A stretch of 40,194 nucleotides of DNA from Klebsiella phage vB_KM5a1-KLB24: the sequence record PP554338.1; one strand, 5' to 3'. Below are positions 1-40,194 of the stretch, piece after piece; positions within the stretch are counted from its first letter, which is position 1; the number at the start of each line of letters is the position of its first letter. The translations under genes and the position numbers were made by a program. The notes beneath the pieces are model-generated. The model did not search any database. It saw only the letters and a program-made list of their open reading frames with translations, and was not told the DNA's origin.

Positions 1-2829
1 CTAGAAAGTTTCCCAATTTTCGTAATTGACCATTCGGTTAAGAATGTTGGACATTTCCGGGGTCAGGTATCGCACCACGGAAGGCCCGCCGCGCGGCGTT
101 TTCTTGCGACGGTCAACGATAGGACGAATTCGGATTAATCGCCCCTGTTCGCATAGGTCGCTTACAATCATATCAAATGCGCCCTTATGCGGAAGATTCT
201 GAAAATCGGTTTTGGAACGCAATTCGCGATACGTGAACGGGCGTTGATGTTTGTTCATGTACTCGATAGCGCTACGCGACATTGATTCGTTTTCGTTAGG
301 CGCAATTTTGCGTTTCGCCGTTTCGTAACTATTAATCAAAAGACGTTCAACAATCATGTAAGAAATTTCGACGGCGCGTTTTGTCAGGCGGCGCGAATTC
401 GGGTCGTTCGTCAATTGCCAGATTAAGGCGAAGCGCTTAACCTGCGATTCGAAGCGACGGAAAATCTTTCCAAAAAATTCATCGTTGTTAGCGTAATCCG
501 CCGCAACTTGTCGAATTACAGATAATACCTGTTCGGCGTCACGGTCAATAATTAACTCCGTTACGTTCGGCGTGTCGGTTGCGTTTTCGGTTTCACCAAC
601 GAACATTCCGCCACCCTGATAAACGGATTTAATCATGAAATGCCAACGCTTGAATTCGCTGTATTCCGGCCCGGTCAAATCATCGACTTTCGGTTTTGGC
701 TGCAAGTGGCGTTCAGGAACATCCACCAGCAAGACGCGCGTTAAAAAACCATCTTCGATAATTGCGTTCGTAAGGTTAGACCACATACTTTCATCGGTTG
801 TCATGGACAATAACGACGGGCAAACACGACCTAAATCAACGGTCTTTTTCGTTTTGTCGGAAGCGCCCAACGCCACAACGTTAGCTTTACGCTTAAATCC
901 TTCGAACCCATCCAGCAGCGCCCTAACAATCCCCTCTTGCGAGGTATTCGCTTTAGGCCCGAATAGTTTTTTCTGGTATTTGCCCCACTCGTCAATAATA
1001 AAAGCGCAAGCGCGGTTAATGCTCAAATGGATATCAAACCCGGTATCGGATTTAATATCCTTTGGCCCTAAGCGCGATTTCTCTTTACAGTCGTCCAGCG
1101 CGTTTATGATTAATCCCAATGTGTGAGATTTACCCGTTGATGTTCCGCCGATACCAATCATATATAAATTGGTTGTTTCGTACTCGACGTGGAATCGACC
1201 AGCAAGAATAATTGAAGGTAACGCGAAAGCGAAGATTAACGACATTTCCGGGTTATAGTATTCCATCGCTTTTGCGTGGTACATATAAGCCGCGTAGAGC
1301 GTCCTATTGCCGCCGAACAATTCCATTACTCGTTTTTGTTCTTCAATTGGCGGTAGCGCGTTTCCGTTTAATTGCGGAACGTTTAGCATTTCGTGAAATT
1401 TCCTATTCAGAATTCCAACGCTTGAAAATTGTTGCTGTGAAGTGAAACCGATATTAGTTGTATAATTCGGATTATCATATTCGACAACAACGCCATTTTC
1501 ATCATAATCCAGCAACGTGGCGTCATTGGCTGGCGCGGCTGGTATGTTGAATAAATCATGTTCGTAATCAATCCCCGACATGTTAGGACGCGCCGACCAA
1601 CGGCGAATCAGGAATGATCGTTGCCACGGCGTAAACCCGGTTTCCGGGAAAATGTTAATTGACGAATCGACGTAAATCGAACCGGGCGGAATGCCGTTAG
1701 AATTGCAATATTCCAGATACTCTTTTTCGCACGGCCTGAACGCGTGTTGATTGGAGTCGATGAACATCGAACCTAATTCGGTTTCTTCCGGTTCCGGCTC
1801 TACGTCCTTTTCGGTAACTTCTAAAAATACGTAATCTTCTGGCGGAATAATTACGCCCTTTTTGCCGGGATTCACGTAACCGTAATCGGCGGCAATTTTG
1901 AATAGCGTCGCAACGGTGCGCCCGCCAGCCGCTTTAAATGTGCGCCACTGGCGGTTAGCCTTATGAGGTTTAAACTTCGAGCCTAACCCGCGCGCAACCC
2001 AATCGAGGAATAACGCGTTCCCCTGCGCGTCAGGCATAGCCGACTGAATCGCCATACCGATTTGAACGCGTTCATCGTGTGACACGGAACCGAAATCGGC
2101 ATAGGTTAATGCTTCCTCGATTTGCTCGTAATCTTCATTATCCAAATCACGCGGCGCGAACGTAAAGCGTTGCGGTACATAATCCGGGGATTGTGATTTC
2201 TTGATAAAGTCAGCGATAGCGCGGGGGAGTGGTGGAATTTTCCCATCAATCAAATTAGCGAATGAAGGCGAATCCCCGTTTTCTTCACGTTCGAATTTAT
2301 AGGTTAATCCCGAAATGTGGTTGGATGGCTCTAACAGGATATACCCGTTAAACTTGAAATCGACGCTAGGGAATTTTTTTCCCAATCCAGCCGGGGCCGC
2401 TTGCATCCAATCGGGAACAGCAAAAATCATATGAACGCCACCGCCGCCCGTTTCTTGGGTGATGGTTGAGAATACACGGCCTTCATTCATATCCCCGAAT
2501 TCTTCGCCTTTGGTAATTTCGAAATCTTCCAAAGAGCGGAACCCGTCGTTTGCGCCTTCGTGTCGGTCAACGTCCACGACGAAAAGCCCGTTCGCTGAAC
2601 AGGCTAACCCGATATTAGCGTTCGGGTAACGCGCCCACCACGCGGAAACCTGCGCCGGGTCATTGCTGGCAATCTTGAAACCATCTTTCAAAATCGGGTG
2701 TTTACCCTGATTCGCCTTAACGCAATCAGGCATCCCGCAAGCGCATTTCCCGTTTTCGTTAATCCACCACAAAGGGAAAATTTTCAATCCGGCTTTCGCG
2801 TATAAATTCGCGAATTCTGATTTTGTCAT
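1..2829 (-). CDS. Bifunctional primase-polymerase / SF3 helicase (prim-pol N-terminal domain plus D5-like P-loop NTPase)
   Basis: 942-aa ORF. The N-terminus has a Cys/His-rich prim-pol-like region (CACGMPDC..DVDRHEG). Walker A GIGGTSTGKS and Walker B FIIDEW are present. ATG at 2827-2829; its stop overlaps the upstream small ORF in an ATGA arrangement. Confidence 0.8.
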   Translation of the reverse strand: MTKSEFANLYAKAGLKIFPLWWINENGKCACGMPDCVKANQGKHPILKDGFKIASNDPAQVSAWWARYPNANIGLACSANGLFVVDVDRHEGANDGFRSLEDFEITKGEEFGDMNEGRVFSTITQETGGGGVHMIFAVPDWMQAAPAGLGKKFPSVDFKFNGYILLEPSNHISGLTYKFEREENGDSPSFANLIDGKIPPLPRAIADFIKKSQSPDYVPQRFTFAPRDLDNEDYEQIEEALTYADFGSVSHDERVQIGMAIQSAMPDAQGNALFLDWVARGLGSKFKPHKANRQWRTFKAAGGRTVATLFKIAADYGYVNPGKKGVIIPPEDYVFLEVTEKDVEPEPEETELGSMFIDSNQHAFRPCEKEYLEYCNSNGIPPGSIYVDSSINIFPETGFTPWQRSFLIRRWSARPNMSGIDYEHDLFNIPAAPANDATLLDYDENGVVVEYDNPNYTTNIGFTSQQQFSSVGILNRKFHEMLNVPQLNGNALPPIEEQKRVMELFGGNRTLYAAYMYHAKAMEYYNPEMSLIFAFALPSIILAGRFHVEYETTNLYMIGIGGTSTGKSHTLGLIINALDDCKEKSRLGPKDIKSDTGFDIHLSINRACAFIIDEWGKYQKKLFGPKANTSQEGIVRALLDGFEGFKRKANVVALGASDKTKKTVDLGRVCPSLLSMTTDESMWSNLTNAIIEDGFLTRVLLVDVPERHLQPKPKVDDLTGPEYSEFKRWHFMIKSVYQGGGMFVGETENATDTPNVTELIIDRDAEQVLSVIRQVAADYANNDEFFGKIFRRFESQVKRFALIWQLTNDPNSRRLTKRAVEISYMIVERLLINSYETAKRKIAPNENESMSRSAIEYMNKHQRPFTYRELRSKTDFQNLPHKGAFDMIVSDLCEQGRLIRIRPIVDRRKKTPRGGPSVVRYLTPEMSNILNRMVNYENWETF
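2223..2237. repeat. Motif copy inside the primase gene
   Basis: Exact copy; encodes IPPLP. Confidence 0.65.
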
Positions 2830-3050
2830 TTTGCCGCCAATCCCGTAAGTGAAATTTCGATTCCGTACATTTTGCCAATTTCGCGCAAGGCTGTAAAATA
2901 TTTTTTGCTAGGGTATATACCCGGCGCGGCGTACCAGTAGTGGATAACTGACTGGTTAAACTTCGGGAAACCCATATCCCGTAAGTGTTTGGCGATGGTT
3001 TCCGGTGATTGTATGTGTTGAATGAGTTTATCGAATTCAGCCGTTACCAT
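2826..3050 (-). CDS. Small hypothetical protein, possible HTH; start moved to the first ATG
   Basis: The track ORF starts at a TTG with no Shine-Dalgarno sequence. The internal ATG (MVTAEFDKL...) is more plausible. It overlaps the primase start, suggesting translational coupling. Confidence 0.4.
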   Translation of the reverse strand: MVTAEFDKLIQHIQSPETIAKHLRDMGFPKFNQSVIHYWYAAPGIYPSKKYFTALREIGKMYGIEISLTGLAAK

Positions 3051-3129
3051 GTTGATTTCCGTTGATGTTGACAAGATTTAAGTTACGTGTAAGCATATCA
3101 CCACCGAACAACAAAGGGAACGGGTAACA

Positions 3130-3837
3130 ATGGCGTATCAAATCAAAAACACGGGTTCGCCTTCGCACCGAAAGTTAGATTTGCTTTCCCACGGATTAGC
3201 GGGAACAGAAAAGACGCTTTCGATAGGTCGGTTCGCGCAAGCCGGGTTTAATCCGTTGGTGATTGCTTGCGATCCAGGCGGAACCACAACGCTAAAGAAT
3301 TTCAATATTCCTTTTATTGAAATCGACAAACCGCAACAACTCTATGAAGTGATAAAAGATATCCATTCCGGTAAACTCAATATTTCGCAATTCGGAATGT
3401 TGTGTTTAGACGGTGCAACCAATCTTTCCTATATGTGCCTAAAGGCTACCGGGGAAAGTGCGAACGACCGCCGTTTAGATTATGCGAATTACTGGATTGG
3501 CTTTCGTCGGCTGGTGGATGAATTGCGCCGAATGCCTTTGCATTTTTACGCCAATTGCTTATCGGCTGAATTAAAGCAGGATTCGAACAAATGGGGGCCA
3601 TACGTAGAAGGCGCAAAATTTTGCGTCCAAATGGCTGGCATGTTTAACGCGGTTATCGCACATCGCCGAATTCAGGACGGCAGTAAAGACCAAAACGGGA
3701 ATTTACTTGCGCCCGTTTATCTGCAAACGCAAGACGACGGATTTTTTAATTGCAAAGAAAGAACGAATAGTTGTAATATGTTCGAACGCGATTTATCGGA
3801 AATCGCGATTAAGATTCTCAACAACCCAAACGCGTAA
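3130..3837 (+). CDS. AAA_24 / Sak4-like recombination ATPase (deviant Walker A GLAGTEKT)
   Basis: 235 aa with a P-loop-like GxxGxEKT. It sits directly upstream of a DUF669-like SSB and a Cas4-like nuclease, the usual phage Sak4-SSB-nuclease arrangement. Confidence 0.45.
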   Translation: MAYQIKNTGSPSHRKLDLLSHGLAGTEKTLSIGRFAQAGFNPLVIACDPGGTTTLKNFNIPFIEIDKPQQLYEVIKDIHSGKLNISQFGMLCLDGATNLSYMCLKATGESANDRRLDYANYWIGFRRLVDELRRMPLHFYANCLSAELKQDSNKWGPYVEGAKFCVQMAGMFNAVIAHRRIQDGSKDQNGNLLAPVYLQTQDDGFFNCKERTNSCNMFERDLSEIAIKILNNPNA

Positions 3838-3847
3838 GGGCTAAATC

Positions 3848-4993
3848 ATGAATAACGGTTTCAACAATAACGGCAATTTCAACAACCAGCAAAACAACGG
3901 CGGGTTCAACAATGGCGGCAACAACCAAAACGGTTTCAACCAGAACGGCGGAAACTTCAACGGCAACAATTCCGGTTTCCAGAACAACCAGCAGGGCGGA
4001 AACTTCCAAAACGGCGGCAACTTCCAGCAGGGCGGAAACTTCAACGGCAACCAAAACAACGGGCCGATGAATCAGCCGGGTCAGTTCGGCGGCAATGGCG
4101 GCGGTCAGTTTAATGGCGGCGGCGCTGTAATGGAAATGGCGGTTGATATGAACGAACAACCGTCTACGGGTTACGGCCTGTTAGACCGTGGGCGCTATTT
4201 GCTCGAAGTCACGGCGGCGGAATACGGCCCGAACAACAACCAAAACGGCTACGTTTTGAAAATTCAAAGCATGGTTCACGGCGGCGATTTTAACGGGCGT
4301 ACCTACTTTGACAATTTCAACCTCCAGCATGAAAGCCAGCAAACGCAACAAATCGCGCAACGTGATTATGCGGCGTTGTGTCTCGCCATTTTCGGTAAAG
4401 GCTACCGCGCCAAAAACCCGAAAGAGCTGGAAGGCAAAATGTATATGGCGGATATTGACCTGTATACGCCAAAACCAAAACGCGGTCAAAACCCTGATAT
4501 GTGGAATCAGGATTCAGAACAGCAGAAACCGGAACCGCGTAACCGCGTAACCGCGTATATGCCGTTTAACGGTCAGCAGGGCCAGCCGCAAGGCCAGCAA
4601 CCGAATAATAACCCAATGAGCCAGCCGCAAGGCGGTGCGGTTCAGCAGAACCACCAGCAACCGCAAAACAACGGCGGCGGTAATTTCCAGCAGGGCGGAA
4701 ATAACAATTTCCAGCAGGGCGGCAACATCCAGAATAACGGGGGTCAGCAAAACGGCGGGTTTTCCCAAAACAACGGCGGGAACAACGGCGGCAACTTCTC
4801 CCATTCCGGGGGTGACGTTTCGCAACAAAACGTCGGAAACCAAAACGCGGGCGGCGATGGAGCATTACAATCTAACCAGCAAGCAAACGGATTTTCCGGG
4901 GATGTAAACCAGCAGAACGGCGGCGGTTTCAATAACGGCGGCAATGGCGGCGGTTTCAATAACGGCAACGGTTCCAACTTCCCGCAAATGTAA
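3848..4993 (+). CDS. DUF669-like single-strand DNA-binding protein with long N/Q/G/F-rich low-complexity N- and C-terminal extensions
   Basis: The central ~150 aa (GYGLLDRGRYLLEVTAAEYGPNNNQNGYVLKIQSMVHGGDFNGRTYFDNFNL...) resembles the DUF669 SSB fold. The flanks are repeats of the GGNFQ / NNGGN type. ORFs on the opposite strand here are low-complexity artifacts. Confidence 0.5.
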   Translation: MNNGFNNNGNFNNQQNNGGFNNGGNNQNGFNQNGGNFNGNNSGFQNNQQGGNFQNGGNFQQGGNFNGNQNNGPMNQPGQFGGNGGGQFNGGGAVMEMAVDMNEQPSTGYGLLDRGRYLLEVTAAEYGPNNNQNGYVLKIQSMVHGGDFNGRTYFDNFNLQHESQQTQQIAQRDYAALCLAIFGKGYRAKNPKELEGKMYMADIDLYTPKPKRGQNPDMWNQDSEQQKPEPRNRVTAYMPFNGQQGQPQGQQPNNNPMSQPQGGAVQQNHQQPQNNGGGNFQQGGNNNFQQGGNIQNNGGQQNGGFSQNNGGNNGGNFSHSGGDVSQQNVGNQNAGGDGALQSNQQANGFSGDVNQQNGGGFNNGGNGGGFNNGNGSNFPQM

Positions 4994-5003
4994 TTCACAA
5001 TTC

Positions 5004-5033
5004 AAAGGGCGGCTAATGTCGCCCTTTTCCTTT
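5004..5033 (+). terminator. Intrinsic terminator-like hairpin after the SSB gene (GGGCG-N8-CGCCC + TTTTCCTTT)
   Basis: A GC stem and T-rich tail on the + strand between 4993 and 5045. It is probably a partial terminator or attenuator. Confidence 0.4.
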
Positions 5034-5044
5034 AAGGGGCGAAA

Positions 5045-6085
5045 ATGATTTTAGATAATGCTTTCTATCGCCAATTACAAAGGGCGTTTCGTTTCGTGGC
5101 GGAAGATAAGCGCGAAATTCGCGCCCCGTCTTTCGCTGATAATGAGTGTAAGCGCGGCTATTGGCTTTCAGCCCGTGGCGCGATTGCTATTGTTCCACAT
5201 CAAAACATCGGCGCTTTTCTCCACTTCGAGGAAATCAACGCTAAAGCGTTCGCCGAAAAATGCCAGCGCGAAAATATTAACGTTCAGTTCGCGGAAGAAA
5301 ATTTAACGTTTGGTCATGGTCACGTTAAATTATATTCTAACCTGATTTGTTATTATGGGAATTATGCCAATTCGCAGAACCCCGCGCGCGCCCGTTATAT
5401 TTCATGCTCGAAAAGCAAGTTCGGGGAAGTGGTGGAAAATGGAATTCCGCGCGCGCTCGAATATCAGGCAATGATTATTATGGCGCTAACCCGAACGCGT
5501 GATTTTCTCTACGTGTTTCATTCAGTGCAAACGGGGCAATTTAAATTCATCGAAATTAAATACGATGAAAAATTGGCGATGGAAGTTTGGGAAACGGCAA
5601 ACGCCGGGGTCGAGTCGGTAGATATTCCGCCGCACTTGCCGGAAATTGGCGGGAAGATTCACCCTAAATGTGCGGATTGCGAATTTAGCGCCGCTTGTTT
5701 AGCGCCTGAAATCCCCGCGCCAACTTGCCGCGCTTGTCGTCATGTTGTGTTAGGGCCGAACGGTTATATTGCTTGCGGTGCGCAAAATAACTTTAACCTT
5801 AGTCCTGATATGATTTTGAACCTTCACAAATGCGAATACCATCGTTATAACGCCGGGTTAATTGCGACTTGGGCGCAACCGGAAGGGCGCACCGATGCGA
5901 ACGAATGGGTTTATTCTAATTTACTGAATGGCGGAAAATTCGTAAATGGCTCTACCACTCCCGGCGCTTATTCGTCATATCAGATGAATAACATCGAAGG
6001 GAATAACCCGGCGTCGCTGGTGGGCGACGAAACGTTAAATAAATTAATTCAAATGTTTGACGCAAAATTAGCCGATGATAAATAA
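5045..6085 (+). CDS. PD-(D/E)XK-family nuclease with a 4-Cys Fe-S cluster (Cas4/AddB-like; DUF2800-type)
   Basis: 346 aa. It has an N-terminal Cys (ADNECKRGYW) plus CADCEFSAAC (C-x2-C-x5-C), the iron-staple signature of Cas4/AddB nucleases. It lies in the recombination module. Confidence 0.5.
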   Translation: MILDNAFYRQLQRAFRFVAEDKREIRAPSFADNECKRGYWLSARGAIAIVPHQNIGAFLHFEEINAKAFAEKCQRENINVQFAEENLTFGHGHVKLYSNLICYYGNYANSQNPARARYISCSKSKFGEVVENGIPRALEYQAMIIMALTRTRDFLYVFHSVQTGQFKFIEIKYDEKLAMEVWETANAGVESVDIPPHLPEIGGKIHPKCADCEFSAACLAPEIPAPTCRACRHVVLGPNGYIACGAQNNFNLSPDMILNLHKCEYHRYNAGLIATWAQPEGRTDANEWVYSNLLNGGKFVNGSTTPGAYSSYQMNNIEGNNPASLVGDETLNKLIQMFDAKLADDK

Positions 6086-7697
6086 TAACTTAATCGAATA
6101 TCGTGATTATCAGGGCGAAGCAATTAACGATACCCTGAACTATTGGGAAAAGGAAGATTGGCGGTCGCCGATTATCGAAGCGCCTACGGGGTCGGGCAAA
6201 TCGATAATTGTCGGCGGCGTTGTTGTGGAGGCAATGCGACGTTACCAAACCAAATTACGGTCGGTTATTATTGTCCCGTCTAAAGAATTATGCATTCAGA
6301 ACGCGGAAAAACTCGAAAAGCTGGCCCCGCCCGGTGTGTCAGTTGACGTTTATTCGGCATCGGTAGGGCGCAAAAACGCCCTTGCGGATATCGTTTGTTG
6401 TACCATCGGGAGCATTCGAAGCAAGGCCGCCGAATTCGGGCATCGCGATATTATCGGCATTGATGAATGTCACCGCGTCAGCCCGGACGGAAAGGGGGAT
6501 TATTGGGAATTCATAGACGGGATGATAACGTTAAAGCGTAAGTTTCGTTTATTCGGATTAACCGCAACCCCTTATCGCGGTAATGGCGTTTGGATTACCG
6601 ACGGCAAGCGCCCCGCATTTCATGGTTTTAGCCATAGAATTAAAATTATGGAAATGCTGGAGCGTGGTTTTTTATCTCCGCTGGTAATTCCGGGCGAAGA
6701 AATCAGGACGCGCATTAATACCGATGGAGTAGAGAAATCAGGATATGATTTTAAAATCGACCAGTTGGCGGCGCGAACCGCTAAATACTTAGTAACGGCG
6801 GCAGATGAAGCGATTCATCTTGCGGCGAACCGGAATAAATGGATTGCGTTTCTTCCAGACGTTCAGACCGCTAACGACTTCGCAAAAATCCTTAATGCGA
6901 AAGGCGTTCCGTCAGGCGTGGTAACTGGTGAAACCCCGGACGCCGAAAGGGAATATTTAATTGAACAGTTTAAGCGCGGCAACCTGCAATGTTTAATTAC
7001 TGTTTTGGCTTTATCAACCGGGTTTGACGTTCCAGATATTGATTGTATTTTGTGGTTGCGCTCCACGCATTCGCCCGTTTTATATGTTCAGGGTGCGGGG
7101 CGTGGTTTGCGAATTGCCCCCGGAAAGGCTAATTGCTTATGGCTGGATTTTACCGATACGACGGAACGTTTAGGGCCGCTCGATAAAATTACGGGCCGGA
7201 AGAAAAAGCGCAAGGCTAACGACCACGCGCCGTGCGTTATTTGTGACGATTGCGGCTCTAGCATTATGCCAGCAAGCGCGCTTTATTGCCCGGTATGTGG
7301 TGCGACGTTACGCGAAATTGAGGATTTGGAAGCGCGCTACGCTTCGAACGCCGAAATATTCGCGGGCCTGAACCCGACGCCAATTTTCCCGGTTAGTCAT
7401 ATATCGGTTATGGAGCAAAAGACCACAAACGGCAAATCGTTTTTGATGGTTTATTTTTATAACCAAATGGTCGAGCTATGCCGCGAACCGATATTTTTTA
7501 GCGGGATTGCTATTTCCCAACAATGCGTTAATTTCTGGATTGCGCTAACTGGCGACCATATGGGGCAATACAATAATTACACCGCTTGCGCCAGATACTT
7601 AAAAGAGTATATCGCGTTTGATAAGCGAATGGGGGTCGGCTCGATTCGCGTTGACCGAACTAAAAAATATCCGAAATTACTGGACATTATCCGATGA
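6075..7697 (+). CDS. Superfamily-2 DEAH-box DNA helicase with a C-terminal zinc ribbon
   Basis: Helicase motifs: I APTGSGKS, II GIDECHR, III LTATP, VI QGAGRGLR. The C-terminus has CVICDDCG...CPVCG. Confidence 0.8.
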   Translation: MINNNLIEYRDYQGEAINDTLNYWEKEDWRSPIIEAPTGSGKSIIVGGVVVEAMRRYQTKLRSVIIVPSKELCIQNAEKLEKLAPPGVSVDVYSASVGRKNALADIVCCTIGSIRSKAAEFGHRDIIGIDECHRVSPDGKGDYWEFIDGMITLKRKFRLFGLTATPYRGNGVWITDGKRPAFHGFSHRIKIMEMLERGFLSPLVIPGEEIRTRINTDGVEKSGYDFKIDQLAARTAKYLVTAADEAIHLAANRNKWIAFLPDVQTANDFAKILNAKGVPSGVVTGETPDAEREYLIEQFKRGNLQCLITVLALSTGFDVPDIDCILWLRSTHSPVLYVQGAGRGLRIAPGKANCLWLDFTDTTERLGPLDKITGRKKKRKANDHAPCVICDDCGSSIMPASALYCPVCGATLREIEDLEARYASNAEIFAGLNPTPIFPVSHISVMEQKTTNGKSFLMVYFYNQMVELCREPIFFSGIAISQQCVNFWIALTGDHMGQYNNYTACARYLKEYIAFDKRMGVGSIRVDRTKKYPKLLDIIR

Positions 7698-8017
7698 ATG
7701 TAAACGGTAATAATATGATAATCGACGGGCCGGAATATCTTCACGCGGCCTTAAACGACATGAAGGCATTGAGGCATATTCTGGAGGGGAACCCATTCAC
7801 GAAAGATTACACCAGCGTAAAACGCGAATTAGATTGTCGGATTAAATTTTATGAAGGCTTAGTATCTAATTTGCGCTGTATTAATTGTTTTCACTATCGA
7901 AGCGAAACCGCGTCGCCGATGGGCGCTATGTGTAACGTGAACGGGCTTTTCCCGGAAAACATCAAACCGGGCGAATACTTTTGCGGCGCTTATGTGTTTG
8001 ACGACGTTCCGTTTTAA
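7694..8017 (+). CDS. Hypothetical Cys-rich small protein
   Basis: 107 aa. Its ATG overlaps the helicase stop. C-terminal CINCFH...C...C pattern. Confidence 0.45.
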   Translation: MNVNGNNMIIDGPEYLHAALNDMKALRHILEGNPFTKDYTSVKRELDCRIKFYEGLVSNLRCINCFHYRSETASPMGAMCNVNGLFPENIKPGEYFCGAYVFDDVPF

Positions 8018-8058
8018 CTGTAAAATCGTAATTCCGGTTAACTAAAAGAGGCTACAAA

Positions 8059-8916
8059 ATGAATCTTGATAAATATGTTCCCGTAGGCGTTGACTCCGAA
8101 ACCATCCCAACGCAAAACGTTGACACTATAGAAATGCTGAAAGTCACCAGCGCGAAAGATGTTGTTTTACCGTCACTGACTAAAACGGAATTGCTCGAAG
8201 CGTTAAAGGGTCAGCCGTACCCGTTAGGCGGTTTGAAGGTTGACGAATTGAAAAAATTATGGATGGACGAATTCGGCGGCCCGTTGCTTTTGAAGGAATT
8301 CGAAAAGGCGTATCGCCGTACATCGTTTGACGCGGTAGCGGGTGGCGAAGTCGTCGCCGTGGCTGGTCACGTTTTCGGGCTTAACCAGACCGTTTCCAAT
8401 TATCGCTGGCTGGAGCAGGGAACGCCAGAATCAAACATGCTTCCGGTTCCGTCCGGCCCTACCGAAGCGGAATTAATCGATAAATTTTTCCGCTGGCTGG
8501 AAAACGCGAACGATTGGGCGCGCGGTCAAAGTAAACAGCTTTTATTGGTTGGCGCTAACGTTCGCAATTTCGATATGAAGTTTTTAGCGCGGCGCGCGCT
8601 TTACCATAACGTTGATTTGCCTAACTTCGGGATTTGCGATACGTCGTATATCTCACGCCGTTACTTCGACGTAATCGAGGCTTTCGGCTTTTATGACCGT
8701 GGCGACAAAACGCGCTATTCACTTAAACGAATCTGCGATTTCCTCGGAATCGAATCTCCGAAGGTTGACGAATTCGGCGAAATCGACGGTTCGATGGTTT
8801 GGGATATTTGGGCCAATAACGGCAAAGATGGAGCCGAACGCATTAGCAAATATTGCGCGCGCGATGCCGTGGTTTTAGAACCTATCTTCAACAAACTTCA
8901 TTGGCTGGTGGAATGA
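8059..8916 (+). CDS. DEDDy-type 3'-5' exonuclease (DnaQ-like)
   Basis: Exo I VGVDSET, Exo II LLVGANVRNFDMKFL and Exo III YCARDAV motifs are present in the right order. Confidence 0.65.
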   Translation: MNLDKYVPVGVDSETIPTQNVDTIEMLKVTSAKDVVLPSLTKTELLEALKGQPYPLGGLKVDELKKLWMDEFGGPLLLKEFEKAYRRTSFDAVAGGEVVAVAGHVFGLNQTVSNYRWLEQGTPESNMLPVPSGPTEAELIDKFFRWLENANDWARGQSKQLLLVGANVRNFDMKFLARRALYHNVDLPNFGICDTSYISRRYFDVIEAFGFYDRGDKTRYSLKRICDFLGIESPKVDEFGEIDGSMVWDIWANNGKDGAERISKYCARDAVVLEPIFNKLHWLVE

Positions 8917-9242
8917 TGGACACTGGAATTTTCAAAAGGGTAAACTTTGATTTCTTTGTTTACCTGATTTACCACAAACGCGAAACCGATATTCGTTACG
9001 TAAAAACGTTTAAGGTTACGGCCCCCGGTCACGTAATAGCGCAAGAGATTGCGCGGGATAATTGCGCCGAATTTATCGAGGGAATCCAGCGCAATAAATT
9101 TCACTGTTACTTTGCTTGCTCAAAGCGCATAGGGGCCGTTTCCAGCGACTTCGAGCGCGGGCGCTGTGATAGTATGGGCGAAGTCGAGATAACCCGCCAG
9201 CAAGCGGAATACTTCGCCAGCCGTAGGCAGATGAACCCATGA
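8913..9242 (+). CDS. Hypothetical protein (start reassigned to MMDTGIF, ATGA overlap with the exonuclease stop)
   Basis: The track ORF begins inside the exonuclease gene. The ATG coupled to the upstream stop is more plausible. Confidence 0.4.
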   Translation: MMDTGIFKRVNFDFFVYLIYHKRETDIRYVKTFKVTAPGHVIAQEIARDNCAEFIEGIQRNKFHCYFACSKRIGAVSSDFERGRCDSMGEVEITRQQAEYFASRRQMNP

Positions 9243-9610
9243 CCACCAGCAAAGCGGGCAAAGGCCCGCTATCAATCCACCTGGACGATTGCCGCACGTT
9301 GTCCGACTTAGAACGCCGGATTCTGGCCCACTGTATCGCGTCAGGCGGGGCGGAGGCGTCCGGGTGTACTGTTAGCCCGGTCGGGGTCGTAGCGCCTGAT
9401 AGCGCGGCGGCGCGCGCCGTGTATGACTCGCTTGTTTACGGCTACGGCATGGATATTTTTATTGGGTTCGTTACCGGGAAAGTTGGAAAAAGGAAACATG
9501 ACGCAATCGCGGAATTCGTGGACGCGTTCGCAACGCAAATCGAATATGCGGTAGGGATGAAAAAACACGGATTAGCCAAACCCGTAAAACTCACAATTTC
9601 ACATCAATAA
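9239..9610 (+). CDS. Hypothetical protein
   Basis: 123-aa ORF that ends the + strand operon. ATGA overlap with the upstream ORF. Confidence 0.4.
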   Translation: MTTSKAGKGPLSIHLDDCRTLSDLERRILAHCIASGGAEASGCTVSPVGVVAPDSAAARAVYDSLVYGYGMDIFIGFVTGKVGKRKHDAIAEFVDAFATQIEYAVGMKKHGLAKPVKLTISHQ

Positions 9611-9640
9611 AAAAGGGGCCGCGTTTGGCCCCTTCTCTTT
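9609..9640. terminator. Bidirectional intrinsic terminator (A6-GGGGCC-GCGTTT-GGCCCC-TTCTCTTTT) between the convergent operons
   Basis: A perfect 6-bp GC stem flanked by an A-run and a T-run. It lies exactly between the end of the + operon (9610) and the end of the - block (9640). Confidence 0.7.
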
Positions 9641-9903
9641 TACACTGCATTCCCTATCACTTTAACAACCCATTCAGCGGGGCCAGTTAAAAGCATAAAC
9701 GATTCATCGGTTACGCTCTTTAAATGAACGTGAACGATGATTTCGTTCGCCCGCGTAACCCCCTTACGCGGCGCAACGCTTACGATGTTCATTCGCGAAT
9801 TGCAGATTAAAAAATCCAGCTTGTTAACCATTGCGACGGTTAACGCGTCAATTACAGCTTGGTCTGATTCTGAAATATTCATTTCGATAACTCCCGATAC
9901 CAC
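9640..9903 (-). CDS. Hypothetical protein
   Basis: 87-aa ORF, the last in the minus block. Confidence 0.35.
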   Translation of the reverse strand: MVSGVIEMNISESDQAVIDALTVAMVNKLDFLICNSRMNIVSVAPRKGVTRANEIIVHVHLKSVTDESFMLLTGPAEWVVKVIGNAV

Positions 9904-10085
9904 TGTTTTAATTTGCGCTTTTGCGCGATAAGCCCCGGAACATAACTAATTCTAAAAAGGTTCGGCGAAGGCTTTAAGGCTTTTTGCATTCTAATCCTAT
10001 GCTCAACCTGAGACAACAACCCGCCGACGTGTAACAGTAATTTCAAATGCCCGCGCGTAGGTTCGCGCCTGATTTGCTTTATCAT
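9879..10085 (-). CDS. Hypothetical basic protein (uncertain)
   Basis: 68-aa ORF that overlaps both neighbours. Confidence 0.25.
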   Translation of the reverse strand: MIKQIRREPTRGHLKLLLHVGGLLSQVEHRIRMQKALKPSPNLFRISYVPGLIAQKRKLKQWYRELSK

Positions 10086-10273
10086 TTGGTCGAATCCTTA
10101 AAATCACGTTTACGCATATGGCGAACAATTTTGTTCATCTTGCGCGCGCTGGCGTAGTTGCCGGAAAGTAAATAACCACGACGGAAAGTTGCGGCTATAC
10201 GCTTCCAGCGGCGAACGTCTTTATTATCATTTTTGCAAAGGCCCATTGAGTGACATTTACGAACTAATTTCAT
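10082..10273 (-). CDS. Hypothetical very basic small protein
   Basis: 63 aa, Lys/Arg-rich. A sigma70-like promoter and a motif copy precede it. Confidence 0.4.
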   Translation of the reverse strand: MKLVRKCHSMGLCKNDNKDVRRWKRIAATFRRGYLLSGNYASARKMNKIVRHMRKRDFKDSTK

Positions 10274-10317
10274 TTCTTTAAATCCTCATTCGGGGAAGTG
10301 GTGGAACCGATAAATTC

Positions 10318-10345
10318 ATAATACGCGAAATTCATAAATTCACAA
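10318..10345 (-). promoter_or_regulatory. Sigma70-like promoter TTGTGA-N16-TATTAT (minus strand)
   Basis: -35 and -10 hexamers with 16-nt spacing. A conserved AAATTCGCGTATTAT block is shared with the promoter at 38552-38579. A motif copy (10292-10306) lies just downstream of the -10. Confidence 0.45.
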
Positions 10346-10357
10346 TACCCCAAACGC

Positions 10358-10380
10358 AAAAAACCCGCAATTAAGCGGGC
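10358..10380 (-). terminator. Intrinsic terminator (GCCCGC-TTAATT-GCGGG + T6 in minus sense) after the 165-aa gene
   Basis: Hairpin plus T-run immediately upstream of the promoter above. Confidence 0.5.
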
Positions 10381-10402
10381 TTTCTGTTACTGCAAAGATC
10401 GT

Positions 10403-10900
10403 TTAGTCGTCCATGCCCGGAATCCCGGCCATTTCGGTTTGCTTGTCAGCGTCGCCAGCAGCGGCGGCGGCTTTTTCGGCGTTAGACTTGCGACCACGTT
10501 TTGATTTTTCCGGCTCCGCCAGCGTTTCAACCGCCGACCAGTCAATAGCGGCGTATTCGCTGAACGGGATTTGCTCAACGGTGAACGCGCCTTTTTCTTT
10601 AATCAGGTCGTTAACGTGCTTTTCGGCAAGCGCCGGGGAGGTCGCGAATTTAACAGTCGATTCACCGTTAAGGGTGATAACGAACGGATAAACGGCGGCG
10701 TCGTCTTTGCCACCTTCAACGCGGGTTACAGCGCTGAAATCGGTAGTTGCGTAATCAGCCATTGGCAGATTTTTAACTTCATACGCGAAATCAGCGGCGG
10801 CTAAATCGCGGGCGTGTGCTTCGGCGGTAGCCAGTGAAAGAGCGGCAACGACCAAAACTTTAGAGCCGATAGTCAGACGGAACGGGATAGGCTGAGACAT
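10403..10900 (-). CDS. Hypothetical protein downstream of the J-like gene
   Basis: 165 aa; AAGGAAA Shine-Dalgarno sequence before the ATG. Confidence 0.45.
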   Translation of the reverse strand: MSQPIPFRLTIGSKVLVVAALSLATAEAHARDLAAADFAYEVKNLPMADYATTDFSAVTRVEGGKDDAAVYPFVITLNGESTVKFATSPALAEKHVNDLIKEKGAFTVEQIPFSEYAAIDWSAVETLAEPEKSKRGRKSNAEKAAAAAGDADKQTEMAGIPGMDD

Positions 10901-10974
10901 AGTATTTTCCTTTACTCGATTGGTTGATTTAGGTTTTTGAATCGGTATCGCTACCGGACGAAAATCATATTAAT

Positions 10975-11006
10975 AAAAAGGGGCCGCAAGCGCAACCCCT
11001 TTTTTC
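10975..11006. terminator. Terminator-like hairpin (A5-GGGGCCGCAAGCGCAACCCC-T6) after the J-like gene
   Basis: GC hairpin with flanking A-run and T-run, 15 nt downstream of the J stop. Confidence 0.5.
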
Positions 11007-11019
11007 ATCTTTTTTTAAA

Positions 11020-14000
11020 TTACTGCATATCGGTAATGATGGTTTTCCCTTTGCGGTAGGCGCTGGCGGTTCCGTAGTATACCGGGTCGTTCGGCCTTTG
11101 CGGGTTCAGCACGTTATCCGGGCAAGTGATTTTGATAATCGCGCTTCGGCCCGTGGTCGTCCTTACACGGTAAACGACGTTCCCGTTAACCCCGGCAATT
11201 GGAACGGTCAGCATGTTGAGGGGAAACACCCTATCGCCGCCACCGTTGCCGGAATCCCAATACATTAATTGTTGCCAGCCTCCGCCGTTAACGCTTTGTT
11301 CAATGTAAAAATAGTTACGCTCATATGTGGACATAGAAAGAGACATGTTTGTTTCTAGAATCCTTTCGAAGTCCATTCCGTTAAGGCGCATAAACACGGC
11401 ATCAACCTGATTATCACCGCTATTGATTGAGCGGTTAGACCAAATCCCGGTTTGTTTAGTGAATAGGTCGCCGTCGATTTGCGCAACCGTCAATTTACCT
11501 TTAATTACGCAATTCTCGTTAATCGTTACGTTGTTCAGGGTTCCGGTTTGCGCCTGAATGTCTCCGCGAATTGTCAGCATACGGCGCGCGGTGTTGAAGT
11601 AAACCCACCGTTCATACGTATCAGGCGAACTAATCGCGAAGTAATCCGCCAGAATATCGACAACCGACGCTTTACCAATTGCAGCATTACCCGCATTAAC
11701 GTAAACACCAGAAACGCGCGGTTGCGTTCCGTTAGGGTCTACCACTCGGAGCGATGCCAATTGCGTTAATCCGGTAATATCCTGATTCATCTTTTTGATG
11801 TAATCGATATTCGGGATATCTGGCGCAATTAATCCGATGATATCGCCTGAGTTATTCGACGTTTTGGTTAACTTCGATTTAATCGCAGATACGCCCAACG
11901 GGTTAATAACGCGGCAACCGAACCAATATTCGGTATTTGGTTTCAATCCGCCTTTGTTCATTACCCACGCGCGGCCCAAATAGTTAATTCCGGCTAATAC
12001 TTCCGATTCAGTAGCGCCGAAGAACCATTGATATTGATCGCCCAATTCATCAACCGGGCCAGCGACCGGACGCAACGAAATGTCGAAGTTTCCGGGCGTC
12101 CAGCTAATATCCTGAACGGGCGAAGGCGGAGCAATTTTAAACGCTAAACTGTTCGGCGTTGACATTCGGTTATCTGTAATTGATACCGAAGTTATTGTAA
12201 CAATATAATTACCGGTATCGGGAATTTGTAATTTTAACATTGTCGTATCAATGTCACGGCTGAAATAGGCCAAATCTTCGCGCGTGATTCTGACACGGTA
12301 GCGGATATTCGTTCCCGCCGTTGGGTTATCAAATTTAATTACGATGTTGGCGTTCGATTTAAAATCTTCATAATCGACCGTAATATTTTTAACGGGAGGA
12401 ATCCCGCCGTAAATAGAACCCGTGTTTACGTCAGGCCCGAAATAAACGTTATTATCAATATCGGAATATTTGCGCGCCGCATGTTGAACGGCTGAAATCT
12501 GGAATTCCTGTTTTTTAGCGTCAAACGTAACATCGAGGCAACGGAACGTTCGCGGCTGAACGTCAATACGCGTAATGGTATAAACGCGGTCAGGCAGAAC
12601 GTTAACGCAAGGTTTTTCGAGGCGACAATTAAATTCGGCATCAATCGACACAATGCGAATTTTAATAAATGTCTTATCCTGCAAAAAGCCCATATAGACT
12701 TGCTCGCCACCAGCAAAGTTAATCGGTTTTTCGGCTTGAATATCGCGGTCGATTTGCACCATGTAACCATCGGCGGAAACGGCCTTGATACGCCCGCCCA
12801 TTTGGACGCCCGCCCATTGGTTATCCGCAATTTCGATAATGTCGCCCGGAACGTTTCGCAATCCCTGAATACCAGTTTTAAACGAAACGGCGCGGGTTTC
12901 CTGTTTTTCTGATTCCAGAATATACAGCCCCAAACGGCGCGCTTGCCCGCGTGACGTGGTACAAAACGCCGTTACCTTTTTAACGTTATAGCCGTAACGC
13001 GCGATTAACTCGTTATCAGCAACGTATTCAATGGCTTTTTCGTAATTGTTTTTGGGGTCACAATACGTCACCTCAACAACCGAATGTCGGTCGTTTAATT
13101 CCGTAGACGTATATTGGAATTGCCCGATTACGTTCGAGTTAGTATATTGCCCCACGATATCGCCGGGGAAGTCAACCGAAATCGAATTAATGGTTCCCAT
13201 CCAAACAGGCATCGCATTAAAAATAGATGTCAGGTCGTTTAAAACTTCCTGCGCTTGTCGCTGGTCATACAATACGCCATTACAGGTAAATCGCGGCTCA
13301 AGTTTCCCGTAACCATCATCAACCATGTTATCACAATAACGCGCCACCGCATAAAGTTGGTAAATGTCCACCATATCCGGCGTGATGAAATCCCCGCAAC
13401 CGAAAATTTCATTCGTCATTAATTCGTAATAAATCCAAACCGGGTTATTGGTAAATGCCATTTTGAAATTACCACCCCAAAATCCCGCGTATGTACGCGT
13501 AACGGGGTCGTAATTATCTGGCACTTGACAAATAATGCCGTCGATTAAATAATTTCGCGTCGGTGATGAACCGAATTGTTCGCTGTCAATTGTCATTCCA
13601 ACAACGGCGCAATAAGGGAACGTTTGTTTTGTATCGCGAATTTCGGTATATGAACGCCAGAACGAATCATTACGCAAGCGGGAATCGGTCGAATCGCGGG
13701 TTTCACGAATAACGCGAACGTCGAAAGGCGGAGCGGGCAAATCCACAATTTCCACGGGTAGCAACCATTCGCTTTCCGCCTTCTGGTTATTCAGGTCTAA
13801 ACGCGCCTTAATAACCCAATTACCGTTTATCAAAACTTCAACGCGTAGCGAAAGGCTGGTTCGGTTCATATCACCGTTAGTCTGATATGCGTAAAGAGCG
13901 GAGCCGCCCAACGTTAAACGCATCCTATCGACAACGCGGTTAATTGTCCGAACGATTGGCGAGCCGTATTTAACATCGACGCCCACGGAAATTTCCGAAT

Positions 14001-14262
14001 CAGAAGATTTAAAACCGTCTAAATATGTTTGGTCGGGCGTCCCATAGTTTGCCGCAACGGTAATTCCCGGAATGTTTTCTACACCGTCAGCATTATGAAC
14101 AGCCGTACCATTTAAATAAACGCTTTTTAAAATATCGTCAGGCGTGGCAAATCCTTTTATTGGGCCTTCGCTGATTAAATCCAGAACGGATAATTTCTGT
14201 TTGGTGCGTAGCGTGTCCGATTGAATAACGGGTGTATGTGCCTTTTTCGAACCTTTACCCAT
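11020..14262 (-). CDS. J: Lambda gpJ-like central tail fiber / host-specificity protein
   Basis: 1080 aa. The N-terminus MGKGSKKAHTP...LSVLDLISEGPIKG matches lambda J (MGKGSSKGHTP...LSVIDAISEGPIEG). Internal VGMTIDSEQFGS...QVPDNY and C-terminal TGTLNNVTINENCVIKGKL blocks also align to lambda J. Confidence 0.9.
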   Translation of the reverse strand: MGKGSKKAHTPVIQSDTLRTKQKLSVLDLISEGPIKGFATPDDILKSVYLNGTAVHNADGVENIPGITVAANYGTPDQTYLDGFKSSDSEISVGVDVKYGSPIVRTINRVVDRMRLTLGGSALYAYQTNGDMNRTSLSLRVEVLINGNWVIKARLDLNNQKAESEWLLPVEIVDLPAPPFDVRVIRETRDSTDSRLRNDSFWRSYTEIRDTKQTFPYCAVVGMTIDSEQFGSSPTRNYLIDGIICQVPDNYDPVTRTYAGFWGGNFKMAFTNNPVWIYYELMTNEIFGCGDFITPDMVDIYQLYAVARYCDNMVDDGYGKLEPRFTCNGVLYDQRQAQEVLNDLTSIFNAMPVWMGTINSISVDFPGDIVGQYTNSNVIGQFQYTSTELNDRHSVVEVTYCDPKNNYEKAIEYVADNELIARYGYNVKKVTAFCTTSRGQARRLGLYILESEKQETRAVSFKTGIQGLRNVPGDIIEIADNQWAGVQMGGRIKAVSADGYMVQIDRDIQAEKPINFAGGEQVYMGFLQDKTFIKIRIVSIDAEFNCRLEKPCVNVLPDRVYTITRIDVQPRTFRCLDVTFDAKKQEFQISAVQHAARKYSDIDNNVYFGPDVNTGSIYGGIPPVKNITVDYEDFKSNANIVIKFDNPTAGTNIRYRVRITREDLAYFSRDIDTTMLKLQIPDTGNYIVTITSVSITDNRMSTPNSLAFKIAPPSPVQDISWTPGNFDISLRPVAGPVDELGDQYQWFFGATESEVLAGINYLGRAWVMNKGGLKPNTEYWFGCRVINPLGVSAIKSKLTKTSNNSGDIIGLIAPDIPNIDYIKKMNQDITGLTQLASLRVVDPNGTQPRVSGVYVNAGNAAIGKASVVDILADYFAISSPDTYERWVYFNTARRMLTIRGDIQAQTGTLNNVTINENCVIKGKLTVAQIDGDLFTKQTGIWSNRSINSGDNQVDAVFMRLNGMDFERILETNMSLSMSTYERNYFYIEQSVNGGGWQQLMYWDSGNGGGDRVFPLNMLTVPIAGVNGNVVYRVRTTTGRSAIIKITCPDNVLNPQRPNDPVYYGTASAYRKGKTIITDMQ

Positions 14263-14287
14263 TTTAAAAATCCTCTTAATCGAAAAA

Positions 14288-14307
14288 CCCCCGAACGAAT
14301 CCGGGGG
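14288..14307 (-). terminator. Hairpin CCCCCG-N8-CGGGGG + T5 (minus sense), fused to a motif copy, 20 nt upstream of the J ATG
   Basis: In minus sense: TTCCACCACTCCCCCGGATTCGTTCGGGGGTTTTT, then a Shine-Dalgarno sequence and the ATG. Confidence 0.45.
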
Positions 14308-14317
14308 AGTGGTGGAA
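14303..14317. repeat. Dispersed 15-nt motif copy GGGGGAGTGGTGGAA (intergenic, ~40 nt upstream of J)
   Basis: Exact copy. Others are listed under findings. Confidence 0.7.
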
Positions 14318-14322
14318 TTTTC

Positions 14323-17172
14323 TTAAACTACGCGGCCCGTTTTTTTACAATATTGCAAATACGTGCCTAAGCCTTTTAAGATTTCCCCGGCCCAAAAGCC
14401 GAAAAACATTCCGTTATTTAATGCCCCGTCGCCGGAATTCTCCCTAACGGCTGGCGACCAACTACCATTCATAATAAAACCTGATTTTATAACAATATAA
14501 TTATCTTCTAATTCCTTTAAAAGCATCGTTATAATAGCATCAAGATTTACGTTTTGATAGCCCGCTAACGCCAGTTGACAGCATCCACACAACCATAACC
14601 CCGTCATATGCCCCGTAAAGTCGTTATCTGGTGCGGTTGGCGGCGCGTCGGCGGTGAATTCAGTCGGCGACCTGCCGTTGTTCGCCTTCATGAACGTATA
14701 AAGGAAGTTAACCCAATTATCTAAATACGGCTTTAATCGCGTAGGCATCGACCAGCCTTTTTCTACAATCAGTTGATAACCACGGGCCAAACCCTGAAAC
14801 GCGCGCGGCTGGTAGCCGCTCCAAGGGTCGTCGGCCCAATGGGTGTAAATGAATGTATTCGGCGTTCCGTATTTCAGGTTATCCCAACGCCACCAGACAT
14901 AAGCCGCCGCAACCGGGCCAGTAACGCCGATATGTGCTTTATATGCTTGCTGCGCGTCATAGCAGAAATTAACCATATTCGTAAGGCGCTTAATGTTTTC
15001 AGCGCGTCGGCCCGCGTTATCGTCGGTAACATAAATCGCCGGAACCTGATAGCCCGGATAAGGCAATCCGCGCCAGCCGTCATATTGCGGCGAATACGGG
15101 TCGTGAATATTCGAAAACGGAATTACGCCGGGAGTGTAGGTTAATGCGTCGTCGCGCTGTTTTGTAACGAAACAATCGCCAATAATACCCGTAAACGTTT
15201 CGTCGCATTGTAACGTGATATCGAAATAAAGCGTATATGAACCATTCACGTTAAAACGTTCGGGGATATCATTCACGCAATACAGATTCAGCGTTGCAAC
15301 CGTTCCGCTAGAATCCTGCAAAATAGAGAATTCTTTAATTACAGAATATGTCGGGGCGGTTGGTCGCGGTTCTTCGTCGCCGTGGTTTGGCTGATATCCC
15401 GAAAGGGTCAGGTTTTCCGGCAATAGCGCAAGCGTCGTATAAACTCCACTCGTACCCGGAACCATCCACCACCAGCGCCAGCCGTTATCATCTTCAAATC
15501 GAATATTGAAGTCGATAGCGGAATCCGTGGAATACGTGACGGAACGAATAGGCGCGGTTTCGGTTGGCTCTAAATAAAAGCCATAGCCCGCGCCGTCCTC
15601 ATTCATCGTATACGCCAATACGTTACCGTTACGACCATCAATAATGTTTTCTACGTATTTCAATTCGTAGGAAGCGTCACCGTATGCCGTCGCGTTACGT
15701 GTGTCAGCAACCAGATAATTCGAGCCGTCGCCTTTTTTAAGCGCCGTGAATTTATCTAGCGTAACGGTTTTCGGAACAATCGCCGCCGGGTCACTTTGAG
15801 TTGTCGGCGGAAGCGGTAATAACCAATCGCGCGTTACGATGTTGTCGCCTTTTGTGGTTGCCATTTTTAAAACTGGTTTGGCCTGAACCACTTTACCGGA
15901 ATTACCAACGCCGCCATATTCAATCGTAAATTCTGAATCGGTGTTTACGCGATACCATATTGATTGTTGCTCTAGCGTTACCTGCGCGCTTTGGTCAGTG
16001 GTAAAAACAATCATACCTTTAACCGGGTCGCGGTCATAAACAACTTTAGTTGACGACGGGTAATAATAATCGTAACTAATACCATCCGTGAAAGGCGTTG
16101 TTGCGCCTAACGCTTTACGGAAGAATTTATCGTTCGAATCAATATCCGCGTATTTGTTACAGGTGATTCGGCTACATTCATAAATTTTAGCGTAACGCGC
16201 TTTTTTGGTCGGGTCGGTTTCTAATTGCCACATTTCATAGGCGCAATCACAAAACCACTGTTCCGCATCCGACGCATTACCGTAAAAGCCCACAACGTCA
16301 ATCGGAACGTTTAACGGGCGGTTATGCCACGGCGCATTAGCCGCCATTAATCGCCCGCCATGTTCTACAGGTTGACGGTTTGCAAAGTTCAATTTGTATT
16401 TACCGTACAATGAACCCTCTACTTTTACGTAGCCTTTCATATTATCCGGGTAAATAACATCGTCCATCCGGTCGCCGTTCGAATTAAACTTTTTACCCTC
16501 ATAGTTAATTAATTCGATAACGTTAAATTCCGTTGCGCGTTTGCTCCAGTTGGTCGAGCCGTCCAAATTGGTTTCGTATGCGCTGGCGTTAATTGCATCC
16601 CACCCCAAATTGCCACGGAAAGCGAAAGTAACAACGTCGAGATATTCGCCCCAATACGGCGCGCCGTGGGGAATATAAACAACGCCGTTATTAAATTCGA
16701 ATTCCACGCCTTTAAAGCCGGAATGCGTAGGCCATTCTAAATCGATAGGCCAGTTCGCTAAAACTGGCTCTTTACCGTTTACAATCCAGTTGCAAACCCA
16801 TTCGTTCGGCGGGTCTGGAATTGGGTTAATTGGCTCGTTATAGAAATAGCGACAATATGCTTCAAATGTTTTTTCGCACCAATCCCACCAATAAGGGTCG
16901 TCGGTTGCCTTGAACATTTCAATAAAGCCCATCAGCGTAATCGATTGGCCTTCGGTTGTGGCGTCGCCGTTTGGCTGCGCTTCAAATTGGGCGCGCGCGA
17001 TGAAATGTCGGTTGTTCGACAAAACGAATTCAGGGTTAAAAACATAATGTTCCGTTTCGGCGTTATTGGTCTTGCCCGTGTTGCGCTCCAAAAAGCGAGC
17101 GTGACCATACGCCAATGATAACGCCTGATTAATTGCGGATTGTTGCGCGTTGGCTAAATCGTGCATTTTCAT
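14323..17172 (-). CDS. Large tail-module protein of unknown function (Trp/Tyr/Gly/Asn-rich; possibly an enzymatic or carbohydrate-binding tail-tip protein)
   Basis: 949-aa ORF inserted between the gpI-like and gpJ-like genes. It has many aromatic clusters (WWDW, WRWWW, VWWRW). No sialidase Asp-boxes were seen. Confidence 0.35.
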   Translation of the reverse strand: MKMHDLANAQQSAINQALSLAYGHARFLERNTGKTNNAETEHYVFNPEFVLSNNRHFIARAQFEAQPNGDATTEGQSITLMGFIEMFKATDDPYWWDWCEKTFEAYCRYFYNEPINPIPDPPNEWVCNWIVNGKEPVLANWPIDLEWPTHSGFKGVEFEFNNGVVYIPHGAPYWGEYLDVVTFAFRGNLGWDAINASAYETNLDGSTNWSKRATEFNVIELINYEGKKFNSNGDRMDDVIYPDNMKGYVKVEGSLYGKYKLNFANRQPVEHGGRLMAANAPWHNRPLNVPIDVVGFYGNASDAEQWFCDCAYEMWQLETDPTKKARYAKIYECSRITCNKYADIDSNDKFFRKALGATTPFTDGISYDYYYPSSTKVVYDRDPVKGMIVFTTDQSAQVTLEQQSIWYRVNTDSEFTIEYGGVGNSGKVVQAKPVLKMATTKGDNIVTRDWLLPLPPTTQSDPAAIVPKTVTLDKFTALKKGDGSNYLVADTRNATAYGDASYELKYVENIIDGRNGNVLAYTMNEDGAGYGFYLEPTETAPIRSVTYSTDSAIDFNIRFEDDNGWRWWWMVPGTSGVYTTLALLPENLTLSGYQPNHGDEEPRPTAPTYSVIKEFSILQDSSGTVATLNLYCVNDIPERFNVNGSYTLYFDITLQCDETFTGIIGDCFVTKQRDDALTYTPGVIPFSNIHDPYSPQYDGWRGLPYPGYQVPAIYVTDDNAGRRAENIKRLTNMVNFCYDAQQAYKAHIGVTGPVAAAYVWWRWDNLKYGTPNTFIYTHWADDPWSGYQPRAFQGLARGYQLIVEKGWSMPTRLKPYLDNWVNFLYTFMKANNGRSPTEFTADAPPTAPDNDFTGHMTGLWLCGCCQLALAGYQNVNLDAIITMLLKELEDNYIVIKSGFIMNGSWSPAVRENSGDGALNNGMFFGFWAGEILKGLGTYLQYCKKTGRVV

Positions 17173-17175
17173 ATA

Positions 17176-18153
17176 TTAGAACCCCTGCCCGCTGAAATAA
17201 CCTTTCCAGCTTGCGCCGTTGTCTTTGGTTGAAAACGTCAATACGTCCTCTTTGCCCACATCCCACGACAATTTCGGCTTTTTGCCATTCTGCCATTTTA
17301 CCGTATTGGGGTAATTAAGGAGGTTGGCCCCGGTTACTTGCTTAACGTCGATTGTAAATTGCTGCGCTAAATCGGTATCAGTATTCGCATTCGCGAAAGT
17401 CAGCGCGCACGGGTTAACGTTAGAAAGGTTTAAAACGAATTCCGTTCCAGCCGCCAAATCAATTAATGCGGTTGTCTGCGCCGCCGAAACGTTAATTACA
17501 ACCTTTTTGTAAATTGTGCCAATTTGATAACGCCGCGCATCGTTTGCGCTACCCTGCGCCGCCGTTGCTGCGCTGGTGGCAGTTTGCGCGCCTTGCGTTG
17601 CAGTTGCCGCCGCCGCTTGCGCATCGGTTTTAGCGTTAATTGCCGCCGTTGCCTGATTTGCGGAAGTCTGCGCGCTACCCTGAGAAGCCGCCGCCGCTGT
17701 TTGCGCTTCGTCGCGACGGTCAGCCGCGTTATTTGCAGATTGCGCCGCCTGATTCGCCAGTTCAGTAACTTCCGTCACCATTGCCGCCGATGCCGCCGCA
17801 TCTTGCGCCGACTGCGCGGCTTGCGCGGCTAATTCCATAACCTGCCGTACAACGTCAGGCGTTAAATCGCCGGGGTCTAGCGCGTTCAGGTAGTTGTTAA
17901 TTGGCCCGTCGGGGTCATTTGTACCGATAATGATTTGGCCCGCGTATTCGATATCGTCAGTATATGAACGCGTCCAGACTTCATAAACGCCGATTGGACA
18001 TTCAAACGAATAATAGCCCGCGTTATTCGTCTGAAATTCTCCTTTCAGCCCTTTAATCATTACCGACGTATTCGCTTTACTGAATAGGACAATATAGGCA
18101 TTTGCCATTAATTGCCCCGTAGGAGCCTTTAGAACGCCTTTTAATACGGTCAT
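17176..18153 (-). CDS. Fibre-like tail protein with an N-terminal carboxypeptidase-regulatory-like beta-sandwich and a central Ala/Gln-rich low-complexity segment
   Basis: 325 aa. N-terminal GQLMANAYIVLF...TNNAGYYSF pattern, then ~100 aa rich in AAQ / SAQ / TAA repeats. The + strand ORF 17524..17832 is an artifact of this repeat. Confidence 0.4.
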   Translation of the reverse strand: MTVLKGVLKAPTGQLMANAYIVLFSKANTSVMIKGLKGEFQTNNAGYYSFECPIGVYEVWTRSYTDDIEYAGQIIIGTNDPDGPINNYLNALDPGDLTPDVVRQVMELAAQAAQSAQDAAASAAMVTEVTELANQAAQSANNAADRRDEAQTAAAASQGSAQTSANQATAAINAKTDAQAAAATATQGAQTATSAATAAQGSANDARRYQIGTIYKKVVINVSAAQTTALIDLAAGTEFVLNLSNVNPCALTFANANTDTDLAQQFTIDVKQVTGANLLNYPNTVKWQNGKKPKLSWDVGKEDVLTFSTKDNGASWKGYFSGQGF

Positions 18154-18164
18154 TTTGTTTATCC

Positions 18165-18773
18165 TTAATTACGTGGCATCGTTTCGATTGATTGTTGGAT
18201 TACGCGCGAACCGACCAGCATTCGCCCCATAACAATTGGAATCGGTGCGCCTTGCGCCGCCATATTGTCAATCGACGAAAACGACGTGTTTTTTTCGTTC
18301 GCGCTCGACGTGTCAAATTTACCAGCTTTCGGAATTTTGGTAAACAACATCGCCGCCCCGCCAAACACCATCAACGCACCAGCCGCCGCCATAGCCATAG
18401 CGCCAGCCGACCACGCCGCCAGCGACGCACCACCGGACGGAATAGCCAGAACAATAGCGACAATCCCGGCGACAATCATAAAGATGCCGCCCAATACGTT
18501 ACCACCAGCGCCAGCGCGCGCCGGGGCAATAACTACCGTGTCGTTTTCGCCTAACGGGTATTGAAACGCCCGAACGATATCGGCGTTATCGTTGCCAGTG
18601 CATGAACGCCCGTTAATGCGAATTCTGATATCTACCGATTTTAATTTATTGCGAAACCCTTCAACCTGAAACATTAAAGAGCGAATCGCTTCGGTAATAT
18701 TGCGGGCGCGCATTTCGAAAACGTTTCCGTATTCGGTTTCGCCCAATGAGCCAGCAAGGATAAATTTAGCCAT
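18165..18773 (-). CDS. I: Lambda gpI-like tail assembly protein
   Basis: NTSFSSIDNMAAQGAPIPIVMGRMLVGSRVIQQSI aligns to lambda I NTYFSSLDNMVAQGNVLPVLYGEMRVGSRVVSQEI. There is a Gly/Ala-rich hydrophobic mid-region, as in gpI. Confidence 0.85.
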   Translation of the reverse strand: MAKFILAGSLGETEYGNVFEMRARNITEAIRSLMFQVEGFRNKLKSVDIRIRINGRSCTGNDNADIVRAFQYPLGENDTVVIAPARAGAGGNVLGGIFMIVAGIVAIVLAIPSGGASLAAWSAGAMAMAAAGALMVFGGAAMLFTKIPKAGKFDTSSANEKNTSFSSIDNMAAQGAPIPIVMGRMLVGSRVIQQSIETMPRN

Positions 18774-19533
18774 TTGTCAAAGTCTCCGATTTGATTCGGT
18801 CAATTACCATTTGATGAATTGCCGGGGGAGTGGTGGAATTGCGCCAGATTGAATTACAAAATTTAATCCAAAACTTATCTATAATATCAATCTTTGATTT
18901 GCGATTGGTGATATGGTGAATAAATTCGTTATCACCTAAGTAAATCCCGCAATGGTTCGGAACGCTCGACGCGTAATTAAATAACATCGTGTCGCCCGGT
19001 TGCAGGTCTGCAAGTTCCACGCGACGGAATCCTTCACGCTCGATATTGTCCAGATAAAGATTTTGGCCTTCATCCCACCAATCCGAATCGCGTTTATAGT
19101 TATCCATGCGAACGCCGCACATTGCATAGTAATCCTGCATAATCGAATAACAGTCAGTTACCCCAACAACGTAATCCCGGCCCCGGAATTTTGGAATTGG
19201 CGCGAACGCTTCCGCCGTCCAGTTTGGTTTAATCAACAACCAATCGCCGTCGCGGTTGTCATATTGCGCTATTCGGTCAAATGCCGACAAGTGCGGGAGG
19301 TGATACGCGTCCGGGTGAGAATGGACGACATAAACGATTTCACCCATAGAGCGGGCGGCGTCAGTGTCTAACATATCAATTTCGAATCCGTCGCTACGGT
19401 CGGCGGCGATATTCTGACATTCATAAAATTGATAGTCTCCACCACTCCGGCAAATAATATAACCGCAAATTTCGAATAGCGGCGACATTTTCGCGCGGGC
19501 GATAGCGGTTGCAATAGCGGCTTTTAATTCCAT
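18766..19533 (-). CDS. K: Lambda gpK-like tail tip assembly protein (JAB/MPN + NlpC/P60 domains)
   Basis: JAMM motif VVHSHPD...SAFD. NlpC/P60 Cys (VTDCYS) and His (HCGIYLG...HH). It overlaps gene I by 8 nt, as in lambda. Confidence 0.8.
   Translation of the reverse strand: MELKAAIATAIARAKMSPLFEICGYIICRSGGDYQFYECQNIAADRSDGFEIDMLDTDAARSMGEIVYVVHSHPDAYHLPHLSAFDRIAQYDNRDGDWLLIKPNWTAEAFAPIPKFRGRDYVVGVTDCYSIMQDYYAMCGVRMDNYKRDSDWWDEGQNLYLDNIEREGFRRVELADLQPGDTMLFNYASSVPNHCGIYLGDNEFIHHITNRKSKIDIIDKFWIKFCNSIWRNSTTPPAIHQMVIDRIKSETLTNG
18824..18838. repeat. Motif copy inside the 3' end of the gpK-like gene, ~50 nt upstream of the gpI-like start
   Basis: Exact copy; in K it encodes STTPP. Confidence 0.65.
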
Positions 19534-19535
19534 GT

Positions 19536-20249
19536 TTACCCCTGAATTTTATCTACTGCCAGAAAACACCCAATTGGTAACGGGTTATTTTCACCGAAAC
19601 GTAATTTACAGCCGCTTTCCAAATGGCTGCAAACGTCTTGGTCGATACTGGAAACAACTTCATCTTTTGCATTCCAGTAACGATTACCACGATAACCGCA
19701 ACCAACGCCGCGATATTTCCAAACGCAATTATTCGCGGTAATTGTGCGCTTAGGTAAAACGGCGCGGTTATTCTCCCCCGGCAACGCTAATTCAAATGTT
19801 GCTACTTGGTCGTTAATCTGGTTCATCTTATTAACGATATAGGTTAACATCGTTTCTTGCGATGGGTCGGCGTTCGGGTTCCCGTTCGGGAAATTCACCG
19901 CATCGAGGAATTTACGTTTAACGATTTTCATCGTTACTTTGCATCCGACCAAATCGGCATACTGAATAATAAGCCCGGTAATTAAACCCATTACGTTAGA
20001 CATTGCGAACGTCGGTTTACTGTTCCCGGATTTGCCGAAACTGATTCCGTCAATTTGCGACGGTAGCGGGTCGAATCGGTTTCCCTGCCAGATAAGCGGT
20101 TGCGCGTTTTCATTTAACCCGTTAAAGAAACGGTAAATTCCCGCTCCGGGGTATGCGTCGGTAACGTCGATTACATACATAACTAACGTCGCGTCTTGCT
20201 CCAGTTTATCTAATTCGTCGTTAAACTTTTTGGGTATAATACGTGTCAT
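19536..20249 (-). CDS. L: Lambda gpL-like minor tail protein (Fe-S Cys cluster)
   Basis: PLIWQGNRFDP...RKFLDAVNFPNGNPNADPSQE aligns to lambda L PVTWQGRQYQP...ARFLDAVNFVNGNSYADPEQE. The C-terminal C..C..C..C cluster is conserved. Confidence 0.9.
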   Translation of the reverse strand: MTRIIPKKFNDELDKLEQDATLVMYVIDVTDAYPGAGIYRFFNGLNENAQPLIWQGNRFDPLPSQIDGISFGKSGNSKPTFAMSNVMGLITGLIIQYADLVGCKVTMKIVKRKFLDAVNFPNGNPNADPSQETMLTYIVNKMNQINDQVATFELALPGENNRAVLPKRTITANNCVWKYRGVGCGYRGNRYWNAKDEVVSSIDQDVCSHLESGCKLRFGENNPLPIGCFLAVDKIQG

Positions 20250-20578
20250 TTTAAAACTTCCTCAAAGTTTACGGTAAAGGTTGAAAAATAATGGTGCGAC
20301 GCTTCCGACCATTTAGGCGCAATCACCAGTTGCCAGCGCTGGCGATAAGGCGACATAATTTCAAACGCCATATAACCTTTTTTACTATCCAGAAAATCGC
20401 GAAATCTTTTACGCGACGCTTTCGGAATATTGTAAGTTAGGGAATATGTTTTAAGGTCGTTATTTAGTCCGGCGGGTTTTCTTTCCTCGTACCCGTCGCC
20501 CATTTGCGAGGTTGTCACGTTGGGCGCGCTTTGTGTATTCGCTCCCGGCGCGCTGATAAAATAGAAACGGTCAGCCAT
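20246..20578 (-). CDS. M: Lambda gpM-like minor tail protein
   Basis: GDGYEERKPAGLNNDLKTYSLT matches lambda M GDGYSQRAPAGLNANLKTYSVT. Confidence 0.85.
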   Translation of the reverse strand: MADRFYFISAPGANTQSAPNVTTSQMGDGYEERKPAGLNNDLKTYSLTYNIPKASRKRFRDFLDSKKGYMAFEIMSPYRQRWQLVIAPKWSEASHHYFSTFTVNFEEVLK

Positions 20579-20592
20579 TTTAAAGCCCCAAT

Positions 20593-20617
20593 AAAAAACC
20601 GCCCACGGCGGGCGGTT
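20593..20617 (-). terminator. Hairpin CCGCCC-N5-GGGCGG + T6 (minus sense) immediately upstream of the gpM-like ATG
   Basis: Perfect 6-bp GC stem followed by a T-run; the ATG is ~15 nt downstream. Confidence 0.4.
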
Positions 20618-20646
20618 CTAGTATAACAGGCGTTGCGCTGGTGGGT

Positions 20647-21294
20647 CTACGCCGCTTTGTAACTCTCCAGCCGTTTAATCACACCGGGAGTTATCGCCAG
20701 CAGGTTAACGGCGTGTTGATAGCCCATGGCGGCCCCGATAAACGCTTGCTTGTCGCCGCCGTAGTCGTTCAGCGATAACAGGCGAGAAAACGATTCGTTC
20801 TTTTCGGAATCCGCCATTGTTTGCAGAATGGACGGCATTAAAACGGTATGCGGGTTTTCGTTTTTCAGTACCAGCGCCGAAATCGCGCCTTCCACGTCCA
20901 GAATTTCGCCGTCGTCCATTTCGAACGTGTGAACAGTTTCGACGATATTCACCAGTTCGCGCGCCGCGAAACTTTGCAAAGTGTCGCCGTCCTGAATCTT
21001 GGAAACAAGCGAGTCAACCAAATGACCGGGGAACGCCGTTCCGATATTTGGTTTGAAAACGCCACCTTTGATAATATCCCCGGCGCTTTCGTCGGTAATC
21101 ATCGTAAAGGCGAATTGCACGATTTGAAGTTGTTCGGTAACTAACAGCATATCGCGGAAGAACGAAAGTTTTTGTTTGTCGTCGCCCATTTCGGCGGCGG
21201 CTTTGTTAGACTCTAAAAGCGAACGAATGATTGCGAGATTTTGCCCCGCCGTAGCGACTAATTCAGGGATATTAATTTCCGGTTTCTTTTCCAT
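20647..21294 (-). CDS. Hypothetical protein between the tape measure and gpM-like genes (start reassigned to MEKKPEIN with an AAAGAG Shine-Dalgarno sequence)
   Basis: 216 aa. Lambda has no counterpart at this position. Confidence 0.45.
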   Translation of the reverse strand: MEKKPEINIPELVATAGQNLAIIRSLLESNKAAAEMGDDKQKLSFFRDMLLVTEQLQIVQFAFTMITDESAGDIIKGGVFKPNIGTAFPGHLVDSLVSKIQDGDTLQSFAARELVNIVETVHTFEMDDGEILDVEGAISALVLKNENPHTVLMPSILQTMADSEKNESFSRLLSLNDYGGDKQAFIGAAMGYQHAVNLLAITPGVIKRLESYKAA

Positions 21295-21574
21295 TCTCTT
21301 TGGCCTTCGATTGGTGATAATCAGGAACATGAACATTCAGGACGCGGCGCGCCCCGAAACGCTCGATTGCGGCGGAGGTTGCGCCCTCCACCGTTTCGGA
21401 ATCCGCTAAATCCGTAAGCATGGTCGCTTTTGAACCGTCGCGAAATTCCACCGTGTACACTCGATACATCTTACAGCATACCCAAAAACAGGATAACGAC
21501 GACAACGACAAGGGCGATTTTGCACATCGCGCGCCCTTCGGCGTAAACCGGGTTAACCGTGCTATACTCGACAA
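21272..21574 (-). CDS. Hypothetical small protein; start uncertain (probably the internal MYRVYTVEF...)
   Basis: The N-terminal part of the ORF overlaps a separate 38-aa hydrophobic ORF in another frame; the C-terminal ~65 aa look real. Confidence 0.25.
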   Translation of the reverse strand: MSSIARLTRFTPKGARCAKSPLSLSSLSCFWVCCKMYRVYTVEFRDGSKATMLTDLADSETVEGATSAAIERFGARRVLNVHVPDYHQSKAKENGKETGN

Positions 21575-21584
21575 CGTGTTTCAT

Positions 21585-21627
21585 AAAAAAGCCCCTATCG
21601 TTGAAATCTGAATTTCATCTTAGGGGC
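21585..21627 (-). terminator. Extended hairpin (GCCCCTA...TAGGGGC with an inner GAAAT/ATTTC stem) + T6 after the tape measure gene
   Basis: Located 15 nt after the tape measure stop; the T6 follows directly in minus sense. Confidence 0.45.
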
Positions 21628-21641
21628 AATTAATCTAAATG

Positions 21642-23903
21642 TCAACTACCGTTTGCGCGGTCACGGTCAGATAATTTTTTATCTACAATCGCTTCGGTCA
21701 TGCTTTTTAGCGTTTCCAAATCGTCGGCGGAAATCCCGCTCCCCGTGATATGGTTAATTTGGGTAAATTCGGAAGTTCCACCACTCCCGCCACCGCCGCC
21801 CATTGCTTTTTGCAAATTAGCGTTACTGGTGATTTGCCCGCCTGAACCCGGAACCGTGAATAACTCCGGCCCCTTTTCCCCTACAAGGTAGGTTTTACCG
21901 CCGTACACTGGCCCGCCTTTTTCACGCGCCCCGGCTAACTCGACAACGCCTTGCGCCGCAATTAACGCCGCTTGCGCATAACCCCACGCGGTAATGCTTT
22001 CCGCCGCCGCCATTTGCGCCGCTGGCCCTCCGGGGGTATTCGCCGCCGCCATTACCCCGGCAAGGTTCGCCGCCATAATTGCTTGACCAACTAACATCGC
22101 CTTTTGTGCCAGTGTCGCAACTAACCACGCGGCGGAACCCTGTTCGGCGCTCGATTTCACCACGTCGGCGAATCCGCTTGCTAAATCAATTCCGCGATTA
22201 ACGGTATCGTTATATTTCTGCATTCCCTCCGCTTGTTTGGCGAACATATCGTTACGACCGATATTTTCCGTTTTTTGCGTTAGTGCGTTTCGGCGCTGTT
22301 CATAGTCAATCTGAATCGCCAATAATTGCTCCTGAAAACGCTGTTCGGAAACTAATTTTTGGTCATGTTCATAATTGAGTCTTTCGACGGCTGAACTACG
22401 GTTCATTTCTAAAACGCTGGCGTCGCGGTCAGCCTGAATTTTATGTAATCTTTCCTGATAGTCAGCCTCGGAAAGTAACATTTGTTCATGCTGTGAATTA
22501 AGGCGTTCCATGCGGTTTTGATATACTTGCTCGATATCAGCGCCGTATTTTTGCGTATTAAGCATTTCAACGCCGCGTTGATATTCGCGTTCGCTAACCA
22601 ATCCCTTTTTATGGAATTCGTCTAACTTTTTAAGTTGAATTGCGTAGTTGCGGTCTGCCTTGTCTTGCTGAGTCGCTATATTCGCATCAAGTTGCGTTAA
22701 CCATGCGGCGGCTTGCTCTTTTTGCGCTGCAAACTGTTTAGCCTTTTGCGCGCTATCGTCTTTCGCTGGTTTATTCCATCCACCATCCGGGGCGGCTTTT
22801 TTCGTGATGTTGTCAACGTCGGATTGCATATCCGCAACAACGCCTTTCAAATGGTCTAGACCGTCATATGAAATAACCGGGTCAACGCCCAATTGAATCA
22901 TTCCGTTTCGGATTAAATCGCCGTTATTGCCACCCGTCAGGAATCCGCGAATTGCTTCGCTGAAACCGTCTTTAGTGAAGAATTTAGCAAATGAAGTATT
23001 TTCCCAATCTCCATTCATTAAATCTAACAATTCGTTAATTTCGTCCACGGTAGGGGCCAGAATATTAACTTTCCAGTCGTTGAAATTCGTTTTCAGGGTT
23101 TCAATCTTTCTATCCCATTCCGCGTATTTTGCCGCAACGTCAGACGTTACCCCGACATGTTGATTTGAAATGGCGTTTAACGCGTCCATTTCATTACCAT
23201 ATTGTTGCAGCACTCCGACCAAATGCGAACCGTCCGACGCTAACGTTTCCATCATGTTCGTAATTTCGGCCTGATTCTTTCCGGCGTTTTTCAATTCAAA
23301 GAATGTATGAATTAACGCCTTAATGCCGCCGTTCGTTTGGTTCAAATATTGGTTGTAGTCTTTCATGGAAAGGCCCAACGCTTTCATATCGTCGGCAGGG
23401 CCGGAACCATCGCGGAACGCGTCGCCCAAATGGTCCAATACGTCTTTGTTAATATCGCCGAATTTATCAATCTCCATTCCGGTAGCGATAAACTCTTTTT
23501 TCATTTGCTGCAAATATTCAATACTGGTTCCGGTAGCCGTCGCGACTTGCCGCATTTCACGAACATAATCGGCGTTTGCATTAATCGCCATTACCACCGC
23601 ACCAGCAACGGCAGTTAGCCCACCAGCAATTAAACCGAATGCGGCAAGGTAACGGGCCGCGCCAGCCTCCGCTCCCGCCATAGTGGTTTTAACGCGGTTG
23701 ATTAAATCGTTGATATCGCCAAATGACGAAACGGAAGAATTGCGGAGGCTGTTAAAAACGTCCTCCAGATTTTCCACCCCGTCAGCCATTCCGCGCGTTG
23801 AGTCGTTAATTTTTTTCTTTGCCCGTTGCGTGTTTTCGGCAAGGTTATTAACGACGTTCGACATATTATCGCGCGCGGTTAAAAGCGTATTAATAATCGG
23901 CAT
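21642..23903 (-). CDS. H: Tail tape measure protein
   Basis: 753 aa with long coiled-coil-like segments and a Gly-rich C-terminus. It sits after the G/G-T chaperones and before the M/L/K/I/J-like genes. Confidence 0.8.
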   Translation of the reverse strand: MPIINTLLTARDNMSNVVNNLAENTQRAKKKINDSTRGMADGVENLEDVFNSLRNSSVSSFGDINDLINRVKTTMAGAEAGAARYLAAFGLIAGGLTAVAGAVVMAINANADYVREMRQVATATGTSIEYLQQMKKEFIATGMEIDKFGDINKDVLDHLGDAFRDGSGPADDMKALGLSMKDYNQYLNQTNGGIKALIHTFFELKNAGKNQAEITNMMETLASDGSHLVGVLQQYGNEMDALNAISNQHVGVTSDVAAKYAEWDRKIETLKTNFNDWKVNILAPTVDEINELLDLMNGDWENTSFAKFFTKDGFSEAIRGFLTGGNNGDLIRNGMIQLGVDPVISYDGLDHLKGVVADMQSDVDNITKKAAPDGGWNKPAKDDSAQKAKQFAAQKEQAAAWLTQLDANIATQQDKADRNYAIQLKKLDEFHKKGLVSEREYQRGVEMLNTQKYGADIEQVYQNRMERLNSQHEQMLLSEADYQERLHKIQADRDASVLEMNRSSAVERLNYEHDQKLVSEQRFQEQLLAIQIDYEQRRNALTQKTENIGRNDMFAKQAEGMQKYNDTVNRGIDLASGFADVVKSSAEQGSAAWLVATLAQKAMLVGQAIMAANLAGVMAAANTPGGPAAQMAAAESITAWGYAQAALIAAQGVVELAGAREKGGPVYGGKTYLVGEKGPELFTVPGSGGQITSNANLQKAMGGGGGSGGTSEFTQINHITGSGISADDLETLKSMTEAIVDKKLSDRDRANGS

Positions 23904-23914
23904 GTTATGCCCTC

Positions 23915-24510
23915 TTAGAAAATAGCCATTACGGTATTATTTTTTAAATCGTCCGGGGCGTCGTCGTCAGCTAAATAAACCCTTTCGCCGCCTGTAATTG
24001 CCTCTTGCGCCGCGTTGAATTCCTCATGTTCTAATGTGAAATGCGCCGCCCAAAATGCCAATTCGGAAATCGGCCACGTCTTAACCTCGAATGATGGTTT
24101 TTTTAATTCAACACAAATTCGACGAATAAGGGGGCCAATACTCCCCCCGGTTAATTCTTTTTTGCTTTTTCGATAATTTGCGGGGTGAACCCATTCATTG
24201 CCGCCGCTTTATCGTAAAGGCGTTCGAAAGCCTTCGGATGGAAAATTTTAGGTAATTCCCGGAAGTGGTCAGGGTTAACCAGTAATTCGCCGTTTTCTTT
24301 AATCATGCTCATTGCGACCATGCAAGCCATGAATAAAGAGAAATTTTTCTTATCTTCGGGATTCTGGTTTAACTCCCACATTAAATTATTAAACTTCATC
24401 GCCTGTTCAGCGTTCCATTCCGTAATCAGAATTTGCCCGTCTTTCTGGATTTCAGGAACATCTACAATTTCGCGCTGAAATTCAGGGGTAACTAAATCAC
24501 TAATAATCAT
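23915..24510 (-). CDS. GT: Tail assembly chaperone G-T fusion, made by a programmed -1 frameshift at A_AAA_AAG
   Basis: The slippery heptamer A AAA AAG (about 24157-24163, minus sense) is 2 codons before the G stop. The -1 frame then stays open for ~80 codons and ends 12 nt before the tape measure ATG. Confidence 0.6.
24151..24510 (-). CDS. G: Tail assembly chaperone (lambda gpG-like)
   Basis: 119 aa and acidic. It lies between the major tail and tape measure genes, and the slippery site is at its 3' end. Confidence 0.65.
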   Translation of the reverse strand: MIISDLVTPEFQREIVDVPEIQKDGQILITEWNAEQAMKFNNLMWELNQNPEDKKNFSLFMACMVAMSMIKENGELLVNPDHFRELPKIFHPKAFERLYDKAAAMNGFTPQIIEKAKKN

Positions 24511-24528
24511 TTCAATATTCCTTATTTG

Positions 24529-24549
24529 AAAAAGGCCGAATTAACGGCC
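24529..24549 (-). terminator. Hairpin GGCCG-TTAATT-CGGCC + T5 (minus sense) between the major tail gene and G, preceded by a motif copy
   Basis: In minus sense: TTCCACCACTCCCCCGCAATTACAAGGCCGTTAATTCGGCCTTTTT, then AAGGAA and the ATG. Confidence 0.5.
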
Positions 24550-24559
24550 TTGTAATTGC

Positions 24560-24574
24560 GGGGGAGTGGTGGAA
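24560..24574. repeat. Motif copy (intergenic, upstream of the terminator and G)
   Basis: Exact GGGGGAGTGGTGGAA. Confidence 0.7.
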
Positions 24575-24581
24575 ACTGAAA

Positions 24582-25301
24582 TTACGCTCCAGCAGCCGGA
24601 ACGCATCGACCAAACCACATCGTTTCGATATTGGTAATTGAGTCATAAGCGCGAACGCCGAAATCACCAGCCAGAACGCCAGTAATTTGACCAGTTGCGG
24701 AAACGGTCGCGATAGTCGGGTTAAGCGCTTCAAACTTAATTTGACCAGTTGCAACGGTTGCCGCTTCCGGCAGGGTGGAAACAGTGAGCGCCAGCGTTTT
24801 ACCAACTTCGACGGTATTTTTCAGGGCGGAAAGCGTAAGCGCCTGAATGTCAACATCGGTGTTAGTCGTCCAAATCGTTTTACCCGACGCTTGCGCGCCA
24901 ACGGTAAACTGAATTACGTTTTCCGCTACTGGCCCGTTAATCTGGAAACCCAAAAGGGCGAGTGAGTTAATCCCGATAGTTTTCGGAACGGTCGGGAGTT
25001 CGACACGGAACATAACAGGTTGTTTAGCTTTTGCCGCTTCGATGAATTTCGATTGGGCGGCGCTGGTAGCGTCGAGGTTCCCGACAAGTTGTTTATTTGC
25101 AGGAGTACCCAACGCCGCAATATAAGTGCGGTCGGTATCTTCCAGCGTTGTGGTTTCTTGCGTATCTGCCATTTCGCCAATTTCGCCAATAGCAGTAAAG
25201 CCAGGTACTTTTTCCCACGTTACGCCGTAATCGTAGGATGCGAAACATTTCGTTCCGGCGGCAAGTTTTGCCATATTCACTTTACGCGGTGCAATTGCCA
25301 T
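24582..25301 (-). CDS. V: Major tail protein (gpV-like) with a C-terminal Ig-like (Big_2) domain
   Basis: 239 aa. The C-terminal ~90 aa (TLALTVSTLPEAATVATGQIKFEALNPTIATVSATGQITGV) look like a Big_2 domain. AAAGGA Shine-Dalgarno sequence. Confidence 0.7.
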   Translation of the reverse strand: MAIAPRKVNMAKLAAGTKCFASYDYGVTWEKVPGFTAIGEIGEMADTQETTTLEDTDRTYIAALGTPANKQLVGNLDATSAAQSKFIEAAKAKQPVMFRVELPTVPKTIGINSLALLGFQINGPVAENVIQFTVGAQASGKTIWTTNTDVDIQALTLSALKNTVEVGKTLALTVSTLPEAATVATGQIKFEALNPTIATVSATGQITGVLAGDFGVRAYDSITNIETMWFGRCVPAAGA

Positions 25302-25315
25302 TTTTTCGATATCCT

Positions 25316-25690
25316 TTAAAGGTGAAATACTAGGGCGATTTCATACCCTACTAATTGCATATTTAACGTTAAATCCGGGTCGGCGTCGCCAGCGTCAGCC
25401 AACGTAATAAGTTGCACATCTGGAAGTTTCCCCGGCCCGATTAAGTTTAACATGCGCGCTTTGATTGTGTCCATCAATAGAACATCCTCGCAAATGATGC
25501 CGAATCTAACGGTTGCTTGCCTCGCATACGGCAAGCCTTCTAAATCCATTTGCTCGAATTCATCGGAAACCAGATACGCAAGCGCGGGCGTCTTTGGTTC
25601 ATCTTCCGGGATAAATCCATAATAAATGCGGTCGCCTAATTCTGGAATTATCTTCGGAATATAATCAACGATGATTTCACGAATTCCCAT
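25316..25690 (-). CDS. Tail completion / tail terminator-like protein
   Basis: 124-aa acidic protein immediately upstream of the major tail gene. Confidence 0.4.
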   Translation of the reverse strand: MGIREIIVDYIPKIIPELGDRIYYGFIPEDEPKTPALAYLVSDEFEQMDLEGLPYARQATVRFGIICEDVLLMDTIKARMLNLIGPGKLPDVQLITLADAGDADPDLTLNMQLVGYEIALVFHL

Positions 25691-26216
25691 CGGTCGCCCC
25701 CTTTTTAATTAATTTTTGGGTAATATTGCGGCGGGTAATTTCCACCACTTCGCCGCGCTCTTTCGTCACCAGCCTTTCAATAATCGGCCTTCCCGCAAAT
25801 CCGGGATGCATTAATTTACGCTGGTGGCTATTTAAAATTAATCGTCCTTTCTTCGCTTTCTTAATTGTTGCGCCTTTCGCCGTGTAGTGCGGCTTTGTTC
25901 CCCCTTCCAGCCAACGGGCTTTAAATGTATCTGCCATATATTCGGGCGTTCCGCGCGGGCCTGATTTCTTCGAAAAGTAAATTCGGTACGCCGCACCGCC
26001 GCGCGCCTCGTCTTTATTCGATACACCCATTTTCACGCCTTCGCGCGAAAGCCTACCCGTGCGAATTCCCCAACCGCGCCCGACTTCATTTTTAATTTGA
26101 CCATAAATAAAAATTGCAGCGGGGCGCAAGGCTTGCCGCAATTCGCGTTTATCAAGATTATACTCTTTCAGGAGTTTAACCAGTTCGTCAATATTAAAAA
26201 CGTTGTCATTATTCAT
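25677..26216 (-). CDS. HK97 gp10-like head-tail (neck) component
   Basis: 179-aa basic protein within the connector gene set. Confidence 0.4.
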   Translation of the reverse strand: MNNDNVFNIDELVKLLKEYNLDKRELRQALRPAAIFIYGQIKNEVGRGWGIRTGRLSREGVKMGVSNKDEARGGAAYRIYFSKKSGPRGTPEYMADTFKARWLEGGTKPHYTAKGATIKKAKKGRLILNSHQRKLMHPGFAGRPIIERLVTKERGEVVEITRRNITQKLIKKGATDGNS

Positions 26217-26547
26217 CTTCGGGTTTTCTCAAATATTCGAGCGTCCACAAAGTCGATTCGTCTTTATCATCGTGGTTAAAGCCGATAACCTTGTAAACGT
26301 CTTTTTCGTTAATACGGATAAATAACGATTCGTCGGCGTTCGGGTAATAGTAAGTTAGTGCGGTTCCCGACCGGGTATTAACAGCAATATTCCCCGCCAA
26401 AATTTCTTTGGATGGAACCGCGCGAAAGTTTGCCCGCCCGTCGTCAATTTTCGTATATTCGAATTTGATTTGACCACCAGCATTTTTGACTTTATCGCGT
26501 CGTAAAATCTCGATTCGGTCTTTTAACTTTCCGGGATTAATTGCCAT
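26209..26547 (-). CDS. Head closure / head-tail joining protein (gp7-like)
   Basis: 112 aa; position and size fit. Confidence 0.45.
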   Translation of the reverse strand: MAINPGKLKDRIEILRRDKVKNAGGQIKFEYTKIDDGRANFRAVPSKEILAGNIAVNTRSGTALTYYYPNADESLFIRINEKDVYKVIGFNHDDKDESTLWTLEYLRKPEDE

Positions 26548-26548
26548 G

Positions 26549-26896
26549 TTACACCATCCCGATTGCGAGATTTCGGAACGGGTCGAGCAATAAGGCGAAC
26601 GCCTGATTTTGCGAAATTGAACCCTCCAGCGAAACGGAACGATTCAAATATAAATCAGTCATGAAAAGCAAAACACCGCCTTTAATGGATTTATTGAATT
26701 TAATCCCGTATTCGGCATCGTCAGCCGGAATTGTTGCGTTTACCGGGTAAACGTTGCGATTAAGATATTGGGCCACCGCCGATAAAGCAATTTCGGCTTT
26801 CAGTTTAATATCTTCATCGTCAGCGCCAAACGTGACGCGTAATTGCCTTTTGCATTCATCCAAATCCATGTAATCGGCAAAATTGTATTCGAGCAT
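26549..26896 (-). CDS. Head-tail connector (gp6-like)
   Basis: 115 aa, the first gene after the capsid gene terminator. GAGGT Shine-Dalgarno sequence. Confidence 0.45.
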   Translation of the reverse strand: MLEYNFADYMDLDECKRQLRVTFGADDEDIKLKAEIALSAVAQYLNRNVYPVNATIPADDAEYGIKFNKSIKGGVLLFMTDLYLNRSVSLEGSISQNQAFALLLDPFRNLAIGMV

Positions 26897-26913
26897 AATT
26901 TAAACCTCGCATT

Positions 26914-26939
26914 AAAAAAGGGGCCGAAGCCCCTTTATA
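26914..26939 (-). terminator. Intrinsic terminator GGGGC-TTCG-GCCCC + T6 (minus sense) right after the major capsid gene
   Basis: Tetraloop hairpin with a T-run, as is common after highly expressed capsid genes. Confidence 0.6.
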
Positions 26940-26970
26940 TTAGATGTTTCCCCGGTCAAAAACCAGCAAA

Positions 26971-28185
26971 TTAAGCGTTAGCGCCTACTGCCAGTTGAAC
27001 GAATGCGGCCTTATCTTCTAACACGCAATCGAAGCGCTCGAATGCGAGGAACCCGACTTGCCCCGTTTCGGCGTAGAGTTCGTCAAGACGTTTAACGGTC
27101 ATACCGGAAACGCGGCGAACGATAAGCGCGTTCCAGTCGCCGTAAACGATGGAGCCTTTAAACGCCGTTCCGTCGGTTTTGAATTCCGGGAATTCGTTAT
27201 CGACAACAACGGGTTCGCCCAAAATAGTATCAGGCTTGTCAGTGACCAGCGAACGAATATAAATCGGTTCGCCTTGCGTATTTTTGAATTTACGGATTTT
27301 CGCCAGCGTCTTATCATGCATACCGAACGCACGTTTCGGGCTAACGCGATAAGCCGCGTCGATACCGTGGAACAGGTCAACCAGCGTTTCCCATGAGAAA
27401 TCCGCTAATTTCGCGATTGCCACTTCTTTGGTAATTGAAGGCAACAAGCCTTTTGGCTGGCCCACGCCAGTACCAGTAAGAATATAACCGTTCATCCCAC
27501 GGTCAATACGGGTACGCGCGATATTGGTAATATAGGCGACCATATCAATTTCGGAATCCTGCAAAAGTTCCTCCGAAACCAGAATAACTTTTGAGGAAAT
27601 TTTAAACGCGCCCAATTGCACGTTAGTAAACCCGGTATCGCTTTTCCCGTGGTTAGCGCCTTCACCAACGATAACGCCTTTTACAGCGCCTTCCGTCGAT
27701 ACGGCCCAATTCATCGGGTTCCCTTTTCCGGTTTGCAGGGTATTAGCCTGATTCAGCGCCGCGCCGTAGGAAATTTTTTCCTGAACGACTTTAGCAAGGG
27801 TTTCCGTATCGATGGTGTAACCGCCTTCCGCTGGCGTGGTGGACATAGCGCGCAATTCGGAAATAGTGGTTTTTTCTTCCGTGGTCATACCGTTGAAACC
27901 ACGGCAAAGGTAGGCGTTCATCACGGCGTGACGCGCTTCAACCTTATATTTCTTGCCTTCCGGGTCGGCGGCGTTTTCGTTCATCTGGCCCGTTAAAACG
28001 GCGTCAGTTGAGCGCTGTTCTTCCTCGCGAATGATAGCGTCGCGAAGCCCTTCAATTTCAGCGCTCAACGCATCGAGCGCGCTGCGCTGTTCATCGGTCG
28101 CTTTGTTCACGCCGATTTCTTTTGACAGCTTGCCGTAAGCGGAACGCTTTTCTTTCAGAGCCGCCAGCATTTCTTTATAAGTCAT
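26971..28185 (-). CDS. Major capsid protein, HK97 fold (with an N-terminal delta/scaffold-like domain)
   Basis: 404 aa. The N-terminal ~100 aa are coiled-coil-like; the rest matches the Phage_capsid (HK97 gp5) family pattern (…TGTGVGQPKGLL…). Confidence 0.85.
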   Translation of the reverse strand: MTYKEMLAALKEKRSAYGKLSKEIGVNKATDEQRSALDALSAEIEGLRDAIIREEEQRSTDAVLTGQMNENAADPEGKKYKVEARHAVMNAYLCRGFNGMTTEEKTTISELRAMSTTPAEGGYTIDTETLAKVVQEKISYGAALNQANTLQTGKGNPMNWAVSTEGAVKGVIVGEGANHGKSDTGFTNVQLGAFKISSKVILVSEELLQDSEIDMVAYITNIARTRIDRGMNGYILTGTGVGQPKGLLPSITKEVAIAKLADFSWETLVDLFHGIDAAYRVSPKRAFGMHDKTLAKIRKFKNTQGEPIYIRSLVTDKPDTILGEPVVVDNEFPEFKTDGTAFKGSIVYGDWNALIVRRVSGMTVKRLDELYAETGQVGFLAFERFDCVLEDKAAFVQLAVGANA

Positions 28186-28196
28186 GGTGTATATCC

Positions 28197-28841
28197 TTAG
28201 ATTGAATTCAATAGGAAGTTTTCGCGAATTTGCGCGCTCTTTGCGTCAATTTCGGTTTCAATTTTACGTGTATTTTCAGCGGAACGCAACGCCGAATTTG
28301 CCACATTATACGCCGGGAAAGTGACCGGACTAACATCAATCACCGATTCGATTTTGGTAATCGAACGGTAAACGGTATCACTTGCGGCATCGTATCGCCA
28401 TTCGTCGCCGTCCTCCGCGACAACAAAACGGAATGAGGATTTATCAACATCACCCCGGCGCATAACTTCAATTACCGTATCACGGATAAATTGAGTATCG
28501 GGGGGAGTGGTGGAATAAAATAATCCGCGTTCGGTAATTTCCAGTTTCAGAGTATTACCGGACATTGAACCTAAAACGATATCGTCGTTATGGTTCCATA
28601 CGGATTTGCACATAGAGAAATCTGCGCCGTCAAATGCCCCGGCCCGGATAGTCTCGACGAAATACCCCAAATTATCAGAAGGGGAGTTAAACACCGCCGC
28701 GTAACCTTCGATTTTCGGAAGTGGGTCATTTTCGCCACCAGCCGAAATCATCGCGGCCCGTAGTTCGTCAGTGGTGTTAAAGGTTCGAACCTCAACACCG
28801 CCCGATTTCAACTTTTCTTGTACTTCCTGAATTCGGCTCAT
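28197..28841 (-). CDS. Prohead protease (HK97 family, S78/U35)
   Basis: The N-terminal EGYAAVFNSPSDNLGYFVETIRAGAF block is typical, and the gene lies between portal and capsid. A motif copy lies within the coding sequence. Confidence 0.75.
   Translation of the reverse strand: MSRIQEVQEKLKSGGVEVRTFNTTDELRAAMISAGGENDPLPKIEGYAAVFNSPSDNLGYFVETIRAGAFDGADFSMCKSVWNHNDDIVLGSMSGNTLKLEITERGLFYSTTPPDTQFIRDTVIEVMRRGDVDKSSFRFVVAEDGDEWRYDAASDTVYRSITKIESVIDVSPVTFPAYNVANSALRSAENTRKIETEIDAKSAQIRENFLLNSI
28500..28515. repeat. Motif copy inside the prohead protease gene
   Basis: GGGGGGAGTGGTGGAA; encodes YSTTPPD in the same frame as the K copy. Confidence 0.65.
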
Positions 28842-30217
28842 TGGTTGCCCTCAATAGTCTGCCCGTTTGGATTTAGCGAATTATCGCCGCTTATACCCGA
28901 TTGGGTTACGCCGTTATCGCCATTATTCGCATTATCGCCGTTTTGGTTCGAGTTGTCACCCGGTTTAACGGCGTTAACCGAAATCATGTATTTATCCATA
29001 TCTTGCCCCTCGACGCGCGGCAACCCTTCGGACGTGCGAACCTCGTTACGGTTTTTCCATCCGTCAGTAACAGCGTAATGCGCAATTTGCGCACGTTCAA
29101 CGGGCGTTCCGCGAACTAAAACATCCATATCAAAATGAATTCCCAACCCTGAACGCAATTCCTTTTCCGTGAATACTTTCATATTCATTTCCATTTCAAT
29201 TGCGGTAATCCACGGTTGCAGGGTGTTACGAACAAACGAAATCGATTGTTGCGTAATGTTGGAATAGTTCGCTTTATCCAAATCACCAATTAAGTAAGCC
29301 GGAACATTATAAATCCCTGCCACTTCTGAACGCGTCATTTTCGAAGATTCGATAAATTGCGCATCAATAGGCGAAATCGAAATAGCGGAATACGTCACAT
29401 CGGCAGGAAGGAAAATAACACGGTTATTTGAATCCGCCTCTTGCGCCGCCTTGCGCCACGTCGATTTAAGGTTATTCATTGAATCGCCGTTAAGGTTGCC
29501 ACCCTTAACGCCAACAACGCCCGAAGGTTTACCGCCCGAACCGAAGAAATTCGCGCCGTAGTCCTGCGCATCCAAACCCATTTTAATTAATTGGGCGTGT
29601 AACTGAATGGGCGAAATACCCTTTCGGCCCTTATTACCTAATGCGCGAATATGAAACATTTCGTCGGGGAAAATAACGTAGCTTTCGCCCTCGTCGTCGG
29701 TTGCCTGATATGTCCAGCGACCACGCCCGGTATTATACATCCCCACCGCTTTAGCATCGAACCACTTAAACCCCAAAAGGTCGCCGCGTCGCGTTGATTC
29801 AACTTTCAGATATCCGTTCCCATCAGTCAGAACGTCAATCATTAAAAGCTGTTTCAGCAAAAACGGCGATTGCCAATCGTTAGGCTTATTATTTAAAAGA
29901 AATGTCGCGTCGTGGTTTTCGACCAATTTCACGTCATTCCCTTTGGTTTGCTTTACCTCCACGGGCATCATCGCGATATTCGACGCGATACGGTCAACGC
30001 AAGCATAGACCGCCGAAAGGGAAAGCGCCGTTGTACGGTTCACCACGCGACCGCCACCACGCGTTAGCATGGTTGCGAACGCCTCCGGTTCTTCCGCCTG
30101 GCTAATCGCTTGCCCGTCATTGGTCAGCAAAACCAAATCGTCGCCGGATTCCCCTTCGATTTCCAGCCCCGAACCGCTTCGGCTTTCTGATTTCCAGAAT
30201 TTCAGTTTGTCAAACAT
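28838..30217 (-). CDS. Portal protein (HK97-like)
   Basis: 459 aa, immediately downstream of TerL, with an acidic/Gly-Asn-rich C-terminal tail. Confidence 0.8.
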   Translation of the reverse strand: MFDKLKFWKSESRSGSGLEIEGESGDDLVLLTNDGQAISQAEEPEAFATMLTRGGGRVVNRTTALSLSAVYACVDRIASNIAMMPVEVKQTKGNDVKLVENHDATFLLNNKPNDWQSPFLLKQLLMIDVLTDGNGYLKVESTRRGDLLGFKWFDAKAVGMYNTGRGRWTYQATDDEGESYVIFPDEMFHIRALGNKGRKGISPIQLHAQLIKMGLDAQDYGANFFGSGGKPSGVVGVKGGNLNGDSMNNLKSTWRKAAQEADSNNRVIFLPADVTYSAISISPIDAQFIESSKMTRSEVAGIYNVPAYLIGDLDKANYSNITQQSISFVRNTLQPWITAIEMEMNMKVFTEKELRSGLGIHFDMDVLVRGTPVERAQIAHYAVTDGWKNRNEVRTSEGLPRVEGQDMDKYMISVNAVKPGDNSNQNGDNANNGDNGVTQSGISGDNSLNPNGQTIEGNQ

Positions 30218-30238
30218 TCATGTTTTCCCCTTGCAAGG

Positions 30239-32107
30239 TTAGAGCGTTCCCCACTCGTCGGGGTCGGCCTCCGGGATTATAACATCTGTAATATACCTAA
30301 CGATACGGGAAATCGCGTTAAATGTCGCGGCTGGCCCATCAATTTTGTTTTCCAACGACGATTTATCGGGAAAGATGTTATTGTTCTTATCCGGTTTAAC
30401 CTGAACGTTCGCCAACATCCAATCGAATACTAAATTATGGTCGTGATGGAATTTGCCAGCAAAAACTAATTCCTGAAATTTTACCATCGCTTCATTTAGG
30501 TTTTTCACGGTTTGAGTAACTTCGACAATCTGATAACCGCGACCATTCATCGCAAGCGCGAATTGCGTTGCTTGCCACGGGTCGTAAGCAAGTTCTTTGA
30601 AATATTCTTTATCTTCCTCAATCCATGCGGATAAATCTTCCTCAATTTCTTTATGGTCGATTACGTCGCCTTCGGTTAATTTCAGCAATCCGCGTTCGGC
30701 GAATCCTTTATATAACTCCGCTTGCGATTTTGAGCATGATTTTAAACGGCCTTCCGGCAACCAGAATTTGCAGCGTAAAACGGCATGGTCTTTTGCTGGC
30801 CCGTCCATTACGTAATAAACTTTTACCGCTGCGCATAAGTCGATTTTATTCGACAAATCCACGCCAACCCAATAAGGGATTTTTAACGGTTTCGCGTTTT
30901 TCAGTTGCGACCATCTAATCATATCCATCCACGCCGACGCACCAGACACAAAGATATTACAATGTTTGGTCATAAAGTTGGCGCGCGCGTCCACCGCTTG
31001 TTTTGCTTTTTCGGCCTGTTCGCGCATTGTCTTTAATGCCTTACTAGCGCCTAACCCCGGATTCGCTTTATACCACTGACTTTCATCATATTCATTATCG
31101 TTATCCTCTATACTTTCAAATTCAGTATCGAGCGTATAAAAAAGGAAGAAAAACGAATCGCCAACATTTTTGGAAGCGAGGCGCAAAATCATTTTGCCGT
31201 AATCGCGCAATTCGGCGCAAATACCATTAAGGATAACGCCAGCGGTTGAAATTGCCAAAATGAGCGGTTGACGGCGTGAACCCGTCGCGGTTTCCAGAAC
31301 GTCGAAAAGGTCGCGTGATTTCATCGCGTGGATTTCGTCGAGAATTCCGCAATGGATGTTCAGCCCGTCGAGGCTATCCGCTTCCGATGCAAGCGGAACG
31401 AATTTCGAATAACTCTCAACATGGAAAATTGACAGTTTCGCGGTTTTAATGATTTCCTTCAATTCGGGCGATTTCTCGACCATTTGTTTTGCATCGTCAA
31501 AAACGATTCGGGCTTGGTCGCGTTTCGTTGCAGCGGAATAAACTTCCGAACCGCCTTCGCCGTCAAAGCACATCATATATAAACCGATTCCCGTTGCTAG
31601 GAACGATTTAGCGTTTTTACGCGCAACCAGAATTAACGCGGTAGAGAATCGGCGAACGTATACATCGTGATATGTGTAAGAATCGGTTTCCTCGTCGTAT
31701 TCTTCATCCTGTATAATTTCGCCTGTTTCGTCGTCGCGTAATGGCTTAATAAAGCCGAACAGGTTAACGAGAATAAAGATATGCCAATCCATCAAATCAA
31801 CGGGGTCGCCCGCTTTAACTTTAACCGACGCTTTAACGTGAACCAAATAAGTTTCGAAAAAACGCAATACATGTTCGGCGCGTTCAATGGAAAATTCTAA
31901 ATCGTCGTCCGGGTCGTCACAACGAGCCAAATCATTTAGAAATCTTTCGCAAGCCGAAATTATCCATTGCGCGGCTTTTCGTTTTCGCTCCACCACTTCG
32001 GTTGCATATTGAACAGCATCGCCAACCGTCGCCGTTCCATTTGGCACTAATCGGCAAAACGTAAATTGTTCGGCTGGTGGGTTTTTATCAATATCTAATT
32101 TAATCAT
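30239..32107 (-). CDS. terL: Terminase large subunit (Terminase_1 family)
   Basis: 622 aa. Deviant Walker A VARKNAKSF (HK97-type PRKNGKT) and a C-terminal nuclease region. Confidence 0.85.
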   Translation of the reverse strand: MIKLDIDKNPPAEQFTFCRLVPNGTATVGDAVQYATEVVERKRKAAQWIISACERFLNDLARCDDPDDDLEFSIERAEHVLRFFETYLVHVKASVKVKAGDPVDLMDWHIFILVNLFGFIKPLRDDETGEIIQDEEYDEETDSYTYHDVYVRRFSTALILVARKNAKSFLATGIGLYMMCFDGEGGSEVYSAATKRDQARIVFDDAKQMVEKSPELKEIIKTAKLSIFHVESYSKFVPLASEADSLDGLNIHCGILDEIHAMKSRDLFDVLETATGSRRQPLILAISTAGVILNGICAELRDYGKMILRLASKNVGDSFFFLFYTLDTEFESIEDNDNEYDESQWYKANPGLGASKALKTMREQAEKAKQAVDARANFMTKHCNIFVSGASAWMDMIRWSQLKNAKPLKIPYWVGVDLSNKIDLCAAVKVYYVMDGPAKDHAVLRCKFWLPEGRLKSCSKSQAELYKGFAERGLLKLTEGDVIDHKEIEEDLSAWIEEDKEYFKELAYDPWQATQFALAMNGRGYQIVEVTQTVKNLNEAMVKFQELVFAGKFHHDHNLVFDWMLANVQVKPDKNNNIFPDKSSLENKIDGPAATFNAISRIVRYITDVIIPEADPDEWGTL

Positions 32108-32126
32108 TATTTAAATCCCTGAAATG

Positions 32127-32147
32127 CGGGGGGAGTGGTGGAACCCC
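32127..32147. repeat. Motif copy in the loop of a GGGGG/CCCCC hairpin, 20 nt upstream of the TerL ATG
   Basis: GGGGGGAGTGGTGGAACCCCC. Confidence 0.7.
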
Positions 32148-32648
32148 CTATTTGCGGCCCGGTCGTCTTTGCATATCTGCGATTGGGTCTTTTTTCTTGC
32201 CCGGTAGTTTTACTTTCATTCGGCTTGCTGGCGTCCATCCGAATTGCGTTAATAGCGCAACCACGCGCGTAAACGCCGCATCTAAAATACCGACTTCGGG
32301 ATAAATGTTCGATTTTACGTTACCTTCTTTATCTTCGGTTTCGTAACTGTAACCGTTGCGTTCGATAAATTCGTAACATTCGCGATAGTGCTGATATTTG
32401 GTAATTAACAGTTCTAACGCTAAATCGTCCATTTGCGTTAATACTTCCATCCCCGCCATTTTTTCGGCAATTTCGACATACCACTTTTGCGCGCTCTCAT
32501 TCATCCACGCGGGCGGCGTGATAGTTTCGCCCGGTTCAATCTTAACGTAATCCGGCGTTTCCTCCTGTAGTTGCTTTAGGTTCTCTTTACTTGGATTGTT
32601 AGCAAGCAATTTAAGCGCTAACGGTGTTGCAGGGCGACCACCAGCCAT
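32148..32648 (-). CDS. terS: Terminase small subunit, P27 family (start reassigned to MAGGRPATP behind a perfect AGGAGGT Shine-Dalgarno sequence)
   Basis: The GRPATPLALKLLANNP motif is typical of P27-family TerS. The track ORF extends upstream from a TTG, which is unlikely. Confidence 0.7.
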   Translation of the reverse strand: MAGGRPATPLALKLLANNPSKENLKQLQEETPDYVKIEPGETITPPAWMNESAQKWYVEIAEKMAGMEVLTQMDDLALELLITKYQHYRECYEFIERNGYSYETEDKEGNVKSNIYPEVGILDAAFTRVVALLTQFGWTPASRMKVKLPGKKKDPIADMQRRPGRK

Positions 32649-32718
32649 TTTTAAACCTCCTATATGATAAAGGCCCATCATAACGCGACGGGCCTTATTT
32701 ATAAAGCGGTTGTGTGTG

Positions 32719-33138
32719 TCAGCCGCCGAAAATCCAGTGGGCCGCAATAGTGATGATTGCGACCACCAGCAAAATGGAGCAAATAATTAAATCGCGGGCG
32801 GTAATGGTCGGCCCGTCGTCGGTTTCCGATACTTCGGGAATCCGTTCAATACGGCCCGTTTTGCTTTTTTGGATGTACCACGGCGAACCCGGAATTTTTA
32901 TAAATTCACTGTTACCAATATCTATTCTATGTGAACAATATCGACACTCGATTTTAATCAATACGCCGTTTTGACGATAAACGCGATAATCATGCTCCAT
33001 ATTAATGACGGGGCACAATTCAACGGCTGGCGGCGTAAACACTGGTTCGGGAATTCCATTATTAAGAATCTCGAATTCTTTAACGCCCGGTACTGGCTCC
33101 CCATCCATGAATAACTTACACCCTTTTAATTCAGTCAT
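32719..33138 (-). CDS. Hypothetical protein with a C-terminal transmembrane helix
   Basis: 139 aa with a hydrophobic C-terminus (ICSILLVVAIITIAAHWIF). Confidence 0.4.
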   Translation of the reverse strand: MTELKGCKLFMDGEPVPGVKEFEILNNGIPEPVFTPPAVELCPVINMEHDYRVYRQNGVLIKIECRYCSHRIDIGNSEFIKIPGSPWYIQKSKTGRIERIPEVSETDDGPTITARDLIICSILLVVAIITIAAHWIFGG

Positions 33139-33151
33139 TATTAATTACCCC

Positions 33152-33349
33152 TTATTTGAATATAGCGTATACGACGTTACCAACTAACATCGCAATAGTG
33201 ATAACGGCGATAATAGCGATTAGTGCAAGCGCACCATATGGCGTGTTATCGGGGCGTTGTGGCATTGGTGCAAAGCAGTGAATACAGTAGCGGCTAATCT
33301 CGCTAGACTTCTCCCCGCACTCTTTACATTTAACGTCATGGATAATCAT
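33152..33349 (-). CDS. Small zinc-ribbon membrane protein
   Basis: 65 aa with CKECG...CIHC, then a transmembrane segment. Confidence 0.4.
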   Translation of the reverse strand: MIIHDVKCKECGEKSSEISRYCIHCFAPMPQRPDNTPYGALALIAIIAVITIAMLVGNVVYAIFK

Positions 33350-33687
33350 TCGTTGTACTCCTTAATCTCAATTACGGCGATACACTCCGACGGGGATTCG
33401 ATACCGCGAACCACATCGCACCCATCGACTGAAAGACAATTGCACATAGAACAGTAATTGCGGTTATGCCAGCAGTGCAACGCCACCGCATACCCATCAC
33501 AACGACCACCACCCCAACGGTGAGGGAACGAATACGCATCGCAACAACAAACTAACTGTTTGCCGTTATGGTATGGCGCGACGTTATTCGAATTCACAAT
33601 ATCACCTCGAAGCATTGAAAAATATTTGTCGAAATCGTGAAAAAAGTCATTTCGAGACTTGACAGGGGGAGGAATTTCGGAATTCAT
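33346..33687 (-). CDS. Cys-rich hypothetical protein (11 Cys)
   Basis: 113 aa. There is no Shine-Dalgarno sequence; the ATG sits directly after CCACCCCCACCCCCGG. Confidence 0.35.
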   Translation of the reverse strand: MNSEIPPPVKSRNDFFHDFDKYFSMLRGDIVNSNNVAPYHNGKQLVCCCDAYSFPHRWGGGRCDGYAVALHCWHNRNYCSMCNCLSVDGCDVVRGIESPSECIAVIEIKEYNE

Positions 33688-33823
33688 CCGGGGGTGGGGG
33701 TGGCTGAATCACGAATTCCCTTCCTTTCTGCTATCGTCTGCCTCCCTCTTTGTGCGCATCCGGGAAACTCACGTTCGATTTTGGAAAGTCGCGCACAAAT
33801 TGGGAATTTAACATTTTCGTTCA

Positions 33824-34168
33824 CTATTCTTTTGCGGTTTTAGCATTATGGCACGTTTCACAAAGTAATTGCAAGTTGTCTAAATCCCAAATCGCACCAC
33901 CTTGCGAAACTGGTTTTATGTGGTCAACGTGATTTCCCGGAACTAACACCCCTTTGGATTTGCAACCCTCGCATAATCCGAAAGCCTTACGAATTACGAC
34001 AATTCGAATTTTCTTCCATCGGGTAGATTGATAAAAGCGGTTCGGGTTTTCAGTCTGGTATGTCTCCCACCCTTTATTTTTGTGCTTAGTGCAATAGCCA
34101 TTGTTGGCGCTGGTGGCTATTCCCGAACAGCCGTTTACGCGGCATTGTCTACCCGGTAGGCTAGGCAT
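33824..34168 (-). CDS. HNH endonuclease (terminase-associated)
   Basis: HNH motif VDHIKP...NLQLLCETCHNAKT. Its position upstream of TerS/TerL is typical of HK97-like cos packaging. Confidence 0.8.
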   Translation of the reverse strand: MPSLPGRQCRVNGCSGIATSANNGYCTKHKNKGWETYQTENPNRFYQSTRWKKIRIVVIRKAFGLCEGCKSKGVLVPGNHVDHIKPVSQGGAIWDLDNLQLLCETCHNAKTAKE

Positions 34169-34499
34169 TTTTACGGAATCCTGTTTCGTGGTCGAATCCC
34201 AAAAGGGTACATAAGCGCATTAAATGAACAACCGGAATCGCCCGTTCGTCACTGGAGCGCCATACACGAACGGTCTGTTCCTTAACATCCAGCAACGCGG
34301 CAATGTCGCGCGTCCTGATTCCCGTTTGCCTTTGGATGCGGGATAACCACGCCCGCCGCTTATGCCCCGGAATGCGATTCTTATTCAGAGTTAGCCGCGT
34401 GACTAACTCCCTTTCTGAAATAAAATAACCGCCCTCGACTTTCTTCATTTGTAAACCCCTTTTCCGTAATAGTTGATTCAAAATAAGTTTTATCAACAT
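34161..34499 (-). CDS. HTH DNA-binding protein (possible regulator or packaging-associated)
   Basis: 112 aa, basic, with a helix-turn-helix-like TRDIAALLDVKEQTVRVW. Confidence 0.45.
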   Translation of the reverse strand: MLIKLILNQLLRKRGLQMKKVEGGYFISERELVTRLTLNKNRIPGHKRRAWLSRIQRQTGIRTRDIAALLDVKEQTVRVWRSSDERAIPVVHLMRLCTLLGFDHETGFRKNA

Positions 34500-34510
34500 T
34501 ACCGGAAATA

Positions 34511-34545
34511 AAAAAGGGCGGCAAGTTTTTTACACTTTGCCGCCC
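34511..34545 (-). terminator. Strong intrinsic terminator (10-bp GGGCGGCAAG stem + T5 in minus sense) after the lysis cassette
   Basis: In minus sense: GGGCGGCAAAGTGTAAAAAACTTGCCGCCCTTTTT, directly after the Rz1 stop. Confidence 0.65.
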
Positions 34546-34581
34546 TTAGTCCGGTTGCCAATCGAGGCATTTACAACGATA

Positions 34582-34851
34582 TCACTTCGGAACAGACCAT
34601 TCAACAAGTTTCTGATAACGCGCCCAACATTCTAAATACATTCGCGAAATAATATCGATATGGGAAATTAATTCCCCGCCGTTTGCACCGTCCGGCGATT
34701 TCGGGCGGAGTGGTGGAATCGGTAAACAGTCAATTGTTATTGATTTCGGCGGGCGTCTTTCCGGCGTATTTATTGATTTGCTGCAACCCGTCATTATCAG
34801 AACAGACAATATTATAAACAGGACGTTTCTTAATTTCATTAAGTTGACCAT
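34582..34851 (-). CDS. Rz1: o-spanin (Rz1-like outer-membrane lipoprotein), embedded in the +1 frame of Rz
   Basis: Lipobox LIMTGC and a Pro-rich mature region. It overlaps the 3' part of the Rz-like gene. Confidence 0.6.
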   Translation of the reverse strand: MVNLMKLRNVLFIILSVLIMTGCSKSINTPERRPPKSITIDCLPIPPLRPKSPDGANGGELISHIDIISRMYLECWARYQKLVEWSVPK

Positions 34852-35116
34852 TTATTGTTATCCCCATTTTGGATAATTTAGATAATATTTCCGCTAATCC
34901 GTACTGAATTTCATTGTCGCGGTCGCGGTCTTGCTGCAATTTCGCCAATTTATCGGCGTTTTCTTTATTGATTTTGTCAATTTCTGCCTTGTTATCCTTC
35001 TTAATTTTCACAATTTCACGGTTCAATTCCACCACTTCCCCGCCTTTTTTGACTCCATAGACGACGGCGGAAACGCCTAAAATCGCAAATACGATACTAA
35101 TAATGATTGCTCTCAT
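34730..35116 (-). CDS. Rz: i-spanin (Rz-like)
   Basis: N-terminal transmembrane helix, then a long charged coiled-coil (KIKKDNKAEIDKINKENADKLAKLQQDRD). Confidence 0.6.
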   Translation of the reverse strand: MRAIIISIVFAILGVSAVVYGVKKGGEVVELNREIVKIKKDNKAEIDKINKENADKLAKLQQDRDRDNEIQYGLAEILSKLSKMGITINGQLNEIKKRPVYNIVCSDNDGLQQINKYAGKTPAEINNN

Positions 35117-35149
35117 ACGAAAAAACCGGGATTTCTCCCGGCCTCCTTA

Positions 35150-35827
35150 TCAAAGATTGTTTCGTTTTCGATATTCCTGATACTTTTTAATACGGTAAAA
35201 CAGAATATCGCGCGGGTAATCACGGTTAATTTCAAAGGCTGAACGCCCGTACCCCTGCCATTTCTGGCGCGATTTGTTCGACGTGTTTTCAACGTGTCCA
35301 AACCACTTGCGGGGGTCGCAACCATCCGTGTTTTTACAAATTAGCTTATCGGAAATTACCCCACCACGACCGCCGTTATAACATGCCAACATGAACGCTT
35401 GCGAATCCACCAGCGACGCGGAATCAGGAAACAAACATACCCTATCCATTGCCAGTAATGCTAAAATCTGATTTTCAGCATTAAACCGATTACCAAATTC
35501 CCAATCGGCTAAATCATCGTCGAGCGTCTTAACGTATTCAAAATTATTATAGCGCGGTGTGTTAGTCAATTGTCCTAAACCGAAACCATATTCACGCGCG
35601 GTTTTAAATTCGGTTTTAGGATTCCAACATTTCGGGGAGTTAACGCCGGGGCAAGTCTCTTTATCGATTTGCGCGGCGTATAACTCCCACGAAAAAGGGG
35701 CATTTTCCGAATTAACTTTATCCTTTAAAACTGGAATCCACAATTCGGCGTTCGGGTGTACTGCCGAATGACCGTATTTTGTGACCAGCGCTAAAAAGCA
35801 GGAAAAGAGAATTCGGCGCATCATCAT
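35150..35827 (-). CDS. Secreted endolysin (signal peptide; possibly lytic-transglycosylase-like)
   Basis: Sits between the holin and the spanins. N-terminal signal peptide MMMRRILFSCFLALVTKYGHSA, and EYGFGLGQLT resembles the SLT GLMQ motif. Confidence 0.5.
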   Translation of the reverse strand: MMMRRILFSCFLALVTKYGHSAVHPNAELWIPVLKDKVNSENAPFSWELYAAQIDKETCPGVNSPKCWNPKTEFKTAREYGFGLGQLTNTPRYNNFEYVKTLDDDLADWEFGNRFNAENQILALLAMDRVCLFPDSASLVDSQAFMLACYNGGRGGVISDKLICKNTDGCDPRKWFGHVENTSNKSRQKWQGYGRSAFEINRDYPRDILFYRIKKYQEYRKRNNL

Positions 35828-35830
35828 TTT

Positions 35831-36157
35831 TTACATCCCCATTATTTGCCCGGACATTTGAATAATGTCGCCGATGATTTGTAGAATACCGAAAATTACG
35901 ATTGCGCTTGCAATTGCATTTCCCTTTATCACCTGCGACAAATCATCAAGTCGTATTGTCGGGAAGATGATAACCAAAACACTGTAAGAAATGCAAAGAA
36001 CAACGCAAAGCCCGCCGATATAATTTACGATTGGCGCGATTTCTGGAAATCCGATATATCCGGGAAACCACTTCGCCAACCACATTAAAGAACTACCGAT
36101 TAACGCTAAAACGATGAATCTTGCAAACTCCTGAATCACAAATTTGATAAGGCGCAT
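35831..36157 (-). CDS. Holin (three predicted transmembrane segments)
   Basis: 108 aa with three hydrophobic helices, directly upstream of the endolysin. Confidence 0.55.
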   Translation of the reverse strand: MRLIKFVIQEFARFIVLALIGSSLMWLAKWFPGYIGFPEIAPIVNYIGGLCVVLCISYSVLVIIFPTIRLDDLSQVIKGNAIASAIVIFGILQIIGDIIQMSGQIMGM

Positions 36158-36220
36158 AAAAAAGCCCCCGTAGGTTAGTGGAGGCTTAAAGATACAAGAT
36201 TTATTTAATTCTTTCTATTA

Positions 36221-36739
36221 CTAAATTTGAATTCCCTTTCCGAATACCTCCGGCGACGTGTCCACGCTGTAGCGCTCCCGCGCCTCCTGCGCCCCGATAG
36301 CCCCGACGTAATACAACCATAAGCCCACCGCCTGAAACCAGCCGTAAGCGACGCCCACGGCGTAACCGCGCGCCCTTTGGTCGTCCATAAACGCTTTTTG
36401 CTTGTCGCTCACGCCATAGGAACCGTTGGGTTTTTTCATTTCGACGTATAGGCCCGCGTAGAGCGCGTCACGGCCTCCGGGATGTTTGGCAGGGTGAAGC
36501 ATAGGAACGCCGTGAAAAACGTCGCAAACGCCCGCTTTTACGCCTTCCATCTTCATATTTGCCGCCTCGACACGGTTACGCGTTCCGCCGTTCGGAATCG
36601 CGTAGCATGACGGATAGAAATTCCGCCATTCCATGCGGAGGAATTCGAAATAACAAACCTGATGAAAATGTTCGTCGGCGTTGTCGTAGTTAATTGACGG
36701 GAACGGATAACGCTCACGAAATGAAATTGCGACCGCCAT
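36221..36739 (-). CDS. VRR-NUC domain nuclease
   Basis: IPNGG...GVKAGVCDV...LYVEMKKPNG matches the VRR-NUC PD-(D/E)XK pattern. Confidence 0.6.
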   Translation of the reverse strand: MAVAISFRERYPFPSINYDNADEHFHQVCYFEFLRMEWRNFYPSCYAIPNGGTRNRVEAANMKMEGVKAGVCDVFHGVPMLHPAKHPGGRDALYAGLYVEMKKPNGSYGVSDKQKAFMDDQRARGYAVGVAYGWFQAVGLWLYYVGAIGAQEARERYSVDTSPEVFGKGIQI

Positions 36740-37215
36740 TATAAACCCCCTTCCGTTGGTGCGTACAAATCGACAAATTCGTTAGTCTGCCAAACGCCCA
36801 CAGCGTGAATATCTTTAATTACTGGCATATGTGCGGATTGCGTACCCTTCGAAATCTTCATTTCGAATTTAATGGTTGCCACCGTTTCAGGATGGAAGAT
36901 GTTTAATCCCAAAACGCGAATAAACAATTCGTAATCTTTTTTATCTTGCATGAACAGTTTTTTGTAATCGTCCATTGAATAGAATTGTTCGATAATGACG
37001 CGACGGTTAGAAACGTAAACTTTCGCTTTAACCGCGTCATGTTCCGGCGCTGGCTCGATACGCATCGCGCAAGCGTAAGAACCTGAAACCAGTTCGGCGG
37101 CGTTGTCGTTCCCGGTTCCTTTGTCGCGGGTGTATTCTTTGATAACCTTCTCTAACGCACCCTCTAAAACCTTGCAACGCGTCTTTAGCCCTTCAACTTC
37201 CTGAATCAAATTCAT
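36739..37215 (-). CDS. Hypothetical protein (first gene after the control region)
   Basis: 158 aa; GAGGGT Shine-Dalgarno sequence. Confidence 0.45.
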   Translation of the reverse strand: MNLIQEVEGLKTRCKVLEGALEKVIKEYTRDKGTGNDNAAELVSGSYACAMRIEPAPEHDAVKAKVYVSNRRVIIEQFYSMDDYKKLFMQDKKDYELFIRVLGLNIFHPETVATIKFEMKISKGTQSAHMPVIKDIHAVGVWQTNEFVDLYAPTEGGL

Positions 37216-37273
37216 GGTTTACCCTCGATTGGTTTTACCGTAATGGCGAATTGTTCCACCACTCCCGCCGATG

Positions 37274-37302
37274 ATTATCTAACAATTTCCGCGTTTCCGC
37301 AA
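37274..37302 (-). promoter_or_regulatory. Candidate sigma70-like promoter TTGCGG-N17-GATAAT (minus sense) with tandem TACACCCC repeats upstream
   Basis: Hexamers at correct spacing. GGGGTGTATAA / GGGGGTGTAAAAA (37308-37331) lies at about -40 to -65. A motif copy (37254-37269) lies at about +1 to +20. Confidence 0.35.
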
Positions 37303-37307
37303 TTGTT

Positions 37308-37609
37308 GGGGTGTATAAGGGGGTGTAAAAAGTTATAAAACAGTATCATTTTGACTTTTTCCCTTTACCGTTCAATCACTTACGGCTGATTTTCGTTGTT
37401 TTTCGTTTTCTAATAGGTACTTCCACCGAACCCGGTTCCCCCTACCCTAGAAATTCACAATTAAAAGGGGTGTGTATATGGTAAGGAGTTCTCTAGAAGG
37501 AAAGCATAGTTAAATGCCAAAACATACAGTAAGTATATGAATATATAGATATATATAACTATATATATAACTTCTTTTAACTACTATCTAAAAAGGGGTA
37601 TATACACCC
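37308..37609. repeat. Iteron-like repeats GGGGTGT(G)TATA x4 (three direct, one inverted) in the non-coding control region
   Basis: Copies at about 37308-37318, 37319-37331, 37467-37481 and 37594-37609 (inverted, forming a short hairpin). An AT-only tract (37535-37571) and the palindrome ACTTACAGTAAGT (37639-37651) lie between them. Confidence 0.5.
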
Positions 37610-37714
37610 CTAGAATTCAGGATTTTGTCACCTCCTTAGCTTTCAACAACTTACAGTAAGTCATTGAAACGTATAGGAAAGTTAAAATCGCTAATTTAAT
37701 TAATTCCAGAAATG

Positions 37715-37738
37715 AAAAAGCCCGACAAATCGCCGGGC
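37715..37738 (-). terminator. Intrinsic terminator GCCCG-N9-CGGGC + T5 (minus sense), preceded by a motif copy, ending the early gene block
   Basis: In minus sense: stop, then TTCCACCACTCCCCC, GCCCGGCGATTTGTCGGGC and TTTTT. Confidence 0.55.
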
Positions 37739-37753
37739 GGGGGAGTGGTGGAA
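37739..37753. repeat. Motif copy (intergenic, adjacent to the early-block terminator)
   Basis: Exact copy. Confidence 0.7.
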
Positions 37754-37760
37754 CCTTCAA

Positions 37761-38135
37761 TTACTCAATTCGCGCATTACCCTCTATTATCCAAAATTCA
37801 GTATCGGGCAATTCGTCTAACTCTAATTTTCCGTTTCTGATTTCTTTGATATGACCGTTTATTACCATATTCATGACGGAACCAAACGACATGTTTTGCC
37901 GTCTACTCTTTTCTATCTGCGAATCGTTCGCCAGCATGACGCCGCAAGAAATGGACATGTTAGGCCCGAAACTTAATTTTACGCTTTTCGGCTGGAATAA
38001 ATCGGCGTCAATTATCATTTTCCAGTCGTGAACAGGGTCGCGCGATTCCGCGCAATAACAAACGACTTGAATTTTATCCCCAATCTTTGCGCGGCCCTGC
38101 AAGTGCCACGCGGCAATTTTAAATTCGTTCTTCAT
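37761..38135 (-). CDS. Hypothetical protein (possible small beta-barrel, ASCH/PUA-like; weak)
   Basis: 124-aa ORF. Confidence 0.4.
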   Translation of the reverse strand: MKNEFKIAAWHLQGRAKIGDKIQVVCYCAESRDPVHDWKMIIDADLFQPKSVKLSFGPNMSISCGVMLANDSQIEKSRRQNMSFGSVMNMVINGHIKEIRNGKLELDELPDTEFWIIEGNARIE

Positions 38136-38149
38136 TTTATCACCTCGAT

Positions 38150-38172
38150 AAAAAGCCCGCGCGCGGCGGGCC
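38150..38172 (-). terminator. Terminator GCCCGC-CGCGC-GCGGGC + T5 (minus sense)
   Basis: Between two early genes, followed by a GAGGTG Shine-Dalgarno sequence. Confidence 0.5.
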
Positions 38173-38178
38173 TGTTAG

Positions 38179-38496
38179 TTAGAAATTCAGGTTAACGCGT
38201 TCAATGATGATTGAGGCGTTTTCGATATTCTCGACCACTTCGCCGTAAACGCTACACTGTTTGACGGCGAACCCGTTTTGCTTTTTCGGGGTGTGCGGCT
38301 GAACGCTAGTTTTGAAGCGGCGACCGTTCGGTTCGATAACTTCAATTTCGTAAGCGGCGCATTCAGAAACAATCATGTTAAACAGATTGTTTTGATTCGG
38401 CATTTCGTTATAGAAAACGAAAGTTTTTACGTTAACCTTGCTACCCGCGACAATCAGGTTCGCGCCGTTAAATTTCAGAATGTCAATCTTAACCAT
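38179..38496 (-). CDS. Hypothetical protein (start reassigned to MVKIDILK)
   Basis: GAGGA Shine-Dalgarno sequence before the internal ATG. Confidence 0.4.
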   Translation of the reverse strand: MVKIDILKFNGANLIVAGSKVNVKTFVFYNEMPNQNNLFNMIVSECAAYEIEVIEPNGRRFKTSVQPHTPKKQNGFAVKQCSVYGEVVENIENASIIIERVNLNF

Positions 38497-38551
38497 TTTT
38501 ACAAATCCTCGATTTAGGGTTAAGGCCCGCAACCGTTCGGGCCTGATAAAG

Positions 38552-38579
38552 ATAATACGCGAATTTAGGAAATTAGCAA
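38552..38579 (-). promoter_or_regulatory. Sigma70-like promoter TTGCTA-N16-TATTAT (minus sense)
   Basis: Shares the AAATTCGCGTATTAT block with the promoter at 10318-10345. Confidence 0.45.
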
Positions 38580-38585
38580 ATTAAT

Positions 38586-38804
38586 TTATTCGATAATTTC
38601 GATTTGGTCGCCAGCGTAGAGCGTGACCGGGAAACAAATTGCATCTTCCACGCCGTCAGTGGTTAGGCCGAAATTGATTCGGTTCAGTAACGGGCGGTGC
38701 GACTCCGCAAGCGACTCGACGGTTCGCACGGTGTAGGTTTTTTCTGAATCGAAACGAACGCGATTACCGATTTTAAGCGCCGAAGCGCGAACGAATTTAG
38801 CCAT
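38586..38804 (-). CDS. Hypothetical small protein (start reassigned to MAKFVRAS; AGAGGA Shine-Dalgarno sequence)
   Basis: 72 aa. Confidence 0.4.
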   Translation of the reverse strand: MAKFVRASALKIGNRVRFDSEKTYTVRTVESLAESHRPLLNRINFGLTTDGVEDAICFPVTLYAGDQIEIIE

Positions 38805-38851
38805 TTTCTTAAATCCTCTTTTGTGGTTCGACGCGTTTTGCCGTTGAGAAG

Positions 38852-38880
38852 ATATTACGAAATTCAGAATTAAAGCGCAA
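38852..38880 (-). promoter_or_regulatory. Sigma70-like promoter TTGCGC-N17-TAATAT (minus sense)
   Basis: Has the same GAATTTCG spacer block as the other early promoters. Confidence 0.4.
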
Positions 38881-38901
38881 GCGGTTTTTTGAAGAAACAC
38901 G

Positions 38902-38921
38902 AAAACCCCCAATTAAGGGGG
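38902..38921 (-). terminator. Terminator CCCCC-TTAATT-GGGGG + T4 (minus sense)
   Basis: Between the genes 38942..39214 and 38586..38804. Confidence 0.5.
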
Positions 38922-38941
38922 TAGGATTTACGGCGAATCAA

Positions 38942-39214
38942 CTATTTGTTGGTTTCGTCGTTTTCTTCTGCCGACGCAATTTCTACGCCAGCAAGACCAG
39001 CGGCGGCGATAGTTTCCGCCTCCTGAACGCTAACGCCGTTCATGGTCATACGCGAAACCAGATAGCCGCGCTGTTCGTCTTTCTGCGCGTCCTCCAGTGA
39101 TACGCCCTTGTTAATCATGGTTTCGCCAACCGCGATTAAGAGCGCCGCAAACTGATATGTAGCGATTTTCAGTTTTGCCTTTTTCGCTTCGGTCTTTGGT
39201 TTTTCTTCTGCCAT
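38942..39214 (-). CDS. Hypothetical acidic small protein
   Basis: 90 aa; GGGAG Shine-Dalgarno sequence. Confidence 0.4.
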   Translation of the reverse strand: MAEEKPKTEAKKAKLKIATYQFAALLIAVGETMINKGVSLEDAQKDEQRGYLVSRMTMNGVSVQEAETIAAAGLAGVEIASAEENDETNK

Positions 39215-39229
39215 TTGTAAAACTCCCGT

Positions 39230-39478
39230 TTAGGTTGATTTGCGCAATTTCTTTTTCATGCGCCTGAATTGACGTTTCGTTGGCTTTGTCGGCCCCCAAT
39301 ACGTCGAATACTCGTCGCAATCGCCCTTTTCGTCCTCATGGAACGTTTGCGAATAAAAGCCCGCCGGATATGACTGTTTAAACCCTTGTGGCTGGTGGGC
39401 GGTATGGAATCGCATATGATGCAAGAAAATCATGCATCCTTTCGAATCCTGAATTCGTAACCCTTCAAATTTAGGCAT
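39230..39478 (-). CDS. Hypothetical small protein with a basic C-terminus
   Basis: 82-aa ORF. Confidence 0.35.
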   Translation of the reverse strand: MPKFEGLRIQDSKGCMIFLHHMRFHTAHQPQGFKQSYPAGFYSQTFHEDEKGDCDEYSTYWGPTKPTKRQFRRMKKKLRKST

Positions 39479-40124
39479 ACTGTAACCCTAGTTCGTGAAT
39501 CAGTAAAGTTAATTGATTGCTTTCATCAATATAGTATTTCACGTTTGCGGCGGTCGCTTCGCTGAACCGCATTACGGAAATTTCGCGTTTGAAAAACGGA
39601 TGGTCTACGTTATCGCCCAAATTGCGGTTAACCGCTTCGCGCGTTTTATCCGCAACCTCTTTCGCCGACATAAAATCGGGAATCATAACGATTGTTTTCG
39701 GTAGTTTTTCGGTGTGAATGTCGCACCATACAAAATCCGAAATACCTTCATTTGTCAGAACGGAAACCGGGGAGCCTTCGCCAGCGCGCAACGTAATGAC
39801 AAATGGGTCTTTGTCCGGGTTAGCGGCAAAGTATTTAACGCGCGGTTGCATCGCTTCAATAGCGGCGCTGTAAATTTTGCGGCGTTTAAGGTAATTGGCG
39901 CAACGCAAAAAGTTGTCTAGCATCGACGCGATAGCTTTCGCGAAATGGTTAAACGGCTTTTTGGTCACGCCTTTGGATGAAACGACATAGCCGCTTTCAT
40001 CTTTCTGAATTGTGCCAACTACAACGCCGTCTTGCATCAAGTACCATTCGGACGGCGTTTTTTTGGCAATACATTTATTCATGATTGCGATTGCTTCGAA
40101 TCGCGTGGTTTGTTCGTTAATCAT
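39471..40124 (-). CDS. Hypothetical protein (start reassigned to MINEQTTRF; GAGG Shine-Dalgarno sequence)
   Basis: 217 aa; the first gene of the early block visible in the window. Confidence 0.4.
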   Translation of the reverse strand: MINEQTTRFEAIAIMNKCIAKKTPSEWYLMQDGVVVGTIQKDESGYVVSSKGVTKKPFNHFAKAIASMLDNFLRCANYLKRRKIYSAAIEAMQPRVKYFAANPDKDPFVITLRAGEGSPVSVLTNEGISDFVWCDIHTEKLPKTIVMIPDFMSAKEVADKTREAVNRNLGDNVDHPFFKREISVMRFSEATAANVKYYIDESNQLTLLIHELGLQYA

Positions 40125-40194
40125 GATAAGCCTCGTTTCTATCAACCGGAATTTAAGGATATACCACCAGCGGAACAGCGTCAACGGCTGTTCG

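Follow-up and report, generated by a model that had tools for sequence, protein, structure and literature searches.

Background

The ssi signals, or primosome assembly sites, of plasmids and ssDNA phages are hairpins of ~40-100 nt present in 1-2 copies, and those of RSF1010 (ssiA and ssiB) are read by the RepB' AEP primase, their inverted pair being the origin core. The stoperators of cluster A mycobacteriophages are 13-bp asymmetric repressor sites with tens of dispersed copies, often near stop or start codons, which are oriented with transcription and occupy the short gaps between genes in repressor-encoding temperate phages. Fixed single-strand interruptions in virion DNA occur in T5/BF23, phiKMV-like phages and P. 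putida phage tf, and the tf word (TACT/RTGMC, 9 nt) is found in 14 copies on one strand despite convergent transcription units, with rare one-mismatch variants, similar positions across the LUZ24 group and an uneven distribution of the nicks (PMC3517423). As for primases, pRN1 ORF904 requires 5'-GTG-3' in the template, and NrS-1 PrimPol relies on TTTGGTTA, an 8-nt word, and on GTG(A/G), with GTGG among the most efficient, and starts synthesis at the first base 5' of the site; each strand of the NrS-1 genome has one 8-nt site near the centre, and the two were proposed as the origin (PMC8718748, PMC7102993).

Here, we analysed a stretch of 40,194 nt (hereafter the window) of Klebsiella phage vB_KM5a1-KLB24 (PP554338.1), a member of the Carrot-like cluster of 'Ca. 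Rivulusviridae'. We tentatively propose, at somewhat less than an even chance, that a motif dispersed in it is a DNA-level, strand-specific replication signal and a candidate hard-wired start site for the phage's own AEP PrimPol. Like the ssi signals, it would then be a strand-specific signal for a dedicated primase on a single-stranded template, and it also includes an inverted pair; unlike these hairpins, it is a linear 16-mer in 10-15 copies with no structure excess.

Motif copies in the KLB24 genome

A first-pass annotation had described an over-represented dispersed motif with at least 14 copies, and this was borne out: allowing up to 2 mismatches, GGGGGAGTGGTGGAA matches 14 times in the window (10 copies on + and 4 on -) vs 0.03 expected, a number reached in 0 of 100 shuffled sequences. 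While the exact 15-mer is present in 7 of the 14 copies, all of them share the exact 10-mer core AGTGGTGGAA, which holds two overlapping GTGG words and, together with a G/C-rich flank of 5-6 nt on its 5' side, forms a 16-nt word (5'-(C)GGGGG-AGTGGTGGAA-3'). The motif is asymmetric, with a G+C content of 72% in the 5' flank vs 34% in the 3' flank, and the 5' flank is G/C-rich yet variable between genera. One-mismatch cores show no excess over chance in the window (2 observed vs ~2.3 expected), and the partial copies formerly listed at 19437 (3 mismatches) and 31988 (one-mismatch core) belong to a class no commoner than chance. The sequences flanking the 14 copies are mutually unrelated, which indicates independent sites and not duplicated segments. 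Neither an Rfam match nor, in the literature, a published description of the motif was found. The copies are located as follows, the earlier positions being right to within 2 nt except for the copy placed at 35017, which lies at 35027-35041:

2223-2237, + strand: exact 15-mer inside the PrimPol gene, overlapping the conserved peptide GK(I/V)PPLP
5423-5437, + strand: copy with GGGGA flank inside the PD-(D/E)XK exonuclease gene, in the + transcribed replication operon
10292-10306, + strand: intergenic copy, start of the 63-aa gene 18 nt on
14303-14317, + strand: intergenic copy, stop codon of the 949-aa tail gene 5 nt before, start codon of J 40 nt on
18824-18838, + strand: copy inside tail gene K, at nt 695 of K
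24560-24574, + strand: intergenic copy, 7 nt past the tail-tube stop codon, followed by a hairpin
28501-28515, + strand: copy inside the prohead protease gene
32129-32143, + strand: intergenic copy in the TerS/TerL gap
34704-34718, + strand: copy with GGCGG flank inside the overlapping spanin genes
37739-37753, + strand: intergenic copy bordering the large AT-rich non-coding region on one side, 7 nt past the stop codon of the last early gene
37254-37268, - strand: minority-strand copy at the opposite edge of the AT-rich non-coding region
35027-35041, - strand: minority-strand copy within the i-spanin gene, lacking conservation in KLB29
25740-25754, - strand: minority-strand copy within a 179-aa gene (peptide EVVE), kept in KLB29 and found at the corresponding site in Rovert
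21776-21790, - strand: minority-strand copy within the tape-measure gene (peptide SGG), kept in KLB29

The statement that copies lie mostly upstream of late genes was overstated, since 8 of the 14 are inside genes; the intergenic enrichment itself stands (6 of 14 vs 6.5% non-coding DNA, binomial P=1.5e-4). Around the intergenic copies, the next start codon lies 18-49 nt on and the preceding stop codon only 4-7 nt before, and the copy at 14303 overlaps a terminator stem.

Conservation, strand polarity and spacing

The family members examined were phages of Klebsiella, Serratia and Dickeya hosts together with metagenomic members. The exact core occurs in 10-15 copies in each of the 9 complete family genomes, and also in metagenomic members, with a nucleotide similarity between family genomes near zero and a PrimPol identity of 32-42%. 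Across the family, ~80% of the copies are inside genes (intergenic copies account for 1 of 10 in Rovert and about 0-1 of 10 in Sucellus), and coding copies use all three reading frames and encode differing peptides. As an example, the gene K copy has a similar position in other genera (nt 612-720) in another reading frame than here, and the copy orthologous to 2223 is present in KLB28, KLB29, Sucellus, Rovert, Bigdog and L199. Conservation at orthologous positions, named as a check by the first-pass annotation, was found between KLB24 and KLB29, with 94% identity in the motif vs 64% in the flanks and 10 of 10 majority-strand copies kept.

In reversed operons, the copies keep the genome-wide DNA-strand polarity in 9 of 10 cases (7 genomes), and this holds for every lineage with such an operon; in KLB24, the copy at 5423 retains the majority orientation despite reversed transcription there. 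Majority-strand copies of the window are ~4 kb apart and far more even than random (CV 0.23, P ~1e-4). Even spacing was likewise obtained across KLB24/28/29, Stoker and KLB5 (CV 0.23-0.33, P from <=~1e-4 to 2e-3), and copies are 3-6 kb apart in the fragments L210 and L209. The minority strand carries about 30% of the copies, and in Sucellus opposite-strand motif pairs are 35 bp apart. Altogether, strand polarity, even spacing and family-wide conservation support, in its general form, the earlier suggestion of a DNA-level site (nicking, modification or protein binding).

The same data bear on two earlier suggestions, a phage-specific promoter or activator site on the one hand and a boxA-like element for antitermination or processing of late mRNA on the other, both of which we regard as very improbable. 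In their favour, TTCCACCACTCCCCC is read in the late-mRNA sense at five intergenic copies, 18-49 nt ahead of start codons, a terminator-like hairpin follows three copies, and one minority copy (37254) follows a -10-like TAGATAAT. However, reversed-operon copies are opposite in mRNA sense, yet conserved and fitting the spacing pattern; they keep their DNA-strand orientation, and the promoter and RNA-level readings therefore fail. Both readings are also contradicted by in-gene copies in three frames, and the relatives' copies lie mostly inside genes; the genome encodes no RNA polymerase or sigma factor, as already noted and as Pfam and PHROG scans agree. In addition, no secondary-structure excess was found beside the motif, no Rfam entry matches it, most annotated terminators are without the motif, and a terminator adjoins only ~3 of the 10 majority copies.

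The AT-rich non-coding region

37215-37761, no strand: largest non-coding region and candidate replication origin, AT-rich, iteron-bearing and flanked by an inverted motif pair

Within this region, the GC content of 80-mers reaches its genome-wide low in the TA-repeat tract at 37534-37576, iteron-like repeats GGGGTGTATA(T/A) are found at 37308, 37320, 37469 and 37599, and the copies at 37254 (-) and 37739 (+) form a perfect 14-nt inverted repeat. The genome-wide GC minimum falls within the largest non-coding region in 9 of 9 complete genomes. Of the two copies bordering the AT-rich region, the last one on one side belongs to the majority strand in all 9 genomes, and the first one on the opposite side belongs to the minority strand in L199 and in 8 of the 9 genomes. 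In addition, all minority copies but one (in KLB29) lie within 0-0.53 genome lengths on one side of this region, with a joint probability of ~1e-4 (label permutation, 5 lineages) that is uncorrected for shared ancestry and a post-hoc threshold. Note that region 37215-37761 could perhaps be just a promoter region.

Nicking, duplex binding and Chi-like signals

33824-34168, - strand: HNH endonuclease, candidate nickase, with an inferred cos site ~60-70 nt downstream
34161-34499, - strand: small HTH protein, alternative candidate reader, its gene overlapping the HNH gene by 8 nt

It is possible, if rather unlikely, that a phage nicking system recognises the copies and leaves fixed interruptions in virion DNA as in T5/BF23, phiKMV-like phages and tf, the enzyme possibly being the HNH endonuclease guided by the small HTH protein. 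Both genes are core genes of the family, and in the HTH protein the recognition-helix residues Q, T and R are invariant, with an overall identity of 26-30%. An HNH gene beside the terminase genes of cohesive-end phages is usually part of end cleavage (HK97-type phages), and the inferred cos site just downstream of the HNH gene is without the motif, which counts against a nickase. The tf word is the nearest published genome pattern to the KLB24 motif: nick sites of T5/BF23, phiKMV-like phages and tf/LUZ24 (~4-14 exact copies of a 9-20 nt word) also are dispersed exact copies with a strand bias independent of transcription, group-wide conservation and very few near-variants. The Stoker record begins 8 nt ahead of an inverted motif pair, and a weak hint comes from KLB24 and KLB28 not being assemblable from short reads alone (PMC11845039). 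In contrast, known nick motifs are on one strand only and tf nicks are uneven, whereas the motif of this family is split 70:30, including the 35-bp pairs of Sucellus, and is significantly evenly spaced; nicking also leaves unexplained the orientation switch at the AT-rich region, the confinement of minority copies to one half-genome and the G/C-rich primer-like flank. Moreover, terminal repeats and a DNA polymerase of their own are found in the nick-bearing phages, unlike in the KLB24 family, which has cohesive ends and a PrimPol only.

Alternatively, a phage DNA-binding protein, either the HTH protein or PrimPol through its C-terminal domain, might bind the copies as duplex DNA in an architectural or regulatory role, e.g., stoperator-like roadblocks, genome compaction or helicase loading; we consider this improbable. 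The conserved HTH protein with its invariant recognition helix and a weak PHROG match to CII-like regulators, the enrichment of window copies in intergenic DNA and the location of several copies between stop codon and terminator would fit such a role, and stoperators resemble the motif as asymmetric words (13-16 bp) dispersed near stop and start codons. However, the KLB24 motif follows the DNA strand independently of transcription, ~80% of the family copies are inside genes, and, unlike in stoperator-bearing phages, no integrase or lysogeny module was found in the genome. In addition, 10 invariant bp with no variants tolerated are unusually sharp for an HTH operator, and duplex binding offers no obvious reason for even spacing.

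Quite improbable in our view is a private Chi-like signal, i.e., a polar word taming a helicase-nuclease on phage DNA, which would shield the tails made by rolling-circle replication or label the phage DNA as self; possible enzymes are the phage PD-(D/E)XK exonuclease and SF2 helicase (5045-7697), whose genes are adjacent, overlapping and core, or a host enzyme. Like Chi (GCTGGTGG) in bacterial chromosomes and its species-specific equivalents, the motif is over-represented, polar and dense (~1 per 3-4 kb, ~70% on one strand), and its core shares TGGTGG with Chi. Nevertheless, the core mismatches enterobacterial Chi at 2 of 8 positions, its invariant part is longer, and the word is specific to one phage family, whose hosts belong to three genera. 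Canonical Chi sites number 18-23 on both strands in KLB24/28/29, where they coexist with the motif, and 0-2 in KLB5 (same host) and the Serratia and Dickeya phages; motif copy number is equal whatever the Chi content, and the motif is therefore no substitute for Chi. Its orientation is arranged around the AT-rich region and not the inferred cos ends, and we know of no sequence-regulated phage nuclease of Chi-like type.

Priming by the phage PrimPol

1-2829, - strand: 942-aa primase-polymerase (PrimPol) with AEP Prim-Pol, PriCT-2 helical and P-loop helicase-like domains and a C-terminal region

Turning back to priming, the PrimPol (Prim-Pol E=7e-28, PriCT_2 E=1e-7) is the sole polymerase-like gene of the genome. 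Its similarity to the NrS-1 and pRN1 proteins lies in the presence of a helical PriCT domain, PriCT-2 being a homologue of PriCT-1, the helix-bundle domain of pRN1 (PMC5862659); no sequence similarity to the NrS-1 or pRN1 proteins in the PDB was detectable, and the AlphaFold model of its N-terminus is of poor quality. The motif resembles the NrS-1 site in three respects: its core carries GTGG, twice and overlapping; a G/C-rich variable flank lies 5' of the core, where the NrS-1 primer starts; and an inverted pair surrounds the AT-rich region, as NrS-1 has one site per strand as its proposed origin. In contrast to the words of NrS-1 and pRN1 (3-8 nt), the invariant part has a length of 10 nt (16 nt if the flank is counted), and the two copies of the NrS-1 8-mer compare with 10-15 evenly spread copies, for which priming is a candidate role.

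We suggest that, when the strand carrying the motif becomes single-stranded, the PriCT-2 helical domain would bind the invariant core and the catalytic domain would begin the primer on the first bases 5' of it. As the primer would start 5' of the core, the G/C-rich, genus-variable flank would be the primer-coding segment, which may give a stable, short C-rich primer:template hybrid. With 37739 (+) as template, synthesis would proceed toward lower coordinates, and with 37254 (-) toward higher coordinates, in both cases into the AT-rich tract; at a bidirectional origin, both leading strands may start from this inverted pair. The majority-strand copies ~4 kb apart would serve as lagging- or displaced-strand starts for a fork rounding the whole circle (later rolling-circle mode), and the 4-5 minority-strand copies, in the half-genome across the origin, as starts for the opposite fork during early theta replication.

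Several observations count against priming. The 10-nt invariant core exceeds any known primase word (3-8 nt), and the PrimPol N-terminal region has diverged to 33-42% identity in the family while the core is identical throughout. No comparable motif was found in more distant PrimPol-bearing phages (ST22, Vibrio J2, MAG7, L201 and L219), and the association of motif and PrimPol is therefore inseparable from the rest of the family's genes. The intergenic share of the window copies is compatible with a regulatory site too. Finally, if the G-rich strand is the template, the majority orientation would send the long-range fork head-on against late transcription.

Note that PrimPol, whose gene hosts the first copy (2223), was absent from the candidate readers listed in the first-pass annotation.

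Occurrence and conservation of the motif

In the window of 40,194 bases, a search for GGGGGAGTGGTGGAA with at most two mismatches gave 14 copies of the motif (10 on the plus strand, hereafter the majority strand, and 4 on the minus strand), against a mean of 0.03 in shuffled sequence, and no shuffle reached 14. Seven of the 14 copies are exact 15-mers, all 14 hold the exact 10-mer AGTGGTGGAA (the core), and the pentamer 5′ of the core is G-rich (GGGGG, GGGGA, GCGGG, GGCGG or GGCGA). The sequences surrounding the copies show no relation to one another, which makes the copies independent sites instead of a few duplicated segments, and the over-represented dispersed motif described in the first-pass annotation is real. 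The coordinates proposed there hold to within 2 nt, except that the copy placed at 35017 actually lies at 35027, and the two ‘partial’ copies that it listed belong to a one-mismatch class (2 observed versus ~2.3 expected) that is no commoner than chance predicts. Six of the 14 copies are intergenic, compared to 6.5% non-coding DNA in the window (P=1.5e-4), and the other 8 are inside genes; we read this enrichment as a word placed where its cost is least. Across the family, ~80% of the copies are within genes, as are nearly all of those of the phages Rovert and Sucellus.

Within the first 25 kb of the window, 99% of the sequence aligns with Klebsiella phage vB_KM5a1-KLB28 at 97% identity, and the 942-aa AEP primase-polymerase (PrimPol) gave as relatives KLB29, KLB5, Dickeya phage Sucellus and the ‘Carrot-like’ Serratia phages. 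KLB24 and its kin were named ‘Ca. Rivulusviridae’ in the paper describing them (PMC11845039), and the Carrot-like phages are reported to have cohesive ends (PMC9119093). In each family member fetched, AGTGGTGGAA is the top or joint-top over-represented 10-mer, with 10 to 15 exact copies where ~0.08 per genome would be expected.

Exact core copies per genome
KLB24: 14
KLB28: 14
KLB29: 14
KLB5: 12
Sucellus: 10
Rovert: 10
Stoker: 15
Bigdog: 15
Ulliraptor: 15

This family is diverse, with a published intergenomic similarity of ~5% between KLB5 and KLB24 and PrimPol identities of 32–42%, and the core was also present in its IMG/VR and metagenomic members (L199/L208, L200, L209 and L210). Cores with a single mismatch are about as frequent as chance would give, and the 10-mer must thus be under very sharp constraint. 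The 5–6 nt located 5′ of the core reach 72% G+C, versus 42–47% genome-wide, and vary by genus (CGGGGG in KLB24, KLB28 and KLB29; CGCGCA or GGGGCA in KLB5, Stoker and Bigdog), and the 3′ side is AT-rich (34% G+C). When orthologous positions of KLB24 and KLB29 were compared, the 15-nt motif was 94% identical and the 60 nt on each side 64%, so that the conservation in relatives called for by the first-pass annotation is borne out; moreover, all 10 majority-strand copies of KLB24 are kept in KLB29, some of them in flanks that can no longer be aligned. Genic copies use all three reading frames and encode varied peptides (STTPP, PPLP, FHH, EVVE, SGG and WWK), and the copy in tail gene K has a similar position across genera (nt 612–720; 695 in the KLB24 group) with a different frame, which indicates that the constraint acts on the nucleic acid and not on the protein. 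The motif is a real, strongly constrained and family-wide DNA signal, i.e., a short consensus word that is repeated exactly and kept in relatives, and it can be used as a sequence signature for spotting the family in metagenomes.

Spacing and orientation relative to transcription

The 10 majority-strand copies of the window are 2.6–5.7 kb apart round the circle (CV 0.23), an evenness reached by no more than 1 of 10,000 random placements. Majority-strand spacing in KLB29, Stoker and KLB5 has a CV of 0.25–0.33 (P from <1e-4 to 2e-3), and the larger gaps in Bigdog and Sucellus each hold one one-mismatch copy. This over-dispersion suggests a function that is needed at intervals along one strand.

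Late and early genes are encoded on the window minus strand, and a single opposite operon for replication and recombination (3130–9610) on the plus strand. About 70% of the copies in each genome read TTCCACCACT on the sense strand of the structural genes; the strand split in relatives ranges from 6:4 to 11:4, and the minority copies carry the full motif and are mostly conserved. The reversed operon contains a single copy in KLB24, KLB28, KLB5 and Rovert and a pair of copies in Stoker and Bigdog, all following the genome-wide DNA-strand orientation, as does one of the two copies in KLB29; copies that keep this orientation have the opposite sense in their mRNA. It is therefore extremely improbable that the motif works as an element of the transcript: its sense differs between operons, the folding energies 5′ of, 3′ of and across the motif are the same as background, the window gave no match to an Rfam family, and annotated terminators are mostly without motif while motif copies are mostly without terminator. 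The boxA-like RNA element put forward in the first-pass annotation, and more generally any boxA/nut-like or structured RNA element, was rejected on the same grounds of variable sense, no excess of folding energy and no Rfam match. An association with hairpins was also discarded, the DNA folding energies around the motif being those of the background.

A promoter for a host or phage RNA polymerase, including the phage-specific promoter suggested earlier, does not fit either, because 8 of the 14 copies are genic, orientation is independent of transcription (copies of the reversed operon keep their DNA-strand polarity), and the window encodes no RNA polymerase or sigma factor, a point on which Pfam and PHROG scans agree with the first-pass annotation. 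The motif is unlike the −35/−10 consensus, and the only promoter match at a motif copy is a weak one upstream of 37254. That the copies are sites at which a protein binds double-stranded DNA is quite unlikely; stoperator-like repressor sites were rejected, since the reversed-operon copies keep the DNA-strand orientation, most copies in the family are genic, and integrase or lysogeny genes are lacking.

A candidate origin and the switch in orientation

The orientation of the copies is organized around one AT-rich region, whose features in the window are as follows.

37215–37761: largest non-coding region
37254, minus strand: motif copy
37300–37611, both orientations: 4–5 copies of GGGGTGTATA(T/A)
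37534–37576: TA-repeat tract, the GC minimum of the genome
37739, plus strand: motif copy

In 9 of 9 complete genomes, the 80-mer with the lowest GC falls within this region, and all relatives have an equivalent region with different repeat sequences, the Klebsiella phages having GGGGTGTATA as the iteron-like repeat and Sucellus GTATATATGTATATA. Based on composition and repeats, the layout of iterons and unwinding element at 37300–37611, around the TA-repeat tract, is a candidate origin. The two bounding copies, 37739(+) and 37254(−), form a perfect 14-nt inverted repeat, and every lineage has an inverted pair facing inwards around this region. The final copy on one side of the AT-rich region is on the majority strand in 9 of 9 genomes, and on the opposite side the initial copy belongs to the minority strand in 8 of 9 genomes and in the metagenomic family member L199. 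All minority-strand copies but one fall within 0–0.53 genome lengths on that side, a confinement for which label permutation gave P values of 0.13–0.29 per genome and of ~1e-4 jointly (five lineages, with kinship ignored and a post-hoc threshold). If the G-rich strand is the template, both flanking copies steer synthesis into the AT-rich tract, and such convergence would be the geometry expected of two leading-strand starts at a bidirectional origin, here a putative one.

Some further arrangements were observed. Closely spaced inverted motif pairs, 20–25 nt apart, occur at 1–60 in Stoker, 1051–1090 in Bigdog and 837–881 in Sucellus; the Stoker GenBank record begins 8 nt before its inverted pair, and those of close relatives begin or end ~68 nt after the HNH endonuclease gene. 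Runs of GGGGAGGGGG / CCCTCCCC are found in the candidate-origin regions of KLB5 (35560–35640), Rovert (32500–32780) and Stoker (36770–36790), and that of the window has TAGGGTAGGGGGAACC at ~37440.

PrimPol and the possible role of the motif

The ~40 kb siphovirus genome encodes the following replication and recombination proteins.

1–2829, minus strand: PrimPol, 942 aa
SF2 helicase
PD-(D/E)XK exonuclease
DnaQ-like exonuclease
AAA_24 and DUF669 proteins
VRR-NUC nuclease

Gene and domain scans of the window revealed no conventional DNA polymerase, DnaG-type primase, RNA polymerase, sigma factor or methyltransferase gene, and PrimPol may be the replicase, or a host polymerase may be recruited. 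A 285-aa DnaQ/PolB-exonuclease-like protein (8059–8916) is separate from PrimPol. PrimPol combines Prim-Pol (Pfam, E=7e-28), PriCT_2 (E=1e-7) and P-loop domains, all three kept across the family (7 members), and is an AEP primase-polymerase with a helical template-binding domain. PriCT-2 has been reported to share homology with PriCT-1, which is the pRN1 ORF904 helix-bundle domain (PMC5862659). That domain binds the template word 5′-GTG-3′, and the PrimPol of phage NrS-1 needs an 8-nt template word and 5′-GTG(A/G)-3′, GTGG being among the best, and begins synthesis at the base immediately 5′ of the word; two such 8-nt sites, one per strand, are its proposed origin (PMC7102993, PMC8718748). The core, A-GTGG-TGG-AA, consists of two overlapping GTGG words and matches the word of the characterised PrimPols, a match that is weak alone because GTG is short. 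The 5′ flank is G/C-rich yet variable, as would be expected if the protein gripped the core and the flank served as template for a short, stable primer.

We tentatively favor the reading that the motif copies are priming sites of PrimPol, although it falls somewhat short of probable. On the template strand, 5′-TTCGGGGGAGTGGTGGAATT-3′, the primer would begin opposite the bases just 5′ of the core. Start sites for discontinuous or displaced-strand synthesis would then recur at intervals of about 4 kb on one strand, and the other would have sites only in the sector copied by the opposite fork. The full replication programme, in which an evenly spaced, strand-specific 16-nt code is read by an AEP primase-polymerase (maybe the sole replicase), with an inverted pair defining the origin and strand-specific start sites, is possible but more conjectural. 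Should virion DNA carry fixed ‘nicks’, these could be unsealed junctions at priming starts.

The closest published genome pattern is that of phage tf, in which a 9-nt word occurs 14 times on a single strand notwithstanding convergent transcription, with very few near-variants, similar positions in relatives and a ligatable nick at each copy; the role of nicks in T5, phiKMV and tf was described as unknown in 2012 (PMC3517423). A nick-site reading of this type would also have a plausible reader in a small HTH protein encoded in overlap with the HNH gene. We nevertheless consider it somewhat doubtful, given that known nick words are unevenly spaced and restricted to a single strand, whereas the present copies are even and lie on both strands (10:4 in the window), and given that it leaves the orientation switch at the AT-rich region and the flank composition unexplained. 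In addition, the HNH gene, near the terminase genes, is placed as the helper nuclease that cohesive-end phages keep at this position for cos cutting. The priming and nick readings are compatible, as priming at fixed sites could leave junctions that stay unsealed at fixed places.

The HTH-HNH gene pair (33824–34499, minus strand) has an 8-nt overlap, and the HTH protein shows 26–30% identity across the family, with Q-T-x-R invariant in the putative recognition helix and a weak PHROG match to CII-like regulators. It was discarded as a discriminating marker, being confined to the same family as the motif, and there is therefore no natural experiment that splits HTH-HNH from PrimPol. The motif as part of cos was rejected as well, since the records of Bigdog, Ulliraptor and Sucellus end ~60–70 nt past HNH in motif-free sequence.

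A private Chi-like signal was also considered and appears very unlikely. The motif contains neither GCTGGTGG nor an active one-base variant of it, as its AGTGGTGG differs from this host RecBCD octamer at 2 of 8 positions. Canonical Chi occurs 22 times in the window (9 on the plus and 13 on the minus strand, from 723 to 40171) versus ~1 expected, 23 times in KLB28 and 18 times in KLB29, there too with sites on either strand, and only 0–2 times in KLB5, which has the same host, and in the Serratia and Dickeya relatives; the motif count remains the same throughout, which weakens a Chi-like role. Judging from these counts, this virulent phage has gained host Chi sites in a lineage-specific manner.

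Novelty and implications

Phage genomes rarely carry dispersed, exact and strand-specific words, most of which lack an explanation. A full-text search with AGTGGTGGAA returned no phage paper among the matches listed, and papers on the KLB and Carrot-like phages do not mention the motif. What is known in outline is the kind of signal (primase words and nick words), and what is new is the length, number, even spacing and origin-centred orientation. Here, one word is common to a family spanning three host genera; its core is sharp, its copies are evenly spaced and their orientation is arranged about a candidate origin, and the genome has an obvious candidate enzyme, which makes an old type of observation directly testable. 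If priming proves true, the known specificity of AEP primase-polymerases would grow from 3–8 nt to 10–16 nt, and discontinuous synthesis would be seen to be organised without a conventional polymerase or DnaG-type primase. The copies would then be the first long, genome-wide and hard-wired priming sites, fork directions and the theta-to-rolling-circle switch would be readable from sequence, and the old phage-nick puzzle would be tied to priming. The motif also provides an entry point for the engineering of these phages of Klebsiella and Serratia.

Related PrimPol loci and their dispersed words

PDB sequence searches with PrimPol alone and with the family profile gave no match, a large protein-database search with residues 1–335 gave only 3 weak ones, and an AlphaFold2 model of the N-terminus from a 4-sequence alignment (pLDDT 51) was too poor to use. 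No comparable motif was found in Enterobacter ST22, Vibrio J2 or Vibrio MAG7, and among ~80 metagenomic PrimPol loci the motif was restricted to the true family members. As PrimPol and HTH are both confined to this family and distant PrimPol phages are without the motif, the association of motif and PrimPol cannot be told apart from one with the other core genes of the family. Several candidates were dismissed: the AGTGTTGGAA repeat in metagenomic loci L202–L206 proved to be one phage with 2 non-conserved copies, exact IMG/VR scans with the 15-mer and GGCAAGTGGTGGAA gave only single chance matches, and IMG/VR loci with two core copies had no G/C flank and no homologous protein, and represent chance or protein repeats.

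A distant full-length PrimPol relative (31% identity) is present in the metagenomic 17.9-kb locus L217 (Ga0302119_10000098), which carries two dispersed words, TTGCGTCGAGTG with 8 copies (at most one mismatch, 7 on one strand) and CGCGCTCGAC with 11 copies; judged by these repeats, it may be an analogous system using a different word. Finally, Vibrio phage J2 (NC_027393, 39.5 kb, with a PrimPol-type primase) has 8 copies of a 16-nt palindrome, GTGTCGACGTCGACAC.

Follow-up and report, generated by a model that had tools for sequence, protein, structure and literature searches.

Scattered along the genome of Klebsiella phage KLB24 are copies of a motif that serves an entire phage family, 'Ca. 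Rivulusviridae' or the Carrot-like cluster, as a cis-acting DNA signal. That it functions at the level of DNA is close to certain; most likely it is a genome-wide replication signal, with its sites perhaps being fixed sites of priming. The window analysed, 40,194 nucleotides (PP554338.1), is the complete KLB24 genome.

An oriented and evenly spaced motif

The motif is 16–18 bases long and consists of an invariant 10-nt core, TTCCACCACT, with a GC-rich 3′ extension of 6–8 nt, which is CCCCCG in KLB24 and TGCGCGAA or TGCCCCGA in relatives. Exact copies of the core number 14 where a first-order Markov model expects 0.02, and TTCCACCACTCCCC has 14 matches at up to two mismatches against 0.15 expected from shuffles, the largest shuffled count being 1. 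A recurrent motif spanning 5423–35034 had been reported in the first-pass annotation; it is real and its excess stronger than was stated, but that range was too narrow, the full set extending from 2224 to 37753 (Table 1) and including six intergenic copies that had gone unlisted (10293, 14304, 24561, 32130, 37254 and 37740). Eight copies lie within open reading frames and six in non-coding DNA, which makes up 7.2% of the genome yet holds 43% of the copies, a six-fold intergenic enrichment. The motif is placed wherever coding sequence permits, with intergenic space preferred.

The − strand carries ten copies, all seven perfect ones among them, and the + strand four. One strand holds some 70% of copies irrespective of the direction of transcription, those in the minor orientation numbering 3–5 per genome in the family, and five lineages preserve the major orientation within the oppositely (leftward) transcribed replication operon. 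Major-strand copies come every 3–5 kb, about every 4 kb, with a gap CV of 0.23–0.25 in KLB24, KLB28 and KLB29 (0.23 in KLB24 itself; P ≤ 1e-4) and, when cores with one mismatch are included, of 0.29 in Bonzee (P < 1e-4) and 0.36 in Sucellus (P = 0.004); for evenness of spacing in KLB5, P is 0.002–0.01. Minor-orientation copies fall on one side of the putative origin in 22 of 24 cases, a distribution that is not significant with site positions held fixed (Fisher P ~0.1).

Table 1. Copies of the motif and associated features in the KLB24 genome
Feature	Position	Strand	Context
Motif copy, perfect, major orientation	2224..2237	-	within primase-polymerase gene, sense, K-I-P-P-L-P-R
Motif copy TTCCACCACTTCCC, major orientation	5424..5437	-	Cas4-like exonuclease gene 5045..6085 (+), antisense, F-G-E-V-V-E-N
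Motif copy, major orientation	10293..10306	-	intergenic; ATG at 10273 is 19 nt downstream
Motif copy, perfect, major orientation	14304..14317	-	intergenic, a tail gene on either side
Motif copy, perfect, major orientation	18825..18838	-	K-like tail gene, sense, N-S-T-T-P-P-A
Motif copy (…CCCG), minor orientation	21776..21789	+	tape-measure gene, antisense, G-G-S-G-G-T-S
Motif copy, perfect, major orientation	24561..24574	-	intergenic, tail-tube/chaperone genes; terminator-like hairpin directly downstream
Motif copy, core exact, extension TCGC, minor orientation	25740..25753	+	gene 25677..26216, antisense, R-G-E-V-V-E-I
Motif copy, perfect, major orientation	28502..28515	-	prohead protease gene, sense, Y-S-T-T-P-P-D
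Motif copy, perfect, major orientation	32130..32143	-	intergenic, terS/terL
Motif copy (…CCGC), major orientation	34705..34718	-	o-spanin (Rz1) gene, sense, P-I-P-P-L-R-P
Motif copy (…TCCC), minor orientation	35027..35040	+	i-spanin (Rz) gene, antisense, G-G-E-V-V-E-L
Motif copy, minor orientation	37254..37267	+	one border of 545-bp non-coding AT-rich region
Motif copy, perfect, major orientation	37740..37753	-	other border of AT-rich region, then strong terminator-like hairpin
Near-variant core CTCCACCACT, one mismatch	31988..31997	+	TerL, T-E-V-V-E
Near-variant core CTCCACCACT, one mismatch	19437..19446	+	K-like gene
Putative replication origin	37216..37760	.	non-coding, 63% A+T, repeats, border motif copies inverted
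Primase-polymerase fusion, 942 aa	1..2829	-	Prim-Pol and PriCT_2 domains; candidate reader of the motif

Selection on DNA and not on peptides

In KLB24 the copies within genes use four of the six reading frames, two sense and two antisense, giving IPPL twice, STTPP twice, GEVVE three times and SGGT once; across the family all six frames are used. Sense copies are in the primase-polymerase (where the peptide can be extended to GKIPPLPR), o-spanin, K-like tail and protease genes, and GEVVE arises from the antisense copies in the Cas4-like exonuclease, i-spanin and 25677..26216 genes. The earlier description had three frames, both orientations, two each of STTPP and IPPL, and four or five of GEVVE. 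Translation of the copies bears out the STTPP and IPPL pairs and both orientations stand; the frame count does not, a fourth frame being used at 21776. Exact cores account for three of the GEVVE peptides, the TerL TEVVE coming from a core with one mismatch and the GEVVEN of gene 38179..38496 from CTCGACCACT, with two.

Selection maintains the motif DNA and not the proteins that the motif crosses. Selection on the nucleotide sequence, DNA or RNA, had been argued from the first reading of the sequence, and four independent tests now back it. Synonymous-codon shuffles, which held all protein sequences and the genome codon usage constant, yielded 0.116 core copies in coding sequence (largest 2 in 1000 shuffles) against the 8 observed, and the copies are built of minor codons (Pro CCA 18%, Val GTG 15%, Leu CTC 6%, Thr ACT 16%, Ser TCC 18%). 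In KLB29, where the alignable flanks are ~69% identical, 13 of the 14 KLB24 cores are exact at the orthologous place. Further, each of the seven genomes examined from the family (hosts Klebsiella, Serratia and Dickeya) has TTCCACCACT as its commonest 10-mer, primase-polymerase identity to the KLB24 protein being 34–42%, and copy number is 10–15 in every relative examined. Finally, sites turn over, since orthologous genes hold the core at differing codons, frames or orientations by lineage: in gene K it encodes STT in KLB24 and KLB29; in KLB5, Rovert and Bonzee it lies 27 codons upstream and encodes FHHL, and in Sucellus it is reversed and reads EWWK. KLB29, Rovert and Sucellus share the site at 2224, which in Bonzee carries one mismatch.

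In genomes of 39–47% G+C, conservation of the motif beyond its core is limited to the GC-rich stretch of 6–8 nt, which itself differs between lineages; the motif flanks are without conservation, with no −10/−35 or other conserved element at a fixed distance. Is it DNA or RNA that is selected? The first-pass annotation had left this open, but DNA is favoured because the leftward replication operon, in which the major orientation is antisense to the mRNA, still keeps that orientation.

The AT-rich region and a candidate role in priming

From its composition and repeats the region 37216–37760 is a putative replication origin, with a palindromic TATATA block (37534–37573) and 4–5 copies of GGGGTGTAT; the 37254..37267 copy and 37741–37754 together make a perfect inverted repeat of 14 nt. 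All seven genomes contain an equivalent non-coding region rich in A+T, and every lineage has a motif copy at or near its border. The border copy at 37740 is common to KLB24, KLB28, KLB29 and KLB5, has one mismatch in Rovert and Bonzee, and in Sucellus is within a gene ~170 bp upstream. The inverted pair flanking the putative origin is limited to KLB24, KLB28 and KLB29, being missing in KLB5, Rovert and Bonzee.

Tentatively, the copies may be initiation sites for the phage's own archaeo-eukaryotic-type (AEP) primase-polymerase. This fusion is the sole primase found in KLB24 and has, besides its Prim-Pol and PriCT_2 domains, a weak, below-threshold match to the putative helicase DUF3987; no other DNA polymerase is recognisable among the KLB24 proteins, and a search of the fusion against solved structures found no sequence match. 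The G-rich strand of a site reads 5′-[GC-rich 6–8 nt]-A-GTGGTGG-AA-3′, the core complement, AGTGGTGGAA, holding two overlapping GTGG. The primase-polymerase ORF904 of pRN1 requires a template GTG and starts its 8-nt primer immediately 5′ of it (PMC2034472), that of phage NrS-1 recognises GTGG or GTGA (TTTGGTTA) by its helix-bundle domain (PMC8718748), and the pRN1 helix bundle, PriCT-1, is homologous to PriCT-2 (PMC5862659). KLB24 likewise couples Prim-Pol with a PriCT helix bundle, and in support of priming GTGG stands twice on one strand of its core, with the conserved GC-rich bases on exactly the 5′ side where a primer of ~8 nt starts in those systems. Unlike the KLB24 motif, the pRN1 and NrS-1 sites are 3–8 nt and were defined in vitro.

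On this model the PriCT-2 helix bundle would attach to the GTGG elements once the DNA is unwound and single-stranded, the candidate template site being 5′-CGGGGGAGTGGTGGAA-3′, and the primer would begin directly 5′ of them, so copying the GC-rich extension. Two leading strands would begin at the inverted copies flanking the iteron-bearing AT-rich region, and the evenly spaced major-strand copies would begin lagging-strand (Okazaki-type) fragments, including those on a rolling-circle tail. This second, rolling-circle mode has to be assumed since major-orientation copies are also present in the half of the genome that would not need them under purely bidirectional theta replication. The arrangement in KLB24, KLB28 and KLB29, inverted opposite-strand copies about an iteron-bearing AT-rich region near a plasmid/phage-type primase gene, recalls the RepB′-primed ssiA/ssiB of IncQ RSF1010. 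The RSF1010 signals, however, are ~40-nt hairpins confined to the origin, whereas the motif has no conserved hairpin and most of its copies are distant from the origin.

Several points weigh against priming. We know of no primase that requires so long a site (10 invariant and 6–8 semi-conserved nt), the precedents being 3–8 nt; GTG within a 10-mer is not rare by chance; and, with A as the predicted first base of the template, the primer would begin with a pyrimidine. On the supporting side, repeated occurrences of the motif in 537 kb of metagenomic loci are confined to those whose primase-polymerase has an identity of 42% or more, but this co-occurrence cannot be separated from that with the remaining family genes. 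No primase site of 16–18 nt recurring evenly at fixed places in a genome has been described before.

Other explanations

The main rival, somewhat unlikely in our estimation, is that packaged DNA is nicked at the motif, with site-specific interruptions of a single strand like those of T5, phiKMV-like phages and tf/Bruynoghevirus. A phage nuclease, for instance the encoded HNH or VRR-NUC protein, might cleave one strand on recognising the asymmetric motif, or the nicks might be unligated junctions at fixed priming sites, which is compatible with the priming explanation. The pattern closely resembles that in phage tf, in which a 9-mer consensus with a lineage-specific variant marks 14 nicks, their positions being conserved among relatives (PMC3517423), and a parallel is offered by Rembedalsseter, whose 13 nicks are at WACTRTGAC, a motif enriched in 61 related phages of little DNA identity (PMC11780129). 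Like the motif here, with its 10–15 family-wide copies varying by lineage, those of T5, phiKMV-like phages (CGACNNNNNCCTACTCCGG) and tf/Bruynoghevirus (TACTRTGMC/WACTRTGAC) are short, asymmetric and family-conserved at low DNA identity with lineage variants; they have roughly 4–14 copies per genome, inside and outside genes, and their function is not known (PMC3517423, PMC11780129). Short reads alone gave no assembly of KLB24 or KLB28, for both of which MinION data were produced (PMC11845039), and the Bonzee record has four N bases, one of them in a motif copy. Both hints are weak: the assembly of KLB29 and KLB5 was normal, and the probability that one or more of four N bases would fall in a motif copy by chance is ~1.5–2%. 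Moreover, the three known nicked groups all have one-strand nicks, whereas the KLB24 copies are split ~70/30; where opposite-strand copies are merely 30–35 bp apart, as in Bonzee and Sucellus, nicking at both risks a double-strand break. The distribution of known nick motifs is uneven and shows no enrichment outside coding sequence (12% vs ~11%), in contrast to the even major-strand spacing and intergenic enrichment of the KLB24 motif, which is also longer.

It is unlikely that the copies are double-stranded sites for a sequence-specific phage protein that organises or regulates the genome, whether as stoperators (repressor sites blocking elongation), for loading a packaging or condensing protein, or for ratcheting DNA during entry. 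An asymmetric 16–18 bp would suit a protein that binds as a monomer through a helix-turn-helix or winged helix, the genome encodes small helix-turn-helix proteins (e.g. a 95-aa HTH_23/CII-like protein adjoining HNH), and the copies are scattered and intergenic-enriched. Mycobacteriophage L5 has ~24–30 asymmetric 13-bp stoperators, and in cluster A generally such sites (those of L5 gp71 included) are dispersed, asymmetric, 13–16 bp, in tens of copies and often in short intergenic gaps. However, their orientation tracks transcription and the phages are temperate, whereas the motif's orientation is constant across the leftward operon and no integrase or immunity module is seen in the KLB24 annotation. 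Nor is there an element at a fixed distance, and duplex binding alone leaves the strand bias and one-strand even spacing unexplained.

Distinctly improbable is a Chi-like polar signal taming a helicase-nuclease, either host RecBCD or the phage Cas4-like exonuclease with a DEAD-box helicase, and thereby shielding linear or rolling-circle DNA and promoting recombination. Signals of the Chi type are rich in G, over-represented, ~70–75% strand-skewed, in any reading frame and dense across the genome. The G-rich strand AGTGGTGG has its final six bases in common with enterobacterial Chi, GCTGGTGG, and a Sak4-like protein, a DUF669 single-strand binding protein, the Cas4-like exonuclease and a helicase are all encoded; with Chi, KOPS and the uptake sequences USS/DUS the motif shares over-representation of an oriented word in all frames, recurrent peptides, strand skew and even spread. 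But the motif is not host Chi, matching at 6 of 8 positions and being conserved over 10 or more nt. Canonical Chi sites number 18–23 in KLB24, KLB28 and KLB29 (both orientations; 22 in KLB24) and 0–2 in KLB5 and the Serratia and Dickeya relatives; Chi and the motif vary independently, since the latter stays at 10–15 copies in all. Chi spacing is less even (CV 0.45–0.7), a phage-encoded reader of a Chi-type signal is not known, and, unlike these host words, the motif is specific to a phage family, its hosts not being known for uptake-sequence-dependent transformation.

Action in RNA, as a C-rich Rho-loading site, antitermination element or processing site in rightward transcripts, is very improbable. 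Nine of the 14 copies are sense to local genes, the transcript would be C-rich and G-poor, and three intergenic copies are immediately upstream of terminator hairpins, the CCCCCG of the 14304 copy forming the 5′ arm of one that resembles an intrinsic terminator. The other five are antisense to local mRNA, though, and in the leftward operon of five lineages orientation tracks the DNA strand; the unconserved flanks argue against any larger RNA structure and an Rfam search gave no match. In KLB5 and Bonzee the copies come after terminators, not before, so the association looks like common use of scarce intergenic space. Chance, or a commonly derived peptide module inserted into several proteins, which the recurring pentapeptides might suggest, is already refuted by the copy number, the six non-coding copies, the frames used and the synonymous shuffles, the residues around the motif being unrelated between proteins and the differing codons, frames and orientations of the core in orthologous genes ruling out a shared module.

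Recurrent peptides and the DNA word beneath them

KLB24, a siphophage placed in the proposed family ‘Ca. Rivulusviridae’, has a genome of about 40 kb, and the window of 40,194 bp is taken to be all of it. Within this genome the 14-mer TTCCACCACTCCCC is matched at 14 places with up to two mismatches where 0.15 are expected, and the 10-nt core, TTCCACCACT, is present in 14 exact copies against an expectation of 0.02. The recurrent-peptide motif that the first-pass annotation had picked out as GEVVE, STTPP and IPPL is therefore real, though the frame used in the tape measure gene and the copies outside genes had been overlooked. Eight copies lie in ORFs, four of them sense (KIPPLPR in the primase-polymerase, PIPPLRP in the o-spanin, NSTTPPA in the K-like gene and YSTTPPD in the protease) and four antisense (FGEVVEN in the Cas4-like exonuclease, RGEVVEI in gene 25677..26216, GGEVVEL in the i-spanin and GGSGGTS in the tape measure protein). 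The other six are intergenic, in a genome whose non-coding share is just 7.2%. TEVVE in TerL comes from a core with one mismatch, and GEVVEN in 38179..38496 from one with two. At up to two mismatches the whole window holds 58 core matches versus 21 expected, which suggests many decayed or weak copies besides the 14 exact ones.

Klebsiella phage vB_KM5a1-KLB28 is 97% identical to KLB24 over 99% of a 25-kb query, in reverse orientation, and the published intergenomic similarity of the two is 96.4% (Table 1, PMC11845039). The family also takes in the Carrot-like Serratia phages and Dickeya phage Sucellus (PMC9119093). Seven genomes were compared, with G+C running from 39% to 47% and primase-polymerases 34–42% identical to the window protein, and in all seven the core is the commonest 10-mer (exact copies: KLB24, KLB28 and KLB29, 14 each; KLB5, 12; Rovert, 10; Bonzee, 15; Sucellus, 10).

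Is it the peptide or the nucleotide word that is being kept? The proposal made from the sequence at the outset, that selection acts at the nucleotide level, is borne out by four concordant results, of which the family-wide prevalence of the core is one. Synonymous-codon shuffles that held proteins and codon usage fixed gave 0.116 in-ORF cores, the largest number being 2 in 1000 shuffles, against the eight observed. At orthologous places in KLB29, 13 of the 14 KLB24 cores are exact and the alignable flanks are about 69% identical. Finally, the position of the core within orthologous genes varies by lineage: in the K gene it is read in the STT frame in KLB24 and KLB29, in the FHHL frame 27 codons upstream in KLB5, Rovert and Bonzee, and reversed, as EWWK, in Sucellus, with like shifts in the Cas4-like exonuclease, the protease and gene 8. 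Chance and a shared peptide module are excluded by the shuffles and by the shifting of sites between lineages. On this evidence the peptides are by-products, and individual sites come and go while the neighbourhood retains a copy. Minor codons build the copies (CCA 18%, GTG 15%, CTC 6%, ACT 16%, TCC 18%), and in any engineering or recoding of these Klebsiella and Serratia phages synonymous changes should spare them.

Anatomy, orientation and spacing of the site

Alignment of 74 sites, with 40 nt examined on either side, gives an invariant 10-nt core with a GC-rich, lineage-specific stretch 3' to it (CCCCCG in KLB24 and KLB29, TGCGCGAA in KLB5, TGCCCCGA in Bonzee), with no conserved flanks beyond these within the 40 nt. 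On its G-rich strand the site reads 5'-(GC-rich 6–8 nt)-A-GTGGTGG-AA-3', written out as 5'-CGGGGGAGTGGTGGAA-3' for the KLB24 type and 5'-TTCGCGCAAGTGGTGGAA-3' for the KLB5 type. It contains two overlapping GTGG, at positions 2–5 and 5–8 of the core complement AGTGGTGGAA, which is invariant in the family. Between KLB24 and KLB28, some 3% diverged, the 14-mers differ just by C/T flips at motif position 11, at three of the 14 sites, the remaining 182 aligned motif positions being identical; position 11 looks either freely Y or unusually mutable.

Ten of the window's copies are on the − strand and four on the +, and all seven perfect copies are on the −. The major-strand copies (window − strand, KLB28 top strand) are very evenly spaced, with gaps of 2.6–5.7 kb in KLB24 and a coefficient of variation (CV) of 0.23 in KLB24 and KLB28 and 0.25 in KLB29 (P≤1e-4 by comparison with 20,000 random circular placements). 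The corresponding values are P=0.002 for KLB5 and P 0.02–0.05 for Rovert; when one-mismatch cores are counted as well, the 13 sites in Bonzee give a CV of 0.29 (P<1e-4) and the 8 in Sucellus a CV of 0.36 (P=0.004). Along the map, KLB28 and Bonzee show a similar succession of orientations. Within the leftward replication operon the copies keep the major orientation and so run antisense to the genes in KLB24/28, KLB29, KLB5, Bonzee and Rovert, which argues for a process that reads a DNA strand and against a role at the RNA level or coupled to transcription. Minor-strand copies fall in the half-genome to one side of the putative origin in 22 of 24 cases across six genomes, a one-sidedness that is not significant with site positions fixed (P ~0.1) and is a hint at most. 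Inverted convergent pairs occur in Bonzee and Sucellus (see table).

Coordinates of features in KLB24 (the window) and related genomes
Feature	Genome	Coordinates	Strand	Remark
C/T flip site	KLB24; KLB28 (L001)	2224; 30256		motif position 11
C/T flip site	KLB24; KLB28 (L001)	5424; 27056		motif position 11
C/T flip site	KLB24; KLB28 (L001)	24561; 8121		motif position 11
Probable replication origin	KLB24	37216-37760		545 bp, non-coding, 63% A+T
Palindromic TATATA block	KLB24	37534-37573
GGGGTGTAT repeats (4-5)	KLB24	37308, 37320, 37469, about 37591; 37601		copy at 37601 inverted
DUF669 gene	KLB24	3848-4993		short tandem repeats, periods 8-18
DUF669 region	KLB29 (L002)	27744-28746		CTGCTGGT x10, all same strand
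Inverted convergent motif pair	Bonzee (L124)	1051-1090		30-35 bp start to start; small gene between HNH and terS
Inverted convergent motif pair	Sucellus (L126)	837-881		30-35 bp start to start; small gene adjoining lysis genes
N base in motif copy	Bonzee (L124)	31126		TTCCNCCACT
Canonical Chi, examples	KLB24	3510, 6016, 8904	+
Canonical Chi, examples	KLB24	723, 4651, 9243	−

A primase-polymerase as candidate reader

The gene order of KLB24 was taken from the KLB28 annotation together with the ORF list. Its 942-aa primase-polymerase is a fusion of Prim-Pol (Pfam E=7e-28) and PriCT_2 (E=1e-7), both above their cut-offs, with a weak DUF3987-like region below its own. The other replication genes specify a Sak4-like protein, a DUF669 single-strand binding protein, the Cas4-like exonuclease, a DEAD/ResIII helicase, a 3'-5' exonuclease related to the PolB exonuclease domain, a VRR-NUC nuclease and an HNH endonuclease; neither a DnaG-type primase nor a further DNA polymerase is recognisable. 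Sequence matches to the primase-polymerase were absent from the PDB, and relatives were absent from a single-protein IMG/VR search and an alignment-based GTDB genome search; a word-indexed search returned three homologues. The DUF669 protein, whose gene is repetitive, is 381 aa long in KLB24 versus 309 aa in KLB28.

A non-coding, AT-rich region with a palindromic block and short repeats is the probable replication origin, and all seven genomes have an AT-rich equivalent. In the relatives G/C tracts, such as GGGGAGGGGG, replace the GGGGTGTAT repeats, and a TAAGTTGTTGA element is common to the regions of KLB24, KLB5 and Bonzee. In KLB24 the region is bordered by two motif copies that form a perfect 14-nt inverted pair. 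One border copy is in the same place in KLB24/28/29 and KLB5, has one mismatch in Rovert and Bonzee, and in Sucellus sits inside a gene about 170 bp upstream; its inverted partner is confined to KLB24/28/29. The putative origin accounts for two of the window's 14 copies; the other 12 lie elsewhere.

The primase of plasmid pRN1 requires a template GTG, which it leaves uncopied, and begins its 8-nt primer directly 5' (PMC2034472). The primase-polymerase of phage NrS-1 uses GTGG or GTGA, recognised by a helix-bundle domain (PMC8718748), and the pRN1 helix bundle is PriCT-1, homologous to PriCT-2 (PMC5862659). Like these systems, KLB24 encodes a primase-polymerase with a PriCT domain and has GTGG on the template strand, though it is not unusual for a 10-mer to contain a GTG by chance. 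The GC-rich 6–8 nt, which make up the rest of the conserved bases, are on the side 5' of the GTGG element; this would fit a primer that starts there and leaves the element uncopied, but does not prove it. From resemblance and geometry we tentatively favour the reading that the motif copies are fixed initiation sites of the phage's own primase-polymerase, while granting that it may well prove wrong. The origin-flanking inverted pair would start the two leading strands, and lagging-strand fragments some 4 kb long would begin at the major-strand copies, also on a rolling-circle tail. What points this way is the two-part architecture, with its GC-rich stretch on the side that would template a primer, together with the bias towards one strand, the regular spacing, the copy found at or close to the origin border and the finding of no other primase. 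The site would be far longer than any primase site known to us, and the presence of major-strand copies to either side of the origin would call for a second replication mode. The ssi sites of IncQ plasmids offer a partial likeness in that an inverted motif pair flanks the putative origin in KLB24/28/29; ssi, however, is a conserved hairpin of about 40 nt, on opposite strands and at the origin only, and the motif has neither conserved flanks nor a hairpin.

More tentatively still, the family may hard-wire its DNA-synthesis starts with a 16–18-nt single-stranded signal placed every 3–5 kb on the lagging-strand template and at origin borders, selection for which would impose the rare codons and recurrent peptides; in this proposal the signal combines a GTGGTGG anchor with a GC-rich stretch that codes for the primer. 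Were this so, Okazaki-type fragments would have fixed, genetically encoded ends, and the enigmatic site-specific nicks of other phages could be unsealed junctions. Does a primase-polymerase have long fixed initiation sites, and are phage nick sites priming sites?

Other readings and the reach of the motif

That the copies are instead nick sites is possible, if rather doubtful. The motif shares with the nick motifs of T5, phiKMV-like and tf-like phages an asymmetric family-wide consensus, present there in several to about 14 copies (here 10–15 exact cores per genome), and its family-wide signature is like that of tf and Rembedalsseter (PMC3517423; PMC11780129). The motifs of those two phages, however, occupy a single strand without exception, are unevenly distributed and show no enrichment outside genes, whereas here the minor strand carries four copies in the window and 3–5 in every relative, and opposite-strand copies come as close as 30–35 bp. 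A weak hint in favour is that one of the four N bases of the Bonzee sequence falls within a motif copy; the chance of at least one doing so is about 1.5–2%, and a nick, a modified base or coincidence could account for it. The nick and priming readings are not exclusive, since nicks could be unsealed junctions at priming sites.

That the copies are sites for a double-stranded-DNA-binding protein seems unlikely. Stoperators of the L5 type differ from the motif in having an orientation tied to transcription, which is not so for the copies in the leftward operon of five lineages.

A Chi-like signal is less likely again. The motif is over-represented, strand-skewed and found in any reading frame, as Chi-type signals are, but its strand AGTGGTGG agrees with the host Chi GCTGGTGG at only 6 of 8 positions, and canonical Chi numbers 0–2 in KLB5, Rovert, Bonzee and Sucellus, where motif copies are just as many. 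Canonical Chi is itself abundant in the window, with 22 sites (9 on +, 13 on −) versus 0.4 expected and a largest value of 2 in 100 simulations; KLB28 has 23 and KLB29 18. Spacing of the Chi sites is somewhat even (CV 0.45–0.6), and their distribution among the genomes suggests lineage-specific selection for RecBCD protection.

An RNA element is highly improbable given the orientation kept in the leftward operon, and the window has no Rfam matches. A promoter role was rejected, −10 and −35 elements being absent at a fixed distance and promoter and terminator consensus scans no richer than shuffles; DnaA box, sigma-54, KOPS and 16S complementarity, judged by eye, were poor matches.

Chi, KOPS, uptake sequences and phage nick sites each exposed a machine that reads DNA directionally. 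We class the motif, its function putative, with such dispersed oriented genome signals, whose statistical signature it shares in a phage family recently proposed. We know of no described class that unites family-wide conservation, a lineage-specific extension, a roughly 70/30 strand bias blind to transcription, even spacing and intragenic turnover.

In 537 kb of metagenomic loci with related primases recurrence of the core is confined to the three in which the primase-polymerase is at least 42% identical, with one chance match elsewhere; two IMG/VR relatives also have the core. An IMG/VR scan for the 14-mer gave single chance matches only, besides three copies in locus L112, which were set aside as an unrelated Thr/Pro-rich tandem-repeat gene. 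Full-text literature search for the motif returned unrelated primer sequences only, and it is absent from the searchable papers on KLB24/28/29, the Carrot-like Serratia phages and BUCT805. The motif is not general to primase-polymerase phages, for in Vibrio phage J2, a distant one of these, the repeat is an unrelated palindrome around GTGTCGACGTCGA, in 8 copies per strand. Other repeated words were seen, TTGCGGCTGTTGA in the IMG/VR relative L128 (5–6 copies on one strand) and ACCTGCAAGGTGC in locus L142 (10 copies on one strand).

Follow-up and report, generated by a model that had tools for sequence, protein, structure and literature searches.

Conserved intrinsic-terminator-like hairpins and candidate internal promoters in the co-directional gene block of Klebsiella phage vB_KM5a1-KLB24

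The long minus-strand gene block of Klebsiella phage vB_KM5a1-KLB24 (PP554338.1; the window is the whole 40,194-nt stretch that was analyzed) is punctuated by hairpins, 14 in about 29 kb, that look like genuine, evolutionarily conserved intrinsic-terminator signals under selection. On balance, the likeliest reading of the sequence is that they are leaky Rho-independent terminators that work together with internal promoters, a known phage design.

Terminator-like hairpins and their conservation

All 11 minus-strand hairpins listed in the initial annotation are present as GC-rich stem-loops with 4 to 6 T directly after the stem. RNA folding gave a minimum free energy (MFE) of −11.7 to −21.1 kcal/mol for these sites, and all 11 had d > 0 in our own d'Aubenton-Carafa-type score, which combines hairpin energy per nucleotide with a weighted T-tail and whose calibration comes from E. 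coli terminators with older energy parameters. The lowest d values were found at 24534 (3.2), 21591 (5.6), and 38906 (10.3), and the rest lay between 16 and 35. Three further sense-strand sites were absent from the earlier list, 35126-35141, 36164-36185, and 9615-9632 (MFE, −14.8, −11.6, and −19.7 kcal/mol, respectively); across all 14 sites, the MFE ranges from −11.6 to −21.1 kcal/mol, and T-runs of 4 to 6 follow right after the stem. Junctions were compared between this genome and six relatives with otherwise nearly unrelated DNA (KLB28, KLB29, KLB5, Rovert, Sucellus, and Ulliraptor). The terminators, with MFE in kcal/mol, are as follows; the last lies in the plus-strand replication block.

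38902..38921, minus strand: terminator (CCCCC-TTAATT-GGGGG and T4) after hyp039, early region; d = 10.3, MFE −12.1
38150..38171, minus strand: terminator between hyp042 and hyp043, 14 nt from the ATG of the latter; d = 19.9; annotated in KLB28
37715..37738, minus strand: terminator closing the early genes, with a copy of the motif described below directly before it and the 499-nt gap after it; d = 23; 7/7 genomes
36158..36185, minus strand: weak terminator-like hairpin, T6 abutting the hyp046 ATG; d = 3.4, MFE −11.6; conserved in KLB28 and KLB29 with loop-only changes
35120..35141, minus strand: terminator at the endolysin/i-spanin junction, 3 nt before the ATG; d = 26.7, MFE −14.8; two compensatory stem changes in KLB29; annotated as a terminator in KLB28 and KLB29
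34510..34545, minus strand: strongest internal hairpin, after the o-spanin (Rz1) gene; d = 32.6, MFE −21.1; 7/7 genomes
26914..26933, minus strand: terminator downstream of the major capsid gene, with the connector ATG 17 nt further on; d = 29.1; 7/7 genomes, with differing sequences
24529..24549, minus strand: terminator between the tail-tube gene and chaperone gene G, with a motif copy 10 nt upstream; d = 3.2, MFE −11.7, z = −4.6; in KLB29, a compensatory change from G-C to C-G; post-tube terminator in 6/7 genomes
21585..21627, minus strand: large-loop hairpin and T6 after the tape-measure gene, weak terminator, T-run adjoining the ATG of a small TM protein; d = 5.6, MFE −16.8; hairpin kept in KLB29 without the T-run
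20593..20615, minus strand: strong terminator 14 nt before tail-tip gene M; d = 35.3; 5/7 genomes
14283..14307, minus strand: terminator ahead of the 1080-aa J-like tail gene; the CCCCCG of the 5' arm forms the 3' end of a motif copy; d = 16.3; 5/7 genomes
10975..10999, minus strand: terminator past the J-like gene, preceded by an A-tract; d = 29.3, MFE −19.8
10358..10379, minus strand: terminator after a signal-peptide protein gene; d = 19.7, MFE −14.9; identical hairpin in KLB29
9609..9632, both strands: bidirectional terminator at the boundary between the minus-strand block and the plus-strand replication block; d = 40 (minus) and 5.4 (plus), MFE −19.7; 7/7 genomes
5007..5028, plus strand: terminator within the replication block, 20 nt ahead of the ATG at 5045; d = 19; also an annotated terminator in KLB28, KLB29, and KLB5

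The hairpins had been described as lying within the late block, many of them immediately before start codons. The second point is borne out, since the gap between T-run and ATG is 0 to 20 nt at 8 of the 13 internal sites. The first applies to most sites; those at 38902, 38150, and 37715 belong to the early/middle region, upstream of the ~545-bp gap.

The minus-strand intergenic gaps of at least 25 nt (1,972 nt) contain 14 sense-strand terminators, compared with 0.49 ± 0.66 (maximum, 3) when the same gaps were shuffled 100 times with dinucleotides preserved, and a scan of both strands of the coding sequence gave only six matches, all with d < 11. Hairpins begin 7 to 37 nt past the stop codon. 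In their presence, stability, statistical excess, positional conservation, and geometry, these elements have what characterizes Rho-independent terminators: a stable GC stem-loop and a U-tract on the sense strand after a stop codon, in excess over shuffled DNA and conserved in relatives. Two more permissive scans were discarded, a built-in terminator scan whose lax criteria gave no excess over shuffles and which the energy/T-tail score replaced, and a first RNAfold scan that returned ~180 long hairpins, mostly spurious. A search of Rfam gave no family match.

Conservation follows position. Terminators occur after the capsid gene, before the ~500-bp gap, after the lysis genes, and at the end of the block in all seven genomes, and syntenic terminators overall are found in 5 to 7 of the 7 despite sequence turnover. 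Differences between the hairpins of this genome and those of KLB29 are compensatory or confined to the loop. This suggests that selection preserves the positions of the terminators rather than their sequences.

Promoter-like elements in and beside the hairpins

The initial annotation had assigned the structural and lysis genes to one transcription unit that starts near 37.3 kb. We found no support for a single unit: the 37.3-kb promoter is a weak consensus match, a conserved internal sigma70-type promoter is predicted at 21645-21617, and other candidates adjoin hairpins.

21617..21645, minus strand: sigma70-type promoter TTGACA-17-TAAGAT, top position weight matrix (PWM) match on the entire minus strand
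20620..20649, minus strand: promoter-like TAGACC-18-TATACT with TG extension, ending 5 nt before hairpin 20593..20615
34576..34604, minus strand: TG-extended promoter-like TTGAAT-17-TATCGT, located 31 nt ahead of the post-Rz1 hairpin; conserved in KLB29 as TTGAAT-17-TATTGT
10318..10345, minus strand: promoter-like TTGTGA-16-TATTAT, between the terminator at 10364 and the motif copy at 10306

The −35 element of the first of these includes the stop codon of the tape-measure gene, and the −10 element lies in the 5' arm of the hairpin that follows. The predicted start is in the hairpin loop, so that new transcripts would begin there and could not form the terminator. The pattern TTGACA-17-TAnnnT is conserved in the same register in five genera (also in KLB29, KLB5, Rovert, and Ulliraptor). 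The TATACT of the element at 20620..20649 is kept in KLB29, and analogous abutting promoters are predicted in Ulliraptor and Sucellus; furthermore, a sigma70-like TTGCGC-17-TAATAT lies downstream of hairpin 38902..38921. A −10 element ends within −6 to +10 of the hairpin start at 9 of 82 sense terminators, versus ~1.6 expected from the genome-wide density of promoter matches. With the exception of the post-tape-measure element, the predicted promoters do not outscore many chance matches within genes, and the PWM scan found no promoter-like element between the post-capsid terminator and the tail-tube gene. A promoter within a terminator would make a compact insulating junction, potentially reusable in synthetic biology.

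Between the tape-measure gene and gene M lie three small genes (20647-21584). They resemble the morons of HK97/lambda-like phages, which are inserted between tail genes, in that a predicted, consensus-like sigma70 promoter (21645-21617) is followed by non-structural open reading frames (21584-20647) and a strong terminator (20615-20593). Unlike in morons, the promoter sits within the hairpin that precedes the genes, and its conservation in five genera argues for an old fixture rather than a recent insertion. In KLB5, no terminator with d > 0 lies between the three small genes and the tail-tip genes.

An evenly spaced motif on one strand

A separate observation concerns a family-wide motif of 16 to 17 bp, TTCCACCACT..., which is evenly spaced (roughly every 4 kb), occurs on one strand only, and lies beside three of the hairpins.

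37739..37753, minus strand: motif TTCCACCACTCCCCC, directly adjoining the hairpin at 37738
34704..34718, minus strand: motif copy, CCGCC variant, within the o-spanin gene
32129..32143, minus strand: motif copy between the small and large terminase genes
28501..28515, minus strand: motif copy within the prohead protease gene
24560..24574, minus strand: motif copy 10 nt upstream of the hairpin at 24549
18824..18838, minus strand: motif copy within tail gene K, syntenic in five genera
14303..14317, minus strand: motif copy with a 5-nt overlap with the hairpin at 14307
10292..10306, minus strand: motif copy 18 nt before the hyp025 ATG
5423..5437, minus strand: motif copy antisense within a plus-strand exonuclease-like gene, syntenic in KLB28, KLB29, KLB5, and Ulliraptor
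2223..2237, minus strand: motif copy within the PrimPol gene, encoding a conserved IPPLP

The minus strand carries all 10 strong copies, the one antisense in the plus-strand block among them. The motif is the top k-mer in seven genomes, and in other genera it is located just after terminators. An exact-motif scan of IMG/VR gave chance single matches only, and a search there with a single PrimPol protein found nothing. A PrimPol family alignment recovered two metagenomic relatives with the motif and seven distant PrimPol contigs without it, which suggests that the motif is specific to the family and not generally linked to PrimPol. A literature search for the motif string returned nothing relevant.

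Several known signals were considered and set aside. A sigma70 −35 element and sigma54, sigma32, or T7-type promoters do not fit, as there is no −10 element at a fixed distance, the flanks are not conserved, and no phage RNA polymerase or sigma factor was found. DnaA boxes, KOPS, boxA, and ops do not match. The motif has TGGTGG in common with Chi, but its length is 16 to 17 bp and one half of it is specific to the genus; enrichment of the canonical Chi sequence is a separate feature, seen in three genomes only. GC skew, considered as a clue to replication direction, simply follows gene orientation.

The closest parallel is with the nick-associated motifs known in phages tf/Rembedalsseter, phiKMV, and T5 (PMC3517423, PMC11780129), which are likewise short, present in ~8 to 14 copies on a single strand regardless of gene direction, conserved family-wide despite little DNA identity, and found both inside and outside genes. 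Here, too, one strand is used irrespective of gene direction and the motif is conserved throughout the family. Unlike the motifs of tf-like phages, its sequence is different and longer (16 to 17 bp), and its spacing is even rather than uneven. We tentatively suggest that it may mark a new family of site-specific nicks. This is more probable than a cis signal for a machine traveling the genome one way, in which the motif would be a non-template-strand reloading site every ~4 kb that keeps host RNA polymerase termination-resistant across 14 terminators, a role that we consider very improbable. If true, that role would imply antitermination guided by a protein or by DNA, with no relation to N, Q, put, or RfaH/ops. 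Common to phages of Klebsiella, Serratia, and Dickeya, the motif is a more unusual result than the terminators.

Termination, read-through, and alternative readings

In the reading that we favor, host RNA polymerase reads the hairpins as functional Rho-independent terminators. They lie in nearly every sizeable gap and would cut the co-directional block into some ten segments (nuclease/lysis; packaging-head-capsid; head completion-tube; chaperones-tape measure; the small three-gene cassette; tail tip; J; and accessory genes). From these sequences we infer termination efficiency, read-through, and promoter activity as follows: the hairpins would most likely be partial stops past which a fraction of polymerases continues, each would give the upstream message a stable 3' end, notably after the abundant capsid and tube proteins, and internal promoters abutting or inside some hairpins would top up the downstream supply. 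With the next ATG so close to the T-run at most internal sites, downstream essential genes need transcripts that cross the hairpins or start inside them. Since there is no room for a promoter between T-run and ATG, read-through, whether leaky or assisted, would be needed at several junctions, in line with this part of the initial proposals. The tail-tube gene, which is needed in high copy, lies past the predicted-strong post-capsid terminator with no promoter-like element between them, and thus read-through there must be substantial.

In phage T7, T-phi is a leaky intrinsic terminator after capsid gene 10. In phage LUZ7, more than 60% of mapped terminators are <50% efficient, with stepwise read-through (PMC9163698). 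As in these phages, GC hairpins with U-tracts follow the genes for the major capsid and other abundant proteins, the essential genes beyond them rely on read-through, and the hairpins apparently serve to tune stoichiometry. The differences are that host polymerase is presumably used throughout, because no phage RNA polymerase was found, that the density of sites is high, and that the efficiencies here are predicted.

Phage proteins such as Xp10 p7 and P23-45 gp39 antiterminate host RNA polymerase. A comparable factor here (an ORFan early protein) or a cis element might make host RNA polymerase terminator-resistant late in infection, the hairpins being efficient stops early, and we regard this as rather unlikely. 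The predicted-strong terminators at 35126, 26920, and 38155 (d = 27 to 35, perfect GC stems, T6) stand 3 to 20 nt upstream of essential genes with no promoter detected in between, an arrangement that fits active antitermination as well as leakiness. The early region is closed by three terminators just before the late genes, ~12 early/middle proteins have no recognizable family, and the conserved motif lies 0 to 10 nt upstream of three hairpins, all of which would suit such a factor. However, some junctions have no need of antitermination because of the conserved sigma70 promoters inside the block, and the lambda-style antitermination initially proposed is unsupported, as no Q, N, NusG/RfaH-like, or sigma domain and no boxA, ops, or Rfam family was found. 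Searches for N/Q family proteins gave no match in Pfam (30 proteins) or PHROG (10 early/middle proteins), and four early/middle ORFans had no sequence relatives in the PDB; because most early proteins are ORFans, the lack of Q, N, sigma, or NusG matches does not show that such proteins are absent. For boxA, nothing matched at up to two mismatches and the count at three was at chance level, and there is no exact ops site, near-matches being scattered rather than promoter-proximal. As a conserved late regulator, hyp044 was rejected: its positional counterparts across genera are only 13 to 22% identical. Lambda N/nut and Q/qut (pR'-tR') likewise involve terminators in a long co-directional late block, and some promoter-like elements here also lie just upstream of them. 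Unlike in lambda, no N/Q homologue, boxA/boxB, or qut-like arrangement was found, and there are about ten terminators in place of the essentially single one of the lambda late operon.

Two further readings are improbable. The hairpins might serve mainly as 3'-end protectors after endonucleolytic processing, or as translational gates, instead of polymerase stops: at 21591 and 36164 the T-run extends right up to the ATG, and no sequence other than the 3' arm is Shine-Dalgarno-like, so that folding would mask the ribosome site. However, a T-run of 4 to 6 follows every stem and is kept in relatives too, where an exonuclease barrier alone would need none, and the hairpins are strand specific. Equally doubtful are fully insulated operons with near-complete terminators, each with its own hairpin-overlapping promoter, either sigma70-type or the TTCCACCACT motif as a phage-specific promoter. 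Six of the 13 internal hairpins have a promoter-like element or a motif copy ahead of them, and motif-then-hairpin arrangements here (before J and after the tube gene) correspond to sigma70-like promoter-then-hairpin arrangements in Ulliraptor and Rovert. Yet neither was found at 26920, 35126, 36164, and 38155; the motif lacks anything resembling a −10 element, and its flanks are not conserved; no phage-encoded RNA polymerase or sigma factor was found; and some motif copies lie 10 to 47 nt inside the 5' ends of genes or antisense in the replication block.

The division of a one-directional block into expression segments by terminators is ordinary phage design. Together, the sites provide a concrete and testable map of transcription in enterobacterial siphophages of a family that has received little study (“Ca. 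Rivulusviridae”/Carrot-like cluster) and whose members are under development as model soil phages.

Genome layout and terminator-like hairpins

The window is a complete siphophage genome (~40.2 kb), and KLB24 has been assigned to the proposed family "Ca. Rivulusviridae" (PMC11845039). The gene map was transferred from the annotation of Klebsiella phage vB_KM5a1-KLB28, which is 98% identical over the part compared. Only the replication block is on the plus strand.

Gene layout of the window
3130-9610, plus strand, replication block
1-2829, minus strand, PrimPol
40124-37761, minus strand, small early genes
37760-37216, 545-bp gap after the small early genes
From the gap down to 9640, minus strand, nuclease/lysis, then packaging, head, tail, and accessory genes

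All 11 minus-strand hairpins of the initial annotation were found, with minimum free energies of -11.7 to -21.1 kcal/mol (ViennaRNA) and, for most, z-scores of -2.5 to -5.5 on short hairpin-plus-tail segments. A lax consensus terminator scan found no excess over shuffles; therefore, a d'Aubenton-Carafa-type score (d), built from per-nucleotide hairpin energy and a weighted T-tail, was calculated at all positions on both strands. Sixteen minus-strand sites had d > 0, and the 14 that are intergenic, sense oriented, and within the co-directional block include all 11 hairpins. Sites missed initially are at 35126 (d = 27), 36164 (d = 3.4), and 9615 (the bidirectional block end; d = 40). Within coding sequence, the two strands together yielded only six weak matches. 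Dinucleotide-preserving shuffles of the minus-strand gaps of ≥25 nt (20 gaps; 1,972 nt) gave 0.49 ± 0.66 sites (maximum, 3) versus the 14 observed, 8 of which match features labeled "terminator" in the KLB28 GenBank record. The hairpin observation is thereby confirmed and was slightly understated. Within the replication block, too, an internal terminator (5007-5028, plus strand; d = 19) precedes the ATG at 5045 by 20 nt, so the habit of placing terminators before start codons is not special to late genes.

Conservation of the terminators

The same scan was run on six genomes: KLB28, KLB29 (~78% identity over the part compared), KLB5 (~5% intergenomic similarity), and, from Serratia/Dickeya, Rovert, Ulliraptor, and Sucellus, relatives retrieved via the capsid protein.

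Genomes with a terminator at each junction
3' of capsid gene, 7/7
3' of tail tube, 6/7
Before M, 5/7
Before J-like gene, 5/7
Before ~500-bp gap, 7/7
3' of lysis cassette, 7/7
Convergent block end, 7/7

The terminator sequences at a given junction vary between genomes, as in the post-capsid variants GGGGC-TTCG-GCCCC, GGGCCG-TTAATT-CGGCCC, GGGGC-GCAA-GCCCC, and TGGAGAGC-GCTTT-GCTCTCCA. Differences between the window and KLB29 are compensatory (GGCCG/CGGCC versus GCCCG/CGGGC at 24534; CCGGG/CCCGG versus CCCGC/GCGGG at 35126) or confined to loops (20599, 36164, and 9615). A TTAATT loop is common to many hairpins (10364-10379, 24534-24549, and 38906-38921 in the window; 5454, 8111, 22291, ~33863, and 34907 in the related sequence L122). 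The exact module CCCGC-TTAATT-GCGGG is found once in the window and three times in KLB29, as though such modules were being copied or were converging.

Predicted read-through and candidate internal promoters

Each hairpin starts 7 to 37 nt past a stop codon. At 8 of the 13 internal sites the T-run lies 0 to 20 nt from the next start codon, which bears out the initial statement that many hairpins immediately precede start codons and leaves no room for a separate promoter at those 8 sites. The T-run adjoins the ATG at 21585-21595 and 36158-36168, where nothing resembles a Shine-Dalgarno sequence except the 3' arm (AGGGGC or GGGGGC); a folded hairpin would thus hide the downstream gene's ribosome site. 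Siphophage tube protein is required in amounts comparable to those of capsid protein, and nothing promoter-like lies between the predicted-strong post-capsid terminator and the tail-tube gene. Substantial read-through would therefore be required. Fully insulated operons, for which the internal promoter-like elements might speak, are improbable.

The top minus-strand match in a sigma70 weight-matrix scan (21645-21617, TTGACA-17-TAAGAT) has the tape-measure stop codon within its -35 and its -10 in the 5' arm of the hairpin at 21627-21591. This composite recurs in KLB5, Rovert, and Ulliraptor, with the -10 ending 8 to 10 nt into the hairpin, and in KLB29, whose hairpin has no T-run; the embedded, consensus-like sigma70 promoter is kept in register across five genera.

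Promoter-in-hairpin loci in other sequences of the comparison
L123, ~15735-15790
L124, ~10815-10870
L126, ~16175-16230
L122, ~10995-11055

Since the predicted start lies in the loop, transcripts from the embedded promoter could not form the terminator, and in the window they would have their Shine-Dalgarno-like AGGGG exposed. In six genomes taken together, a -10 ends between -6 and +10 of the hairpin start at 9 of 82 sense terminators, against ~1.6 expected from genome-wide hit density, a rough figure given the higher AT content of intergenic DNA. Early-region promoter-like elements come after terminators, the usual order. The hyp042 leader (38520-38579, minus strand) has a sigma70-like TTGCTA-16-TATTAT followed by a stable hairpin (GGCCCG...CGGGCC) without a T-run, which may be a 5' stabilizing stem-loop. 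That the hairpins in general serve RNA stability only is as improbable as full insulation. At ~37.3 kb, the candidate promoter matches only weakly, and the 545-bp gap holding it is poorly conserved in KLB29. Given also the internal promoter-like elements, the proposal of one transcription unit from this point is unsupported; the block accordingly does not form a single unit.

Partial terminators combined with internal promoters constitute the best-supported model, which we consider somewhat probable. Host RNA polymerase would meet a series of partial terminators that set 3' ends and lower transcript levels stepwise, and internal promoters next to or within some hairpins would supplement the supply. 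Measured behavior in other phages is similar: in LUZ7, >60% of terminators act at <50% efficiency with stepwise read-through, and T7 also balances expression through inefficient terminators (PMC9163698). Regulated antitermination would also provide read-through but is rather unlikely. Thirty proteins were compared with Pfam and 10 early/middle proteins with PHROG; the matches were PrimPol, VRR-NUC, HNH, small terminase, DUF669, and a small HTH protein, and Q, N, NusG/KOW, sigma, and RNA polymerase were not among them. In PDB, no sequence relative was found for four early or middle ORFans, and neither boxA, an exact ops site, nor an Rfam family was found in the window. The suggested lambda-like mechanism thus lacks support in the proteins and DNA scanned, although an unrecognizable factor of the Xp10 p7 or P23-45 gp39 type may exist.

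A periodic motif, the 545-bp gap, and Chi

TTCCACCACTCCCCC lies directly upstream of three hairpins. It represents a 16- to 17-bp motif, TTCCACCACT plus a GC-rich tail, present at ~10 copies per genome in the window and the Klebsiella, Serratia, and Dickeya relatives (L001 and L122 to L128); bases 1 to 10 are invariant across genera, and the next 6 to 7 are genus specific (CCCCCG, TGCGCG, or TGCCCCG). The window has 15 matches with ≤3 mismatches versus 0.44 expected, and the core TTCCACCAC is within the top two 9-mers by frequency in seven of seven genomes. The motif is present in two metagenomic relatives and was not found in more distant PrimPol-bearing contigs.

Strong motif copies (5' ends, all minus strand)
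37753, 34718, 32143, 28515, 24574, 18838, 14317, 10306, 5437, 2237

All 10 are on the minus strand irrespective of gene direction, including one antisense within the plus-strand exonuclease-like gene that is syntenic in four other genomes. On the circularized window they are evenly spaced (coefficient of variation, 0.23; intervals, 2.6 to 5.7 kb; P < 1e-4 versus random placement); the coefficient is 0.25 to 0.43 in other genera, and opposite-strand copies are fewer and mostly irregular. Copies inside genes fall in three different frames, the one in PrimPol retains CCA-CCA codons for a conserved PPLP, and no conserved positions flank the motif. This arrangement is very similar to that of the nick-associated motifs in tf-like, phiKMV-like, and T5-like phages (PMC3517423, PMC11780129), although those motifs are unevenly spaced. 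Judged from sequence, the motif may mark nicks, provide a priming or Chi-like signal, act as a promoter specific to the phage, or be a site of polymerase reloading; a promoter is disfavored by copies 10 to 47 nt inside gene 5' ends, antisense copies, and the lack of a -10-like part. Its adjacency to terminators may reflect both kinds of element crowding into few intergenic gaps.

The 545-bp gap (37216-37760) has AT-rich TATATA repeats (about 37530-37575), three to four copies of TAYACACCCC, one in a palindrome (37594-37611), and flanking inverted motif copies (37739-37753, minus; 37254-37268, plus); an origin or a regulatory region may lie here. Sucellus has eight copies of TATACATATATAC, six on one strand and two on the other. 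Canonical Chi octamers (GCTGGTGG) number 22 in the window (13 and 9 per strand; e.g., 20637-20644, 40164-40171, and 32073-32080) versus ~1.2 expected, 23 in KLB28, and 18 in KLB29, but 0 to 2 in KLB5, Ulliraptor, Rovert, and Sucellus, which suggests genus-specific selection for Chi, perhaps for protection against RecBCD.

The hairpin array is real and robustly conserved, yet it is ordinary phage regulatory architecture; what merits follow-up is the embedded promoter and the periodic motif.
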